64,000 nucleotides of DNA from Vulcanimicrobiota bacterium (GCA_963820825.1 CAWGBN010000007.1:288001-352000), one strand, 5' to 3'; shown: positions 1 to 64,000, counted from the first letter of the stretch. Translations and numbers: made by a program. The notes: a model not told the origin generated them from the letters alone.

Positions 1-251
1 CGACCAACGATCCGCGCTTCGGCGCAGGACAGCGCATCGACGATGCGACGTACGCAGCGGTCGACGGCGACGAGCGCGGCGTGGCGCACGCGTACTTCGA
101 TCGAAGGCAGGTTCTCGCGATGCTCGAACCGCTGCTCGACGTGGAGTCGCTCGAAACCAGCGGCGTGGACGACATTGCCGGATCGTGGGCGCATCGGGAG
201 CGTCCGCTTGCCGGCGCCGCGCACTGGTTTGCAGTCGCCCGCCGGCGGTGA
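1..251 (+). CDS. 3' end of a hypothetical protein, possibly a class I SAM-dependent methyltransferase (truncated by window edge)
   Basis: Frame +3 open from the edge: TNDPRFGAGQRIDD...HAYFD...HWFAVARRR*; TGA overlaps the next GTG (GTGA at 248-251). Confidence 0.55.
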   Translation, partial: TNDPRFGAGQRIDDATYAAVDGDERGVAHAYFDRRQVLAMLEPLLDVESLETSGVDDIAGSWAHRERPLAGAAHWFAVARRR

Positions 252-1825
252 AACGAGCGGCTCTGATCGGGCTGTTCGTCGCGAGCGGCCTCGTCGCGTG
301 TACCCCGGCCGGAAGCCGCCATAACGCGAGCTCGACGCTCGTCTTCACCGGCCTCGCCGGCGAACCGGATTCGCTGAACCCGATGCTCTCGAACGAAGCC
401 GACGAGCTCAACTTCAGCCACCTCTACATGTCGTATCTCGTCGAAAACGACGACCGCGGCAACGCGATACCCGAGATCGCATCGGGGCTACCGACCCTTG
501 CCAACGGCGGCATCTCCCCCGACCAGCGAACGGTCATCTATCACCTGCGGCCGGACGTTCGCTGGCAAGACGGCGCACTGCTGACGGCGCGCGACGTCGT
601 CTTCTCCTACCGCGAGATCGTCAATCCGCGCAACAACGTGGCGACGCGCGTCGGATATCAAGAAGTCGCTTCGATTCGGGCGATCGACGACCGCACCGTC
701 GTCGTCCGTCTGCGGCGCCGCTTCTCGCCATTCGTGCAGTATTTCTTCGGTCCGCAAGGAGTCGGCGCGATCATGCCGGAGCATCTGCTGCGGGGACGCG
801 CCGATCTCAACCACGCCGAATACAACCAGCGACCCGTCGGCTCCGGGCCGTTTCGAGTGCTGCGATGGAATCGCGGCGACAGCATTACGCTCGCCGCCAA
901 TCCGCTCTACTGGCGCGGCAAACCGCATATCGACCGGCTCGTCTACCGTATCGTTCCCGATCCCAACACGCGTCTGGAGCTGCTTCGCACCGGCGAAGCC
1001 GATTCATACTTCGACGTCGATCCGCAGCTCTTGCCGCAGCTGCAAGCGATTCCGAACGTGCGCATCGCGCTGACCCCGGTAAACGATCTGCACGTGCTGC
1101 GCTTCAATCTTGGCGATCCGGCGCTGCAAGACGTCACGGTGCGCCGAGCGATCGCGATGTCGATCGATCGCAAAAAGCTGATCGCCGCCGCGACGCACGG
1201 AAGCGGCCTCGCGGTCGACGCAGATCAGCCGAGAAACGGCTGGGCCTACGACCCCGCGACGCCGCCGATTCCATACGATCCCGAAGCGGCGAGGAAATTG
1301 TTGCAAGGCCGTACGCTCGACCTCACGCTCGCGATCGCGCCGCAGATCATCAACGGCTCTCCACTCGTCGCGGCGATTCTGCAAGAGAACCTGCGTCGAA
1401 TCGGCGTGCGCACGACGGTCAAACAGTATCCCAGCGGAATGTTCTACGCGACCCCGGCCTTAGGCGGCGTGCTAGGCGGCGGGCACTATCAGCTCGCCTA
1501 CGATGCCTGGTGGGTTCTCGGCAACGATCCGGACGATTCGTGGAATTTTGCCTGCGACGAACGTCCGCCCGTAGGACTCAACTACTCGATGTGGTGCGAC
1601 GCGCGTGCCGACACGGCAACGCGCGATGCGATGGCCACCCTCGATCGCGGACGGCGCAGAGCCGACTACGCGGCCGTGCAGCACGCAATCGCGACGCAGC
1701 TCCCCGTATTCACGCTCTGGCAAGTACGCATTCCCAATGCCTACAAAACGTATCTTCACGGCGTCGCGCCCTCACCCGCCGGCTCAACGTTTTGGAACGC
1801 TTGGAGCTGGCGAATCGACTCCTAG
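248..1825 (+). CDS. Peptide ABC transporter substrate-binding lipoprotein (OppA/DppA, SBP family 5)
   Basis: Lipobox LVAC; EPDSLNP, LRPDVRWQDG-LTARDVVFS, PVGSGPF motifs; start moved to GTG 248. Confidence 0.93.
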   Translation: MKRAALIGLFVASGLVACTPAGSRHNASSTLVFTGLAGEPDSLNPMLSNEADELNFSHLYMSYLVENDDRGNAIPEIASGLPTLANGGISPDQRTVIYHLRPDVRWQDGALLTARDVVFSYREIVNPRNNVATRVGYQEVASIRAIDDRTVVVRLRRRFSPFVQYFFGPQGVGAIMPEHLLRGRADLNHAEYNQRPVGSGPFRVLRWNRGDSITLAANPLYWRGKPHIDRLVYRIVPDPNTRLELLRTGEADSYFDVDPQLLPQLQAIPNVRIALTPVNDLHVLRFNLGDPALQDVTVRRAIAMSIDRKKLIAAATHGSGLAVDADQPRNGWAYDPATPPIPYDPEAARKLLQGRTLDLTLAIAPQIINGSPLVAAILQENLRRIGVRTTVKQYPSGMFYATPALGGVLGGGHYQLAYDAWWVLGNDPDDSWNFACDERPPVGLNYSMWCDARADTATRDAMATLDRGRRRADYAAVQHAIATQLPVFTLWQVRIPNAYKTYLHGVAPSPAGSTFWNAWSWRIDS

Positions 1826-1839
1826 AATCCTCAGAGATC

Positions 1840-1872
1840 AAAAGGGGGCCGGTAGATGCCGGGCCCCTTTTC
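1840..1872. terminator. Bidirectional intrinsic terminator
   Basis: AAAAGGGGGCC...GGCCCCCTTTT hairpin between convergent genes. Confidence 0.85.
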
Positions 1873-1894
1873 GTGCAACGCTTGCGTTATCGGC

Positions 1895-2379
1895 TCATCT
1901 GGTAGCGATACCGATCGCGCCCGAGACGCAATTGCTCGACGAGTCGCATGCCTCCACGGCGTCTTGGTACTTATACGCGTGGTTACTGCTCTTGACTCGC
2001 CTCTTTTCGCTGATCGTGAAGGTCGTCGGATTGCCCGGGTTGGGCGAAGCGCTGCTCAAGATCGCCCTGACAACCTTGCCGGTCTTCACGACCTGCACTT
2101 GGCTGGACCATGTCCACTCGCCCGGAGCCGGGCAATAGCTGTACTGGACGCAAATCCCGACCTTGCGGTGGGACGTCCTGGAGATGCTTACGCAGGTGAT
2201 GAACTGCGATGGACACGACGCGTCGGGACGCGCGCCAATCACGACGAGAAGAGGGCCGCCGGACTTGGCCATCGGCGCCGTCTGCTGCGCGCCGGGCACT
2301 GCCTGCGCACCACCATTTGAGCATGCGGAAAGCGCGATGCTCGCGGCCAGTACGGCGGTCAGTAGAAAATTGAACGCAT
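1895..2379 (-). pseudogene. Cys-rich hypothetical lipoprotein with a 1-nt frameshift near codon 5
   Basis: AAGGAG RBS then ATG CGT TCA ATT TTC TAC TGA; one more T in the T-run gives MRSIFLLTAVLAASIALSAC in frame with ORF 1895..2299. Confidence 0.7.
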
Positions 2380-2527
2380 GGTCAAAACTCCTTAATAGCT
2401 ATCCCTGATTTGATAAAGGTAGCAGACGGCCGTGCCGCTGGCGGACGAGCCGCGGGCGCTTACTCCCGACCCTTGACTAAACCAGGTTGCCGATACCGGC
2501 TCCGGCTCGTAGCTGGCCCAAGCTTGC

Positions 2528-3316
2528 TCACTCTCTGACTGTCGTTATCAAATCTTGCATCGGGCTTGAGGCGGCGGCGTAAAGGCGCTTCTCCATGCGC
2601 CCGGCGAGATAGGCTTCTCTTCCGGCGATTACCGCATACCTCATCGCCGCGGCCATGCGCACGGGATGGCGTGCGCGCGCGATCCCGGTGTTCATCAGCA
2701 GCGCGTCGACTCCGAGCTCCATCGCGATCGCCGCATCCGAGGCGGTTCCGACCCCGGCATCGACGATCACGGGTACCTTCGCGCGCTCCTTGATGATTCG
2801 AATCGAATAGGGATTGCAGACGCCGAGCCCGCTGCCGATCGGTGCGGCGAGCGGCATCACCGCCGCGCAGCCGAGCTCTTCGAGCTGACGGCACGCAATC
2901 GGATCGTCGCCGATGTAGGGCAGCACGGTGAAACCATCCTTGACGAGCTGTTCGGCTGCGACGAGCGTCTCGCGCGTCTCGGGGTGAAGCGTCTCGGTAT
3001 CGCCGATCACCTCGAGCTTGACGAGATCGGTCTCCAGCAGTTCGCGCGCGAGCTGCGCCGTAAGGACCGCCTCTTTCGCGTTGTAGCATCCCGCGGTGTT
3101 CGGAAGAATCGTGTATCGCGTCCGATCGATATAATCGAGCAGCGTCCTGCCTTCGGCATTGTCGAGATTGATGCGCCGGATCGCAACGGTGACCATCGCC
3201 GCGCCGCTTGCTTCGTGCGCAGCGCGCATGACCTCCATCGATGGGTACTTACCGGTTCCGACGATGAGTCGCGAGTCGAACTCATACGCGCCGATTCTCA
3301 GACGATCGTCGCTCAC
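2528..3316 (-). CDS. thiG: Thiazole synthase
   Basis: [47 protein letters not shown] motifs. Confidence 0.97.
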
Positions 3317-3324
3317 GTTGACGT

Positions 3325-3525
3325 CTATCCCCCCGCAACCGCTTCGATGATCTCGATCCGGTCGCCCTCGCGCACCGGACGGAGGTCGTACTCGTTTCGC
3401 CGCACGACCGCGTCGTTCTGCGCGACCGCGACGCCGTCGCGCGCCGAGCCGAGCAACTCGAGCAGCGCCCCGACGCTCAGCTCGTCGGGAAGATCGCGCG
3501 GATGACCGTTGACGGTTGCTTTCAC
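3325..3525 (-). CDS. thiS: Sulfur carrier protein ThiS
   Basis: 66 aa MKATVNG...[13 protein letters not shown] with C-terminal GG, between thiO and thiG. Confidence 0.93.
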
Positions 3526-4667
3526 GCGTGGGTGATTCGTTCTGGAGGTGTCGCTTCCGTGCCGAAGCGACCGATCGAAAAGGCTTCCAGGCCCGCGCTC
3601 CTCCCGGTCTCGATCACGTCGGCGATCGACCGCGCGGTCGCCGGCGCGAGCAAGATCCCATTCCGGTAGTGACCCGTTGCCAGGATCAGGCCGTCGATTG
3701 CGGTCGTTCCCAGATATGGCAAGCCGTCGGGCGTCGCGGGGCGCAGGCCTGCCCAGCTCTCGGTGACCGAAAAGCTCGCCAGCGCGGGTGCCGCCGCGAG
3801 CGTGGCGTGGAGCAGCCCGTGAATCCCCTCGGCAGTGACGCGCTCGTCGAATCCCGCCGATTCGACGGTCGCGCCGACGAGCAGCCGCCCGTCCTCGCGC
3901 GGCACGAGGTATGCGCCGGGAACCCAGGTTGCGCGCCGCACGAAACCGGCCGGCACCGCGAGCGCAATCATCTGCCCCTTGATCGGTTCGACGCGCGGCA
4001 CGCAGCTGGGCGGCACGCCGTCGAGGCGTGCGGCCCACGCGCCGCACGCGTTCACCACCACGCGCGCGCCGACGAATCCGCGATCGGTGCGCACCCCGAG
4101 AACTCGACGCGCGTCGCACTCTACCGCGATCCCGGAAGTCTGCTCGATGCGCGCGCCGCGGGCGGCACAGGCGGCCGCTAGGGCGCGTCCGAGCCGTCGA
4201 TTGTCGACGTGACCTTCGCCGCGCTTGAGCAACGCGCCGGCGAGCGCCGCGCCGAGCCACGGTTCGCCGGCGAGCGCGCTGCGCCTATCGAGCATCTCGC
4301 AATCGACGCCGCGGCCTCTCAGCGCGCGCGCGTCACGCTCCAATGCGTCGAGCCCAGCGTGATCGAAGGCCGCGTAGAGCACGCCGTCGAGCCGCAAATG
4401 GGCGTCGATTCCGCCGGCTGCAGCGACGCGCGCGACGAAGTTCGGATACTCCGTCAGCGAAGATGCGCAGAGTGCGAGCAGCGCCTCGTCCGAGATGCGC
4501 TCGGTGTACGGCGCCAGCATTCCCGCGCCGGCCCACGATGCCGCACGCGCCGGCTCGCCGCGCTCGTAGACTCGAACGCTCCCACCCCGTTCGGCCAGCT
4601 CGAAAGCGATCGCAAGGCCGATGAGCCCCGCGCCGACGACGACGACGTCGCCACTGGAGTGATGCAC
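3522..4667 (-). CDS. thiO: Glycine oxidase ThiO
   Basis: GAGLIG FAD motif, [31 protein letters not shown] overlaps the upstream TAG. Confidence 0.93.
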
Positions 4668-6319
4668 TACATGCCTAAGTAGACCGGGCCTTCGCCTCCC
4701 TGCGGCGGAACCCACGTAATGATTTGGTACGGGTCCGCGATGTCGCACGTCTTGCAGTGCACGCAGTTGGTGAAGTTGATCTGCAGCCGCCCGGTGAACG
4801 ATTCGCCGTTCGCTTCAAACATCGGCTCGTAGACGGCTGCGGGACAGAAGTACTTGCACGGATTTCCGTATTCGACGGTGCAGCGATCGCGGCAGATGTT
4901 CGTGTCGGAGACGATGAGGTGGCAGGGTTGGTTCTCTTCGTGTATCGTGCCGCTGCTATAGACGTCGGTCAGCTTGTCGAAGGTCAGCACGTTGTCGATG
5001 CCGGCCCGCGGCGTTTGCGGCGGATCGAAGCCCATCTTCGCCATGCGCGCGTAACCCGGCTCGCCTGTGAGCTTCTCGATGAAGCCGAAGCCGGCACCGC
5101 CGGTGAGCGTCGAGAGCCCGGCGTTGATCAACCCGGCGAGCATTCCGTTGTGGAATCCTTGGTGGAAGTTCCGCGCGGTGCGCAGCTCCGCGTAGGCCCA
5201 CGACTCCTTAAAGCGCCGTTCGAACGACGAGAGCGTCGCGCCGTCGTAACGCTCCGCCTGGAGCGCTTCCCAGATCGTCTCCGCCGCGAGCATTCCCGAT
5301 TTCATTCCGAGGTGAATGCCCTTCAGCCGCATGCCGTTCAGAAAGCCCGCCGAGTCGCCGATCAGGAGCAGTCCGTCGGCATAAGCGCGCGGCATCGCAA
5401 AGAGCCCGCCCTCGGGAATCGCCTTCGCGCCGTAGCGAATCATCTTGCCGCCCTCGAGCATCCGCGCGATGACGGGGTGCGTCTTCATGCGCTGAAGCTC
5501 GTTCTGGGGATCGGTCGTCGGATTCTTATAATCCAAGCCCGTGACCATTCCAATGTCGAGAACGTTCTCGGCCATGCCGTAGATGAATCCGCCGCCGAAC
5601 GTCTCCGGAGGCAACGGAAAACCGAGCGTATGGATCACCGATCCGGCTTTGAATCGGTCGTCCGGAAGCTGCCACAGCTCCTTGACGCCGGCGGCATATA
5701 CTTGCGGCTCGCGTCCTTCGTGGAGGTTGAGGCGCGACGCCGCCTGCTTTGTCAACGTGCCGCGGGGGCCTTCGCCGAGAACGACGATCTTCGCAATGAT
5801 GTCGGCGCCCGGTTCGTAGTTCGACTTGGGCTGACCGTTGTGATCGAGCCCCTTGTCGCCGGTGCGAACGCCGATGACGCGATTCTCGTGCCAGAGCAGC
5901 TCTTGGCCCGGAAAGGCCGCAAAGACTTGCGCGGTATGCTCCTCGGCGACGTCGCCAAGCCACTTGCAGAGCTTCTGCAGCGAGGTAACGTACTTGCCGT
6001 CATTGCGTAGCGGCGGCGGCGTGAACGGCGCCTTGATCTTTCCGCGTGCGGTGAGGAACCAGAGCTGATCGCTCGTCACCGGCGACTCTACCGGCGCGCT
6101 CGTGCGCCACTCGGGGAGCAGTTCGTCGAGCGCGCGCGGATCCATGACCGCGCCGGAGATCCCGTGGTGGCCGACCTCGCCGCCCTTTTCGATAACAAGG
6201 ATCTCAAGCGCCCGGCCGGCTGCCTGCGCGAGCTGACCCAACCGAATTGCGCCGGCTAGGCTCGCCGGGCCGGCACCGACAAAGAGGACGTCGACTTCGA
6301 GGCGATCGCGTTGCGGCAT
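4667..6319 (-). CDS. Electron transfer flavoprotein-ubiquinone oxidoreductase
   Basis: VGAGPA FAD motif, KGIHLGMKSG, FCPAAVYE and NCVHCKTCDI [4Fe-4S] motif, GGEGP-Y end. Confidence 0.95.
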   Translation of the reverse strand: MPQRDRLEVDVLFVGAGPASLAGAIRLGQLAQAAGRALEILVIEKGGEVGHHGISGAVMDPRALDELLPEWRTSAPVESPVTSDQLWFLTARGKIKAPFTPPPLRNDGKYVTSLQKLCKWLGDVAEEHTAQVFAAFPGQELLWHENRVIGVRTGDKGLDHNGQPKSNYEPGADIIAKIVVLGEGPRGTLTKQAASRLNLHEGREPQVYAAGVKELWQLPDDRFKAGSVIHTLGFPLPPETFGGGFIYGMAENVLDIGMVTGLDYKNPTTDPQNELQRMKTHPVIARMLEGGKMIRYGAKAIPEGGLFAMPRAYADGLLLIGDSAGFLNGMRLKGIHLGMKSGMLAAETIWEALQAERYDGATLSSFERRFKESWAYAELRTARNFHQGFHNGMLAGLINAGLSTLTGGAGFGFIEKLTGEPGYARMAKMGFDPPQTPRAGIDNVLTFDKLTDVYSSGTIHEENQPCHLIVSDTNICRDRCTVEYGNPCKYFCPAAVYEPMFEANGESFTGRLQINFTNCVHCKTCDIADPYQIITWVPPQGGEGPVYLGM

Positions 6320-6326
6320 CTGTCGG

Positions 6327-7118
6327 CTAGTTACACGACGCGGAATCGGACTCCTCAAGGAGTGCTTCGAGGGCGGCACGCACCGCGGTCACGTGCATCG
6401 CAATACGCCGCTCCCACAGCGCCGCAAGCGGCGTCTCGAAGGTCAATGCGTGCGCAACCCCTGCTCGGGCCATCGCAAGCGAGTAGGAGAGCCCGCCGAG
6501 CAACGCGGCCTCTCGCAGCGCATCGGCAACGACGCGTCCGGGCTCACGCAGGCAGTGCGCGTCGTCGAGCGGGCCGGCCAGCCCAAAGGTCACGTCGAGC
6601 GGATCGATCGGAAATCCGCGCTCTTGCAGCCTCGCGATCACGTGCCGGCCGATCGCGCCGCCTCCGTACTCATAACAATAGAAGCCCGCGGCATCGCAAT
6701 CTTCGTGCAGATCGAGCGACAAGACCGGGCCTGCGCGGCTCGCGCTCAGCACCGCGCGCGCCTCGGGCGACCGGCCCTTTCCGTCGAACGTACGATTGAC
6801 GTCGACCCCGTCGGCGCTCGCCCGAGTTCCCGTAACGAAGCCTGTTGGGTTCGTGCAGGGCCAGATCCGATATGCCAATCGCGGGTCGAGCGCGCCGGTT
6901 TCAACCAGCTCGAGCAACGCCCAGGGTCCGGCCGGCTCGTCACCGTGTACGCCGGCCGAGAGCGCTACCGCTGGGCGCGCCACGCCGCCAAGCTCGACGC
7001 AGAGCAGGTTTCGAGCGGACGATTCGCAGGGAATCTCGCGGACGCGCAGCCCGTAGCGCGCCGGCAACGCCCTCCAGCGCCGCTCGAGTTCCCGGTAGGT
7101 CCCGTCGCTCGCGGTCAC
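6327..7118 (-). CDS. M14 family zinc carboxypeptidase / succinylglutamate desuccinylase-like
   Basis: AGVHGDE, NPTG, DVNRTF, LDLHED and TFETP motifs. Confidence 0.85.
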   Translation of the reverse strand: MTASDGTYRELERRWRALPARYGLRVREIPCESSARNLLCVELGGVARPAVALSAGVHGDEPAGPWALLELVETGALDPRLAYRIWPCTNPTGFVTGTRASADGVDVNRTFDGKGRSPEARAVLSASRAGPVLSLDLHEDCDAAGFYCYEYGGGAIGRHVIARLQERGFPIDPLDVTFGLAGPLDDAHCLREPGRVVADALREAALLGGLSYSLAMARAGVAHALTFETPLAALWERRIAMHVTAVRAALEALLEESDSASCN

Positions 7119-7132
7119 GGAACCTAAAACCC

Positions 7133-8203
7133 GTGGAGCGGAGAGTGCGTCGCACCTTCGGCAGCGACAACAACGCGCCGGTTGCGCCCGATATCCTCGA
7201 AGCGATTGCTGCGGCCAACCGCGGCGACGCCGTCGGCTACGGCGAGGATGATTGGACCGCTCGCGCGATTGCCCGTTTCAAGGAGCACTTCGGCGCTCAA
7301 AGCGAGGTCTACCTAACCTTCAACGGCACCGGCGCCAACGTCGCGGCGCTGAGCTCGGTGCTCCGTCCGTGGGAGGCGGTGCTCGCCCCCGCGAGCGCGC
7401 ATCTCCAAACCGACGAATGCGGCGCATTCGAGCGGTTCAGCGGTTCGAAGGTGATCCCGGTTCCGACCGGCGACGGTAAGCTGCGCCCCGCCGACCTCGA
7501 ACCATACCTTCACGGCGTAGGTGACGTCCATTTTCCGCAGGCGCGCGCCGTCTCGATCTCTCAAGCAACGGAGTACGGCGGGGTCTACGAGCTCGACGAG
7601 ATTCGCGAGCTCTGCACCTTCGCGCACGAGCGCAATCTGATCGTCCACGTCGACGGTGCGCGCATCGCCAATGCCGCCGTCGCGCTCGGGACGACGCTGC
7701 GCGGTGCGACCGTCGATCTCGGCGTCGACATCCTCAGCTTCGGGGGCACGAAGAACGGATTGATGCTCGGCGAGGCGATCTGCTTCTTCGATTCGCGCCT
7801 GCACGCCGGGTCCGCGCCCTTCGTCCAAAAGCAGGCGATGCAACTCGGTTCGAAGATGCGCTATCTGGCCGCGCAGTTCGAAGCGCTCCTTACCGAAGAT
7901 CGCTGGGCGCGCTACGCGTCGCATGCCAACGCGATGGCGGCGCGCCTGCACGAACGCGTGGCCTCGATTCCCGGAGTTCGCATAACCCGTCCGGTCCGCT
8001 GCAACGCCGTCTTCGCAACGCTCGACCGCGAGATGATCGAACGGATCCAGCGTGAGTTCTTCTTCTACATCTTCGACGAACGGCTGCCGGAAGTGCGCTG
8101 GATGACGCATTGGGCGACGTCGCCCGAGGACGTCGATGAATTCGCCGGCTGCGTCGCAAGGGCGGCGGGCGGTACGGCAACGAACCTATCAAGCGAGGCC
8201 TAG
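7133..8203 (+). CDS. ltaE: Low-specificity L-threonine aldolase (PLP)
   Basis: FGSDN, NGTGAN, DECGA, HVDGARIANA, SFGGTKNG; start could also be GTG 7145. Confidence 0.88.
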   Translation: MERRVRRTFGSDNNAPVAPDILEAIAAANRGDAVGYGEDDWTARAIARFKEHFGAQSEVYLTFNGTGANVAALSSVLRPWEAVLAPASAHLQTDECGAFERFSGSKVIPVPTGDGKLRPADLEPYLHGVGDVHFPQARAVSISQATEYGGVYELDEIRELCTFAHERNLIVHVDGARIANAAVALGTTLRGATVDLGVDILSFGGTKNGLMLGEAICFFDSRLHAGSAPFVQKQAMQLGSKMRYLAAQFEALLTEDRWARYASHANAMAARLHERVASIPGVRITRPVRCNAVFATLDREMIERIQREFFFYIFDERLPEVRWMTHWATSPEDVDEFAGCVARAAGGTATNLSSEA

Positions 8204-8244
8204 GACGCCTCATCGCGACTCGTTGGAGCAAAGGAGTTGTAGTT

Positions 8245-8790
8245 ATGAAATCGGTTGTTGCTGAAACCTTGAGCGACGCGCGCAAACACTGGGGCTGGTA
8301 TCTCGTCCTGGGAATCGCGCTGATTGTGATCGGTCTCTACTGTATCTGGGCCGAGGGGATTGCAACGGTGGGTTCGGTCCTCGTGCTCGGGGCGATTCTC
8401 TTCGTCGCCGGCATCTTCCAAATCATCGGCGCGTTTATGACGCGCGGGGCCGGTCATGTAATTTTGATGCTGCTGGTCGGCGCGCTCGACATCATCATCG
8501 GCCTGATGCTGATGGAGCATCCCGCGCTCGGCGCTTTGACGATCACGCTCTTCATCGCGGCGCTCTTGGTATTCGGCGGAATTTTCCGGCTTATCTCCGC
8601 CCTCTGGCTTCAGGTACCTCAATACGGCTGGATCGCACTCAGCGGCGTCGTTAGCATCATCCTGGGCATCTTGCTCTGGACGCAATGGCCGTTCTCTGCC
8701 GCGTGGTTCATCGGGTACGCGGTCGGACTGAGCTTCATCTTCGAAGGGATCGCGTTCTCGTCGCTCGCCCTGCGGCTAAAGGCGGCCTAA
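8245..8790 (+). CDS. HdeD/DUF308 family membrane protein
   Basis: AAGGAG RBS; about six hydrophobic segments, WGWYLVLGI start, WP...W-IG motif. Confidence 0.88.
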   Translation: MKSVVAETLSDARKHWGWYLVLGIALIVIGLYCIWAEGIATVGSVLVLGAILFVAGIFQIIGAFMTRGAGHVILMLLVGALDIIIGLMLMEHPALGALTITLFIAALLVFGGIFRLISALWLQVPQYGWIALSGVVSIILGILLWTQWPFSAAWFIGYAVGLSFIFEGIAFSSLALRLKAA

Positions 8791-8794
8791 CGTA

Positions 8795-10027
8795 CTAGGC
8801 GGTCCAGTCGAGCATCGCGTTCCATTCGGGTTTCGGAAAGCGCTGCTTCGACTTGATCGCCTCGACGTACTTGCGTTTACCGGCGCGGTTGCCTTTGCCG
8901 AGCATGAGGCCGCCGACGAGCCGGTCTTCCCAAAAGAAGAGCGCGCGGTACCACTTCTTCTCGCGGTCGACCTTGCGCGCAATCTCGAGATCGGCGCGCA
9001 AGTCGGTTCCGAGCCCGAACTGCGTGATCGTCTGCCCCTTGAAGAGCAGCGACGAGTATTCGGGGACGTCGTGGTAGCTCTCGCTCCCGCCCATCATGTT
9101 GAGTGCAACGACCTTGCCGTGCGCTCCGGCGTTGTTCCACGTTCCCATCCGGTAGCGGATCTCCAAGATTGGATCGTAGAAGTCTGCGACGTCGCCGGCC
9201 GCAAAGATTCCCCTGACGTTCGTCTCGAGGTGATCGTCGCAGAGGATGCCGTTCTTGCTCGTCGCGATCTCGGTACCGTCGCAGAGCTCGGTATTCATCG
9301 TTAAGCCGAAGCCGTACGCGTAGCACTCGGCCGCGATCTCCCCGGCATTGGTGCGCACCTTCGTGATCGCCCCGTTCGAACGGACGAACTCCTCGACTTC
9401 CTCACCGTAGTGCATGTGCACGCCGTCGGCCGCCGCGGCTTCGTGAAGCAGGGCGCCGGCCTCTTCGTCGATGATCCGGTGCAGGCCGCGCGGCCCGCGC
9501 ATCAGCCAGTGCGTCTCGAGCCCGCGTGAGGCGAAGGCTTCGGCGAGCTCGTACGCGATGAAAGATCCGCCGATTGCCACGCCGGCCTTGCTGCGATCGA
9601 TCTGCTCCGAGATCGCCCGCGTATCGTCGAGGTATTGAAAGGCGAAGAGGTTTGCCGCCCCCTCGGAACCGGGCTTGCCGGTCGGATTCGGCCGTCCGCC
9701 GGTTGCGATGAGCAGCGCGTCGTACGGATACGATATGCCGCCGGCTTCGACGACTCGCTCCTGCGGAACGATCCGGTCGACGCGCGTACTTAAATGGAGC
9801 GCGATGCGATGCTCTTCGTGCCACGCGAGGTTGCGAATCATCACCTTCGCTTCGGGGATCTGTTTTCGCAGCATCGGCGGCAGCGAGATCCGGTTGTAGA
9901 GCGTGTACGGTTCGTCGCCGAAGAGCGTGATCTCGCAGGCCGGGTCGTGCTTTCGCAACTGCTCGGCGGCGGTGGTTCCGGCGAAGCCGTTGCCGACGAT
10001 GACGTAACGGCGGACGTCCGTGCTCAT
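8795..10027 (-). CDS. NAD(P)/FAD-dependent oxidoreductase (ferredoxin/rubredoxin reductase-like)
   Basis: GNGFAG, YDALLIATGG, GGSFIAYE, IFAAGDVA motifs. Confidence 0.88.
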   Translation of the reverse strand: MSTDVRRYVIVGNGFAGTTAAEQLRKHDPACEITLFGDEPYTLYNRISLPPMLRKQIPEAKVMIRNLAWHEEHRIALHLSTRVDRIVPQERVVEAGGISYPYDALLIATGGRPNPTGKPGSEGAANLFAFQYLDDTRAISEQIDRSKAGVAIGGSFIAYELAEAFASRGLETHWLMRGPRGLHRIIDEEAGALLHEAAAADGVHMHYGEEVEEFVRSNGAITKVRTNAGEIAAECYAYGFGLTMNTELCDGTEIATSKNGILCDDHLETNVRGIFAAGDVADFYDPILEIRYRMGTWNNAGAHGKVVALNMMGGSESYHDVPEYSSLLFKGQTITQFGLGTDLRADLEIARKVDREKKWYRALFFWEDRLVGGLMLGKGNRAGKRKYVEAIKSKQRFPKPEWNAMLDWTA

Positions 10028-10031
10028 CGCT

Positions 10032-11192
10032 CTATCCATGGAGCCCCAAGCCGACCATCATCTCAAATCCGATCTCGAGCGCTCGCTCGTCGACGTCGAA
10101 GTGCGCGCTGTGGTGCGGCTCGCGCGCGTTCGGTCCGCGCGCGCCGAGCAAAAAATAGGCGCCCGCGCGCCGCTGCTGCATGAACGACATATCCTCCGAC
10201 CACGTTACCAGCGGATGCGGATCGACGATCTTCTCGGCTCCCACGACGCGGCGCGCAACTTCACGCACGACGTCGTTCATCGCCGGATCGTTCACCGTCG
10301 GCGGATAGACCCAATGATACTCGAACTTGCCCTCAAGACGCATCGCGGCGCAGAGTCCCTCGAGCAGACGCTCGATGCGTTCGGGAAGCGCCTTGCGAAC
10401 CTCGTCGTCGAACGCGCGGACCGTTCCTTGAAGCGTCGCGCGTTCTGGGATGACGTTAAAGGTCGTCCCGGCGTGGAGCGAGCCAACGGTCACTACGACG
10501 GGCTGCGCCGGCGCGACTTCGCGGCTCACAATAGTTTGAAGAAGCGAGATCAGCTCGGCGGCGCCGACGATCGGGTCGACCGCCTTCTCGGGCATCGCCC
10601 CGTGACCGCCCTGACCGACCAACTCGATGTCGAAGCGATCGGAGGACGAGAAGAACGGGCCGTCGCGTATCCCGATCTTCCCCGCTTCGAGTCCGCTGTA
10701 AAGGTGCAGTGCGAACGTGCGGTCGACGTGCGGATTCTCGAGCGCGCCGTCGTCGATCATCAGCTTGTTTCCGGAGTGGCCTTCTTCGCCCGGCTGAAAG
10801 CAGAAGACGAGCGTTCCCTGCACGTCGCTCTTGCGGGCGTGGAGCTCGCGCGCCGCAGCGAGCAGAATCGCCATGTGCCCATCGTGTCCGCACGCATGCA
10901 TGACGCCCGCTTGGGTCGAGCGATACGGCGCCTCGCTCTCCTCCTGAACCGGCAGCGCGTCCATATCGGCGCGCAGCAGCGTGACCGGACCCGGCTTGCC
11001 GCCGCGCAGCGTCGCCAAGATGCCAGTCCCTCCAATTCCGGTGCGAATCTCGTCGAATCCAAACGAACGCAGCTCGCGCTCGATGAACGCGGCGGTCTCG
11101 TGCTCGACGAGCGAGAGCTCCGGATGCGCGTGGAAATGGCGGCGATAGCGAATGAGCGCCTCAGCGAGAGTCTCGACGTTATTTATTGCCAA
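10032..11192 (-). CDS. M20D family amidohydrolase
   Basis: RRHFHAHPELS, LRADMDALP, MHACGHDGH, FQPGEE, SEDMS, HH motifs. Confidence 0.94.
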   Translation of the reverse strand: MAINNVETLAEALIRYRRHFHAHPELSLVEHETAAFIERELRSFGFDEIRTGIGGTGILATLRGGKPGPVTLLRADMDALPVQEESEAPYRSTQAGVMHACGHDGHMAILLAAARELHARKSDVQGTLVFCFQPGEEGHSGNKLMIDDGALENPHVDRTFALHLYSGLEAGKIGIRDGPFFSSSDRFDIELVGQGGHGAMPEKAVDPIVGAAELISLLQTIVSREVAPAQPVVVTVGSLHAGTTFNVIPERATLQGTVRAFDDEVRKALPERIERLLEGLCAAMRLEGKFEYHWVYPPTVNDPAMNDVVREVARRVVGAEKIVDPHPLVTWSEDMSFMQQRRAGAYFLLGARGPNAREPHHSAHFDVDERALEIGFEMMVGLGLHG

Positions 11193-11231
11193 AGTCTATC
11201 CTTCCGTCTGCGGGGACGAGCGGTTCGGCGA

Positions 11232-11975
11232 TCACGGATCGTAATCCATGCGCATGTCGATCTCGCCGACAACCGGCGTGCAGAGGAACTGCGCCGCCAC
11301 GTACTGATGACCCTGAACGCTTCCGAGCGCTGCGGCATCGACGCCCTCGACGCCGCTGGAGGTGAGCAGCTTCTCGCCGACGGCGTGACCGTTCGAATCG
11401 ATGAAGACGCGAAACTCCGTCGACAACGGGCGGTTACCGAAATGACCGATTAAGCCTCCGTCGTCGCTGCCGCCCGCGGGCGGGCGATACATCTTCCCGC
11501 ATGCGAGCTTGCCGAGCGATTGCAGATGCTTTGCTGCAATGGCGCTCACGTCGGCGGGCGCGCCGTCGATCGGATCGCCGATTGGAAAGACGTAAGACGG
11601 ACATCCAACGCTGGCGCCGCGGTCGACGGCAAATGAATCGACGAAGAAATACTTGATCGTATCGGGAGCCGGCAGCGTGACGGCTACCGGATCCATCCCT
11701 CGGTCGGTAATGGGTCCGGAGAGATTCGCATCCGGCAGCGCCACGTCGTAGGCATCGCTGTTGCTGATCAGCGTCACGTGCGCGGCGAGCGTCGTTCCCT
11801 GTTCGGCGAAGATTGCGACCCCGTACCGGCCGGTACTGCCGAGCGGGGCGACGGCGGCGATGACGCCGCAGAACGGGTTCGAATACTTCCAGTCGGCGGC
11901 CGGCGCGTCGGCGGCTCGTGCCGGTATGCACGAGTACAGTAGCGCCACGAGAAGCGCCGCGGCCCTTAGCTGCAT
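11232..11975 (-). CDS. Secreted protein with C-terminal TonB_C-like domain
   Basis: Signal peptide MQLRAAALLVALL; C-terminal VFIDSNG...LLTSSG...D-AAL pattern. Confidence 0.6.
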   Translation of the reverse strand: MQLRAAALLVALLYSCIPARAADAPAADWKYSNPFCGVIAAVAPLGSTGRYGVAIFAEQGTTLAAHVTLISNSDAYDVALPDANLSGPITDRGMDPVAVTLPAPDTIKYFFVDSFAVDRGASVGCPSYVFPIGDPIDGAPADVSAIAAKHLQSLGKLACGKMYRPPAGGSDDGGLIGHFGNRPLSTEFRVFIDSNGHAVGEKLLTSSGVEGVDAAALGSVQGHQYVAAQFLCTPVVGEIDMRMDYDP

Positions 11976-12052
11976 GGCGCCGTCTTTTTGGCTATGCCCG
12001 CTCGCTACCTTCGCCGCAGGATTCGGCACGGGCGGCGAGCGAGTACGCGTCG

Positions 12053-13078
12053 GTGACCGCTCGCAAGACGACCGCACCGGCCCCGCAGCGCCATGGTTTA
12101 ACCGACGAACGGCTCATCGCCATCTTCCGAACGATGGTGATGCAGCGTACCCTCGAGAACCGCGGCTTCCAGCTGAACCGCCAAGGAAAAATTCCCTTTG
12201 CCTCGGCGAGCGAAGGGCACGAGGGGGTCCAGGCCGGCGCCGCGATGGCGTTCGAACGCGGAAAGGACATCCTCGTTCCGTACTATCGCGACCTTGGACT
12301 CGCTCTGGGCATCGGCCTGACGCCCTTCGAGGTGCTCCTCTCGCTCTTCGCACGAGCCGCCGATCATTCGGCCGGGCGACAGTTTCCGCACCACTACGCG
12401 AGCCGGCGCCTAGGTCTGCACTCGATCAGCTCGGTCATCGCGGCGCAGCTTCCGCATGCGGTCGGGGCCGCGTACGCGCTAAAATACCGCAACGAAGGCG
12501 GTCGAGCCGTACTGACGACCTTCGGTGATGGCGCCACCAGCGAAGGCGAGTGGCACGAATCGCTCAATTTTGCCGCCGTGCACGCGCTGCCGGTAGTCTT
12601 TCTCTGCGAGAACAACGAATGGGCTATCTCGACGCCGCTCGCCAAACAGATGGCGCAACCCGACGTCCATAAGCGTGCGGCCGGGTACGGCATGCCCGGG
12701 ACGGTCGTGGACGGGATGGATCCGATCGCGTGTTACGTCTCGGTCGGCGAGGCGCTCGCTCGCGCGCGGTCGGGTGGCGGTCCGACCTTGGTCGAAGCGA
12801 AGTGCTATCGCTTTCTCTCGCACACGACCGACGACGACGACCGCACGTACCGTTCGCGCGACGAGGTCGAAGCCCGGCGCAAGAACGATCCCATCCCTTG
12901 CTTCGAGCGCTTCCTGGTCGAGCACGCGGTCTTGACCGTCGAGGGCGTAGAAGCGTTGAAGCGTTCCGTCCTCGAAGAGGCCAACGATGCCACCGACCGG
13001 GCAGAGGGGATGGCCTATCCCGCGGCGGCAGATCTCTACGAGCGGGTCTATGCGGAGCGCTGGGACCCGTGGCTTTGA
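12053..13078 (+). CDS. 2-oxoacid dehydrogenase E1 alpha subunit, copy 1 (BCKDH-like)
   Basis: LNRQGK, GHEG-Q, YYRD, TPP motif GDGATSEG...ENN, RFLSHTTDDD. Confidence 0.93.
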   Translation: MTARKTTAPAPQRHGLTDERLIAIFRTMVMQRTLENRGFQLNRQGKIPFASASEGHEGVQAGAAMAFERGKDILVPYYRDLGLALGIGLTPFEVLLSLFARAADHSAGRQFPHHYASRRLGLHSISSVIAAQLPHAVGAAYALKYRNEGGRAVLTTFGDGATSEGEWHESLNFAAVHALPVVFLCENNEWAISTPLAKQMAQPDVHKRAAGYGMPGTVVDGMDPIACYVSVGEALARARSGGGPTLVEAKCYRFLSHTTDDDDRTYRSRDEVEARRKNDPIPCFERFLVEHAVLTVEGVEALKRSVLEEANDATDRAEGMAYPAAADLYERVYAERWDPWL

Positions 13079-13098
13079 TGAACGAGACGGAATGAACG

Positions 13099-14127
13099 AT
13101 GGCTAGTACCGACACTGCAACCGGAACGCTGGAGCGCCACGGCCTGAGCAACGAGCAGTTGCGCGCGATCTTCCGCAATATGCTGCTCCAGCGTCAGCTC
13201 GACAACCGCGGCTTTCAACTGAATCGTCAAGGCAAGGTGCCGTTCGCGCTCGGCAGCGAGGGTCACGAAGCGCTGCAGGCCGGCGCCGCGATGGCATTCA
13301 ATCGCGGGAGCGATATTCTCGCGCCCTACTATCGCGATCTCGGCCTCTGCCTGGGAATCGGTCTCTCTCCATACGAGATCATGCTCTCGATCTTCGCGCG
13401 CGCCGCCGACCACAACGGCGGGCGCCAATTCCCGAACCACTACTCGTCGAAGGCGGCGGGGCTGATGTCCTTCTCGTCGATTCTCGCGGCGCATCTCCCG
13501 CACGCGGTCGGCGCCGCTTATGCGATCAAGTATCGGGGCGAGACGGGACGCGCCGTGCTCGCAACTTGCGGCGACGGAACGACGAGCGAAGGCGAGTGGC
13601 ACGAGTCGATGAACTTTGCCGCCGTTCACAAGCTGCCGTTCGTAATGCTCGTCGAGAACAACGAATGGGCGATCTCGACGCCGCTCGCCAAGCAGATGGC
13701 CGAGCCGCAGATCTGGAAACGGGCGGCCGGATACGGCATGCCGGGGGCGCGGTTCAACGGATTCGATCCGACCGAGACGTACGCGGCGGTCAAAGCGGCG
13801 ATGGACCGCGCCCGCAACGGCGGCGGCCCGACGCTCGTCGAGGGCACGTGCTATCGGTATCTCGCGCACTCGACCGACGACAACGATATGACCTATCGCA
13901 CGCGCGAAGCGGTGATGGAACGGCGCAAGCAAGATCCGGTGCCTGCATTCGAGGCGGTGCTGATCGAGCACGGCGTTCTGAGCGCGCAGGACGTCGCCGA
14001 GATGCGTAAATCGGTCTTGAACGAGACGAACGAAGCGACCGACGCCGCCGAGGCGCAGCCCTATCCGCGGGCTTCCGATCTCTACACACACCTCTACGAA
14101 GGAGCGTGGCAGCCGTGGCAGTCGTAA
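13099..14127 (+). CDS. 2-oxoacid dehydrogenase E1 alpha subunit, copy 2
   Basis: Same motifs: GDGTTSEG...ENN, RYLAHSTDDND. Confidence 0.93.
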   Translation: MASTDTATGTLERHGLSNEQLRAIFRNMLLQRQLDNRGFQLNRQGKVPFALGSEGHEALQAGAAMAFNRGSDILAPYYRDLGLCLGIGLSPYEIMLSIFARAADHNGGRQFPNHYSSKAAGLMSFSSILAAHLPHAVGAAYAIKYRGETGRAVLATCGDGTTSEGEWHESMNFAAVHKLPFVMLVENNEWAISTPLAKQMAEPQIWKRAAGYGMPGARFNGFDPTETYAAVKAAMDRARNGGGPTLVEGTCYRYLAHSTDDNDMTYRTREAVMERRKQDPVPAFEAVLIEHGVLSAQDVAEMRKSVLNETNEATDAAEAQPYPRASDLYTHLYEGAWQPWQS

Positions 14128-15119
14128 GCGCTAACTCCACCGTGATGAATAACGTCGAGGCGGTCCGCGCCACGCTCTACGAGGCGCTGAAGACCGACGA
14201 CCGCACGGTGATCATCGGTGAAGACGTCGGCGCGCGCGGCAACGTCTTCCTCATCACCAAGGATTTCGTCAACGAGTTCGGCGAGCGCCGGGTCATCGAC
14301 ACGCCGATCGCCGAGGCCTCGATCGTCGGCATCGCCGTCGGCATGGCGATGGAGGGTCTGCGTCCGATCGCCGAGATCCAGTTCGCAGACTTCATCTATC
14401 CGTCGTTCAACCAGATCGTCGGCGAAGCGGCGAAGATCCGTTACCGCTCCAACGGCGAGTACACGTGTCCGATGGTAATCCGAACGCCCTACGGCGGCGG
14501 CGTCCGCGGCGCGCTCTCGCACTCGGTCTCAGTCGAAGCGCTCTTCTATCACGTGCCGGGGCTCAAGATCGTCGCGCCGGCCTTCCCGGCCGACGTCAAG
14601 GGCCTGCTGAACACCGCGATCGACGATCCCGATCCCGTCCTCTTCCTGGAGCACAAGAAGACCTATCGCCTCATCAAAGGCGAAGTACCCAACGGACACT
14701 ATACGATTCCGCTCGGCAAAGCCAACGTGTTACAGGAAGGTAACCAGCTCACCGTCGTTTCGTACGGTCTCTACGTCCATTGGGCGCTCGAAGCGGCAAA
14801 GCAGCTCCAGCAGGATGGTCTCTCGGTCGAAGTGATCGATCTGCGTTCGATTCGTCCGATGGACAAGACGACGATTCTCGAGAGCGTTCGAAAGACGCGC
14901 AAGCTGCTCATCATTCACGAGGATAATAAGTTCGGCGGAATCGGTGCCGAGATCAGCGCGATGGTCGCCGAGGAGGCGCTCTTCCATCTCGACGCCCCGA
15001 TTCGTCGTCTCTGCGGTCCCGACGTTCCCGCGATGGGGTACGCGATGCCGCTCGAGGAAGAGTTTATGTCGACGCCGGCCGAGATGGCCGACGCGATGCG
15101 AGAGATGGTGAAGTTCTAA
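14115..15119 (+). CDS. 2-oxoacid dehydrogenase E1 beta subunit
   Basis: GEDVG, DTPIAE, EIQFADF, GALSHS, EVIDLRS; start uncertain (14106/14115). Confidence 0.94.
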   Translation: MAVVSANSTVMNNVEAVRATLYEALKTDDRTVIIGEDVGARGNVFLITKDFVNEFGERRVIDTPIAEASIVGIAVGMAMEGLRPIAEIQFADFIYPSFNQIVGEAAKIRYRSNGEYTCPMVIRTPYGGGVRGALSHSVSVEALFYHVPGLKIVAPAFPADVKGLLNTAIDDPDPVLFLEHKKTYRLIKGEVPNGHYTIPLGKANVLQEGNQLTVVSYGLYVHWALEAAKQLQQDGLSVEVIDLRSIRPMDKTTILESVRKTRKLLIIHEDNKFGGIGAEISAMVAEEALFHLDAPIRRLCGPDVPAMGYAMPLEEEFMSTPAEMADAMREMVKF

Positions 15120-16429
15120 TGGCGACTACGATCACGATGCCGCAGCTCGGCGAGACGGTTACCGAAGGTACCGTCGCGCAGTGGCTCAAGAAGGTCGGCG
15201 ACTCCGTCGACAAATACGAAGATTTCGTCGAAGTGTCGACCGACAAGGTCAACGCGGGCGTACCCTCTCCCGTCACCGGAACGATTCGCGAGTTGCTCGT
15301 CAAAGAGGGCGAAACCGTCGCGACCGGAACGCCGATTGCCGTCATCGACGAAGTCGGTGCGGCGGCCGCACCTCCCGCGCCGGCGCAGGCCGCGCCGCGC
15401 GCAGAAGCGGTGCAGTCCCCGTCGGGCAACGGCGCGACGCCGACCGCAGCCGACACGGCCGAAGCTGAGAACGCGGCGCGCGGCGCGTCGCCGGCGGTTC
15501 GGCGCCTCGCTCGCGAGCATCACGTGGACATCCGGACGATCAAAGGAAGCGGTGCAAACGGGCGCGTTACCGCCGAAGATATTCTCATGGCGGCGCGCAA
15601 TGTCGTCGCGGCCGTCGCACCGCCGGCTCCGCCGTCGCACGCCGCGCCGCCGCCGGCCGCACCTCCGACCGGTCTCCCGAGCGACGCGCGAACGTCAACG
15701 TACGCGCAGCCGGTTCCCGGCACCATGGTTTCGCTCTCGCAGGCTCGCCGCATCATCGCCGAACGGATGGTCGAGAGCAAGCATACCGCGCCGCACGCGT
15801 GGTCCATGGTCGAAGTCGACGTCACCGACGTCTGGCAGTGGCGCGTACGCGAGAAAGACCGGTTCGAGCGCGAGACCGGCTATCGCCTGACGCTGCTCCC
15901 CTTCTTCATCCGCGCCGTCGTACAGGCGCTCGCCGCGTTTCCGTTAATGAACGCGAAGTTCGTCGCCGCGAGCGGTTCGACGCAAGCCGGTATTTACGTC
16001 AACCCCGAGGTCAACGTCGGCATCGCGATCGGCCTGCCGACAAATCTCGTCGTACCGGTCATCCGCCACGCCGATAAGCTCTCGATCAAGGGCCTCGCGG
16101 TCGCGGCCGGTGAATTGATCGAGAAGGCTCGCAAGGGCAAGCTCGGGGTCGACGATCTCGCGGGCGGAACGTTTACCGTCAACAACAACGGCGCAAACGG
16201 TTCCTGGGCTTCGGCGCCGATCATTAACGGCGGACAGGCCGGGATCGTCACGATGGAAGCGATCGTGAAGAAGTTGGTCGTGAGACACGACGACACGATC
16301 GCTATCCGGCAGATGATGAACTGCTGCCTCTCGCTCGACCATCGCGTCGTCGATGGATACGTCGCGAGCGGCTTCCTCGCGGCGCTCAAACAGCATCTCG
16401 AATCGATGGGACCGCAAGGAGAACTCTAA
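15119..16429 (+). CDS. Dihydrolipoamide acyltransferase E2
   Basis: Lipoyl domain STDKV, E3-binding ASPAVRRLARE...GRVT-ED, catalytic DHRVVDG. Confidence 0.95.
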   Translation: MATTITMPQLGETVTEGTVAQWLKKVGDSVDKYEDFVEVSTDKVNAGVPSPVTGTIRELLVKEGETVATGTPIAVIDEVGAAAAPPAPAQAAPRAEAVQSPSGNGATPTAADTAEAENAARGASPAVRRLAREHHVDIRTIKGSGANGRVTAEDILMAARNVVAAVAPPAPPSHAAPPPAAPPTGLPSDARTSTYAQPVPGTMVSLSQARRIIAERMVESKHTAPHAWSMVEVDVTDVWQWRVREKDRFERETGYRLTLLPFFIRAVVQALAAFPLMNAKFVAASGSTQAGIYVNPEVNVGIAIGLPTNLVVPVIRHADKLSIKGLAVAAGELIEKARKGKLGVDDLAGGTFTVNNNGANGSWASAPIINGGQAGIVTMEAIVKKLVVRHDDTIAIRQMMNCCLSLDHRVVDGYVASGFLAALKQHLESMGPQGEL

Positions 16430-16798
16430 GCGCAGATCCGCAAACGCTTCCGCTTCGAGGCCGCGCATACGCTCCCGCACCATCCCGGGAAGTGTGCGCG
16501 GATGCACGGACATTCCTATCGCCTCGAGGTCGCCGTCACGGGCCCGCTCAAAACGCGCGGACCGGCGCGCGGCATGGTCGAGGATTTCGATCGTATCGAA
16601 CGCGCGGTCAACGAGCGCGTCGTCGACCTGCTCGACCACCAGTACCTCAACGACTTCATCGACAACCCGACGGTCGAAAATATCGTGCTCTGGATTTGGA
16701 AGCACCTCGAAACCGCCGTCCCTCGTCTGGACGAAGTCGTTCTCTGGGAGACCGCGACCGCGTGCGCCGTCCTCCGCCGTGCCGACGCCGCCCGCTAG
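16430..16798 (+). CDS. queD: 6-carboxy-5,6,7,8-tetrahydropterin synthase (no canonical start codon)
   Basis: QIRKRFRFEAAH-LP...KCARMHGHSY, LDHQYLN, NPTVEN, WET; frame opens with GCG right after the E2 TAA. Confidence 0.88.
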   Translation, partial: AQIRKRFRFEAAHTLPHHPGKCARMHGHSYRLEVAVTGPLKTRGPARGMVEDFDRIERAVNERVVDLLDHQYLNDFIDNPTVENIVLWIWKHLETAVPRLDEVVLWETATACAVLRRADAAR

Positions 16799-16827
16799 CG
16801 TGGCCACTCCTCGGCGTAATTGAAATT

Positions 16828-17402
16828 GTGTTGCAACTCAGCGAGATCTTCTACAGCATTCAGGGGAGGGCACGTGGGCCGGGACGCCGGCGGTATTCGT
16901 CCGTCTGGCCGGCTGTAACCTCGCCTGCGATTTCTGCGATACCGACTACTCGACGAAGTTCTTTTCAAGCGTTGAGGAGATCGTGGCGATGGTTCGCGCC
17001 GCCGGTGCCGATTGCCCGATGGTCGTGCTGACCGGCGGCGAACCGCTCGCACAGGCGCAGACGCTGGAGTTGATCGACGCCCTGCGCCGCGACGGCCGGC
17101 GCGTGCACGTCGAGTCGAACGGGACGATCTTCACCGAGCTGCCGCGCGACGTCTGGCTCTGCGTCTCGCCGAAGGAACGCGTCGATCCGCGCATGGCCGC
17201 GCGGGCCGACGAAGCGAAGCTCATCGTGGACGCGCGCGTTCCCGAAGAGCATCTCGCGCTCTTCGGCGAGCAGCCGACGATCCTGTTGCAACCCGAAGGG
17301 AACAAGCCGGCGAACGTAACGCTCGCCCTCGATTACGCGAAAGCGCACCCGAAACGCTTTCGCCTCTCGCTGCAGACGCATAAGTTCATCGGCGTGCCGT
17401 GA
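16828..17402 (+). CDS. queE: 7-carboxy-7-deazaguanine synthase (radical SAM), frameshifted near 16865
   Basis: EIFYSIQG/[E]G...FVRLAGCNLACDFCDT, TGGEP, ESNG, SPK, SLQTHK; one G missing in the CAGGGGAGGG run. Confidence 0.9.
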
Positions 17403-18010
17403 TACTGCTCGCCGCCGCGGTCGGCGCGGAACTCGAATCCTGGCAGGCGCCCGACGGCGTGGAGACGCTCATCACCGGAGTCGGACCGGTCGAAGCCTCG
17501 TGCGCCGTCGCCGCCGCGCTCGCGCAGCGCCGTTACGACCTGGTCGTCAACGCCGGAATCGCCGGCGTCTTCGACGGCGCGGCTTCGATTGGGGACGGGG
17601 TCGTGGTGGCGGAGGATACGATGGAGCTGGCACTCGAGAGCGGCGCACCGCTCGCGTTGCCGGTGGGGATCCGGCTCGTCGATACGGCGCGCTCGGACGC
17701 CGCCCTCGTGGAACGACTGAAAGCGAACGGCTTTGCCGCGCTTCGCGCCGTCACCGTTGCGCGCGTTACCGCAAGTGAGACGACCGCACGGCGTCTCGCT
17801 CGCGAATGCGGGGCGCAGGTCGAATCGATGGAGGGCTTTGCGGTCCTGCGGGCCGCGGAGCGTGCGGGCGTGCGAGCGGTCGAACTGCGCGGGATCTCGA
17901 ATCGCTGCGGTAATCGGGAGACGAGCGGATGGAGCTTCGCAGCGGGCGTTGCCGGGCTGCACCGCGTTCTCGATGCACTCTTCGCCCTCGATCGAAACGA
18001 AAGAGCGTAA
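17399..18010 (+). CDS. mqnB: Futalosine hydrolase
   Basis: TGVGPV-A, VNAGIAG, ESMEG, ELRGISN-CG-R...W; adjacent to mqnD. Confidence 0.85.
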   Translation: MILLAAAVGAELESWQAPDGVETLITGVGPVEASCAVAAALAQRRYDLVVNAGIAGVFDGAASIGDGVVVAEDTMELALESGAPLALPVGIRLVDTARSDAALVERLKANGFAALRAVTVARVTASETTARRLARECGAQVESMEGFAVLRAAERAGVRAVELRGISNRCGNRETSGWSFAAGVAGLHRVLDALFALDRNERA

Positions 18011-18011
18011 C

Positions 18012-18858
18012 GTGGCCGAATATACGCTGGCATACTCTCCGTGTCCCAACGACACGTACGTCTTCGCTGCGTTGACGAACGGGCTGCTCGACGGCGCGCC
18101 GTCCGTACGCGTCCACCTCGCCGATATCGAAGAGCTCAACACCTCGGCCGCGCGCGGCGAGTTCGAGCTGACCAAGGTGAGTTACGGCGCGATTCCCTCG
18201 CTGATGGACCGCTACCGAATTCTACCCTCCGGCGGCGCGCTCGGGCGCGCAAACGGCCCGTTGCTGGTGGCGCTTCCGGCCGAATCGCCGTCGCTCTTCG
18301 CCGAATTTGCGGGTAAGCGCATCGCAATTCCGGGCAGAGCACACGACCGCCTATCTTCTGCTGCAGCTCGCGCTCGGCGCGCGTCCGAGGACCGTCCCGA
18401 TGCGATTCGATCGCATCATCGCCGCGGTCCAACGCGGTGAGGTCGACGCCGGACTCATCATCCACGAATCGCGCTTTACCTACCGCGACGCCGGCCTGAT
18501 CGCGATCGCCGATCTCGGGGAGTGGTGGGAGAATATGACGCTGCTGCCGACGCCGCTGGGCGCGATTCTCATTCGCGACGATATCGCCGACGCCCAGGTG
18601 CGCGAGGTCGACGCGGCGATACGCCGCAGTCTCGCCTTTGCCCGGGCCAACGAAGCGGCGATCATGCCATACGTGCGGGAGCACGCCGTCGAGATGAGCG
18701 ACGAGGTCATGCGCGCGCACATCGAGCTCTACGTCAACGAGTTCACCGAGAACCTCGGCGAGATCGGGCGCAATGCCGTCCGCGCCTTGTTCTCGCGCGC
18801 CCACGACGCCGGCATTCTGCGCAAGGAGGTAGAGCCACGCTTCGCCGTCGTTTCCTAG
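18012..18858 (+). CDS. mqnD: 1,4-dihydroxy-6-naphthoate synthase, frameshifted near 18337
   Basis: [19 protein letters not shown]/[E][25 protein letters not shown]; extra A in CCGGGCAGAGCAC. Confidence 0.9.
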
Positions 18859-20066
18859 CCGGTAGCGCCGGACTCGCCCTGCGGCAACGGCGCGCGCTCG
18901 AGCCGAACCCGTGCCGCCGGCCCGCATCGAGCTCGGCGACGAAATGTTTCTGCGCGAACCTGGCGCGATCTCGGCAATCGCTGCGTCGGCGTCATCACCA
19001 ATCCGAGCGGCGTCACTTCGCGGCTCGAGTCGATCGTCGACGCGGTGCTGCCGCCACGGCGAATTGCGTCAAGCGCGATCTACGCACCCGAGCACGGCTT
19101 CCGCGGCGATCGCGGCGCGGCGCCGCGGTGGCGTCGTCGATCGATCCGCAGACGCACCTTCCTGTCTTCAGCCTCTACGGCGCGTCGCGCCATCCGAGCG
19201 CCGACATGCTCAACGGCGTCGACGTTCTGCTCTTCGACATTCAGGACGTCGGCTCGCGCGCCTACACGTACATCTCGACGATGGCCTACGCCATGCAAGG
19301 TGCGCGCGAAGCTTCGGCAAGAGAGTTCTGGGTGCTCGACCGGCCCAATCCGATCGGCGGCGAAATCGTCGAGGGTCCGGTGCTCGAGCCGGCCTACGAG
19401 TCGTTCATCGGTCTCTATCCGATTCCGATGCGCCACGGCATGACCATCGGCGAACTGGCCAGGACTCTTCAACGAACACTTCGGCATCGGCGCGCAGCTG
19501 CGCGTCGTGCCGAATGCACGGCTGACGTCGCTCGATGATCTGGCCGGATACCGGTTTGCAGTGGGTGCAGACCTCGCCGAACATTCCGGACTGGGAGACG
19601 ACCTCGTCTACGTCGGCACGGGACTCTCGACAACGCCGGCATCAACAACGGCAGCGGATTCACCAAGCCCTTCTTCCTCGCCGGCACCGCCGGGATCGAC
19701 GGCGCGCGGCTCGCCGCGCGCTTGAACGCGCTCGACCTCGCCGGCGTCTGGTTTCGTCCCGCCGCGTGGTCGCCGCTAACCGGCTTTTGGGAGCATCGCG
19801 AGCTCACCGGGGTCGAGTTGGTCGTCTTCGATCCACGCCGCTTCTACGCCGTGCGAACGGCGGTCGAAATCCTCGTGGCGGTTCGCGATCTCTTTCCCCA
19901 CGCGATCGGCGTGGCGAGCGTGAGCGGGCTCGACCGCGATTGGGGCACCGACACGATCAGGACCGGGCTGCTCGCCGGGAAGAGCGCCAACGAGATTTTC
20001 GCCCAGTGGACCGTTTCGGTCGCGCAGTTCGAATCGCTGCGCCGGCGATACCTGATCTACGATTAA
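18837..20066 (+). pseudogene. namZ: Exo-beta-N-acetylmuramidase NamZ/DUF1343 family with many frameshifts
   Basis: Fragments in alternating frames: Tat-like [61 protein letters not shown]. Confidence 0.85.
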
Positions 20067-20143
20067 GCGCGCGCGGCGCGCCACGCGACGACGCGGAGGA
20101 GGTCATCGAGCGTATCCCGCCCGAAACGTCCTACTTCTTTCGT

Positions 20144-20692
20144 ATGTCGAAGTTGATCTACATCACCAATACGTCGCTCGACGGTTACGTGGAGGACGAA
20201 ACCGGTGCCTTCGATTGGGTCAATCCCGATCAAGTACACGCGTTCATCACTGAGTTGTTGCGGCCGATCGGAACCTATCTTTATGGGCGGCGACTCTACG
20301 AGACGATGGCCTACTGGGATGCGCCGGTGGAGGGCTATCCACCCGAACACCGCGACTTCGCACGGGTCTGGCAGAAGGCCGAGAAGATCGTCTTTTCACG
20401 AACGCTGACCGGCGCTACGACACGCAACACGCGTGTCGAGCGGGACTTCGACCTCGAGGCTATTCGGAAGCTCAAGCGGGAATCGGAGCACGACATCAGC
20501 ATTGGCGGCGCCGAGCTTGCGGGGCTTGCGCTCGAAGCCGATCTCGTCGACGAATGTCACCTGTTTCTCAATCCGGTGATCGTCGGCGGCGGAAAGCCGG
20601 CATTCCGAGCCGCCTTACGACGGAATCTCGAACTCCTTGAGACGCGCCGTTTCGACACCGGAGTAGTCCACGTGCGCTATCGCATGCGGTGA
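20144..20692 (+). CDS. Dihydrofolate reductase family protein (RibD C-terminal type)
   Basis: SLDGYV, YGRRLYETM-YW, KIVFSRTL, GGAELA, LVDE, PVIVGGGKP. Confidence 0.88.
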   Translation: MSKLIYITNTSLDGYVEDETGAFDWVNPDQVHAFITELLRPIGTYLYGRRLYETMAYWDAPVEGYPPEHRDFARVWQKAEKIVFSRTLTGATTRNTRVERDFDLEAIRKLKRESEHDISIGGAELAGLALEADLVDECHLFLNPVIVGGGKPAFRAALRRNLELLETRRFDTGVVHVRYRMR

Positions 20693-22107
20693 TTCTCGAG
20701 CCCACGGCGAAGAGTCAGGCGATGCTGCGCGAGAGGCTGGTCGAAACGCTTGGAAGCGACGCGGTGAAAACTTCGCCCGAGGATCTCGCGGTCTACGCGT
20801 TCGACGCCTACACGGAGGCCGGAGTGCCGTCGGCGGTGGTGCTGCCGAACTCCACGCGCGACGTCGGTGCGATCGTCAAGATCGCACGCGATTGCGGCGA
20901 ACCGATCGTCGCGCGCGGTGCCGGAACGGGCCTCTGCGGCGGTGCGGTCCCCATTGCCGGGGGCATCGTCGTCTCGTTTGCGCGAATGAATCGCGTGCTC
21001 GAGCTCGACGAACGCAACCGGCGTGCGCACGTGCAGTCCGGCGTGATCAACCTCGATCTCTCCGGCCGTGCCGCCTCGAGCGGACTCTTCTACGCGCCCG
21101 ATCCGTCCTCGCAGCGAATCTCGACGCTTGGCGGCAACATCGCCACGAATGCCGGCGGCGCGCACTGTCTCTCATACGGAACGACCGTCAATCACGTGCT
21201 CGCGCTCGAGGTCGTCGACGCCTCCGGCGACGTCTTCACGACGAGCATTGACGACGCAGGGTACGATCTGACCGCAGCGCTGGTCGGCAGCGAAGGAACG
21301 CTCGGCATCGTAACCTCGGCGTGGGTGCGGCTGCTGACGCTGCCCGAATCGGTCCGCGTTTCGGTTGCGGCCTTCGACGATATCGACGCCGCCTCGGAGG
21401 CGGTATCCGCAATTGTCGGCGCCGGCATCCTGCCGACGGCGCTGGAGATGATGGATGCGGTAATCACGCAGGCCGTCGAAGCCGCCTTGCATGCCGGCTA
21501 TCCGACCGATGCCGCGGCGGTGCTCCTGATCGAAAATGCCGGTTTCGAAGAGGACGTCGCGAGTGCTGAGGCGGCGATTCATTCGATCGTAACGCAGCAC
21601 GGCGCGCGCTCGTGGCGCAGCGCCCACACGCAAGCCGAGCGCGACGCCTTGTGGGCGGGTCGCAAGAGCGCTGCCGGCGCAACCGGACGAATCGCGCCGA
21701 ACTACTACACCCAGGACGTCTGCGTTCCGCGCAGCCGGCTGCCGCAGGCCCTTCGCGCCGTCGAGGCGGCCTCGCGCGCGAACGGCATCGTCGTCGGCAA
21801 CGTCTTTCACGCGGGCGACGGCAACTTGCACCCGCTACTGATGTACGACAAGCGCGATCGCAAGCAGGTCGCGGCGGTCGTCGAAACCGGCAACGAGATT
21901 CTCCAAGCGGCGATCGATCTCGGCGGAACGATCAGCGGCGAGCACGGCATCGGCTGGGAGAAACGCGACGCGATGACGCGCGTCTACTCGACCGACGATC
22001 TTGCCACGATGGCGCGCGTTCGCGACATCTTCGATCCGGCGCGGATGCTCAACCCCGAGAAGATCTTTCCCAGCGGTCTGCGCTGCCCGGAGGTTACGCC
22101 GCCGTGA
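20689..22107 (+). CDS. glcD: FAD-linked oxidase, glycolate oxidase subunit GlcD-like
   Basis: RGAGTGLCGG, YAPDPSS, GSEGTLG, HAGDGNLHP, SGEHGIG, NPEK. Confidence 0.88.
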   Translation: MILEPTAKSQAMLRERLVETLGSDAVKTSPEDLAVYAFDAYTEAGVPSAVVLPNSTRDVGAIVKIARDCGEPIVARGAGTGLCGGAVPIAGGIVVSFARMNRVLELDERNRRAHVQSGVINLDLSGRAASSGLFYAPDPSSQRISTLGGNIATNAGGAHCLSYGTTVNHVLALEVVDASGDVFTTSIDDAGYDLTAALVGSEGTLGIVTSAWVRLLTLPESVRVSVAAFDDIDAASEAVSAIVGAGILPTALEMMDAVITQAVEAALHAGYPTDAAAVLLIENAGFEEDVASAEAAIHSIVTQHGARSWRSAHTQAERDALWAGRKSAAGATGRIAPNYYTQDVCVPRSRLPQALRAVEAASRANGIVVGNVFHAGDGNLHPLLMYDKRDRKQVAAVVETGNEILQAAIDLGGTISGEHGIGWEKRDAMTRVYSTDDLATMARVRDIFDPARMLNPEKIFPSGLRCPEVTPP

Positions 22108-23327
22108 GAAGGGTGGACGGACGGCTCGCTCCAACCAACGCGCAAGCGCTTGGCGAAGCGCTCGCGCGTTGCGATCGCAAGGGCGAGAAGGTTCGAGTCT
22201 GCGGCGGCGGGACGCTGGCCGGCATGGGGTATCCGCCCGAGCGCTGCGACGTCGTCCTCTCGACCGCGGCGCTCACCGGCGTTGCGGCAAACGAACGCGC
22301 CGATTTGGTCATCGCGGTCCGCGCCGGAACGCCGGTACAAGACGTGACGACGCTCCTGGCCGCTCAGGGACAGTTCGTTCCGTTCGACGCCCCGAGTCCG
22401 CAGTACGCGACGCTCGGGGGCACGCTTGCGGCGAACTGGATCGGACCGCGCCGCCACTGCTATGGACGCGTACGCGATTATCTGCTCGGCTCGACCATCG
22501 TACTCGCCGACGGAACCATCGCGCGCGCCGGAGGGATGGTCGTCAAGAACGTCGCCGGCTACGACATGACCCGGCTGTACGTCGGCTCCTTCGGCACGCT
22601 CGGCGTGCTCGCGCAAGCGAATCTCAAGACGATTCCGATGCCGCCACGGGCGCGGCTCTTTCTCGCGCCGCTTCCGGAGCGCACGCGCGAACGCGCCTGC
22701 GCGCAGCTCGCCGCTTTGCGGATTCGCCCGGCTGCGGCCTTCTGGATCGACGGTTTCCATCACGCCATCGACGGCGACGAGGGGCCCGAAGGGCGCGTGC
22801 TCGTGCTGCTCGAGGGGAGCGACGCGTTGCTGGAACGCGCGACGCTCGAGCTGCGTTCGGCACTGGGCCGCGCCGGCGTTCCCGAGACGCGAATCGTCGA
22901 TGCGGGCGCGCGCGAGGCCTTCGAACGCGTCGTTGATGCATACGTCGCATGCCTGGGCGAACGCTCGGTGACGTATCGGCTCTATCCGTTCGTTGACCAG
23001 GCGCTGCAATGCGCGCTCGATCTGCAGGAGCTCGGACGCCGCTTCGAACTGCGCAGCGAGACGATCCTCGACGCGATGAACGGCGACGTCGTTCTGCGCG
23101 TGAGCGACCTCGACGCGCACGCCTTCGGATCGAAGATCGAAGCGTTCGACGAGGCGCTGCATCGGACGGAGCCGCGCGCGCAGATCGTCGCGAGCGAGCA
23201 CCCGCGACGCGCGTCGCTGCAGGTTTGGGGCGCCGACCCGCCGGCGATCGACCGAATGCGCGCGCTCAAGGCGCGCTTCGATCCCAATCGCACGTTGAAC
23301 CCCGGCTGTTTCGTGGGTAGAATCTAG
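22104..23327 (+). CDS. glcE: Glycolate oxidase FAD-binding subunit GlcE-like
   Basis: ATLGG-LA, GGMVVKNVAGYDMTRL-VGSFGTLG, LKARFDP--TLNPG; GTGA overlap with glcD. Confidence 0.85.
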   Translation: MRRVDGRLAPTNAQALGEALARCDRKGEKVRVCGGGTLAGMGYPPERCDVVLSTAALTGVAANERADLVIAVRAGTPVQDVTTLLAAQGQFVPFDAPSPQYATLGGTLAANWIGPRRHCYGRVRDYLLGSTIVLADGTIARAGGMVVKNVAGYDMTRLYVGSFGTLGVLAQANLKTIPMPPRARLFLAPLPERTRERACAQLAALRIRPAAAFWIDGFHHAIDGDEGPEGRVLVLLEGSDALLERATLELRSALGRAGVPETRIVDAGAREAFERVVDAYVACLGERSVTYRLYPFVDQALQCALDLQELGRRFELRSETILDAMNGDVVLRVSDLDAHAFGSKIEAFDEALHRTEPRAQIVASEHPRRASLQVWGADPPAIDRMRALKARFDPNRTLNPGCFVGRI

Positions 23328-23332
23328 CCCGA

Positions 23333-24172
23333 ATGCGGGTTCTGATTCTCGGCGCCTCCGGCTTCATTGGGCGCCATCTCTCCGCGGCGTTGCAGAAACG
23401 GGGCGACGAGGTAGTCGCGGCATCGCTGCGCGAGCCGGCGGCCGCGGCGACCGCCGCCGCACAATGTGACGCGATCGTCAATCTCGCCGGCGAACCGATC
23501 TCGCAGCGTTGGAGTCCGAGCGTGAAACGCCGCATTGAAGAGAGCCGCACGGCCGAGCCGCGCCGAATGCTCGAAGTGCTTTCGGGAATCGAGCGGCGCT
23601 GCACGGCATACGTCAGCGCCTCGGCGGTGGGTTACTACGGGACCAGCGAGAGCGAAACGTTTGTCGAGACGAGCCCGCCCGGAGCGGATTTCCTCGCGCA
23701 CGTCTGCATCGAGTGGGAACGCGAGACGCAGCATGCAGCGCAGCTTGGCATGCGGGTCGCGATCGTTCGCACCGGGGTCGCGCTCGGAACCGACGGCGGT
23801 GCGCTGCGAAAGCTGCTTCCGCCGTTCCGCTTGGGCGTCGGCGGCGTCGTCGGAAGCGGACGGCAGTGGTTCTCCTGGATTCACATCGACGATCTCACCG
23901 GCATCTATCTCATGGCGATCGATCGCCTCGCCGGGCCGGTCAATGCGACCGCACCCAACCCGGTGACCAACGCCGAGTTTACGCGCGAGCTGGGAGCGGC
24001 GCTCCACCGCCCGGCCAAGCTCCCCGTTCCGGGCTTCGCGCTGCGCGCGTTGCTCGGTGAAGGTGGGGATATCGTCTTGCGCGGGCAATGCGTCTTGCCG
24101 CAGCGCACCCAAGAGCTCGGCTACCGCTTCGTCTTCGAGCGTCTCAGAGACGCGCTAACGAATCTACTGTAA
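23333..24172 (+). CDS. TIGR01777 family NAD-dependent epimerase-like oxidoreductase
   Basis: GASGFIG, NLAGEPI, SASAVGYYG, GSGRQWFSWIHIDD, NATAPNPVTNAEF. Confidence 0.92.
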   Translation: MRVLILGASGFIGRHLSAALQKRGDEVVAASLREPAAAATAAAQCDAIVNLAGEPISQRWSPSVKRRIEESRTAEPRRMLEVLSGIERRCTAYVSASAVGYYGTSESETFVETSPPGADFLAHVCIEWERETQHAAQLGMRVAIVRTGVALGTDGGALRKLLPPFRLGVGGVVGSGRQWFSWIHIDDLTGIYLMAIDRLAGPVNATAPNPVTNAEFTRELGAALHRPAKLPVPGFALRALLGEGGDIVLRGQCVLPQRTQELGYRFVFERLRDALTNLL

Positions 24173-25085
24173 ACTCCAGCGCCTCGAGGTACTTCTCCGC
24201 GTCCATCGCGGCGCGGCATCCGGCTCCGGCCGCAGTAATCGCCTGGCGATAGCGATGGTCGTTGACGTCTCCGCCGACGAAGACCCCTTCGACGTTGGTG
24301 CGACTGCCGTCGGGCGACGCGACGTAGCCGAGACCGTCGAGATCGAGCTGACCGGCAAAGACGGCCGTGTTCGGCGTGTGCCCGATTGCGACGAAGAGCG
24401 CGTCGGCCTCGATTTCGAAGGTATGTCCGTCTTGCGTGTCGCGTAACCGCAAGCCGGTGACGTGCGTCTCGCCCTGCACCTCTTCGACGACCGCGTTCCA
24501 GATGAAGTCGACTTTTGGATGCGCGCTCGCGCGGTCGGCCATGATCTTGCTCGCGCGCAGCCGATCGCGACGATGGACGATCGTCACCCGGCTGCCGAAG
24601 CGCGTGAGAAAGAGCGCCTCTTCGAGCGCCGAGTCGCCGCCGCCGACGACGACGATATGCTTGTCGCGAAAGAAAGCGCCGTCGCACGTCGCGCAACTCG
24701 AAACGCCGCGCCCCCGCAAGCGCTCCTCGCCCGGAATCTCGAGCCAGCGGGCACTCGCACCGGTCGCGACGATCACCGTCTCGGCCCGGTACTGGGCGTC
24801 GTCGGTCCGCACGAGCAACGGGTGCTTCGCAAAATCGACCGACGTTACGTCGACGTTCTCGATGCGGGCACCGAAGCGTTCGGCCTGCTCGCGAAACTTG
24901 ATCATGAGCTCGGGGCCGAGAATGCCTTCGGGAAATCCCGGATAGTTCTCGACGTCGGTCGTCAGCATGAGCTGGCCGCCGTAGAGCCCGCCGGCGAGAA
25001 CCAGCGGACGTAAGTTTGCGCGCGCGGCATAAATCGCGGCGGTAAGTCCGGCCGGGCCGGACCCGATGATGATGAGACGTTCCAC
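24144..25085 (-). CDS. trxB: Thioredoxin-disulfide reductase
   Basis: GSGPAG, GGQL, VENYPGF, CATCDG, GGGDSA-EEA, YRQAITAAG. Confidence 0.97.
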   Translation of the reverse strand: MERLIIIGSGPAGLTAAIYAARANLRPLVLAGGLYGGQLMLTTDVENYPGFPEGILGPELMIKFREQAERFGARIENVDVTSVDFAKHPLLVRTDDAQYRAETVIVATGASARWLEIPGEERLRGRGVSSCATCDGAFFRDKHIVVVGGGDSALEEALFLTRFGSRVTIVHRRDRLRASKIMADRASAHPKVDFIWNAVVEEVQGETHVTGLRLRDTQDGHTFEIEADALFVAIGHTPNTAVFAGQLDLDGLGYVASPDGSRTNVEGVFVGGDVNDHRYRQAITAAGAGCRAAMDAEKYLEALEFTVDSLARL

Positions 25086-25141
25086 TGCGTCCTCCGACTC
25101 CGCTCAGAGTGATAAGGTTTCCTGCGTCGAAGGGGGCGCGG

Positions 25142-25978
25142 ATGGGCGACGTACAGATTCCGTTGGAAGACACGTTCGGCGATATCGTGCGCAAGGCGAT
25201 GCGCGGCATCGGCATCGACGAAGCGCAGCTCGCGAGCGCTTCAGGGGTTCCCGGTTCGGAGATCGCCCGATGGCTGAAGGACGAGGGATTCGCCGACGAC
25301 GCCCAAGCGCGCGCGCTCGCGACGGTTCTGCGCCTCGACGCGGGCAAGCTCGCCGACAGCGCTGCGGCTCGCTGGCGGCCGCCCGAGATCGAACTCGCCG
25401 CGGTTCGCCGTCATCCACAGTTGCCGCATCCCAGCAACGGCTACGTCTTCTTCCTCGAGAGCGGGCGCCGAGCCGCGCTCGTCGACCCAGCCGGCATTCC
25501 GGCAAACCTTCTGCGAATCTTACGCGACGGCGATTACCATTTGCAGTATATCCTCATCACCCATAAGCACCCCGATCACTGCGACGCCACCGTTGAGGTC
25601 GCCGCAGCGTTTCCCGATGCTCGGATCGTGATGCACCAGCTCGACGTGCACGCGATCGGCGCGCTGGCCGGAAAAGCGCTGCCCGTGCGCAACGGGGAGT
25701 CACTGCCGTTCGGCGACGGCTCGAACATCCGCATGCTCCACACGCCCGGCCATACCGATGGCTCGTCGTGCTTCATCTTTCAGGACGCCGTCTTCTCCGG
25801 CGATACGCTCTTCGCTGCAAGCGTCGGCGGTGCGTACGGCGATACGAGCGGCTATGACGACATCCTCAACAACGTGCGGAGCAAGCTCTTCAAACTACCC
25901 GACGAAACCGTCGTCATGCCCGGCCATGGACCGCCGACGACGATCGCGCTCGAAAAGCACCACAATCCCTTCTTTTGA
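25142..25978 (+). CDS. MBL-fold metallo-hydrolase with N-terminal XRE-like HTH
   Basis: THKHPDH, TPGHT-G, FSGDTLF, PGHGP-TT; N-terminal GDIVRKAMRG-GID-AQLA-ASGV helix pattern. Confidence 0.88.
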   Translation: MGDVQIPLEDTFGDIVRKAMRGIGIDEAQLASASGVPGSEIARWLKDEGFADDAQARALATVLRLDAGKLADSAAARWRPPEIELAAVRRHPQLPHPSNGYVFFLESGRRAALVDPAGIPANLLRILRDGDYHLQYILITHKHPDHCDATVEVAAAFPDARIVMHQLDVHAIGALAGKALPVRNGESLPFGDGSNIRMLHTPGHTDGSSCFIFQDAVFSGDTLFAASVGGAYGDTSGYDDILNNVRSKLFKLPDETVVMPGHGPPTTIALEKHHNPFF

Positions 25979-26330
25979 TTCGGTCGACGACTACATCGGC
26001 TCGCAGCCGGAGAACGTCCGGTGCGTACTCGAACGCGTGCGCCGGGCGATACGAGAGGCCGTGCCCGAGAGCGAGGAGACGATTTCGTACAACATCCCGA
26101 CGCTTAAGCTCCAGGGTGCCACCGTTCTTCATTTTGCCGGATGGAGCGACTTCGTTTCGCTCTATCCCGCGAACGCACGCGTCGTCGCCGAGTTCGAAGA
26201 AGAGATCGCGCCGTATCTCGCCGCAAAGAGCACGCTGCGATTTCCGGTCGCAAAGGCGCTCCCCGTCGGATTGATCGAGCGGATCGCAAGGTTCCGCGCC
26301 GCGGAGATCGCCGAACGCGGCCGCGCCTAG
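25926..26330 (+). CDS. DUF1801/YdhG-like protein (start uncertain)
   Basis: SVDDYI, IREAVP--EETISY-IP, HFAGW---SLYP, KSTLRFP. Confidence 0.8.
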   Translation: MDRRRRSRSKSTTIPSFDSVDDYIGSQPENVRCVLERVRRAIREAVPESEETISYNIPTLKLQGATVLHFAGWSDFVSLYPANARVVAEFEEEIAPYLAAKSTLRFPVAKALPVGLIERIARFRAAEIAERGRA

Positions 26331-26336
26331 CGGCGC

Positions 26337-26708
26337 TTAACCGCGATAGGCTTCGGGAACGCTGATGGCGGCGCCGTCCTCGACGGCAATCGTCGCGCCG
26401 CTTCGCTTCGGCGCGCTTCCCGACTCGCGAATGAGCTCGAACTGCAAGACGGTCTGCCCGGAGGGCGGCAACTGCATGTCGAGCCGCTGCGGCGAGCAGA
26501 GACGCGGCGTGCAAAACGCGGCGAGCCAGCCCGGTGCTACGCCCCGAGCGCTCAGCCGCACCGAACCGTTGGGCTTCCCGCTGACCTCCAGCCGGTATTT
26601 CGCCGCAGTGTCGCTCGTAGCCTGAAAATCGGAGCCGGTCCACGGCTGTATGGCGAGATGGGTCGTCGTCTGTGCGAGCGCGAGCAGCATTGCGAAGAGA
26701 ATCATCAC
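26337..26708 (-). CDS. Small secreted hypothetical protein
   Basis: Hydrophobic N-terminus; GWLAAFCTPRLC Cys pair; GTGA overlap with the permease. Confidence 0.7.
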   Translation of the reverse strand: MMILFAMLLALAQTTTHLAIQPWTGSDFQATSDTAAKYRLEVSGKPNGSVRLSARGVAPGWLAAFCTPRLCSPQRLDMQLPPSGQTVLQFELIRESGSAPKRSGATIAVEDGAAISVPEAYRG

Positions 26709-27466
26709 GTACGCAGTTTATAACCGATTGCCGTCATGCGCAAGACGATCGCCAGCGCAACCGCGCAGAGCAACGCGATCATTGCGATGGAAAATGGAAG
26801 CGGAAGGTAGCTCTGCCCGGTGTAACTACGACGAAAGGCGTCGATCGTGTAGAAAATTGGATTAAAAAGCTCGAGATTCCGCAGCACCGGCGGAAGCATG
26901 GTGGCCGACGTAAAGACGCCGCCGACAAAAGTCAACGGGGTGATGACAAAAGTCGTGAGGATCGCGATGTGGTCGAACTTGTCGGCCAGCAAGCCGAAGA
27001 TCAGCCCGAGCGCCGAGAACAAGATCGAGACCATCGCGATCACGCAGAAGTAGAGCAGCCACTGCTGCGGAGCGATGTGGACGAGCAGCACGCCCAGCGC
27101 GGTGATCAAACCGGCGATGAGCAGCGAGCGCGCCAGACTCCCCAGCACGTACCCGGCCACGATCTCGGTTGCCGACATCGGCGCGATGAGCAGCTCCTGG
27201 ATCGAGTTCATGAAGCGCCCCTGGAAGAGCGAGCTCGAACACTCGCCGTACGACGAATCGATGACTTGCAGCATGATCAGGCCGGGAATGAGAAACTGAG
27301 AGTAACTGACGCCTTGGACGGTGGGAATCCGGCTTCCCAATGCCAGTCCGAAGACGAAGACGTAGAGCAGCGTCGTGATGATCGGCGGCCAGATCACCTG
27401 ATTGATGATCTTGAGGCTGCGAATCATCTCGCGCTTGACCAGCGTCCAGAGGCCATTGGGATTAAT
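26705..27466 (-). CDS. ABC-2 type permease (YadH-like); inferred ATT start
   Basis: NPNGLWTLVKREMIR, Y-QFLIPGLIM, ELLIAP, TPLTFVGGVF, NPIFY-ID-FR. Confidence 0.9.
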   Translation of the reverse strand: MNPNGLWTLVKREMIRSLKIINQVIWPPIITTLLYVFVFGLALGSRIPTVQGVSYSQFLIPGLIMLQVIDSSYGECSSSLFQGRFMNSIQELLIAPMSATEIVAGYVLGSLARSLLIAGLITALGVLLVHIAPQQWLLYFCVIAMVSILFSALGLIFGLLADKFDHIAILTTFVITPLTFVGGVFTSATMLPPVLRNLELFNPIFYTIDAFRRSYTGQSYLPLPFSIAMIALLCAVALAIVLRMTAIGYKLRT

Positions 27467-28214
27467 TGCGCATCAGCTCCAGAAAGACGTCTTGCAATGA
27501 GGCTCCATCGGCGACGAGCTCTTCGGTCGGCTTCTCGGTGACGATGCGGCCGTTCCGAATGATGGCGATGCGCTTGCAGAGCTGCTCGGCTTCCTCGAGA
27601 TAGTGCGTCGTCAGAAAGATCGTCAGGCCGCCGTCGTTGAGCGAGCGAAGCCACTGCCAGAGCTCCAAGCGCAGCTCCACGTCGACTCCGGCCGTCGGCT
27701 CGTCGAGAATCAAGAGGCTCGGCTGATGAATCAAAGCTCGCGCCAGCGAAAGGCGGCGCTTCTGCCCGCCGGAGATCTTCGTATACTCCAAGTGGGCGTG
27801 CGCGGTCAGGCCGAAGCGCTCGAGCAGCATGTCGGCGCGCTCGGCGACTTCCTTGCCGCGCAGACCGTAATAGCCGGCGGCAAAGATCAAGACGTCGCGC
27901 AACGAGAGGTACCGGTCGAAGTTATACTCTTGCGGTGAGAGGCCGATCAAGCGCCGCGCGTGCCGCCAGTCACGCTCGTTGTCGTGACCGAAGATACGAA
28001 TGCTCCCGGAACTCTTTTGCGCGAGGCCGACGATTGCGTTGATCGTCGTCGTCTTGCCTGCGCCGTTTGGTCCGAGGAAACCGAAGAACTCCCCCGCGCC
28101 GACGCGCAGCGAGATGCCGTCGACTGCGGTAAACGCGCCGTATCGCTTCACGAGGCGATCGACCTCGACGGCGGGTGCGCTAGGGCCTTGTGCTAGGGAA
28201 TCGAGTTCTTTAAT
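27462..28214 (-). CDS. ABC transporter ATP-binding protein (YadG-like); start uncertain
   Basis: GPNGAGKTT, ISGGQKRR, LILDEPTAGVD, TTHYLEEA; first strand AVEVDRLVKRY lies upstream of the first GTG (28151). Confidence 0.92.
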   Translation of the reverse strand: MKELDSLAQGPSAPAVEVDRLVKRYGAFTAVDGISLRVGAGEFFGFLGPNGAGKTTTINAIVGLAQKSSGSIRIFGHDNERDWRHARRLIGLSPQEYNFDRYLSLRDVLIFAAGYYGLRGKEVAERADMLLERFGLTAHAHLEYTKISGGQKRRLSLARALIHQPSLLILDEPTAGVDVELRLELWQWLRSLNDGGLTIFLTTHYLEEAEQLCKRIAIIRNGRIVTEKPTEELVADGASLQDVFLELMRN

Positions 28215-28924
28215 TGCTTATACCGGTGCCGGCGGAGGGTGGCGATGAGCTCTGCACTCCCCGGAATCCCTGAATCGGCTAATTGGGTTGCGACCTTTTT
28301 CACATCGAACGCGACGCGCCGGTGCTTCACCTGCCAGCCGCCGTCGCGCTCGCTGAAGATCGCGTAGCTCGCGCGCGGATCGCCGTCCTTGGGCAGACCC
28401 GCCGATGACACGTTGACGAGAAGCTTCCCACGCCACAAGCGCGCGAAGGGGATGTGCAGGTGGCCGAAAGCGATCGCCGCCGCCGCGTCGTTGCCGATGA
28501 GCCGCTCGAGCGTTGAGTCGTCCGCGTCGGGCCAAATATACTCGTCGTCGGTAAGCACGTTCGCGTGGACGATCAAGAGTTGATTCTGATCCTCGCCGAT
28601 TCGCAATGCAAATGGCAGCTCTTTGAGCCACGAGAGCCAGCGCTCGCCGATCTCGCGGCGCGACCACGCGATTTGAGCCGCTTCGGCCGCCTCGAAGGTC
28701 TTACCGGGCGAATCCTCGACGAGATCGCGATCCCTATTGCCGCGAACGCACGCGGCACCGATCTCCTCGAGCCGCTGCAGCACTTTCTTGGGCTTCGGGC
28801 CCGGCGAGCAAAGATCGCCGGCGACGACGATCGCGTCGGCTCCGCCCTGCGATTCGAGGTCGGCCAGACACGCATCGAGGCCTAAGAGATTTCCGTGAAC
28901 GTCGGAAAGTACGGCGATTCGCAT
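28193..28924 (-). CDS. Metallophosphoesterase (calcineurin-like, YfcE type)
   Basis: SDVHGN, AGD, RGNRD, VHA, FGHLH motifs. Confidence 0.9.
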   Translation of the reverse strand: MRIAVLSDVHGNLLGLDACLADLESQGGADAIVVAGDLCSPGPKPKKVLQRLEEIGAACVRGNRDRDLVEDSPGKTFEAAEAAQIAWSRREIGERWLSWLKELPFALRIGEDQNQLLIVHANVLTDDEYIWPDADDSTLERLIGNDAAAAIAFGHLHIPFARLWRGKLLVNVSSAGLPKDGDPRASYAIFSERDGGWQVKHRRVAFDVKKVATQLADSGIPGSAELIATLRRHRYKQLKNSIP

Positions 28925-28932
28925 GCGCCGCG

Positions 28933-29775
28933 TTACTCGCGTTGCAACGCGAGCGCCAGCATCGACGGAGTGAGACCGAGCTTCGTAAACTCGTACAGAT
29001 CGAGTGCCTCGACGGTGATGCCCGCGCGTCGCATGCTCGAAAGCGCGGTGCGGTAACGAATCTCTGCGATGACGTGACGATCGTCCAGCGGCAGCACGCC
29101 TGCGGCCTGTTCTTCGCCGAGCTCGAGCAGGATCGTCCGAAAACCGTCGAACGCGCCGAGATCGACCTTACCGGCCGCGACGACGATCGTATCGCTCGCA
29201 GCCGCGCCGGCTACGGAGCGAAGCGAGGTAACGCCCTCGGCGAGACGCACCTCGACGACTCGATAGCCGTGCGCGCTCGCCAGCTGCGCGAAGCCGCTGC
29301 GGCCGAGCCGATTGCCGCGTACGCCGGTGCCGACGAACGCCGTCTTCCCGGCAAGCAACACGTCGTTTCCGTCGAGCAGCGCGGGAGCGGCGATGTGACC
29401 GGCAAGCGGCACGTCCATCCTCCCGAACTCGGCCTCCATCCGGTCGACCTCGGCGCGACGCGAGAGCGACGTGAGCCGCATGAGCGCGGCACCATCCTCG
29501 AAGACGACCGCCGCGTCGCCGGCCGCAGCCTCGTAGGGATCGGCGGTATGCGATGCGATGACCGTCGTCTCGACGCCGAACGATTCGAGCGTCTTGCGCA
29601 AAACGTCGTGCTGCTCGCAGGCTCGAGCGTAAATGGCTCCGGGTTCTCCGATCAGCGGTACTCCGCGCTCGATCGAGGCTGAGGGCCGGACGAGGACCGC
29701 GGCGCGCAGGCGCCCCGTCGGAGTGGCCACCAATCGAGGCCCATAGTCTACCCCGTGGCCATGGTGTACGGTCAT
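28933..29775 (-). CDS. Amidinotransferase/dimethylargininase (pentein) family protein with degenerate active site
   Basis: G-LRA-LV-P, A-EQH--L--TL, SRRAEVD, LDGNDVL, EFTKLG pattern; catalytic Cys and His not seen. Confidence 0.75.
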   Translation of the reverse strand: MTVHHGHGVDYGPRLVATPTGRLRAAVLVRPSASIERGVPLIGEPGAIYARACEQHDVLRKTLESFGVETTVIASHTADPYEAAAGDAAVVFEDGAALMRLTSLSRRAEVDRMEAEFGRMDVPLAGHIAAPALLDGNDVLLAGKTAFVGTGVRGNRLGRSGFAQLASAHGYRVVEVRLAEGVTSLRSVAGAAASDTIVVAAGKVDLGAFDGFRTILLELGEEQAAGVLPLDDRHVIAEIRYRTALSSMRRAGITVEALDLYEFTKLGLTPSMLALALQRE

Positions 29776-32084
29776 CGATTACCTCGAGCCTGATACGGCT
29801 CCGGTGAGGGAGCGTCGGTGAAGAATCCCGAGAGATCCGTGGCAAGCAGATCGCTCAGTGCTAGGGGCTGAAGCCCGAAGATTTCTTCTTCGGTTTTCAG
29901 CACGCTAGCCATGCCGAGGTGATCCTCGCCGACGTAACCGCGGCGGGCGAGCGGCGAAACGACCAAAGCGTAGGTGCGAAGCGCGTTGACGTGGTCGCCG
30001 TCCGATGGTGAATCGTGCGGCACGATAAAGATCGCCGTCGAGCTCCAGTGCGGCGTGTGCGATAGAAAATCGACGATCGAGCCGAGCGCGCGATCGATGT
30101 CGGACGCGCCCGCCGAACCGCCTTCGGCCGGTAGCGAAACGTAGGTATAGTTCGGCATGCTGTCGCTCTGCACGTACCGCCCCATGTCGCGCGCGAACTC
30201 CGCCGCCCGCGCCGAGGCGGCGATCTTCGGACTCCAACCTGCATAGCTCAAATCGACGTTCCCGCTCAGCGCCGCCAGCGCCGGAACGCTGAGATGATAG
30301 TAGGTGCCGTCGTATCCGGAGAGGCGCAGGAGACCTCCGTAGTCCCGAAACGAGATTCCGGCTCGGGCGAGCGCGTTGAAGAGGTAACCGGCTCGTCCGT
30401 AATCTTCGGGATCGTCGCCGTGATCGCTCGTGGCCCGGCTCGATTTCGTCACCGCGGTGATTTGCTGAAAGAGCGTCGCCTCTCCCTCCATCGCGAAGGC
30501 TGCTGCAACGTCCGCGTCCGGATCGGCCGCGTAAAAGTTGTCGGCAACCGCGTAGGAACGAGCGAGCGCGTGGAGGTTCGGAGTGACGCTCTCGGGGTAG
30601 ACGCTGAGGCTCGCATCGCCGTTTCCATGCGCGTTGCCGGCGTCGTCTTTGAGGTCGCCGAATATCGCGTCGTACCCCTGCGTACCGACCGCAATGTAAA
30701 CGACGTGATCGATCGACTCGCTTCGTTTATTCGAGCGCAGCGGCGGTATGACGGGATCGAAGCGTGCGATGGCCGGCGTCCGGTTGTATCGCAACGCGTC
30801 GAGCGTCGCTCGCACGAGGTAGGTGCGTTTGAGGTCGACGCGCTGCAGGATGCCCCAGCCGTTTACGCCTTTGCTATCGAGCACGTAGAGGTAGCGCCCG
30901 TCGTGCGAGACGGCGAGCGCGACCGGATACCACGCCGTTGGAATCAAGCCGTAACGATACCGCGTCGTGCGCTGGGCATCGAGGACCGCGATCGAATTCA
31001 AACCGGCAAGCGCGACGTAGAGACGCTTTCCGTTCGGACTCAACGCCTCGGCACTCGGTTCGGCTCCGTACGGCGCGCCCGGATAGAGACGTAGATCGAG
31101 ACCGCGGACGACGCGCGGCGCACCGTCGAGCGAAACGACGGCGACGCGATCGACGTTTGCCAGCGCTACGTAGGCAACCATTCCGTTGCGCGTAATCTCA
31201 ATCGCACCCGGTGCCGCTCCGCCGACGATTTGCGTTCCATCGGGCGCGCCGTCCATGCGCACGATCGCGGGATCGTTCATCGCTGCGCCGAGCGAGCCAA
31301 AGACCGAGAGCGCCGAAGATTTCGACGCATCGAAGGCCGGCTGCGAGAACTGTGGAGCATCCGCCGGCGGAGCGACCGGAGCGTAATTCGAAAGGCCGGT
31401 GCCGGCGACGAGAACGTTGCGAGCCCCAGCTGCAACGTAGAGCGGGAAATCGCCGGCGGGGAGCGTGCTCGCAACCGTGCGAGAGGCAATGTCGATGGTA
31501 ATAACGGCATTGCCGGCGGTCTCGGCGACGTACGCCGTACGGCCGTTCGGCGCAACCGCGATTTGCGCGGGAAGGCTCTTACGACCGTCCGCCGCGGTCA
31601 GCGCGATCGGCGTGCCCGCCGCCGTCAAGTCGCCGCCGGCCCCGAGATCGAAGAGACGAATCGCCCCAGCCGCCGCGTCCGAAGCGAGCACGAGCGTCTG
31701 CGCGGGATTGCTCGGATCGCGAACCGCTGCGATACCCATGAAGAACGCGGCCTCGGGATCCTTATACGCGCCGGCAATTTGCATCGTCTTCAGGTTGACG
31801 ACGGAGAGCGACGAGTTGGGAGGCGGCGCGTCGTTGGTAACGATTGCGTACCGTCCGTCGGGCGTCACGGTGAAGCCGAGGGGGTTGTTTCCAACGAAGA
31901 GGCTCGCACCCGCCGGCGCGGCGATTCGACCATTGGGAAGAATGGCGGTGGTAGGATGAACTCTATCGGCGCCGGTCGGCCTCGTGCCCGCCGGTGCCGA
32001 ATAGACGATGAGGGGAGCCGGCCGGCTCCCCGCACCCAATAAAAGGGCGGCTAATAGCGCCGCAGCGATAGGTCTAAACGACAC
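29772..32084 (-). CDS. Secreted YncE-type beta-propeller / phosphoesterase-family fusion protein
   Basis: Signal peptide, LPNGR--PAG, SPNGKRLYVA, IPTAWYP, TPNLHALA...DNFY, DHV, SVLKT-EEIFGL; start GTG 32084. Confidence 0.82.
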   Translation of the reverse strand: MSFRPIAAALLAALLLGAGSRPAPLIVYSAPAGTRPTGADRVHPTTAILPNGRIAAPAGASLFVGNNPLGFTVTPDGRYAIVTNDAPPPNSSLSVVNLKTMQIAGAYKDPEAAFFMGIAAVRDPSNPAQTLVLASDAAAGAIRLFDLGAGGDLTAAGTPIALTAADGRKSLPAQIAVAPNGRTAYVAETAGNAVITIDIASRTVASTLPAGDFPLYVAAGARNVLVAGTGLSNYAPVAPPADAPQFSQPAFDASKSSALSVFGSLGAAMNDPAIVRMDGAPDGTQIVGGAAPGAIEITRNGMVAYVALANVDRVAVVSLDGAPRVVRGLDLRLYPGAPYGAEPSAEALSPNGKRLYVALAGLNSIAVLDAQRTTRYRYGLIPTAWYPVALAVSHDGRYLYVLDSKGVNGWGILQRVDLKRTYLVRATLDALRYNRTPAIARFDPVIPPLRSNKRSESIDHVVYIAVGTQGYDAIFGDLKDDAGNAHGNGDASLSVYPESVTPNLHALARSYAVADNFYAADPDADVAAAFAMEGEATLFQQITAVTKSSRATSDHGDDPEDYGRAGYLFNALARAGISFRDYGGLLRLSGYDGTYYHLSVPALAALSGNVDLSYAGWSPKIAASARAAEFARDMGRYVQSDSMPNYTYVSLPAEGGSAGASDIDRALGSIVDFLSHTPHWSSTAIFIVPHDSPSDGDHVNALRTYALVVSPLARRGYVGEDHLGMASVLKTEEEIFGLQPLALSDLLATDLSGFFTDAPSPEPYQARGNR

Positions 32085-32102
32085 GGGAGGTAAGCGATTA
32101 TC

Positions 32103-33191
32103 ATGCGGGCTGCGGGGCCCCTGCCGAAGGAGGGAAACGTCGCTACGAGCAGCGACGCGAGGATTCTTGCGGTCTCGACGGCCGTTCCGCCCTTCGAGCT
32201 GGGACAAGCCGACGTAACGCGGCGAATCGAACTCGCGCTAGGCCCCCATTCGCGCGAGATCGTGCGTCTGCTCCCCATGTTCGGCAATACGGGCATCGAA
32301 CGACGCTATTCGTGCGTGCCGATCGAGTGGTACGAGCAACTCCACGAATGGCCGGAGCGCAACCAAGTCTATCTCGACTCGGCGATCGATCTGCTCGAGG
32401 AGGCAACGCGACGCGTGCTCGTACGGGCGGGGCGCCGGGCCGAAGAGATCGACGCAATCGTCGTCGTCTCCACGACCGGAATAGCGACGCCGAGTCTCGA
32501 CGCGCTGCTGATGGAGCGCATGGGCCTGCGCCGAACCGTGAAACGCCTTCCGATCTTCGGGTTGGGTTGCGCCGGAGGAACGATCGGCTTGGCCCGTGCC
32601 GCGGCACTCGCGCGCATGCAGCCCGGTTCGCTGGTGCTCTTTCTGGTGGTCGAGCTCTGCGCGCTCTGCTTTCGCCGCGACGATTTCTCCAAGAGCAATA
32701 TCGTCGCGACCGCGCTCTTCGGTGACGGCGCGGCGGCCGCGTTGATCTCCTCGGATTGCGACGGCGCGCGGATCGTCGGCAGCGGCGAGTACACGTGGCC
32801 CGACTCGCTCGACGTCATGGGGTGGGAAGTTACCGGCGAGGGACTCAAAGCGATCTTCTCGCGCGACATTCCCGAACTCGTCACGACGAAGCTGCACGAC
32901 GTCGCGGTCGAGTTTCTTGCCGAGCGCGGGCTGCAGCTGCGCGACGTCGACCGCTTCGTCTGTCATCCCGGCGGTGCCAAGGTACTCGACGCGTTGGAAG
33001 TCGCCTTCGAGTTAGAGCCGGGAACGCTCGAAGCGTCGCGCGACGTGCTGCGCGACTACGGGAACATGTCCGCCGCTACGGTGATGTTCGTGCTCGAGCG
33101 CACGATCGGCGATTCGCAGCCGTGGCGACGCGCACTCGTCAGCGCGCTGGGTCCCGGCTTCACCGCCGGCTTCACGCTGCTCGAATCCTGA
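32103..33191 (+). CDS. Type III polyketide synthase (BpsA/SrsA-like)
   Basis: Catalytic GLGCAGG, ALFGDGAAA, HPGG-K, GNMS, LGPGF. Confidence 0.95.
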   Translation: MRAAGPLPKEGNVATSSDARILAVSTAVPPFELGQADVTRRIELALGPHSREIVRLLPMFGNTGIERRYSCVPIEWYEQLHEWPERNQVYLDSAIDLLEEATRRVLVRAGRRAEEIDAIVVVSTTGIATPSLDALLMERMGLRRTVKRLPIFGLGCAGGTIGLARAAALARMQPGSLVLFLVVELCALCFRRDDFSKSNIVATALFGDGAAAALISSDCDGARIVGSGEYTWPDSLDVMGWEVTGEGLKAIFSRDIPELVTTKLHDVAVEFLAERGLQLRDVDRFVCHPGGAKVLDALEVAFELEPGTLEASRDVLRDYGNMSAATVMFVLERTIGDSQPWRRALVSALGPGFTAGFTLLES

Positions 33192-33700
33192 TGATACTTT
33201 GGATCGTGCTCGGCCTCGTCGCCCTTCAGCGAGTCGCCGAGCTCCTATTTGCCGCGCGCAACACGCGCCGGCTTCTCGCACGGGGCGGCGTCGAGGTCGG
33301 CGCCGTTCAGTATCCTTTCATCGTTGTCTTGCATGCAGCGTGGCTCGCGAGCATGGCGATCTTCATCCCGGCCGCCACGCTTCCGAACTGGTGGCTGCTG
33401 GGAATCTACGCGCTATTGCAACCGCTGCGAGTCTGGACGATTGCGACGCTCGGGCCGTACTGGACGACGCGGATCATTAACGTGCCCGGCGCGCCCCTCG
33501 TGCGGCGCGGGCCCTACCGCATCTTCCGTCATCCGAACTACGCGATCGTCTGCGCCGAAATCTTCGTCCTTCCGCTCGCCTTCGGAGCGATCGAGATCGC
33601 AATCCTCTTCTCGTTCTTCAACGCCGCGGTGCTTTCGTGGCGCATCCGAACCGAAGAGCGCGCGCTGATCGAATCGGGGCGAACTGCGGCTCCGCGATAG
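33191..33700 (+). CDS. Isoprenylcysteine carboxyl methyltransferase family protein (BpsB/SrsB-like)
   Basis: QRVAEL...RN---L---GG-E, TLG-YWTTRI, GPYR--RHPNY, RI--EE. Confidence 0.92.
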   Translation: MILWIVLGLVALQRVAELLFAARNTRRLLARGGVEVGAVQYPFIVVLHAAWLASMAIFIPAATLPNWWLLGIYALLQPLRVWTIATLGPYWTTRIINVPGAPLVRRGPYRIFRHPNYAIVCAEIFVLPLAFGAIEIAILFSFFNAAVLSWRIRTEERALIESGRTAAPR

Positions 33701-33733
33701 GCGCTTTTCAACCCAGCGCGAACGCTTGCGACC

Positions 33734-35035
33734 ATGCTCGTCGATCGGCTGACGACGCTCTCCGAGCGGCTCTACTCATATGCGCAGCGGTACGAGCTTC
33801 TTCAGGACTCCCGCGCGATCTTCGCCACCACCTACGGACTCATTACGAAGATTATTGCGCGCGAGCTCCCAAAGAGGACCTGGAATGATGCAGATTTTGT
33901 GGTGCGCCTCGCCGAGGCGTTTTCGGCACGCTACCTTGCCGCCCTAGATGCTTACGACCGCGGCGAAGCTCCGGATCCCGCTTGGACGAACGTCTTCAAG
34001 GTCACGGCATCGACACGTACGTCGGTCGTCGAAGACCTGATCTGCGCCATGGCGGCGCATATCATTCACGATCTCCCGATCGCCTTGAACGATGCGTCGT
34101 TTCAAGCGAGCGGGCCAAACGCGCACGTTGCCGATTTCAATCAAATGAACGCGGTCTTGGACGACGGAATCAACGAGATCTTTCAAACGCTGACCGCCCG
34201 TTATAATCCGGCCCTGCGCTGGCTCGAACTCCTGGGCTGGCGCAACGAAGAGCTCCTCACAAACTACGGAATCGCACTCAGTCGCGCGGCCGCCTGGTAC
34301 AACGCTTGCCGCCTCCAATCCGACGACCGCGTGGCCGCGAGTGCGTCGATCGAACGCAGCTCGCAGATCCTCATCAACGATCTGCTTCATCCGCCGCTCT
34401 TCTCGGTCGACCTCGTGCTGCGCGCCTTTCGTTGGCTCGCGGCGCTCGGCCGGCGCTGGCCTTCCCGGGCAGTCGTCCCCAATCCACTGCCGCCTCAGGC
34501 CCAAGCGAACCGGAACTACTATTTTCATATCGGCGCCGGCTGCTGGCGTGGCACGTTCACGTTCTCGATTACCGATCTCAAGGCGCTGATGAACGAGAGA
34601 ATGCCGCTGAAGCAGCGGTTTCTCGCGCTGATCATCGCCGGCATCATGCTCGTCCTGCGATCGGCTCCGATTCTTTCGCGAATTCACGCCTTTCCGGATC
34701 AAAACGTCAACGGCGTCGCCTTCAACGTTATCCGCATCGCGTTTGCCGGAATCACGCTCTATCTCTCCCGGGAGGTTTATACGCTACTTCCGGACGGCCA
34801 CGGCGTTTTCGTCGAGACGAAACAGCGTTTTGGTCCATTTGCTTTCTTACTGAACTTTCGGACCCGATACCCGGCCGTGGTCGAGGGAGAGGGAAATCAT
34901 ACGCAATATCAGATTCCGCTCCTAGCCACCAGTTGGCTTGGAGATTATCGCGTCGCCGCGGACGAACGCCACATCGACTCACGCGTCTCCTGCCCCTGGG
35001 GGATCGCCCAGGAACACATCGATAAGCAAGCCTAG
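33734..35035 (+). CDS. DUF5995-like protein with an extra C-terminal domain
   Basis: F---Y---T, F--RYL-A-D, W--VF, AHI-HDLP-AL, DFN-MN-VL pattern; further ~180 aa unrecognised. Confidence 0.65.
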   Translation: MLVDRLTTLSERLYSYAQRYELLQDSRAIFATTYGLITKIIARELPKRTWNDADFVVRLAEAFSARYLAALDAYDRGEAPDPAWTNVFKVTASTRTSVVEDLICAMAAHIIHDLPIALNDASFQASGPNAHVADFNQMNAVLDDGINEIFQTLTARYNPALRWLELLGWRNEELLTNYGIALSRAAAWYNACRLQSDDRVAASASIERSSQILINDLLHPPLFSVDLVLRAFRWLAALGRRWPSRAVVPNPLPPQAQANRNYYFHIGAGCWRGTFTFSITDLKALMNERMPLKQRFLALIIAGIMLVLRSAPILSRIHAFPDQNVNGVAFNVIRIAFAGITLYLSREVYTLLPDGHGVFVETKQRFGPFAFLLNFRTRYPAVVEGEGNHTQYQIPLLATSWLGDYRVAADERHIDSRVSCPWGIAQEHIDKQA

Positions 35036-36510
35036 AGCTTTGTTTCCACACGCACGAGTCGTTTCAACGCGCGCCCGAGCCGCGCGATTCCTTCGCGCGC
35101 CTCCTCGTCGTTGAGATGCCCGAACGATAAGCGCAGCGCCGGCGGACCGCTTCGCGTCGGATAGAACGGCTCGGCCGGCATGACGAGCACGCCCTCGCGC
35201 GCGCACGCGTCGAATGCCGCTTGCGTCGAGATGCGCGGCGGAAGCGGCAGCCAAACGTTGACTCCGGCGCCCGGCGACCGCACGGTCGTCCAACGCGCAA
35301 CTGCGGAGAGCGCCTCGACGAATGCGTCGCGCCGCTTGCGATAGAGTGCGCGCGTCGTGCGAAAGTGGCGGCCGCAGGCAGAGCTCTCCATGAATCGCCA
35401 AAGCGCGCGCTGGGTGAGCGTCGACGTGAAGACGTCGGCGCGCACCTTGGCCGCTTCGAGCGCTTGCGCGATCCCACCCTTCGCGTAGAGATACCCGATG
35501 CGTAACGCGGGGAAGATGGACTTCGAGAGGCTCTCCATCAGGATGACGCGCCCGTCGCTATCGTGCGCGGCCAGCGGCGGCGGCGCGGGTGCATCGTAGG
35601 TGAGCTGCCATCCGGTTTGATCCTCGAGTACGACGACGTCGTAGCGGCGCGCCAGTGCGACGATCTGCTTGGCACGGCGCGCCGGCAGCACCGCGCCGGT
35701 CGGATTCTGCGCGATTGGATTGACGTAGAAGAGCCGCGGCCGGTATTCGGCAAAGACGCGCTCGACGTCGTCGGCGCGCACGCCGTCCTCGTCACCGCGC
35801 ACCTCGACGTAGGTGACGCCGCGCGCGTCGAAGACTCCGAGGCTCCCCCAATAGGTTGGGCTCTCGCTCGCGACGACGCTGCGTTCGTCGAGGAGGACGG
35901 TCGCGACGATATCCGCGGCCTGCTGCGCGCCCGAACAGACGATGACCTCATCTGCGCCGGCGCTGCAGCCGCGTCCGCGCAGCAGCGCGGCGAGCTTCGC
36001 ACAGAGATCGTGATCTCCGGTCGACGAACGGTATTGCATGAGCTCCGCCGAGTCGTCGAGCAGCGTGCGATGAAAGGCACGGGCAAAATCGTGAAGCGGG
36101 AAGGTCTCCGGCGCGGGATGCCCGCTCGCGAGCGAAATCGCACCCGGCTCGGTCGCACTCGTCAGCCGTTCCATGACGCCTTCGAGCCGGGTGCCGCGCG
36201 CGAAGCGGCCGACGTCGGGCTCCCACCGCCGAGCGAAGGGTTCCGCGCGATCGGGCGGCTCGGCAACGTAGGTTCCCTTTCCGGGACGCGCAGTTGCCCG
36301 GCCGCGAGCGCGCAGCAGCTCGTAGGCTTGCGAGACGGTGACGAGCGCGCAGCGCAATGCTCGAGCGAGCTCGCGCATCGCCGGAAGCCGCTCGCCGGAG
36401 CGGAGCTCGTCGTTCTCGACCGCTTCGACGATGCGGTCGGCAAGTTGCACGTAGAGCGGTCGCGGATCGCTCGGATCGAACTTCAGCGATCGAAGCAGCG
36501 CGTCAGACGT
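35032..36510 (-). CDS. MocR/GabR family PLP-dependent transcriptional regulator; inferred ACG start
   Basis: GntR wHTH PLYVQLA...GERLPAMRELA...GKGTYV; aminotransferase QNPTG, SLSKSIFPALRIG. Confidence 0.92.
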   Translation of the reverse strand, partial: TSDALLRSLKFDPSDPRPLYVQLADRIVEAVENDELRSGERLPAMRELARALRCALVTVSQAYELLRARGRATARPGKGTYVAEPPDRAEPFARRWEPDVGRFARGTRLEGVMERLTSATEPGAISLASGHPAPETFPLHDFARAFHRTLLDDSAELMQYRSSTGDHDLCAKLAALLRGRGCSAGADEVIVCSGAQQAADIVATVLLDERSVVASESPTYWGSLGVFDARGVTYVEVRGDEDGVRADDVERVFAEYRPRLFYVNPIAQNPTGAVLPARRAKQIVALARRYDVVVLEDQTGWQLTYDAPAPPPLAAHDSDGRVILMESLSKSIFPALRIGYLYAKGGIAQALEAAKVRADVFTSTLTQRALWRFMESSACGRHFRTTRALYRKRRDAFVEALSAVARWTTVRSPGAGVNVWLPLPPRISTQAAFDACAREGVLVMPAEPFYPTRSGPPALRLSFGHLNDEEAREGIARLGRALKRLVRVETKL

Positions 36511-37954
36511 TTGCGCTGAAACCGTCTCCTTCGTTCGCTGCCGGTATGCGCCGGGCGACCCCTTCCTCCGTAGCGGCGTTGGCAACGGCCTTTGCGACCG
36601 CGTCGACCACGCGCGTATCGAAGACGCTGGGAATCACGTACTCGGCGCTCAACTCGTCGGCCGTAACGATCTGGGCGATCGCGAAGGACGCGGCCAGCTT
36701 CATTCCCTCGGTTATGCGGCGCGCGCGCACGTCGAGCGCGCCGCGAAAGATTCCCGGAAAGGCCAGCAGATTGTTGACTTGATTGGGAAAATCCGAGCGG
36801 CCCGTCGCGATGACCGCCGCGACCGGACCCGCGACGTCGGGCATGATCTCCGGATTCGGGTTTGCCATCGCAAAGACGATCGGATCGCGTGCCATACGCG
36901 CGATGTCTTCCGGCTGCAAGATGCCCGGTGCGGAGACGCCGATGAAGACGTCGACGCCTTCGAGCACATCGCGAAGCGAGCCGCGACGGTTCTCTCGATT
37001 GCAATGCTCGGCGAGCCAGCGCCAATGCGGATTCTCGTAGCGATCGGTGCGGTTGAGCGCGCCGGCTCGATCGACCGGAATTACGTCGCGCACGCCGGCT
37101 CCGAGCAGCATCTTGATCGTCGCCGTTCCGGCGGCGCCGCTTCCCGAAACGACGACCTGAAGATCTTCCAACTGCTTCCCGACGACGCGCGCGGCGTTGA
37201 TCAACGCCGCCATGATGACGACGGCCGTACCGTGCTGATCGTCGTGCATCACGGGAATGTCGAGCGCCTCGATCAGCCGCTGCTCCACCTCGAAGCAGCG
37301 CGGTGCGCTGATGTCTTCCAAGTTGATCCCGCCGAAGACCGGCGCGATGCGAACGACGGTTTCGACGATCTCGTCGACGTCCTTAGTATCGAGGCAGATC
37401 GGAAACGCGTCGATGTCGGCAAACTGCTTGAAGAGCATCGCCTTGCCTTCCATCACCGGCAACGCGCCGAGCGGTCCGATGTCGCCCAGACCGAGCACCG
37501 CGGTGCCGTCGGTAACGACGGCGACGCTATTGCGCTTGATGGTAAGCTGGAAGGCTTTGCTCGGATCGGCCGCGATCGCCATCGAGACGCGGGCGACGCC
37601 GGGCGTGTAGACCGTCGAGAGATCTTGCCGGCTCTTGATCGTGATCTTCGAATCGATCCGAATCTTCCCGCCGATGTGCGCGAGGAAGGTCGAGTCGGCC
37701 GCGAAGATGATTCGCGCCCCGTCGATCCGTTCGACGGCGCGGCGCACGTCGTGGGCGACCGTCTCCGACGATGCGCCGATCGTAACGTCGCGGACGATAC
37801 GCGTTCGGCCGACGGTGTGCATGTCGACCGCGCCGATCGCGCCGCCGGCATCGCCGATGGCATTGGCCAGCGTACCGAAGGCGCCGGGCTCGTTCAGCAT
37901 ATCGATGCGGAGCACCATCGTCAGGCTGATCGCCGGCTGCGACATCCCGCTCAT
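36503..37954 (-). CDS. NAD(P)-dependent malic enzyme with N-terminal ACT domain
   Basis: YTPGVA, TDGTAVLGLG, MEGK, NLEDI, HDDQHGT, ATGRSDFPNQVNN. Confidence 0.95.
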   Translation of the reverse strand: MSGMSQPAISLTMVLRIDMLNEPGAFGTLANAIGDAGGAIGAVDMHTVGRTRIVRDVTIGASSETVAHDVRRAVERIDGARIIFAADSTFLAHIGGKIRIDSKITIKSRQDLSTVYTPGVARVSMAIAADPSKAFQLTIKRNSVAVVTDGTAVLGLGDIGPLGALPVMEGKAMLFKQFADIDAFPICLDTKDVDEIVETVVRIAPVFGGINLEDISAPRCFEVEQRLIEALDIPVMHDDQHGTAVVIMAALINAARVVGKQLEDLQVVVSGSGAAGTATIKMLLGAGVRDVIPVDRAGALNRTDRYENPHWRWLAEHCNRENRRGSLRDVLEGVDVFIGVSAPGILQPEDIARMARDPIVFAMANPNPEIMPDVAGPVAAVIATGRSDFPNQVNNLLAFPGIFRGALDVRARRITEGMKLAASFAIAQIVTADELSAEYVIPSVFDTRVVDAVAKAVANAATEEGVARRIPAANEGDGFSANV

Positions 37955-37958
37955 CGCA

Positions 37959-39293
37959 CTAGTTGCCGCTCACCGTCATCTCGGCGACGCGAAACGACGG
38001 CGAGACGACGGGACCGTCGAAACGCAGATCGTTCGCAATCGCGTCGATGCCCGCAAGGATCTCGGGGTATTGGCCGGCGATGGTGAACTCATCGATGGGA
38101 TAGGCGAGTTCGCCGCCTTCGATCAGAAAACCGCGCGCGCCCCGGCTGTAGGTGCCCGACGCATGTTCGGTCGCAAAGCCGATAGTGTCCATCACCAGCA
38201 CACCTAGCGGCGTCGAGCCGATCAGCTCCTGCAGCGAGATCGTGCCGGCTTCCAAATAGAAGTTCGTCGGCCCGATACCTCCGCCGGTGGAGTTGCCGGT
38301 GCTCGCCGCGCTGAGCTTTCGCGCGTAATACGTATCGTAGAGAAACGACTGCAGCACGCCCCGCTCGAAGACCGGCGTCCGGCGCGTCGGCACGCCCTCG
38401 CCGTCGAAGGGCGACGAGCCCAATCCGGCCGGCACCCGGCCATCGTCGGCGACGTTGACGAGCTCGCTGCCGATATGGTTGCCGATCTGACCGCTCAGCC
38501 ACGAGTTTCCCGTCGCGACGTTCGCCGCCGACACGGCGGCGAAGAGATCCTCGAGCAGCGACGCGGCGACGTCGCGTTCGAAGATGACCGGAACGCGCAT
38601 CGTCGGCGGCTTGCGGGCGCCGAAGAGATCGACGGCGCGCCGTACGGCCGTTTCGGCGACGAGTTTGGGCGCTTCGAGGTCGCCCAGATAGCGGGCCGCG
38701 GTTCCGTACTGCGCGATCCGCTTGACGTCGCCATCGAGCGCGACGGGCCCGGTCGAACGCCCGGCGCGCGTCCAGCCGTAGGCGGCGGCGAATCCCAGTG
38801 AGTTCGCGAGCGCGGTGACGCCGGTGGCGTCGGTATAGTGCGAACCGCTCGAATTGGAGACGCGCGGGTCGGCGGCGCGAATCAACCGCTCGAGGGCGAG
38901 TGCCTCTTCGACCTTCTCGGCGCCGTCGCGCCGCTCGATTCGCTCGTCGGAAAGACGAAGATCGGCGCCGCCGGCGGGAACCTCAGTTTGCGGTAATCCC
39001 GCGTATTCGTCGGAGGCGACGAGATCGGCGTGAGCCACCGCGCGAGCGACCGCCTCGCGCAAGCCGTCGTTCGTAAGATCCGAGGTTGAGAGCGTCGCCC
39101 TTCGCCCGTCGCGAAAGACGCGCAGGAAGAGGCTCTTGCCGATCGACCCCTCCAGCCGCGCCACGACGTCTTCGCGCGCTTCGGCGTGAAAACGCCGCGC
39201 GATCGAAACCGAGGCCTCGGCGTTCTCCGCACCGGCGGCCCGCGCTAGCGAAAGCGCCGCGCTCGCTAAGTCGATAGCCGCCGATTCATCCAT
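37959..39293 (-). CDS. pmbA: TldE/PmbA family protein
   Basis: PFDGEG, STGN, G-YSRGA-GF-IE-GE, TIAG, SPSF; no HExxH; follows tldD. Confidence 0.92.
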   Translation of the reverse strand: MDESAAIDLASAALSLARAAGAENAEASVSIARRFHAEAREDVVARLEGSIGKSLFLRVFRDGRRATLSTSDLTNDGLREAVARAVAHADLVASDEYAGLPQTEVPAGGADLRLSDERIERRDGAEKVEEALALERLIRAADPRVSNSSGSHYTDATGVTALANSLGFAAAYGWTRAGRSTGPVALDGDVKRIAQYGTAARYLGDLEAPKLVAETAVRRAVDLFGARKPPTMRVPVIFERDVAASLLEDLFAAVSAANVATGNSWLSGQIGNHIGSELVNVADDGRVPAGLGSSPFDGEGVPTRRTPVFERGVLQSFLYDTYYARKLSAASTGNSTGGGIGPTNFYLEAGTISLQELIGSTPLGVLVMDTIGFATEHASGTYSRGARGFLIEGGELAYPIDEFTIAGQYPEILAGIDAIANDLRFDGPVVSPSFRVAEMTVSGN

Positions 39294-40698
39294 GTTCGGT
39301 TCCACCTACCGTGATCGACGCGATCTTCACCGTCGGCATGCCGACGCCGACCGGAACGTACTGGCCGCCCTTACCGCAGGTGTAGTGGCGCCGCGCGAGA
39401 CGTCCGTCGTTACCCACGGCGACGACCTTCATCATCGCGTCGGGACCGTTGCCGATAATCGACGCGTTGCGAACCGGCGCCGTAATCTTGCCGTTCTCGA
39501 CGAGGTACCCTTCGCCCACCATGAAGACGAAGTCGCCCTTGGCGATTTCGACCTGTCCGCCCGCGAAGGATTTCGCGTATAGGCCGCGTCGCGTCGATGC
39601 GAGGATCTCTTCGGCGGAACTCTCGCCGCTGGGCATGTACGTGTTGCACATGCGCGGCTGGGGAACGAAGCGAAAGGATTGGCGCCGTCCGCTGCCGGTC
39701 GATTCGACGCCCATCAAACGCGCGTTGAGACGATCTTGCATGTAGCCGAGCAGCACGCCGTCTTGCACGAGCACTTTGTGCTGGCCCGGAACCCCCTCGT
39801 CGTCGACGTTGAGACTTCCGCGCTCTTCCTCGAGATTTCCGTCGTCGTAGATCGTGACCAGCTCGCTCGCGACGCGTTCGCCGACTCGTCCGCTGTAGAG
39901 CGACGTGCCGCGGCGATTGAAGTCGCTCTCGAGTCCGTGCCCGACGGCTTCGTGCAGTAAGACGCCGCCGCCGCCCGCGCCGACGATCATCTCCATCTCG
40001 CCGGCCGGCGTCGGGACCGCTTCGACGTTCACCGTCGCGATGCGCGCCGCTTCGGCGGCGAGCGCCTCGGGCGTCTCGAGATCGAAATACGCAATCGACG
40101 TCCGCCCGCCGTCGCCCACGTATCCGGAGCCGCGTTCCTTCTTGTCGCTCGCGACGGCCTGCACGCCGAACGTAATCAAGGGACGGCAGTCGTAGACGAG
40201 CCGGCCTTCGCTCGTCGCGATCCAAACCTCTTGAACCTCATCGTTGAGATGCGCGTTCACCGCGACGACGCGCGAATCGTACCGGCGCGCCGCCAGATCT
40301 GCCGCCTCGAGCATGGCGACGTACCGTCCGGCGTCGACGCCGTCGGTGAAGGCGCCGTCGTAAAACGACGCGACCCGCTCGAAGGAGAGATCGACGCTTC
40401 GCGTTGCGCCGTTCGGCGAGTAGCGCGCGATCAGCGAGGCTGCATCGGCGGCCGCCTCCAACGCCTCGTCGCTTAAGTCGTCGGAACAGGCATATCCGGC
40501 CGACTCTCCGATCACGACGCGTATCCCGACCCCGAGCGTAACGCCGTAGGACGCGTCGTGAATCCGGCCGTCTTGCAGCCGGTACGAGAGCGATCGCCGC
40601 CGCTCGCAGAAGACGTCTGCGAAATCGCCGCCGTGGCGCAAAGCGCGGCCGACCAGCCGCGCCAAAAACGCTTCGTCTAAGATGGGTGCCCCGTTCAA
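39286..40698 (-). CDS. tldD: TldD family metalloprotease
   Basis: LLHEAVGHGLE-D, DDEG, PRM-NT, CGK-GQ-VPVGVG-P. Confidence 0.95.
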   Translation of the reverse strand: MNGAPILDEAFLARLVGRALRHGGDFADVFCERRRSLSYRLQDGRIHDASYGVTLGVGIRVVIGESAGYACSDDLSDEALEAAADAASLIARYSPNGATRSVDLSFERVASFYDGAFTDGVDAGRYVAMLEAADLAARRYDSRVVAVNAHLNDEVQEVWIATSEGRLVYDCRPLITFGVQAVASDKKERGSGYVGDGGRTSIAYFDLETPEALAAEAARIATVNVEAVPTPAGEMEMIVGAGGGGVLLHEAVGHGLESDFNRRGTSLYSGRVGERVASELVTIYDDGNLEEERGSLNVDDEGVPGQHKVLVQDGVLLGYMQDRLNARLMGVESTGSGRRQSFRFVPQPRMCNTYMPSGESSAEEILASTRRGLYAKSFAGGQVEIAKGDFVFMVGEGYLVENGKITAPVRNASIIGNGPDAMMKVVAVGNDGRLARRHYTCGKGGQYVPVGVGMPTVKIASITVGGTEHG

Positions 40699-42155
40699 AA
40701 TTCCGCCAGCCGATCGACCGCGCGTACGATCGCGGCATCGGGGTCGCCGGGCGACCCGTCGATGAGAAACGCAAATGCGACGCGTCCGTGCCTCGGCGTC
40801 GTTACGTATCCGGCGAGCGCGCTGACGCCGGAGAGATGGCCGCTCTTCGCGCGAACCCGGCCAAGCGCCGTCGTGAAATCATAATCGTCGAGCGTTCCCT
40901 GACGGCCGCCCAACGGCAAGAGTCGATAGAGCGACGGTTCCTGATCCTCCAACAGCCGCGCGAGCGTGATTCCCGCTACGCGATCTCCGGGCGAAAGGCC
41001 GCTGCCGTCGAAGAGCTTCAAACCCGGCGCCGGAATGCCGCGGCGTTCGAGAAACTGGCGCTCGGCATCGATTCCGCCGGCATCGTTCCGGGTCTGTGCG
41101 ACCTCCGCGCCGACAGTTCGTAAGAGTTGTTCTGCGTAATGATTATCGGAGACGTAGAGCATGTGACTTTCCAGCGTGTCAAGCGGCGCCGAGCGATGAT
41201 CCCAGAGCACGACGCTTTCGAGCGGCGCCGCCCCGATCGCCGGCGGCATCGCTGGGGGAACTCCCTGGGCGACCAGCATGCCGTTTAGGCGATCGGCGAC
41301 GTAGCGCGGAACGTCTTGCATCGGGGTGAATACGCGCTGCGCAACCCCGCCGACCTCCTGCGTCGATTCAATCCGGTCGCCGTCGAGCGAGATCGCGCTG
41401 GTCGGCGGAGCGTAATCCTGTCCGGCATCGTCCGGGCTCCAATGCGGGTTGAGCTCCGGTCCGCTCAGCGTCGTGTCGTCGACGACCACCCGGCCTTCGA
41501 TCCGCCGCACGCCCGCGTGCGCGAGCGCGCCGACGCCGTTGCGGAGGTCCGCCGACTCCAGCGACGGGTCGCCCGATCCGATCAGCCAAAGGTCGCCGTC
41601 GATCGCACCGTCATCGCCGATGCCGTCGTGCGCCGCAAAGATCGTGTGATAGCGGTACTGCGGCCCGAGCGCGTCGAGCGCCGTCGCCGCAACGATCAGC
41701 TTCTGCGTCGAGGCGGGCGTAACGGCTCGTTCCGCCCGATCGTCGTAGATCGTGCGCCCATCGGCCCCAATTACCGCCAAGCTCCACGCACTCGCCCCCG
41801 CCAGCACCGGCGCGAACGCCCCACGCAGTTCGCCTCCCAGTCTGTTGCGCTCGTCGTTACTCCAGGACGTCACGACCGGCACTGCCGTCGCACACGTCCT
41901 TTCGGTTGAGGGGCCTCTCAGTTTTCCGTCGACACACGAGGTGTTTTTCAAAGCTTGCTCTACGGAAACCTGAGCGGAGCTCGCCGAGGACACGACGTCC
42001 GAGGCGTGCGTCCCCGAAGCCGAATGGACGCGTGCGACGAGCAGCCCGACAATTACCAAAGCCAGGAGAGTGACGATCGCAACCGCACGCCTCTTACGCG
42101 CGCGCGATCGCCTCGATCTTCTCCTGTAGCCTACGGTGCTGTTCGCGTAGTTCAT
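40695..42155 (-). CDS. dacB: D-alanyl-D-alanine carboxypeptidase/endopeptidase (peptidase S13)
   Basis: PASTQK (SxxK), GSGDP, SDN, DGSGLS, KSG; N-terminal membrane anchor. Confidence 0.92.
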   Translation of the reverse strand: MNYANSTVGYRRRSRRSRARKRRAVAIVTLLALVIVGLLVARVHSASGTHASDVVSSASSAQVSVEQALKNTSCVDGKLRGPSTERTCATAVPVVTSWSNDERNRLGGELRGAFAPVLAGASAWSLAVIGADGRTIYDDRAERAVTPASTQKLIVAATALDALGPQYRYHTIFAAHDGIGDDGAIDGDLWLIGSGDPSLESADLRNGVGALAHAGVRRIEGRVVVDDTTLSGPELNPHWSPDDAGQDYAPPTSAISLDGDRIESTQEVGGVAQRVFTPMQDVPRYVADRLNGMLVAQGVPPAMPPAIGAAPLESVVLWDHRSAPLDTLESHMLYVSDNHYAEQLLRTVGAEVAQTRNDAGGIDAERQFLERRGIPAPGLKLFDGSGLSPGDRVAGITLARLLEDQEPSLYRLLPLGGRQGTLDDYDFTTALGRVRAKSGHLSGVSALAGYVTTPRHGRVAFAFLIDGSPGDPDAAIVRAVDRLAEF

Positions 42156-44610
42156 CGATGTCGTCGCGAAGTGCGGTCACTTGAGCGGGAACCTTAGCGC
42201 CCTTTCGAATGTGGATTGCCGCCTCCGCCGCGTGGCGGCGCAGACGCCCGTCAATGGTCTGTGCTGCGATCCGGTCGAGCTCGGGCAGGAGGCGTTCGTC
42301 GCCGAGCGACTCGGCCGCTACGGTCGCCTCGAGGGCGACCATAAACATCTCGTCGTCGAGGTGCTGCGCGATCGCGTCGGCGGCGCGCGTGCGTTCGCTC
42401 TCGACGAGCACCCCTAAGCGCGCGATCGCCGCAAGCGCGGCGCGCCGGGCACCCTCGTTTCCTTCCGGACGACATCCCTCGATCAGCAGCGCCATCGTGC
42501 GTGCGTCGGCCAACTCGGCGAGACCGCGCAGCGCACCCGCCTCGACGAGGCCGTTCCAACTGCGTTGCCGCACGCCCGCGGCGAGCACGTCGAACGCACG
42601 AGGATCGCGCGTCTTTCCAAGCGCCGTGAACGCCGCCGCCCGCACGAAATACGAGGCGTGCCGGCCGGCGAGCGCGATGAGCGCTTCCGCGGCCTCGGCG
42701 CCGCGGAAGTTGCCGAGTGCGTCGGCGGCGGCGCGCACGACCTTCGGATGCGCGTGCGAGAGCGCGCGAATCAGCACGTCGCGGGCCCACGGCGCGCGGG
42801 TCGCGCCGATTGCGTGCGCCGTCTCGACCAGCACGCCCCAGAAAGGTTCTCGCTCGAAGGCATTCGCGATACTCTCGCGAGCCGTGCGGCCGCCGTCGCG
42901 AGCCAGCTCGCGCGCGGCGCGGATGCGTCCGACGACGTTTGGATCGGCCCGCAGTGCGGCACCGGCGAGATCGGTCCCGAGCGTGTAGGTAACGTCGGCG
43001 AGCACGACCGCGCCGGGATCGAAGCGCACGAGCTTCGGCTCGAAATCGAGCGGCATGGCGATCGTCTCGTGGGCGCGTTCGACGTGCGCGCGAATGCGCC
43101 GCTCCTGCGAAGGCGCATCCTCGGCCGGCGCGACGGCAACCTCGACGTCGAACGCGTAGGCAGGATGCTCGGCGTCGATGCGTTGCTTCTGGTCGATCGT
43201 GACCGTCGCGACCTTGCGCGCGGCGTCCCACGCAACGCTCACTTCGAGCTGCGGATGGCCCTCACGGAAGACCCACTGATTGAAGAACTCCCGTAAGTTC
43301 CGGCCGGTGGCCAGTTCGATCGCACGGATGAGGTCGATCGTCTCGACCGATCGCTGGGCGTTATCGTGCACGTATCGCGCGATCGAGCGCCAGAAGCGCG
43401 CGTCACCGAGCTCGCCGCGCAGCATGTGCAGCACCGCCGCACCTTTTTGGTAGAGATGCCGATCGAAGATCTCGCTCGGCGCGAAATAGGTGTTGCAGAC
43501 GATCGGGCGGCTGTAACGCTCCGCGTCCTCTCTCAAATAGAGGCTCAGACACTCGAAGATATCGTAGAGGTACTCATCGCGACCGAGATCTGCTTCGCGC
43601 CAAACCGCTTCCATGAAGGTCGCGAAGCCTTCGTTGAGCCAAGCGTGCGACCAATCCCGGCAGGTGAGCAGATCGCCAAACCACTGATGCGCGAGTTCGT
43701 GCGCGACGAGCGGATCGCTCGAGAAGTCGAGGTGTGCGGTCTCGTCGTGAAGCGTTCGATCGGTTTGGGTCGTTGCCGCGGTATTCTCCATGCCGCCGAA
43801 GATAAAGTCCGCGACGGCGATCTGCGAGTAGCGCGCGTACGGATACGGCGTGCCGATCCGTTCTTCGAAGCATTCGATCATTTGCGGGGTGTTGCCGAAG
43901 GAGCGCTCGCCCTCGGCTTCGCGTCCCGGTAGAACGTAGTAGAAGACGGGAACGGCGTTCTTGCCGGCCGTCCCTTGCGCGACCTCGACGAACGGACCGG
44001 CAACCATCGTCATGAGGTAGGTGCTGTGCGGAACCTCCTGACGATATCGAAAGACCGTCTTGTCGCCTTCGTCTTTGCGTTCGACGAGCTCGCCGTTACC
44101 GAGCGCGAACGTTCCTTTCGGAACGACGATGGTCGTCGTAGTCCGCTGCTTCTCGTGCGGATAATCGAGGCATGGAAACCAGAATCGCGCGTACTCGTCC
44201 TGGCACTGCGTCCAGGCGTGGACGACCTTCTCCGGATGCGCGCCGGTCGGCTTGATGAAAAAGAGCCCGTGACGCGGCTTGACGACGCGATAATGGATTG
44301 CAATCGTCGCTTCGCCCGCAGCCTCCATTGGCGGATCGAACTCCAGCTCGAGCTTGTCGTCACGCTGGGCAAACCGCGCGGCACCCTCGACGCGCGATAC
44401 TTCGATATCTACCGCATCGAGCGTCAGCCGCGAAACCGGCTCGTCAAATGCGCGCACGGTGATGGTGGCGACTCCGTCGAGCGTCTCTCGAGCGAGATCG
44501 GGCGTCAAACGGAGGTCGATCTCTTCGACCGCAACGAGCTTATCCGGTCCGTATTGCGGACGGGCGCCGGGCAGTGCAAACGGGTAATGTTCGGATCGGT
44601 CGTCGCCCAT
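42094..44610 (-). CDS. pepN: M1 family aminopeptidase with C-terminal HEAT repeats
   Basis: GGMEN, HELAHQWFG-x-WLNEGFA, Y-KG; repeated VR-AAA-ALG units. Confidence 0.93.
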   Translation of the reverse strand: MGDDRSEHYPFALPGARPQYGPDKLVAVEEIDLRLTPDLARETLDGVATITVRAFDEPVSRLTLDAVDIEVSRVEGAARFAQRDDKLELEFDPPMEAAGEATIAIHYRVVKPRHGLFFIKPTGAHPEKVVHAWTQCQDEYARFWFPCLDYPHEKQRTTTTIVVPKGTFALGNGELVERKDEGDKTVFRYRQEVPHSTYLMTMVAGPFVEVAQGTAGKNAVPVFYYVLPGREAEGERSFGNTPQMIECFEERIGTPYPYARYSQIAVADFIFGGMENTAATTQTDRTLHDETAHLDFSSDPLVAHELAHQWFGDLLTCRDWSHAWLNEGFATFMEAVWREADLGRDEYLYDIFECLSLYLREDAERYSRPIVCNTYFAPSEIFDRHLYQKGAAVLHMLRGELGDARFWRSIARYVHDNAQRSVETIDLIRAIELATGRNLREFFNQWVFREGHPQLEVSVAWDAARKVATVTIDQKQRIDAEHPAYAFDVEVAVAPAEDAPSQERRIRAHVERAHETIAMPLDFEPKLVRFDPGAVVLADVTYTLGTDLAGAALRADPNVVGRIRAARELARDGGRTARESIANAFEREPFWGVLVETAHAIGATRAPWARDVLIRALSHAHPKVVRAAADALGNFRGAEAAEALIALAGRHASYFVRAAAFTALGKTRDPRAFDVLAAGVRQRSWNGLVEAGALRGLAELADARTMALLIEGCRPEGNEGARRAALAAIARLGVLVESERTRAADAIAQHLDDEMFMVALEATVAAESLGDERLLPELDRIAAQTIDGRLRRHAAEAAIHIRKGAKVPAQVTALRDDIDELREQHRRLQEKIEAIARA

Positions 44611-44658
44611 CGTGTCTCGCGTGCTTACGCGCCGAACGAGCGACAGTCCTGTGACGGC

Positions 44659-45399
44659 TTACTCGGCGGCGGTCTGCAGGCCGCCCGTTACTTCGATTAC
44701 GGTGCCCGTGATGAAGTCGCGCTCGGCCGCAACCAAAAAGCGCACTGCATCGGCAACGTCTTCGTAACTCCCCGGACGCCCGCGAGGATTGCGCGCCGCC
44801 TGCTCCAACGCCACCGAGCGCTCGAGCGACTTCTGACGGATATCCCCCGGCGCGACGACGTTGACCGTAATGCCGTGGCGCGCTTCTTCGATTGCCAGGC
44901 AGCGCGCAAACGCAACGAGCCCGCTCTTTGCCGCCTGGTAGAGCGAAAGACTGAGAAACGGCCGCGTCTCACTCGAACCGAGCATCCCGAAGAAGACGAC
45001 GCGGCCGAAGGCTGCCTCGCGCATTGCGGGGATGAGCGCGCGCGCGCTCAGAATCGCGCTGCGCAAGTTTCCATCGATGGCCTGCCGATAATCGTCGAGC
45101 GTCGTCGCGGCGAAGCGCTTGACGACGAGCGGGCCGACCGCGTGCACCAGCGTGTCGAACGGGCCGTGGGTTCGCGCGATCTCCTCCAGCGCGCTCTCGA
45201 CCGCCCCCGCATCGTCCAAGAAATCGACTCGGGCCGCCGCCGTCGCAGCACCGGCAGCTTCGATGGCCGCCATCGTCTTGTGTGGAGGCTTCGAGCGATA
45301 GGTAATCGCGACGCACGAGAAGCCGTCACGCGCTAACGCGGGTGCGATGCCGGCGGCGAGGCCGCCGGCTGCTCCCGTCACGAGCGCGCGACGATTTAC
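44659..45399 (-). CDS. Short-chain dehydrogenase/reductase; start uncertain
   Basis: RRALVTGAAGGL, YQAAK, ITVNVVAPG, FITG--I-V-GG. Confidence 0.9.
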   Translation of the reverse strand, partial: VNRRALVTGAAGGLAAGIAPALARDGFSCVAITYRSKPPHKTMAAIEAAGAATAAARVDFLDDAGAVESALEEIARTHGPFDTLVHAVGPLVVKRFAATTLDDYRQAIDGNLRSAILSARALIPAMREAAFGRVVFFGMLGSSETRPFLSLSLYQAAKSGLVAFARCLAIEEARHGITVNVVAPGDIRQKSLERSVALEQAARNPRGRPGSYEDVADAVRFLVAAERDFITGTVIEVTGGLQTAAE

Positions 45400-45415
45400 C
45401 GGCGCGCGAATCGCT

Positions 45416-46144
45416 TTACTCGCGTACGAAACTCCACGAAAGATCGAAGGCGGCTCCGGAGACCGTCGTGCCGACGACGCGAACGCGATGCGTGCCCCGG
45501 TCGAGACGCCAGGGGGACGCGACGAGAAAGTTCGTGCCGTCCTGGCGCAAGCCGCTCGTCACGCTCCGGCCGTCGATCGAGATGCGGAACTCGGCGAGCC
45601 GAACCGGGCGATCGAATTGAAAGCGAATCGTCGGATTTGGATTCGACGTCGAGCCCGTCGGCCAGACGCTGACGAAATGCACCCCACGCGGATAGGGCGG
45701 CGGCTGCGCGGGGGGCGGCGCGTTCCCCGGCGGTGCGCCGCCGCCGATCGTTACCGTGCTCGTCGAGTCGTTCCAGTTCACGCTCGCGCCGAGTGCCTGC
45801 GAGATGAAGCGCAGCGGCACGTAGGTCGTATCGGTCACGATGAAGGGCGCCACGTCGATCGTCTCCGGCTGGCCCGCGACGCTCACTTGCGTCGAGCCGA
45901 TCGTCAGCGAGATCGTTCGTCCGTGGCGAGTCGCATTGATCTGACCGTTGGAATAGACGACGCTCGCCCCGAGTTGTTCGAAGACGCCGCGCAGCGGAAC
46001 GAAGACCCGGCCGGTGCGGACGATCGGCGGCTGCGCGAAGTTCATCGTCTGTCCGTTTACGACGACCGTCACCGACTGTGGGGCGGCCGCAAGCGGTAGG
46101 ACGGTGACGACGAGCGCTAATATGGTTGAGCAAAGCCATTTCAT
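45416..46144 (-). CDS. Copper amine oxidase N-terminal (stalk) domain secreted protein
   Basis: Signal peptide, GRVFVPLRGVFEQLGA, TYVPLRFISQALGA-V-W, Pro linker, beta-rich C-domain. Confidence 0.88.
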   Translation of the reverse strand: MKWLCSTILALVVTVLPLAAAPQSVTVVVNGQTMNFAQPPIVRTGRVFVPLRGVFEQLGASVVYSNGQINATRHGRTISLTIGSTQVSVAGQPETIDVAPFIVTDTTYVPLRFISQALGASVNWNDSTSTVTIGGGAPPGNAPPPAQPPPYPRGVHFVSVWPTGSTSNPNPTIRFQFDRPVRLAEFRISIDGRSVTSGLRQDGTNFLVASPWRLDRGTHRVRVVGTTVSGAAFDLSWSFVRE

Positions 46145-46173
46145 GCGGGCTCATTACCCGCGCTTGCTCGCTC

Positions 46174-49100
46174 TCAAACGACGCCGTATTCGGCCGGCCG
46201 CGTCATCTCCGCTGTAACCGCGCGCTGATCGGCACGGCGCTCGAAGAAACTCATCCACGTCTCATAGACCATCGGCACGAGGAAGAGCGTCAGGATCAGC
46301 GAGCTCATCAGACCGCCGATGATGACCGTTCCCATCGCTTGGCGCCACTCGCCGCCCTCGGCAAATCCGAGTGAGAGCGGCAGCATGCCGAACATCATCG
46401 CGCACGTGGTCATCAAGATCGGCCGGAACCGAGTGCTCGCCGCCTGCAGCACGGCATCGTGCACGCGCATGCCGCGATGGCAGAGCGTGTTCGAATAGTC
46501 GACGAGTAATATGCCGTTCTTCGCCACGAGGCCGAAGAGCATGATGATCCCGATCATCGAGATGATGTTGAGCGACTGACCAGCATTCGGTTCGACGAGG
46601 TGCATGAACGAGAGCGCGACGAGCGCACCGATAATCGCGAGCGGAACGCAGAGCATGACGATCAGCGGCTCGAGGAACGAACCGTAGAGGATCACCATAA
46701 GCATGTAGACCAGCATGAAGGACGTGAGCAGCGCGATGCCCATGTTCGCCATCGTCTCGTTCATGTATTGCGTATCGCCCTGCGCGGTGAGCTGGACGCC
46801 CTCCGGCAAGAAGCCTGGCCGATGAAGCTGCTTCTCGAGCGGGCCGGTCACCGCGCCGAGCGAGTAGCCCGGCAGAGTGCCGCCGTAGACGTCGACAACC
46901 CGCTGCCGGTTCAGGCGCTTGATCTGCAGCGGCGCTTTCGTCCATTCGAGGTTCGCGATGTCCGAAAGGGGTACGAGCGTTCCATCCTCCGCGCGGACGC
47001 GAACGTCTTGCAATTGATCGACAGTCTTGCGGTCGGTGAGCGGGAACTGCACGCGAACGTCTACCAAGCCGTTCTCTGCACGCACTCGCGTCGCCACCGC
47101 ACCGTCGATCGCCAAACGAGCGGCGTTGGCGGCGGTCGATGGTGAGATTCCCAGAATCTCGGCCTTCTGCGGGTCGATGTTGACGTTAAGGCGTGGCGCG
47201 GCAGCTTCGTTGCTCGTCTGAACGTTGACGCTGCCCGGCGTACTGCGTAGAAACTGCGCCACCTTCTCCGCGGCCGGAGCGATCTCCGATTCAGGTCCCG
47301 AAAGCGAGTAGAAGATCGAGGCCCCCGAGCCGCCGCCGCTATCGCCCGCGACCTGGAAGTCGCCACCGGGGACGAGATAGCCGAGCTTACGGATCTCGTC
47401 GATGATCTTGTACGTGTCGTGACGGCGTTCCGGCAGCGTCTGCGCGTCGAGCCGAGCGTAGTTGTCGCCGATCGCGTTACCCCAGCCTTGCGGCTTGCGG
47501 CCGACTGTCGAGCTGACGGACTTGATGCCGTCGATCTTCATGATGCCGTTCTCGAGATCGGTAACGTACTTCGAGGTCATCTGCAGCGGCGTACCCGGCG
47601 GGTACGTAACGCTCATACCGATCTCGCCGGTCTGCGTTTGAGGAACGAAATCGAAATCGATCGGTCCGAGAAGCGGCAGCAGAATGGCGCACGCGATCGG
47701 CAGCGCGAACGTAGCCAAGGTCAAGCGGCGGCTCCGTCCGGTCGCGTAGAACCAGCGCACGAAGACGCGCGGCACGTTGCGTGCGAGGTCGCCGGCAGCG
47801 CGCATCAGCCGCCCGCGCCGTGCGTGGCCGTTGCCCGAGATCGCCCAGCGGTAGGCGACGTTTTTCTCCGGAATCTTGCGGCGAAGAAGGAAGCCGATGA
47901 GGTGCCAGACCGCCGCGGCGATCAAAATCAGGACGTTGAGCGAAATCGTCGTCGCGCCGGCACCCATCGCCAGCGTGAGCGCGTTGAGCACCAACACCGC
48001 GCAGGTGAAGACGACGAAGAGCCCGTGGTTGAGAGCGTAGGGCAGCGCCTTCGTTCGATACCAGGTAAGGATTCGTTCGTAGCGGAGTACGAAGAAGTTC
48101 AGCACCATCACTGCGGCGATCATGACCGGCAGAACCTGGCGCAACTCGGCAATCGGCCAGGGCACCAAGTATGCCAGGATCGCGGCGCCGCAAAGGACGA
48201 GCGTCCCTTTGAGCGATCCCAGCGTCTCCATCCACTCCGGGCGGTCCTTTGATCGCTTCAGGACGCTCCACTTCGCCGCCAGCAGCGGCGTGAGCGTAAA
48301 AGAGACCAGCAACGAGAAGAGAGTCGCGATGACGATGACGGCGCCGAACTCACGTAGGTACGCGCCGACGATGCCCGGCAGAAAGGCGATCGGCAAAAAA
48401 ACGACGACGTCCACCATCGTGATCGCGACGGCCGCGCCGCCGATCTCGCTGCGGCCGTTGATCGCGGCGTCGATCGGCTCTTCGCCGAGATCGCGATGGC
48501 GCGTGATATTCTCCAGTACAACGATCGAGTCGTCGACCAAGATTCCGATGATGAGCGAGAGTCCCATCAGCGACATCGTGTCGAGGTGGAAACCGAACAT
48601 CTTCATCATGACGAAGGTCGCGAGAATCGACGAGGGAATCGCGATCATGATGACGACAGCGTTCCGCCACGCGTGCAGGAAGAGCAGCATCACGAGCATC
48701 GTGAGCACGATGCCCTCGATGAGGGACTGCCAGACGCCGTTGAGCGACTTTTGCGTGTAGTCGGCCGGGGCGTCGATTTCGGTTAGCGTAACCTCAGGAA
48801 ACTGCGTCTGAATCTGCTTGATGTGCTCTCGTGCGATTTTGGTCGACGTAATCTCGTCGGCGTTGATATTGCGGCCGAGCTCGACGTAGATCCGCGGCTG
48901 TCCGTTGAAATGCGAGACCGACGTCGGCTCGATGTGGCTGTCGAAAGCGTAGGCCACGTCGCCGATCTTCATGTTCTTATTGGAGCTGCCGGGGACCACC
49001 AGCGGGATCCCGAGCAGATCGTGCGCGCTATTGACCTCTGCGTGAACCGAGACGCTCGTCTCCTGCGTGTGCTGACGCAGGATACCACCAGGAAGGTTGG

Positions 49101-49734
49101 CGTTGTTCGAAGCGATGGCGGTAAAGACGTCGCCGAGGGTCGCGTTGGCCCCGATGAGACGTTCGGGAATCGGCTCGACGTGAAACTCCCGATCTGCGGC
49201 GCCCCGAATATCGACCGTTTGAACGTTTGGAATCGACTTGAAGATCGGCTCCAGCTTGTTGTTCGTGAAGTCGGCGAGCGCCGTCTGCGAGAGCGACTTC
49301 GAGCTGACAGCAAGGTCGAGCAGCGGTTGCGACGCGCCGTTCTTCTCGACGGTCGGCGGGTCAAGATCGACCGGCAGATAGACGCGGGCGGTATCGACTG
49401 CGCTCTGGACGTTGATCGCTGCGATGTCGAGGTTCGTCCCGAGCTTGAACTGGACGATGATCGTCGCGACGCCTTCTTGAGCGGTGGCGTTAAGCTGATC
49501 GAGATTGTCGATGCCGTCGAGTTGGTCTTCAATCGGCTTGACGACCAGCCGTTCCATCTCCTGAGGCGAAGCCCCGGGGTAGCTCGAGAATACGACCACA
49601 ATCGGGAAGTCAGTTCCCGGCGGGTCGGCGCTCCGGCCAATCTTGTAAAACGAGATGGTCCCGAAAATCGCCAGGGCGATGAACACCATGGCGGTGATCA
49701 CGGGACGGCTAATTGCGAATCTGGTCAACCACAC
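46174..49734 (-). CDS. RND efflux transporter permease (AcrB/SwrC-like) with an internal insertion
   Basis: F---RP, YPGASP, GILVDDSIVVLEN, GLVAKNGILLVD, RFRPILMTT; start GTG 49734. Confidence 0.94.
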   Translation of the reverse strand: MWLTRFAISRPVITAMVFIALAIFGTISFYKIGRSADPPGTDFPIVVVFSSYPGASPQEMERLVVKPIEDQLDGIDNLDQLNATAQEGVATIIVQFKLGTNLDIAAINVQSAVDTARVYLPVDLDPPTVEKNGASQPLLDLAVSSKSLSQTALADFTNNKLEPIFKSIPNVQTVDIRGAADREFHVEPIPERLIGANATLGDVFTAIASNNANLPGGILRQHTQETSVSVHAEVNSAHDLLGIPLVVPGSSNKNMKIGDVAYAFDSHIEPTSVSHFNGQPRIYVELGRNINADEITSTKIAREHIKQIQTQFPEVTLTEIDAPADYTQKSLNGVWQSLIEGIVLTMLVMLLFLHAWRNAVVIMIAIPSSILATFVMMKMFGFHLDTMSLMGLSLIIGILVDDSIVVLENITRHRDLGEEPIDAAINGRSEIGGAAVAITMVDVVVFLPIAFLPGIVGAYLREFGAVIVIATLFSLLVSFTLTPLLAAKWSVLKRSKDRPEWMETLGSLKGTLVLCGAAILAYLVPWPIAELRQVLPVMIAAVMVLNFFVLRYERILTWYRTKALPYALNHGLFVVFTCAVLVLNALTLAMGAGATTISLNVLILIAAAVWHLIGFLLRRKIPEKNVAYRWAISGNGHARRGRLMRAAGDLARNVPRVFVRWFYATGRSRRLTLATFALPIACAILLPLLGPIDFDFVPQTQTGEIGMSVTYPPGTPLQMTSKYVTDLENGIMKIDGIKSVSSTVGRKPQGWGNAIGDNYARLDAQTLPERRHDTYKIIDEIRKLGYLVPGGDFQVAGDSGGGSGASIFYSLSGPESEIAPAAEKVAQFLRSTPGSVNVQTSNEAAAPRLNVNIDPQKAEILGISPSTAANAARLAIDGAVATRVRAENGLVDVRVQFPLTDRKTVDQLQDVRVRAEDGTLVPLSDIANLEWTKAPLQIKRLNRQRVVDVYGGTLPGYSLGAVTGPLEKQLHRPGFLPEGVQLTAQGDTQYMNETMANMGIALLTSFMLVYMLMVILYGSFLEPLIVMLCVPLAIIGALVALSFMHLVEPNAGQSLNIISMIGIIMLFGLVAKNGILLVDYSNTLCHRGMRVHDAVLQAASTRFRPILMTTCAMMFGMLPLSLGFAEGGEWRQAMGTVIIGGLMSSLILTLFLVPMVYETWMSFFERRADQRAVTAEMTRPAEYGVV

Positions 49735-50133
49735 GGTAGGAGTTCCATTGTTGCCTAGCTCTACGCTGGGGGGCAAGATTCTGTTTCAGGGCCTCCCTCA
49801 AAAGTTCCTCAGTTCGAGCGGGCAAGGGCCTGGACGCCCTTCGAGGGCGATTACGAGTGTATCAAGGCTCGCGGCGCGGCGTTCGCCATGCCGCCGACCG
49901 ATGTGATCGGCTCGACGATCACCCCGATGAAGGGCAGCTGGAGAAACCCCGTCCAGATCAGTCAGCTTCGCCGGTAGAGCGAGCCTTCTCCCCACCCGGA
50001 CTCTTTGGCGGGTTGGCGGTCGAGTTCAGCCAGAGGTTCCAGTGCCAACGCAGTCGCATGGCGGGGCTTAGCGACCAGGCGATTCTCAACGTCGATTTCT
50101 CTGGTCGCCTACTTGCTTCTCCTGGAGAATTGC

Positions 50134-51159
50134 ATGCAGAGTCTTCGATTTCCCGGCCGAGCCGCGCGAGGCACGTCGCTGCTCGCAGCGGCCTTCCTTG
50201 CCTCTTGCGGCGGCGGCTCGCTTTCACAGGGCACCGCTCAACTTCCATCTACAGCCGGCACGACGGTCCGCAAATCCGCGCTGCCGCCAGCCCCCTGCGC
50301 GGCCCAGGTTTGTATGTACGCGGCAAATACGAGCCCTCAGGTCATCACGGCTTATCACAACACCGCGAACGGCAATGCCTCACCCGTCCGCACGCTCAGC
50401 GGCGACTATACCGGCTTGTCAGGGCCCGCCGCCGTCGCCCTAGATGCCAGCCGCAACCTCTACGTCGCTAATGAGTACAATAGCAGCATCACGGTTTATG
50501 CGCCCGGCGCAAACGGAGACGTCGGCCCAACGCAGGTGATCCAGGGGCCGAGCACCGGCCTTGATTTTCCGCATGGAGTATTTGTCGATCCAAGCGGTAA
50601 CATTTACGTTGCAAACGTCTATGGCTACAGCATAACCGTCTTCGCCGCAGGTGCGAACGGGGACGTCGCGCCGATTCAGAGCATTGTCGGTGCAAGCACC
50701 GGGCTCAGCTGGCCCAATGGGGTCGTCGTCGATGCCTCCGGTGAAATCGTCGTTGCAAACCTTGGTAACAACACGGTGACGGTCTACGCCGCCAACGCCA
50801 ACGGAAACGTCGCACCGATCAGAACCATCCATGGCGCCCACACGGGACTCTCATCCCCGTGGGACGTCGCAGTAACCGGGAACCGTATCTTCGTCAGCAA
50901 TCTCGGCACCGGCAACGTGACCGTCTATCGCTTAAGCGCCGACGGAAATGTCAATCCGGTCCACACGATCGGCGGCTCGAACACCGGTCTGACCAGTCCC
51001 TTCGGCATCGCCATTCGAGGAACAAAACTCTATGTGGCAGCCAACGGCTCGGGCATACTCGTTTTCCCCACGAACGCAAACGGCAACGTTGCGCCGATTC
51101 AAGCGATCTACGGCTCTAACACCGGAATGGCTGACCTCCACGACGTCGCGATCCAATAA
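50134..51159 (+). CDS. NHL-like beta-propeller repeat lipoprotein
   Basis: GGAG RBS, lipobox LASC, about six repeats of VY---ANG-V-P---I-G--TGL--P. Confidence 0.85.
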   Translation: MQSLRFPGRAARGTSLLAAAFLASCGGGSLSQGTAQLPSTAGTTVRKSALPPAPCAAQVCMYAANTSPQVITAYHNTANGNASPVRTLSGDYTGLSGPAAVALDASRNLYVANEYNSSITVYAPGANGDVGPTQVIQGPSTGLDFPHGVFVDPSGNIYVANVYGYSITVFAAGANGDVAPIQSIVGASTGLSWPNGVVVDASGEIVVANLGNNTVTVYAANANGNVAPIRTIHGAHTGLSSPWDVAVTGNRIFVSNLGTGNVTVYRLSADGNVNPVHTIGGSNTGLTSPFGIAIRGTKLYVAANGSGILVFPTNANGNVAPIQAIYGSNTGMADLHDVAIQ

Positions 51160-51269
51160 GGGAACCTCATTGCAAGCGCCGCATGCCGCCCGCCGGCACG
51201 CAGCGCTTGCAAGCTTCTCATCCGTTTGAAACCGGAGCGACCACGGCGACGAACGCCGCGACAGTCCCC

Positions 51270-51377
51270 CTTCGTGATCGCGAGCTTTGAAGAACTGCTC
51301 TCCGGCGGATACACATTGACTTGCGCCGGATCTAAGATGCCGACATAGAGATTATCGCTGAAGGGAGCATCCTTCAT
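51270..51377 (-). pseudogene. Possible remnant of another beta-propeller gene
   Basis: Short segment DNLYVG...VNVYPP...ITKG resembles one propeller blade. Confidence 0.3.
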
Positions 51378-51625
51378 GGCCAGATCTCTCCTACTGGCGC
51401 ATCGTGCCGCAACGGGTTCGGTATTCGGACTACGAGCGTGATCCGCTCGTTATCGAGTTTTGATTTTGACCTGCCCTTGGCGAAGGGCGGTTAGAGACTG
51501 CCGGCAGGCTTGCGCGGAACGCTGCTGAGTCGCGTAGCGCTTGAAGGTCGTCCGCGTTGTTCCGGTCCATTCATCCCCAAGAAAAATCGAAGCGCCCTCA
51601 AAGAGGAGCGCTTCAATCGCCAACC

Positions 51626-51709
51626 TGCGCAAGACTGGACTCGAACCAGCACGAGATTGCTCCCGCTAGCCCCTCAAGCTAGTGCGTCTACCAATTCCGC
51701 CACTTGCGC
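51626..51709 (-). tRNA. tRNA-Leu (anticodon GAG), CCA not encoded
   Basis: GCGCAAG/CTTGCGC acceptor stem, GGAATTGGTAGAC D-arm, CTAGC-TTGAGGG-GCTAG anticodon arm, long variable arm, GGTTCGAGTCC. Confidence 0.96.
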
Positions 51710-51764
51710 GCTGGGGTCTAGGCGGTTCGGGGCGCCTTACCGCTTCGCCCTGCCGGGAGCGGGG

Positions 51765-52706
51765 CTATCGCATGTTCGGGTCGAGGGCGTCGCGCAGTCC
51801 GTCTCCGATATAGTTGATCGCCAGCACGGTAATCAGAATGCAGAGGCCGGGGAAGACGGCCGCCCACCACGCGATCGAGAGATTGCTCTGGGCGTTGGCC
51901 AACATGTTGCCCCACGACGCCGTCGGCGGCTGAATGCCGAAGCCGAGGAACGAGAGCGTCGATTCGACGATGATGACGTTGGCGACGTCGAGCGTCGCCT
52001 GCACGACGATCGGGGCGACGGCGTTCGGCAGCAGGTGCCGGAAGATGATCCGCGCGTCGTTGTTGCCGACCGCGCGCGCGGCCTCGGCGAACTCGCGCTC
52101 GCGCAGGCTCAAGAACGAGGCGCGCACGAGGCGCGCGACCGTCGGCCACGAGAGCGCTCCGATGATGATCACGATGACCCCGAAGCTGAGCGCCGCCTTC
52201 GTCGAGCTCGCCGCGACGATTGCGGTAAGCACCAGTAAGAGCGGCAGAAGCGGAATCGAGAGAAAGACGTCGGTGATGCGCATCAGCGCGTAATCGACCC
52301 AACCGCCGTAGTAGCCGGCGATCGCCCCGAGCGTCGCGCCGATCAAGACTTCCATAATCACGGCGAAGATGCCGACCGTCAGCGAGATTCGCGCGCCGAA
52401 GAGCAGCCGCGAGAGCAGGTCGCGTCCGACCTCGTCGGTTCCCAGCGAGTGCCCGCCGCACTGCGTCGCCGCTTGGAAGCACGGCGGCAGCGGCGTCCCC
52501 TGCCAGTGGACGTTATCGATAGCGTTGGGGTCGAACGGCGCAAGCTGCTTGGCGAACGCGGCCGCCAGAACCATCAGCGCGAGAACGATCAGCCCCGCGA
52601 CGGCGAGTTTATGCCGGCGCAGCCGCGTCCAAAACGTGACCTTCGTGAAGTGGAGGTCTTCCTCGATAACGGTATTGCCGGGAAGCGGGAGAGAAGGCGC
52701 CGCCAT
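51765..52706 (-). CDS. Oligopeptide ABC permease (OppC/DppC)
   Basis: LGTDEVGRD, GARISL, EAARAVG, HLLPN, LSFLGFG, SWG-ML. Confidence 0.94.
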   Translation of the reverse strand: MAAPSLPLPGNTVIEEDLHFTKVTFWTRLRRHKLAVAGLIVLALMVLAAAFAKQLAPFDPNAIDNVHWQGTPLPPCFQAATQCGGHSLGTDEVGRDLLSRLLFGARISLTVGIFAVIMEVLIGATLGAIAGYYGGWVDYALMRITDVFLSIPLLPLLLVLTAIVAASSTKAALSFGVIVIIIGALSWPTVARLVRASFLSLREREFAEAARAVGNNDARIIFRHLLPNAVAPIVVQATLDVANVIIVESTLSFLGFGIQPPTASWGNMLANAQSNLSIAWWAAVFPGLCILITVLAINYIGDGLRDALDPNMR

Positions 52707-52717
52707 CGTTGCCTCCT

Positions 52718-53692
52718 TTAGTCGTACTTCACGCGCGGATCGAGCCACGCGTAGACGACGTCGGCAAAGAGGTTAGAAAAGACGACCAGGAATGCCACCA
52801 TCAGGAGATATCCCATGAGTAGGGCAAGGTCGCTCTGCTGCAGCGCGTTATAGAAGAGCCGCCCCATTCCGGGCCAGGCGAAGATGTCTTCGGTGATGAT
52901 CGCACCGGCGAGCAACCCGGGAAGCGACAGCGCGGTGATCGTCACGACCGGAATCAGTGCATTCTTCAAACCGTGCTTGAAGAGGATCGTCCGAAACGAG
53001 AGACCCTTGGCCGCAGCGGTGCGCATGTAATCGGTGCCCAGAACCTCGAGCAGCGAGGAGCGCATGAAGCGGCTAAAGAGCGCGAGCTGCAAGAGCGAGA
53101 GCACGATCGCCGGCAGGATCAAATGCTCGAGCCGATCCCCGATATCGAACGTATCGCTCGTCGAGATGCCGGCCGACGGCAGTTGGATCTGATAGCCGAA
53201 GGGTAACTGAATGCCGTGTACCGCAAACGCCAGCTGCAGCATCAGCGCAAACCAAAAGACCGGCATCGATTGCCCGAAGAACGCCAGCGTCGTGATGGCG
53301 TAGTCGAGAACCGAGTAGCGGTAGACTGCCGAAATGATTCCTGCGCCGACACCGATGACGATCGCGATCGTGAGCGAGGCACCCATCAGTTCGAGCGTCG
53401 CCGGGAAGCGCTCGATCAGCGCTTGGAAGACGGGCTCTGAGTTGCTCGTCGAGTAGCCGAAGTCGCCGACGAGAACGTGGCCGAGCCACTTGAGATACTG
53501 AATCGGCACCGGCTGATCCATTCCGAGATTGTGCTTGAGCCGAGCGATATCGGCCGGCGTGATGTGCGGGTTCTGCAGGTAGGGCGCGAGCGGTCCCCCC
53601 GGCATGTTGTAAAGGATGCCGTAGAGGATGACCGAGATGGCCAGCAGCAGCGGAATCGACTGCAGCGTCCGGCGCACGACGTAGGTGAACAA
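52718..53692 (-). CDS. Oligopeptide ABC permease (OppB/DppB)
   Basis: GDFGYS, P-FW, DYMRTA-AKGL, KNALIP, FAWPGMG, LDPRV. Confidence 0.94.
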   Translation of the reverse strand: MFTYVVRRTLQSIPLLLAISVILYGILYNMPGGPLAPYLQNPHITPADIARLKHNLGMDQPVPIQYLKWLGHVLVGDFGYSTSNSEPVFQALIERFPATLELMGASLTIAIVIGVGAGIISAVYRYSVLDYAITTLAFFGQSMPVFWFALMLQLAFAVHGIQLPFGYQIQLPSAGISTSDTFDIGDRLEHLILPAIVLSLLQLALFSRFMRSSLLEVLGTDYMRTAAAKGLSFRTILFKHGLKNALIPVVTITALSLPGLLAGAIITEDIFAWPGMGRLFYNALQQSDLALLMGYLLMVAFLVVFSNLFADVVYAWLDPRVKYD

Positions 53693-53712
53693 GTCCGCGC
53701 CGTTATTGGACG

Positions 53713-54549
53713 TTAAGCATCGGCCGCCTTCGCTTCCGGTACGGGCAGGCCGAGGAGTTTTCGCGCTTGGTCAGGCGTCGCGACCGGACGGCCGGCCTCG
53801 GCGGCGATCCGCGCGACCCGCGCGACGAGCTCCTCGTTGCGAGCCAACCGGCCACGGCTATAGAAGAGATTGTCCTCCAAGCCGACGCGGACGTGACCGC
53901 CCATTGCGATCGCGGCCATCGCCATCGGAAGTTGCTGGCGGCCGATGCCCGCGACCGACCAGGTGCAGCCGTCGGGAAGGGCGTCGACGAGATCGGCGAG
54001 ATTCTGCACCGTCGCCTCCAAGCCGCCCGGAACGCCGAGCACCAAATCAACGTGCTGGGGAAAGGAGAGAAGCCGCTCCCGCGCCAGCTTGCGGGCATTG
54101 GCAATGTGGCCCTTGTCGAAGATCTCCAGCTCCGGACGAACGCCGTACTCGTTCATCTTCTTCAGAATGCCGCGCATGATCGGAAAGCTGTTCTCGAAGA
54201 TGTCGTCGCCGAAGTTCACGCTGCCGCAGGTCAGCGTCGCCATCTCCGGGCGAAGCTCGAGGACGCTCGCGCGTTCCTCCGGGGTCATGCCGATTGCGCC
54301 CCCGGTCGAGAACTGGACGATCAAATCACTCTGCGCGCGAATCGCGTCGTACGCTTCCCGGAAGCGCTCGATGCTATGCGTGTTAGTGCCGTCGTCGTTG
54401 CGGCAATGGACGTGAATGATCGAACCGCCGGCCTCCCGCACGGCACGCGCCGTCTCGCCGAGCAGACTCGGCGTGTAGGGCAGATGCGGCGTCTGGTCGG
54501 GGCGCACTTCCGCGCCGACGGGCGCGCAGGTGATGACGAGCGGATTCAT
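53713..54549 (-). CDS. kce: 3-keto-5-aminohexanoate cleavage enzyme (DUF849/BKACE)
   Basis: ITCAPVGAE, HVHCR, STGG, NFGDDIF-N, PELEIFD, RVGLEDN. Confidence 0.9.
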   Translation of the reverse strand: MNPLVITCAPVGAEVRPDQTPHLPYTPSLLGETARAVREAGGSIIHVHCRNDDGTNTHSIERFREAYDAIRAQSDLIVQFSTGGAIGMTPEERASVLELRPEMATLTCGSVNFGDDIFENSFPIMRGILKKMNEYGVRPELEIFDKGHIANARKLARERLLSFPQHVDLVLGVPGGLEATVQNLADLVDALPDGCTWSVAGIGRQQLPMAMAAIAMGGHVRVGLEDNLFYSRGRLARNEELVARVARIAAEAGRPVATPDQARKLLGLPVPEAKAADA

Positions 54550-54585
54550 TCGAGAGGCCTTCGTTTCGAAACGTTCGGCTTCAGT

Positions 54586-56184
54586 TCATTGCGACAGGGC
54601 GCGATAGGCCGCGTCGACGAGCTCGCGATCGACGCCGAGCAGGGCGGTGAGCGCGATCGCGTCGGCTCGCGGGCGTTCGTCGCCGGTAACCTCGCCGATC
54701 GTGTAATCCATCGCGCCGGCGAGGGCGGCCAGGGCTTCGGCGACGTCGTTGGAGGGCGGCTGCTGCGGAATGCCGGCGAGGCCGCGCACCGCGAAGTGGC
54801 GCACCCCTGCGGCCCCCGCGATGCCGGCCAAATGCGTCGCGAGCATGCCGCAAGCGCCGCCCTCACGGAGCCGCTCGAGTAGCGCAATCAGCAGCGCCTT
54901 GCCTTCGTGCGGGGTCGTCGTTCGGGCAAACTCATCGGCCAGAATCAGCAACCGCGGCGACCGCCGAGCGAGAATCGCTTTCAGTTCCAAGACCTCGCGA
55001 GCAAACGAGGAGAGCAGACCGCCGATCTGCGTTTCGCGACCCAAACCGAGCCAGGCGATTTGATCGAAGAGGGCCGTCTTGGCGCGCGCTGCGGGGACCG
55101 GAAGGCCGAAGGCCGCACAGAGCGCGACGAATCCGCAGGTCTGCAGGCAGACGCTCTTGCCGCCCATGTTCGGGCCAGTCAGCACCGCGACGTCATGCAG
55201 TTCGAGATCGAGCGGAACGAATTGCCGGCCGGCGGCGGTCAACTCTGCCTCCAACGGCAGAAAGCGCGCCGATTCGAAGGCGAGCACCGGCTCCGCCGCG
55301 ACGGATGCCGGCGTACATGCGTAACGCCGGGTGAAGCGCGCGGCGGCGAGGATCACGTCGAGTTCCCCGAGCGCGCGCTCGGCCTCGCCCAACGACGCGG
55401 CGTGTTCGCGCACGAGCGCGGAGAGGCGCGCGCGCACGCGCTCTTCGGCATTTGCCACCGCGTCGGCCGCGGCATCGCGCCGCGCGAGCGCGGCGAGCGA
55501 GGCTTCGCCTAACTCGAGCGCACAGAGCAGATACGTCGGCGCTTCGCGCAGCACGCGGATTCCCGCCGGCAGAGCGCCCGGCACGCCGGCGCGCATCACG
55601 ATGAACTCGTCGCCTTCGATCCCGTCGCGTCCCAGCGCGCGCGCGGCGCCTTCGCTCTCGCGGCCGCGCACCGCATCGAGCTCGGCCTGTTCGCGCCCAA
55701 GGCGGTCACGCTCGTCCCCGAGTTCCGGATCGAATGCATCGACGAGGTAGAATCCCATCTCGCCGCCTGGAGCGAGCGCGGTGCCGACCGCCGCAACGGC
55801 ATCGTTTGAAATCGGTGCGTGTTCGGGCAAGCCGGTGAGCAACTCGTCGATGCGCTCGATCGCCCTGCAGAAACGGAGCAGCTCGAGGAAGTTGGGATCG
55901 TCGAGAACGTCGCCCATCGACGCCAGCGAGATCGCGGCTGCGGCGTCGGGCAGTTCGTCGTAGGCCGCGCGCAACGCGTCGAGCCGTTCCGCATCGAGGC
56001 CGGCGGCAAATCGGGCGATTCTCTGCGCGCGCTCCTGCGCGCTCGTTTCTTGGCCGGCGAAGAATGGCCGCAGCAGCGCGTACTGCCGCTCTCCGTAAGC
56101 GGAGATCGGCGCTACGGCCGCGGTGAGCCACTCAAAGCCGAGAACGTGCGAGCTTGCGGGATCGAGCAGGTCGAGTGGTTTCAC
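54586..56184 (-). CDS. kamC: MutS-domain-V ATPase, lysine 5,6-aminomutase reactivase KamC-like
   Basis: TGPNMGGKS, LSSFA-E, DEFARTT-P-EG, TH; no mismatch-binding domain; lies between a kamB-like gene and kce. Confidence 0.72.
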   Translation of the reverse strand: MKPLDLLDPASSHVLGFEWLTAAVAPISAYGERQYALLRPFFAGQETSAQERAQRIARFAAGLDAERLDALRAAYDELPDAAAAISLASMGDVLDDPNFLELLRFCRAIERIDELLTGLPEHAPISNDAVAAVGTALAPGGEMGFYLVDAFDPELGDERDRLGREQAELDAVRGRESEGAARALGRDGIEGDEFIVMRAGVPGALPAGIRVLREAPTYLLCALELGEASLAALARRDAAADAVANAEERVRARLSALVREHAASLGEAERALGELDVILAAARFTRRYACTPASVAAEPVLAFESARFLPLEAELTAAGRQFVPLDLELHDVAVLTGPNMGGKSVCLQTCGFVALCAAFGLPVPAARAKTALFDQIAWLGLGRETQIGGLLSSFAREVLELKAILARRSPRLLILADEFARTTTPHEGKALLIALLERLREGGACGMLATHLAGIAGAAGVRHFAVRGLAGIPQQPPSNDVAEALAALAGAMDYTIGEVTGDERPRADAIALTALLGVDRELVDAAYRALSQ

Positions 56185-57035
56185 GCGGCGCGCGTGCCCG
56201 CGTAAACGTCGAAGACGGGCAGACTCGTGGCTTCGGCAACGGCAACGGCGAAGCTGCGCGGTTCGAAGACGCGTTCCGGCCCGATCGACGCTACCGTCGC
56301 GGCGATGACGCGCAGCGGTCGCCGGCAGCGTATCGAGAGCTGCGAGAGCGCACGCGTTCCCGCCTTTCCGCTCAGCGCGACCTGCGTCGGGTCGCGCACG
56401 ACGATTTGACGCGTCTCGCGTTCGGCCAAAAAGGCTGCAGCCCGCCCCGGCGTGAGCGCGCCCTCGATCTCGATGGCCGCAGCGTTCGGGTCGAAGCGCG
56501 GAATGCTCAAGCGCCGCACGAGCGCACCGATTTCGTCGACCGCTTCCTGCATCGTTTTTGCGGCCGCCGCTCCGCAGGCCACGACGATCGCACCGTTCAT
56601 TCCGGCGAGAGCGGCGACGCGATCGACCGCACCGTCGACGATCACCGTCTCGCTCCAGGCAGTGAGCTCTTCGACCATTTCGTGCACGCCCGATGCGGTC
56701 GGCGCGCCGGCGAGCTCGTACGATCCGCTCGACGCCGTGCGCGCGTAGAGCAGCGCGCCGGTCGGGCTCTGCAAGCCGGAAAACTTCAAGATCTGCGCGG
56801 CCGGCGAGCGCGGCAGCAGCGCGCGCGCGGTAACGAACGTCGTCTTGGGCCGCAGTCGTAAGCGGTGGCGCGGGTTCATCGATGCCAGCGCCGTCGAGAG
56901 ACCGGCCGCGCCGGCGGCGTCGTAGACGGCGCGCAGCACCGTCGTCTTCCCGACGCCCCTGCCGATGCCGACGACGAAGATCGTGCGCGCGCCCGCTGCG
57001 CGCGCGAGCTCGAGAAGCTCGAACCCTACTCGCAC
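56181..57035 (-). CDS. kamB: Lysine 5,6-aminomutase reactivase subunit KamB-like protein
   Basis: P-loop-like G--R-VGKTT, IVDGAVDR; GTGA-coupled to the kamC-like gene. Confidence 0.65.
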   Translation of the reverse strand: MRVGFELLELARAAGARTIFVVGIGRGVGKTTVLRAVYDAAGAAGLSTALASMNPRHRLRLRPKTTFVTARALLPRSPAAQILKFSGLQSPTGALLYARTASSGSYELAGAPTASGVHEMVEELTAWSETVIVDGAVDRVAALAGMNGAIVVACGAAAAKTMQEAVDEIGALVRRLSIPRFDPNAAAIEIEGALTPGRAAAFLAERETRQIVVRDPTQVALSGKAGTRALSQLSIRCRRPLRVIAATVASIGPERVFEPRSFAVAVAEATSLPVFDVYAGTRAA

Positions 57036-57049
57036 CGCGTCCCCTTCAG

Positions 57050-57616
57050 CTAGCCGAGGTGCAGCGCCTTGAGCGTCGCGAAGACGATACCGGTAAGCGC
57101 CAGCAATATGCCGCCGAGTAGGGCCGCGTTTCGCTCGGCGTAAGCTCCCAGCCAACGTCCCAGCGTGAGCCCGAAGGTGGTCGACGCGACCGATATGCAC
57201 GCGATGACGATCAGCGAAACGGGCATCGGCACGCCGATATAGAGAATCGAGAATCCGATCCCGAGCGAGTCGAGGCTGATCGCGAGGGCCGCGAGCATAA
57301 GCCCGCGGCCGGACGAGAGATCGAGACGTTGCGCGCCGGAGAGGTCGGAGCGGCTCTCACGCACCATGTAGATTCCGAGGCCGAAGAGCGCGGCGAATCC
57401 GAGGTATCCGGCGTAGTCGCCGATCAAGTGTCCGGCCGCCAGTCCGAGGCCGGCCCCCAGGAGATTCATACTAACCTCGGCGCACGCAAAGGCAATGCCG
57501 ATTCTCAGCTTCAAGCCGCGCGGAATGCCGCGAACCCCGACCCCCACGCTGACGGCAAAGACGTCGAGCGCGAGTGCCACGGCGATGACGAATACTTTGA
57601 CGAAGGCCGCGCCCAC
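57050..57616 (-). CDS. mntP: Manganese efflux pump MntP family
   Basis: ALALDVFAVS and AISLDSLGIG duplicated motifs, hydrophobic helices. Confidence 0.85.
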   Translation of the reverse strand: MGAAFVKVFVIAVALALDVFAVSVGVGVRGIPRGLKLRIGIAFACAEVSMNLLGAGLGLAAGHLIGDYAGYLGFAALFGLGIYMVRESRSDLSGAQRLDLSSGRGLMLAALAISLDSLGIGFSILYIGVPMPVSLIVIACISVASTTFGLTLGRWLGAYAERNAALLGGILLALTGIVFATLKALHLG

Positions 57617-57654
57617 AAAAACGCTTTGCGCGACGACCCCGTGAAGCTTCCTGC

Positions 57655-58428
57655 ATGATGCGCTCGTGGCCGGGCCCGGTATTTCTCTTTGCCGCGCTCG
57701 TCTTGATCGCGGCATTGACCGCTCCGGTCGCCGCCGTGGTTGCAGCAATGCCGCTCGGCGAGGCGGCGCGGAGCTTCGCGCGGACCGGCGGCGACGCGAT
57801 GCGCGTTTCGCTGATCGCCTCCGCGGGCGCGACTCTCGTCGCGACGATTCTGGGCGTTCCGGCCGGGTACGCGCTCGCGCAGTTATCTCCGCGCGTGCGC
57901 GCCGGTGCCGTCTTCTTGCTCGCGCTGCCGCTCGCATTTCCGCCGGTCGCATCGGGTCTGATGCTAATCTACACGCTCGGCACGAACGCACCGTTCGGCG
58001 CTTGGCTCGCCGCGCACGGCCTCTCCGTGCCCGATTCGCTGCTCGGAGTCGGCGTCGCCGAGTTCTTCGTTTCGGGTTCCTTCGTTGCGATCGCCGCAAC
58101 GGCGGCCTTCGCCGCGGTCGATCCGATTTACGGCGACGCGGCGAGAACGCTCGGAGCGAGCGAATGGCGGATCTTTTCGCGCATCGCCTTGCCGGCCGCC
58201 GCCGGGAGCATCGGTGCGGGAATTGCGTTTGCGTGGCTGCGTGCGATCGGCGAGTACGGCGCGACGAGTATCGTCGCGTTTCACCCGACCTCGCTCCCCG
58301 TTGCGCTCTACGTCGCCCTCTCAGCCTCCGGCGTGCGCGAAGCGCTCGCTCTCTGTTACGGCTTCGTCGCGCTCGCCGCCGTCGTGCTCGCCGCTGCGTG
58401 GATTCTCCGGCGCGGCGTCGTACAGTAG
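57655..58428 (+). CDS. ModB/CysT-like ABC permease
   Basis: LPLAFPPVASG, AARTLGA, RAIGEYGAT. Confidence 0.85.
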   Translation: MMRSWPGPVFLFAALVLIAALTAPVAAVVAAMPLGEAARSFARTGGDAMRVSLIASAGATLVATILGVPAGYALAQLSPRVRAGAVFLLALPLAFPPVASGLMLIYTLGTNAPFGAWLAAHGLSVPDSLLGVGVAEFFVSGSFVAIAATAAFAAVDPIYGDAARTLGASEWRIFSRIALPAAAGSIGAGIAFAWLRAIGEYGATSIVAFHPTSLPVALYVALSASGVREALALCYGFVALAAVVLAAAWILRRGVVQ

Positions 58429-58436
58429 CGCCTGCA

Positions 58437-59294
58437 GTGATTCAGAAGAACTTTTATTTCCTCGCGCGCCGGTTCGTAGCGGGCGAGGATATCGACTCGG
58501 CGATACGCGCCGTCCGCGCGCTCAACGAGCAGGGAATGACCGCGACCTTGGACTTTCTCGGCGAGGACGTCTTGGAGCGCGACGCGGCGTTGCGCCAGCG
58601 AGAGGTCTACCTCGAGATGCTCGACGCGATCGCCGCGAGCGGCGTCGATTCGAACGTCTCGGTGAAGCTCACCGCGATGGGCTTGCTCGTCGACGAGAAT
58701 TTCGCGCTGGAGAATCTGGCCGCAGTCGCCGAGCGCGCGCAAGCGAACCGCGATCCCTTCGTCCGCATCGACATGGAGGGCTCCGCCGTGCTCGAAGCGA
58801 CGCTGCGAATCTTTGCTCGCGCGTACGCCGAACACAAAAACGTCGGCCCCGTGCTGCAGGCCTATTTGAAGCGGACGCGATCCGACGTCGAGCGTGCGAT
58901 CGAGCTTGGTGCGCGCGTTCGTCTCTGCAAAGGTGCGTATAACGAACCGCCCGAGATCGCATACAAGCAAATGCCGGAGATCCGCGAGCATTATCTAGAC
59001 TCGGCTCGCGAGCTGCTGTCGCGGGGGGTCTATCCGGGCATCGCAACCCACGACCATCGTTTGATCGCCGCCGTCAAGCGTTTCGTCGTCGAGCATCGCA
59101 TCGCAAACGACCGCTTCGAGTTCCAAATGCTCTACGGGTGCCGGTCCGGCGTTCAGCGGGCGATCGTCGCCGAGGGCTACCGCTTACGCATCTACGTGCC
59201 GTTCGGAACGCATTGGGCCGGGTATTTCTACCGCCGTGTCCTGGAGCGCAGAGAGAACGCGCTCTTCGCCCTGTCGTCGATTTTTTCGCGCTGA
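58437..59294 (+). CDS. Monofunctional proline dehydrogenase
   Basis: RFVAGE, D-LGE, SVKLT, RIDME, QAYL-R, RLCKGAY, ATHD, FQMLYG, Y-RR--ER. Confidence 0.93.
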   Translation: MIQKNFYFLARRFVAGEDIDSAIRAVRALNEQGMTATLDFLGEDVLERDAALRQREVYLEMLDAIAASGVDSNVSVKLTAMGLLVDENFALENLAAVAERAQANRDPFVRIDMEGSAVLEATLRIFARAYAEHKNVGPVLQAYLKRTRSDVERAIELGARVRLCKGAYNEPPEIAYKQMPEIREHYLDSARELLSRGVYPGIATHDHRLIAAVKRFVVEHRIANDRFEFQMLYGCRSGVQRAIVAEGYRLRIYVPFGTHWAGYFYRRVLERRENALFALSSIFSR

Positions 59295-59743
59295 TGCGGG
59301 CAGTCGTTCAGCGCGTCGCGGGGGCGCGCGCACGCGTGGGAGCCCGGACCACCGGCGAGATCGGAACCGGCCTCCTCGGGCTGGTCAGCGTCGGGGTCGA
59401 CGACGAGGAAGCTGACGCTCGCGCGATGGCCGAGAAGCTGGCGGGACTCCGGATCTTTCCCGACGATCGCGGGCTCATGAACCGCTCCGTGGTCGAAGCG
59501 GCCGGCGCCGTGCTCCTCGTCTCCCAGTTCACGCTCCACGGCGACGCCAGGCATGGCCGGCGACCCTCGTTCATCGCGGCGGCGAGAGAACCTCAGGCCC
59601 GGGCCCTCTTCGAGCTGACCGGCGCCTGCCTGGAAAAGGCCGGAATCCCCGTCGCCTACGGCGAGTTCGGTGCCCAGATGGAGGTCGAGCTGGTCAATAC
59701 CGGCCCGGTGACGATCCTGCTCGATACCAAACGTCTGTTCTAA
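59294..59743 (+). CDS. dtd: D-aminoacyl-tRNA deacylase
   Basis: MRAVVQRV, LRIF-D, VSQFTL, RRPSF, FGA-M-V-LVN-GPVT. Confidence 0.95.
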   Translation: MRAVVQRVAGARARVGARTTGEIGTGLLGLVSVGVDDEEADARAMAEKLAGLRIFPDDRGLMNRSVVEAAGAVLLVSQFTLHGDARHGRRPSFIAAAREPQARALFELTGACLEKAGIPVAYGEFGAQMEVELVNTGPVTILLDTKRLF

Positions 59744-59887
59744 CCAGGCAGATACCTGCCTTACTGCTCGAGCCGGGCACTTTTCATCATGCTTGAACCT
59801 TCAGGCCAAACTTTCGGGCCCCAAGCTGCGTTGTAGTAGGTGGAGACAATAAAGCGGCCGCCAATCCCGTGCGGCACGAATAACTAG

Positions 59888-60226
59888 GTGAAAACGAAAG
59901 AAATGATGACGGAACAGAAGCGGGGCGGCGGCATGTCGGTCCGGGAAGCCGGCCAAAAAGGCGGCGAAACGGTAAAGCAAAAATACGGTGCAGAGTTCTA
60001 CGAGATAATCGGCCGTAAGGGCGGACTCGCAACGAAAGAGGCCCATGGCCACGAGTTCTACGAGCAGATCGGCAAGAAGGGTGGAAAGAAGGGCGGCGAA
60101 GCGACGCGTGATCGCTATGGCCCCAACTTCTACGAACGCATTGGCCAAAAAGGTGGGCAAAAAGTCAAGCAGCTCATCGAAGAGGGCAAGCGCGCGGCCA
60201 CCGACCGTAAGCAACGCGCAAGCTAA
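59888..60226 (+). CDS. KGG-repeat general stress protein (GsiB/Em-like)
   Basis: MSVREAG-KGG plus three FYE-IG-KGG repeats. Confidence 0.9.
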   Translation: MKTKEMMTEQKRGGGMSVREAGQKGGETVKQKYGAEFYEIIGRKGGLATKEAHGHEFYEQIGKKGGKKGGEATRDRYGPNFYERIGQKGGQKVKQLIEEGKRAATDRKQRAS

Positions 60227-61019
60227 GCACTCGCGACTCGGGTTAAGCCTGAGCCTCCTTGTCCTAGCATTTGCAACGGCCGGCGTCGGAACGGTAGGGG
60301 CGTATCCTATCTCTCCGACGCCGATGCCCAAAGCGACGCCGTCTCCGACGGCGCCGCCTCCCTCCAACGTCTTGCCGTTTGACTCGACGTTGCTCTTCGT
60401 ACTCGACGATCCGATATCGTCGAATCATTCGAAGGGCGGCCAGTTCGTGCGCGTCCACCTCCGCAACGACCTCGTCGTCGGCGGCCGGACGATCGCGCCC
60501 GCCGGAACGCCGGGGCAGATCAAGATCGTCGACGCGTCGCCGGCCGATATCGCCGACACCTACGGTTTCGTCGACATCTACTTCGAACCGCTCGCACTTC
60601 CCGACGGCCGATCGCTGCCGCTGCGGACGCCGCTCGCGCGTCTGACGCCGAACGTCTCGGCGGGCCACGAGTCGACGGTCGGCGCGGAGGATACCGTCGG
60701 CGATATCTTCGTGCCCTACTATTCCATCTGGCAGATCGTCCGGCATGGCAAGAACTTCGTGCTCGGCGCGGGTTCTGTCGTCTCGGCCCGAACCGAAGCG
60801 ACGTTGACGACGCAGCGCGACGGCACGATCGCGATCATGACGCCGCGGCCGCTCGCCGCCGGCACCGAACCGCCAACGGCCAGCTTTCCGGTGATGCCGC
60901 TGGCGACGCCCTACGGCCCGAACGGCGCAACCCCGCATCCTCGCTCGCACCCAACGCCGGAACCTACTCCCACGACGTCACCGGCGCCTGAGGGCACCCC
61001 TTTACCGCCGCACGCATAG
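60207..61019 (+). CDS. Secreted hypothetical protein; start uncertain
   Basis: Signal-like KHSRLGLSLSLLVLAFATA, Pro/Thr linkers, F-LDD-ISS...P-GT beta domain. Confidence 0.7.
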   Translation, partial: VSNAQAKHSRLGLSLSLLVLAFATAGVGTVGAYPISPTPMPKATPSPTAPPPSNVLPFDSTLLFVLDDPISSNHSKGGQFVRVHLRNDLVVGGRTIAPAGTPGQIKIVDASPADIADTYGFVDIYFEPLALPDGRSLPLRTPLARLTPNVSAGHESTVGAEDTVGDIFVPYYSIWQIVRHGKNFVLGAGSVVSARTEATLTTQRDGTIAIMTPRPLAAGTEPPTASFPVMPLATPYGPNGATPHPRSHPTPEPTPTTSPAPEGTPLPPHA

Positions 61020-61065
61020 CGCGCGATGCTTTCGGCCTCGCTCTCGCGAAAGGCCCGTCGAGAAA

Positions 61066-61755
61066 GTGAGGTATCCCGTGCTGCTTCGTATTGCATGCGC
61101 GCTCGCCGCGTCTGCACTCATTGCGACTCCGGCATTTGCCGCGACGCCCGCACCGAAAGCGACGCTCTCACCGATGCCGCAAGGCACGGAAGTCGCGTTC
61201 GTCACCTCGATTCAAAAGGACCTCAACGCACGGTTCCCGACGCCGGCCGACGCCGTAAAGGCCGGCTACTTCCGTTACACCAATGAGGACGAAGACGGCG
61301 CGATCAGCTATGCGAACCTTCACTGGCAGAGCGGCAGCCCGCAGAACCCCAGTCAACTCTGGTACGACGTGAAGGGCAATCTGCTCGGCGCGGATTTTTC
61401 GGTGTTACAGAGCAGCTCACCCGAACCGCCGAGCGTCTGGGGCGTCAGCTACCGGCGGTGGGTCTCGTTTCGCGAGCACATCCACTACATTCTCGCCGGT
61501 CCGAACGGCACCGAAATTTACGGCGCGACGAGCGTCAAGAAGTTCGGCGATGCAGGCGGAAACGTCGACGACCCGCAGCCCGAGACGCTGGTCAAGATGG
61601 GCGAAGCGAAGAGCGTCGCCGACGTGAAGCGCGTCTTCCTCTTTCCATCGCTCTGGGATCTCATCGTCTGGATCAAACCCAACCCCAACGGCGCCTTCGC
61701 CGATAAGAACCCGCTGGTCATCCCCAGCGCCAACGCCGAAAAAGACGACATGTAG
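61066..61755 (+). CDS. Secreted hypothetical protein
   Basis: Signal peptide ending AFA; A-KAGY, LWYD--G-L-GAD, W--W--NP-G-FA--NP. Confidence 0.8.
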   Translation: MRYPVLLRIACALAASALIATPAFAATPAPKATLSPMPQGTEVAFVTSIQKDLNARFPTPADAVKAGYFRYTNEDEDGAISYANLHWQSGSPQNPSQLWYDVKGNLLGADFSVLQSSSPEPPSVWGVSYRRWVSFREHIHYILAGPNGTEIYGATSVKKFGDAGGNVDDPQPETLVKMGEAKSVADVKRVFLFPSLWDLIVWIKPNPNGAFADKNPLVIPSANAEKDDM

Positions 61756-61765
61756 CCACGCCCGG

Positions 61766-61915
61766 AGCGCGGGCGGGTCAAACGTGATGCCGAGGAAGCT
61801 CCAACCGACGAGCGTAGCCATGGAGGGCGGAGCGAGGAGGCGGTGCAGCAGGAGCGGAGGGCCGGATGCCGGAGCGACGAGCGGTTCCGAGGCGTCACGT
61901 TTGATTGCCCGCGCT
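61766..61915 (+). repeat. About 150-nt imperfect inverted-repeat hairpin element (MITE/REP-like or ncRNA)
   Basis: AGCGCGGGCGGGTCAAACGTGATGCC pairs with GGCGTCACGTTTGATTGCCCGCGCT. Confidence 0.7.
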
Positions 61916-62585
61916 AGTGCGGCGATGGGCTACTGTTTGGCGTGACGCAATACGTGGTTGCCGCGGCGAGGGCGACGTCGGTCGCCTTGTCCTCGTTGCG
62001 CGCGATGACGTCGCGCTGACCGTCGAAGCGTAAGTACGTCTTGACGTTGCGCATATCTTCGGGCTCGGCCATCTCTTGCGGATCGAATCCGCCCAGCGCC
62101 GGGTGCACGCGGTAGATCGGATAGGTCATCATCGCCTGGTACATGCCTTGCAGGTCGATCGCCAGCTGGCGCTGCTTGTCGTAGGCGGTCTGCAGATCGC
62201 CGGCCGCCTCGTGGATCTGCGCCGAGGCTTGCGGATCGGTCGTTGAGCGCGAGGCGTCGCGCAGCTCGTTGATTTCGCGCTGGATGAGCGCGAGCGAGTT
62301 ATTGAGCTGGGTCTCCTGGCGCAAGAGGTGGTTGCGGACGTCGACGAACCGCTGCACGTAATCGGGCTGCGAGAAGAGCGTGTTGAGGTCGTCGAGCTGC
62401 ACGCTGACGCCATCGAGCGTCCGGTCGTTGGCCAGCATCGGAACGAGCGCTCCGTTGAAATGCTCGGCCAGCGCCTTGCAGTAGGGCGACGAAACGACCG
62501 TGATAATCGTTTTGGGCTCGTGCGGCGTCGGTGAGGGGGTGGGCGTAGCGACGGCCAGTAGGGCGGCTAAGAGATTGCGGAACAT
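61914..62585 (-). CDS. Secreted helical hypothetical protein
   Basis: Short signal, PTPSPTP linker, LK-I--V-SS--C-like motif, coiled-coil character. Confidence 0.75.
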   Translation of the reverse strand: MFRNLLAALLAVATPTPSPTPHEPKTIITVVSSPYCKALAEHFNGALVPMLANDRTLDGVSVQLDDLNTLFSQPDYVQRFVDVRNHLLRQETQLNNSLALIQREINELRDASRSTTDPQASAQIHEAAGDLQTAYDKQRQLAIDLQGMYQAMMTYPIYRVHPALGGFDPQEMAEPEDMRNVKTYLRFDGQRDVIARNEDKATDVALAAATTYCVTPNSSPSPH

Positions 62586-62603
62586 GTTTTGGGCTTCTCA
62601 GCC

Positions 62604-63785
62604 CTATTCGTTCGTCCAGTAATCCTTGAGCGCCTTGCCGCGCGACGGATGACGGAGCTTGCGCAACGCCTTCGCCTCGATCTGCCGGATTCGTTCGCGC
62701 GTCACGCCGAACTCTTGTCCGACCTCTTCGAGGGTTCGCTGGTGGCCGTCCTCGAGACCGAAGCGTAAGACGAGCACCTTGCGCTCGCGCTCGGTGAGGT
62801 TTTGCAGTACGTCCTGCATCTTCTCTTTGAGCAACATCACCGAAGCGGCTTCGGCCGGTGCGACCGCTTCCTGATCTTCGATGAAGTCGCCGAGATGCGA
62901 GTCCTCCTCTTCACCGATCGGCGTCTCGAGCGAGATCGGCTCTTGCGAAATCTTCATGACTTCGCGAACCTTCTCGGGCGTCAGCGCCATCGCTTCGGCG
63001 ATCTCTTCGACCGAGGGCTCGCGGCCGAGCTCTTGCAGGAGCTGGCGGGAGACTTTGATCAGGCGGTTGATCGTCTCGACCATGTGAACGGGAATGCGAA
63101 TCGTTCGCGCCTGATCGGCGAGTGCACGCGTGATCGCCTGGCGAATCCACCACGTGGCGTAGGTGGAAAACTTGTAGCCTTTGCGATAGTCGAACTTCTC
63201 GACGGCGCGAATCAGGCCGAGGTTACCCTCCTGAATCAGGTCGAGGAAGAGCATCCCGCGGCCGACGTACTTCTTCGCGATCGAAACGACGAGGCGAAGG
63301 TTGGCCTCGGTGAGTTGGCGCTTCGCCTCCTCGCCGGAGTCGGTGATTCGCGTATCGGCGGCGCCGTCGCGGCTCGCCTCGAGTTCGCCGGCCTCGATGC
63401 GCATGGCCAACGATTTCTCTTGTTCCATCGAGAGCAGCGGAACGCGTCCGATCTCTTTGAGATACATCCGGACCGGATCGTCGAGCGAGAGTCCGTCCGG
63501 AATCGTCTCCTCGGCCTCTTCCTCGCGCTCGGCCTCGGGCTTTTCGTCCTTCTGCTCTTCGGCCAGCTCGATGCCCGCCGCAGCGAGCTCTTCGAAAAAC
63601 TCCTCGAGCTGCTCCGGGCTAATCTCTTCGAGCACGTCGAAAGCCGCGCTGATCTCTTCGTACGTCAGCGAACCTTGACTCTTACCGCGCGCGATGAGCT
63701 TCTTCTTCAGCTCCTCGAGCGTTACCGGCGCTTCGGCCACCGGCGTACCGCCGGACTTCTTGCGTGCCATCTTCTTAGTTTCCAC
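62604..63785 (-). CDS. rpoD: Primary RNA polymerase sigma factor
   Basis: Region 1.1, [53 protein letters not shown]. Confidence 0.98.
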
Positions 63786-63803
63786 CTCCTTTCCGTATCA
63801 TGC

Positions 63804-64000
63804 TTACCGTTTCAGCTTCGCGACGAGCGCCTCGAACTCTCCGCGCAACTCGTCCGAAACCATTTTTCCGTTCGAGAGCCGATCGTCGATGAGATCGGAT
63901 AGCTCCCGATAACGCCGCCGTTCGTCCTCGAGCCGCAGCCGCTCCACCACGCGATCCAAGTGCGCGCGACGCTCGTCTGAGTCGCCGTAGCGCACCGTCG
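63804..64000 (-). CDS. dnaG: Probable C-terminus of DNA primase (truncated by window edge)
   Basis: Helical C-terminus directly upstream of rpoD; the call rests on conserved dnaG-rpoD synteny. Confidence 0.6.
   Translation of the reverse strand, partial: TVRYGDSDERRAHLDRVVERLRLEDERRRYRELSDLIDDRLSNGKMVSDELRGEFEALVAKLKR

Follow-up and report, generated by a model that had tools for sequence, protein, structure and literature searches.

Intact genes without a canonical start codon in a 64-kb window of a Candidatus Cybelea genome, conserved across related species and compatible with coupling to upstream translation

How is translation started in genes that appear intact and have no ATG, GTG or TTG in front of their conserved N terminus? 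The question is raised by a 64-kb stretch of DNA (the window) from the genome (G000) of an uncultured bacterium from soil that belongs to the genus Candidatus Cybelea in the phylum Eremiobacterota, for which the initial annotation had listed seven main and two weaker cases of this kind. Coordinate check and orthologue comparison left five of the seven main cases without a usable canonical codon, namely queD, namZ, an ABC-2 permease, an ABC ATPase and an SDR oxidoreductase. The claim could not be established for the MocR-type regulator, the secreted protein, the type III PKS and the DUF1801 protein, which have workable canonical alternatives. The absence of a canonical start in at least five window genes recurs in dozens of related species, and because the same state was found in many independent assemblies of these species, it is not an error of the G000 genome. 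Initiation of these genes would then have to take place at weak codons that narrowly miss a canonical one, such as ATT or ACG. In well-annotated genomes, ATG, GTG and TTG account for 81.8, 13.8 and 4.35% of starts in the tally given in bioRxiv 10.1101/063800, and non-canonical codons for ~0.05%. Five genes among the 66 open reading frames listed by a crude caller, of which roughly 50-55 look real, are far above that share. The features considered are listed in Table 1.

Table 1. Positions, strands and candidate starts of the features considered in the window.
Feature	Position	Strand	Candidate starts and context
Stop codon (TAA) of the E2 acyltransferase gene (15119-16429), upstream of queD	16427..16429	+	in frame with queD, directly adjoining
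queD (6-carboxytetrahydropterin synthase, PTPS family)	16430..16798	+	GCG 16430 on the family start column; nearest near-cognate ATC 16436
Indel-rich zone	16824..18858	+	queE and mqnA each frameshift-split in the G000 assembly; intact with canonical starts in relatives
namZ initiation region	18823..18839	+	AAGGAGG 18823-18829, 7-nt spacer, ACG 18837-18839
namZ (exo-beta-N-acetylmuramidase), twin-arginine-like signal peptide	18837..20066	+	several frameshifts in the G000 assembly; intact in relatives
DUF1801 protein	25926..26330	+	ATG 25926 (53-nt overlap with upstream gene), ATC 25965
ABC-2 permease	26705..27466	-	ATT 27466-27464, overlapping the ATPase TAA (ATTAA)
ABC ATPase	27462..28214	-	candidate ATT 28214-28212, overlapping the end of the upstream phosphoesterase gene by 22 nt
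Metallophosphoesterase, upstream of ATPase	28193..28924	-	canonical ATG start; TAG stop 28195-28193
Type III PKS	32103..33191	+	ACG 32145 aligned with relatives' ATG; in-frame ATG 32103 available
MocR-type regulator	35032..36510	-	ACG 36510 (8-nt overlap with upstream TGA), CTG 36486, canonical GTG 36450
SDR oxidoreductase	44659..45411	-	GTA 45399 on the start column; ATT 45411 4 nt past upstream TAA (45418-45416)
Secreted protein	60117..61019	+	in-frame ATG 60117, TTG 60141 and GTG 60153 inside upstream gene

For queD, profile comparison mapped positions 2-120 of the 121 positions of the Pfam PTPS profile to residues 3-117 of the protein. The first canonical codon is an ATG at codon 25, past the first zinc-binding histidine; a start there would cost 24 residues including a zinc ligand, which argues against its use. 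The start column was canonical in 29 of 29 other genera of the same family (ATG 15, GTG 11, TTG 3), so the loss of the canonical start is, as judged from the alignment, confined to the genus or to one of its subclades. Among 30 genus loci including G000 the column read GCG 10, TCG 6, GTC 5, ACG 3, CTG 3, ATT 2 and ATG 1, and was thus canonical only once; all 29 non-canonical codons are a single mismatch from ATG, GTG or TTG. Of the 30 loci, 3 have CTC or CTT in place of the ATC two codons into the gene. The start is likely GCG or the nearby ATC, 0 or 6 nt past the E2 stop. A programmed readthrough or frameshift fusion of E2 and QueD was considered and rejected: the frame relation varies, with the E2 stop of G018 in another frame and a different upstream context in G014.

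The namZ start column was occupied by ATG 9, ACG 9, TTG 6, GTG 3 and CTG 3 in 30 genus loci. The ACG state is common to species with an A-T-L-R-R N terminus, a subclade of approximately ten species, and in two ACG genomes an in-frame stop lies four codons upstream of the ACG. Use of a canonical codon is also unlikely because the Tat-type signal peptide must be N-terminal. In G000 the ACG, the likely start, precedes the mqnA stop (18856-18858) by 19 nt, which gives an overlap of 22 nt.

The ABC-2 permease was compared over 79 family loci, where the start column is ATT in 50, GTG in 5, TTG in 5 and ATG in 3 (13 canonical). No canonical codon precedes the conserved LWTLVKRE motif in 44 of the 79. 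A downstream ATG (in "REM") is present in 33 and missing in 46, and LWTLVKRE is conserved as protein, which speaks against a start at that ATG; the likely start is the ATT, with a 5-nt overlap with the upstream stop. In the neighboring ATPase gene nothing canonical was found from the in-frame TAA down to GTG 28151, within "LVKRYG". This sole alternative, which 8 of 12 genus loci have, would remove strand beta-1 and leave the Pfam ABC_tran domain uncut. By reading of the alignment, canonical codons are lacking ahead of KRYG in at least 12 of 75 family loci, and several species have none ahead of the A-loop tyrosine, which argues against canonical initiation there. No conserved canonical start was seen in the 12 genus loci or the 75 family loci. 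Eight loci have the "*RVxFHS" form, in which the upstream frame is closed by a stop, and all of them have ATC or ATA at "PA-I-EVD". The ATPase probably starts at ATT. The upstream phosphoesterase gene of G018 has ACG on the ATG column.

In the SDR gene the first canonical codon, GTG 45381, lies inside "LVTG", and a start there would delete strand beta-1; no canonical option at all exists in G014 or G006. The start column in 29 genus loci was GTG 4 (the closest relatives), TTG 4, ATG 1, CTG 7, GTA 2, CTA 1 and other 10, so that 16 of the 29 have GTG, TTG, ATG or CTG. GTA was limited to G000 and one other genome, and for G000 by itself a base error could account for it. The start is likely this GTA or the nearby ATT, 16 or 4 nt past the upstream stop. 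Taken across the window, the interval from the in-frame upstream stop to the essential N-terminal elements is free of canonical codons in queD, the permease and SDR, in the ATPase of several species and in namZ of G002 and G013; this did not hold for the MocR, PKS, DUF1801 and secreted protein genes. Orthologue alignment placed the proposed non-canonical codons on or beside the orthologous, canonical start positions for queD (GCG), namZ (ACG), permease (ATT) and SDR (GTA). For the PKS, the codon originally suggested (GTC 32139) was not confirmed: the column aligned with the ATG of relatives is that of the ACG.

All five solid cases adjoin or overlap an upstream stop on the same strand, with at most 22 nt of overlap and at most 16 nt of gap and thus within ~22 nt, which bears out the earlier remark that most of these starts sit at or near such a stop. 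The gene layout appears compatible with the suggested reinitiation coupled to termination. We regard as the best reading, with moderate confidence, near-cognate initiation coupled to upstream translation, at or a few codons from the ancestral start column. The ancestral ATG, GTG or TTG would have been lost in the five genes, while orthologues keep theirs, and a codon with a single mismatch, on that column or a few codons from it, would serve instead. Ribosomes ending the upstream gene would remain on the mRNA and re-initiate on the weak codon with the ordinary initiator tRNA, and expression would be low but sufficient. Similar starts outside the window favor this reading: infC starts with ATA, mreC and parA also have no canonical starts, and an aminotransferase gene at C6:425621(-) has ATT 6 nt past an in-frame TGA, with GAGGTGA in front. 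The exact codon, the use of fMet-tRNA, the dependence on upstream translation and the expression level are what we infer here. Re-initiation as described in PMC2268962 employs initiator tRNA and is IF3-sensitive. For termination-reinitiation, -4/-1 overlaps or very short distances are given as typical (PMC10666635), a range exceeded by the 22-nt overlaps of namZ and the ATPase. Relative to AUG, the initiation strengths reported for E. coli are 1-2% for AUU, AUC, AUA and CUG and 0.1-1% for other codons (bioRxiv 10.1101/063800). GCG, GTA and GTC mismatch the anticodon at two positions and would be expected to be very weak starts.

The initial annotation had also raised a lineage-wide relaxation of start-codon selection, in which, in Cybelea or all Eremiobacterota, any codon one mismatch from NUG is usefully accepted and starts drift in several percent of genes. 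Five of ~55 window genes without canonical starts, and the variety of one-off codons in start columns (ACG, GCG, TCG, GTC, GTA, ATT, CTG) persisting over many species, would fit this. At 43 unambiguous start columns of the class-level relative G026, the G000 codon was canonical at 31, one-off at 6 and of another kind at 6, and between 2 and 6 of these genes have no canonical codon nearby. G026 itself has similar cases in infC, truA (ATH), scpA (CTG CTG) and smc (ATH), and Shine-Dalgarno sites are little used, at 32% of 382 clear starts. Against general relaxation, most window genes have an ATG, GTG or TTG that is positionally conserved across five genus genomes, queD is canonical throughout the other genera, and of 533 gene pairs put to a strict genome-wide test with a sensitivity of ~50%, only 5 proved to be real cases.

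The initiation machinery argues in the same direction. The infC gene starts with ATA, 7 nt behind GGAGG, a strong Shine-Dalgarno sequence. An ATA start in such a layout is usual for IF3 autoregulation, and its retention implies that IF3 continues to discriminate. The single initiator tRNA is ordinary, with C1-A72 and the three G-C pairs (GGG/CCC) of the anticodon stem, and the 16S rRNA has a canonical 3' end (...GATCACCTCCTTTCT) with an ordinary anti-Shine-Dalgarno sequence. No altered initiation machinery was thus found in tRNA-fMet, the anti-Shine-Dalgarno sequence or the infC layout, and infC and tRNA-fMet gave no sign of relaxed selection. The lineage-wide claim is not supported in the form given, and we consider relaxed selection of this breadth unlikely. 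A tentative proposal, which we hold to be less likely than not, is that in Cybelea, and perhaps in the class, any codon one mismatch from AUG, GUG or UUG (among them ACG, GCG, UCG, GUC and GUA) can be a stable start, chiefly where genes of an operon meet, and that several percent of genes are started in this way. By a rough estimate that carries no control from another phylum, 1-10% of genes have near-cognate starts, compared with ~0.05% annotated in model bacteria.

Canonical codons might be used after all, the proteins being N-terminally truncated or extended by a long overlap with the upstream gene. For the MocR regulator, the GTG at 36450 costs only two GntR profile positions, and 12 of 17 genus loci have it. 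In the secreted protein gene no canonical codon was found from the upstream stop (60224-60226) to the signal peptide core; the position of GTA 60207 is not conserved, and the in-frame GTG inside the upstream gene is kept in 5 of 5 genomes. The in-frame ATGs of the PKS and DUF1801 genes, and the ATPase GTG with its uncut domain, also favor canonical use. For queD, the permease, namZ, SDR and the ATPase of several species, it is opposed by the lost residues, missing codons and upstream stops described above, and as an account of the five genes it is improbable.

Assembly errors, or gene decay in G000 alone, might also remove starts. The assembly is error-prone (85% complete, 9 contigs), with frameshifts in queE, mqnA and namZ and apparently in a lipoprotein gene at C8:502609, and the SDR GTA and PKS ACG are nearly private to G000. 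The same codons were however found in independent short-read and long-read assemblies (permease 50 loci, namZ ACG 9, queD 29 of 30), the frames are open and the proteins conserved, which largely refutes this explanation for queD, namZ, the permease and the ATPase and makes it very unlikely overall. Conversion of NCG starts (ACG, GCG, TCG) to AUG, GUG and UUG by C-to-U RNA editing, as occurs at start codons in plant organelles, would match the NCG in 19 of 30 queD loci (first base A, G or T, never C; third always G) and the ACG on the ATG column in namZ, the G000 PKS and the G018 phosphoesterase, but we know of no such editing in bacteria, T-to-C is already the commonest single step from NTG, and ATT, GTC, GTA and CTG columns are left unexplained, so it is hardly credible.

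Gene finders for metagenome-assembled genomes take only ATG, GTG and TTG, so genes of this kind would be annotated as truncated, over-extended or missing. Such mis-annotation distorts the picture of protein families, the calling of signal peptides and the estimates of completeness in a phylum widespread in soil and peat. The comparative evidence is unusually clean, with ATT (50 of 79 permease loci) and ACG (namZ, a subclade of about ten species) stable over many speciation events, and raises the idea that translational coupling lets start codons erode. Should the tentative proposal of stable near-cognate starts be true, start codons would erode and persist in that state over many speciations, the lineage would be a natural example of loosened fidelity in the choice of start codons, and ~100 genes per genome would be mis-started in every automatic annotation of the phylum.

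The window was compared with known systems. The infC and pcnB genes of E. coli have AUU-initiated, IF3-sensitive weak starts. Their likeness to the Cybelea genes lies in a near-cognate codon replacing ATG, GTG or TTG in an intact, conserved gene, and Cybelea has its own infC with ATA behind GGAGG. Here, in contrast, several ordinary metabolic and transport genes within 64 kb are concerned, the codons include ACG and possibly GCG, TCG, GTC and GTA, and most cases lie at gene junctions without a good Shine-Dalgarno site. In Deinococcus deserti, the non-canonical starts named in PMC2830850 (dnaA ATC, rpsL CTG, Deide_03051 CTG, infC ATA) are likewise conserved in the lineage and recognized by conserved N-terminal elements upstream of any canonical codon. 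They were proven by N-terminal proteomics, whereas the Cybelea starts are deduced from comparative genomics, and the four genes named there are genome-wide, compared with five in one 64-kb window. In the M13 gene V-VII model, upstream translation delivers ribosomes to the downstream start (PMC2268962), and as in Cybelea the start abuts or overlaps the upstream stop with a weak or absent Shine-Dalgarno sequence (PMC2268962; PMC10666635). The models described there use AUG, two overlaps here are, at 22 nt, longer than the classical -4/-1, and coupling is putative. Mutations in IF3 suppressed a recJ mutant with a GUA start (Haggerty and Lovett 1997, cited in PMC2268962). Its GUA without Shine-Dalgarno sequence, coupled to an upstream open reading frame, has the layout of the SDR GTA; the former is a laboratory mutation needing altered IF3, the latter a natural codon in 2 of 29 genus loci.

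The genome carrying the window (G000) comprises 2.98 Mb in 9 contigs, with 64% G+C and a completeness of 85%. In the window, queE, mqnA and namZ (16824-20066, ~16.8-20 kb) are each split across frames. Because the three genes are intact in relatives and 85% completeness is reached in only 9 contigs, sequence comparison indicates indel errors in a long-read assembly, not a biological cause. Each claim of a missing start codon therefore needed a check against other genomes. A self-trained codon model yielded 66 ORFs in the window, roughly 50-55 of them apparently real. Each ORF was aligned over its 5' region to the syntenic 80 kb of four genomes of the same genus (G018, G014, G006 and G002), and Pfam profiles were used to confirm gene identities and to locate domain beginnings. 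Further loci were sampled for queD (29 other genera and 30 genus loci), namZ (30 family and 30 genus loci), the ABC-2 permease (79 family loci), the ABC ATPase (75 family loci), the SDR gene (29 genus loci) and MocR (17 loci). The codon position aligned with the start codon of the orthologues is called the column, and ATG, GTG and TTG are called canonical. Genomes flagged as unpublished contributed L185 to the queD table and L205, L208, L213, L220 and L228 to the namZ family table; dropping these loci changed nothing, with a canonical queD column in all of the remaining genera (28 of 28). In the five genus genomes, the ATG, GTG or TTG of most window genes is conserved in position, at times swapping among the three (for example 13096, 14010, 14930, mqnB, 23321, 24147, 37962, 57601 and rpoD).

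Start codons, start candidates and related features (window coordinates unless a contig of G000 is given)
Feature	Position	Strand	Sequence context
E2 gene stop TAA	16427-16429		queD reads on in frame: GCG CAG ATC CGC AAA
queD column codon GCG	16430
queD ATC	16436		Ile two positions 3' of the column
namZ candidate start ACG	18837		AAGGAGG and 7-nt spacer in front; mqnA stop 19 nt past ACG
DUF1801 start candidates	ATG 25926 or ATC 25965
ABC-2 permease ATT	27466		overlaps ATPase TAA (A-ATT-AA)
ABC ATPase GTG	28151		inside LVKRYG
ABC ATPase ATT, probable start	28214		in-frame TAA and GCA in front
PKS codons	GTC 32139, ACG 32145, ATG 32103
MocR GTG	36450
MocR ACG or GCG	36510
TldD/PmbA-like gene	39289-40878	-
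SDR GTG	45381
SDR ATT	45411		4 nt past upstream TAA
Gene with column turnover	58943-59743	+
Secreted protein codons	GTA 60207, ATG 60117, TTG 60141, GTG 60153
prfB (release factor 2)	C7:367612	-	outside the window
infC	C6:47388-48044	+	start ATA (47403), 7 nt past GGAGG
mreC	C6:197500	+	directly after maf
parA/soj	C6:210521	-
Class-III aminotransferase-like gene	C6:425621	-	ATT 6 nt past in-frame TGA, GAGGTGA in front
Lipoprotein	C8:502609	+	signal peptide MRHAMLAAL..., remainder FFGCAG...

The initial annotation had proposed near-cognate starts in a series of window genes. In five of them, queD, namZ, the permease, the ATPase and SDR, the absence of a canonical start is real, and the orthologue columns place the proposed codons largely on target. 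The cleanest case is the permease, where ATT swaps with ATG, GTG and TTG at one column. The column is ATT in 50 of the 79 loci and canonical in 13 (GTG in 5, TTG in 5, ATG in 3), and a canonical codon lies 1-3 codons off it in a further 17. In 44 of the 79 loci the column is ATT and no canonical codon precedes LWTLVKRE; this motif shows synonymous changes but is conserved at the protein level. Only 33 of 79 have the following ATG ('REM').

For queD, the first canonical codon is an ATG at codon 25, past the first zinc-binding His, and positions 2-120 of the 121-position PTPS profile match residues 3-117. The codon aligned with GCG is canonical in all 29 other genera (ATG 15, GTG 11, TTG 3) and is followed by CAG ATH CGN AAR. 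The 30 genus loci, including G000, have GCG (10), TCG (6), GTC (5), ACG (3), CTG (3), ATT (2) or ATG (1) at this column, which is immediately preceded by an in-frame stop in most of them. Because the column is canonical in all other genera and non-canonical in 29 of 30 genus loci, GCG occupies the true ancestral start, the canonical codon having been lost in the genus. Each of the 29 non-canonical codons differs from a canonical start at a single base, as do just 18 of the 58 sense codons that are not canonical; as a test, this is weakened by relatedness and mutational proximity. The nearest classical near-cognate codon is the ATC, with ATH at this Ile position in 27 of 30 genus loci; the other three have CTC or CTT there and CTG or GCG at the column. 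Either the column codon or the ATH two codons on may be the start. An E2-QueD fusion by stop-codon readthrough was ruled out because the frame relation between the ORFs is not conserved.

The ACG of namZ, which opens a twin-arginine-like signal peptide, aligns with ATG, TTG or GTG of relatives. Among the 30 genus loci the column is ATG in 9, ACG in 9, TTG in 6, GTG in 3 and CTG in 3, and the ACG species have the N-terminus '..ATLRR.FL' in common. In two of these, G002 and G013, ACG is the sole start candidate because an in-frame stop lies four codons upstream. In other genera the start is mostly canonical, with ATH alone in one genus (30 family loci).

In the ATPase of G000, no canonical or near-cognate codon lies between the proposed ATT start and GTG 28151. 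A start at that GTG would spare the Pfam ABC_tran domain but would drop strand beta-1 and bring the N-terminus to three residues from the A-loop tyrosine. The GTG is absent in 4 of 12 genus loci, one of which has no canonical codon ahead of 'TAVDG'. In the family, an alignment read by eye shows at least 12 of 75 loci without a canonical codon ahead of KRYG; an automated tally was discarded, as its ungapped anchor drifted. Loci of the type '*RVxFHS...', with the upstream frame closed by a stop, have ATC or ATA at 'PA-I-EVD' in 8 of 8 cases. Many species therefore require near-cognate initiation of the ATPase, and ATT is the probable start in G000.

The SDR column, two codons ahead of RRALVTG, is GTA in G000 (45399). 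The 29 genus loci have GTG (4, the closest relatives of G000), TTG (4), ATG (1), CTG (7), GTA (2), CTA (1) or another codon (10), and some of the last have TTG or ATG upstream instead. The GTA may reflect a true G-to-A change; for G000 alone, a base error could also account for it. Position 3 of the adh_short profile matches the Ala of RRALVTG, and a start at GTG 45381 would delete the first Rossmann-fold strand, which leaves SDR without a usable canonical start.

The remaining proposals have canonical alternatives. In MocR, no upstream canonical codon is conserved in the 17 loci, but the GTG, present in 12 of them, is workable and trims just two GntR profile positions; alternatives are CTG or TTG at 'S-L-K' and the ACG or GCG. 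The position of the secreted-protein GTA is not conserved, and the codon is a by-product of an upstream gene that overlaps here; ATG, TTG and GTG are available in frame. The GTC proposed for the PKS does not match the ATG of relatives, which aligns with the ACG instead, and an ATG is usable. DUF1801 had no alignable counterpart in the compared relatives, where the gene seems absent or different. More start-column turnover is present in the window. One column of the TldD/PmbA-like gene, with a TTG six codons upstream, is ATG in G014, GTG in G018 and ATH in G000 and G002, and one column of the gene at 58943-59743 holds GTG, ATG, ATG, CTG and TTG. The G018 phosphoesterase (L013-L016; orthologue of window 28193-28924) has ACG where other genomes have ATG, with GTG three codons upstream.

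Inspection of infC, the initiator tRNA and the 16S rRNA gave no sign of unusual machinery. The infC start is an ATA behind GGAGG, and an ATH codon in the class-level relative G026. The initiator tRNA shows the C1-A72 mismatch and a GGG/CCC anticodon stem. No second initiator-like tRNA for ACG, GCG or TCG was seen, the 1-72 mismatch being confined to the CAU tRNA among nine tRNAs compared at 1-72. ARAGORN also called a tRNA-SeC and an odd tRNA whose anticodon has four bases (ctga). The 16S rRNA 3' end is canonical (CCTCCTTTCT). Despite this anti-Shine-Dalgarno sequence, Shine-Dalgarno use is weak (GGAG, GAGG or AGGA at -18 to -4 in 32% of 382 unambiguous starts). A genome-wide Shine-Dalgarno-anchored codon table was uninformative for that reason, with a canonical codon in ~208 of 660 events and no spacing peak for ATH or ACG.

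The window holds five solid cases in roughly 55 genes. A BLAST screen of G000 against G026 without composition correction over-extended alignments into arginine-rich out-of-frame translations, and its 100 'no canonical' calls were mostly artefacts. A strict screen for protein conservation ahead of the first canonical codon covered 533 gene pairs (G000 against 1.2 Mb of G026). Its sensitivity was ~50% by simulation (215/433), and it is blind to genes with a spurious in-frame canonical codon further upstream. Three of its 8 hits were judged real (infC, the aminotransferase and mreC); the others comprised 3 spurious hits, one lipoprotein gene with a frameshift, and prfB with its programmed frameshift. 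The prfB frameshift layout is present in both G000 and G026 and served as an unplanned positive control. The lipoprotein has its signal peptide and remainder in different frames, probably owing to a 1-nt indel rather than a non-canonical start. A relaxed list adds parA and the window ATPase. Of 43 columns with an unambiguous G026 start, 31 are canonical in G000, 6 carry a one-off codon and 6 some other codon, and in 2-6 of these genes no canonical codon lies nearby; for G026, compared in the reverse direction, the figure was 1-9 of 55. On G026 C2 (L110-L169), truA has no canonical start but ATH at 'Y-I-SLVVEYDG', scpA has CTG CTG, and an ATH of smc aligns with ATG in G000. The comparisons suggest non-canonical starts in ~1%-10% of genes, a figure from this lineage alone, uncontrolled by another phylum. 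The share given for well-annotated genomes is ~0.05% (bioRxiv 10.1101/063800). A global, lineage-wide relaxation of start-codon selection, as the initial annotation had inferred, is possible, but neither the ordinary machinery nor the majority of genes, which have canonical starts, supports it.

The five solid starts lie between a 22-nt overlap with and a 16-nt gap from the stop of the upstream same-strand gene. The aminotransferase has no canonical codon for 50 codons, and its G026 orthologue starts with ATG; in mreC, none precedes the membrane helix. In parA/soj no canonical codon precedes a GTG just ahead of the P-loop motif, and start candidates in parA/soj and mreC are CTG or ATH only. 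The stop-adjoining starts of the five solid cases, the aminotransferase and mreC fit re-initiation, in which ribosomes that have just terminated on the upstream gene would start again at a nearby near-cognate codon. Of the earlier idea of reinitiation coupled to termination, the proximity to upstream stops stands for all five cases, and dependence on upstream translation is a proposal. Re-initiation in E. coli is described as requiring initiator tRNA and being dampened by IF3 (PMC2268962). For E. coli, AUU, AUC, AUA and CUG are reported at 1-2% of AUG and other codons at 0.1-1% (bioRxiv 10.1101/063800); because near-cognate codons are this weak there, expression from such starts should be low unless coupling helps. 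The best reading of the alignments is that near-cognate initiation takes place at start codons that have eroded, aided by translational coupling. A literature search, judged by title and abstract, turned up nothing on start-codon use in Eremiobacterota, and the precedent closest in kind is Deinococcus deserti (PMC2830850).
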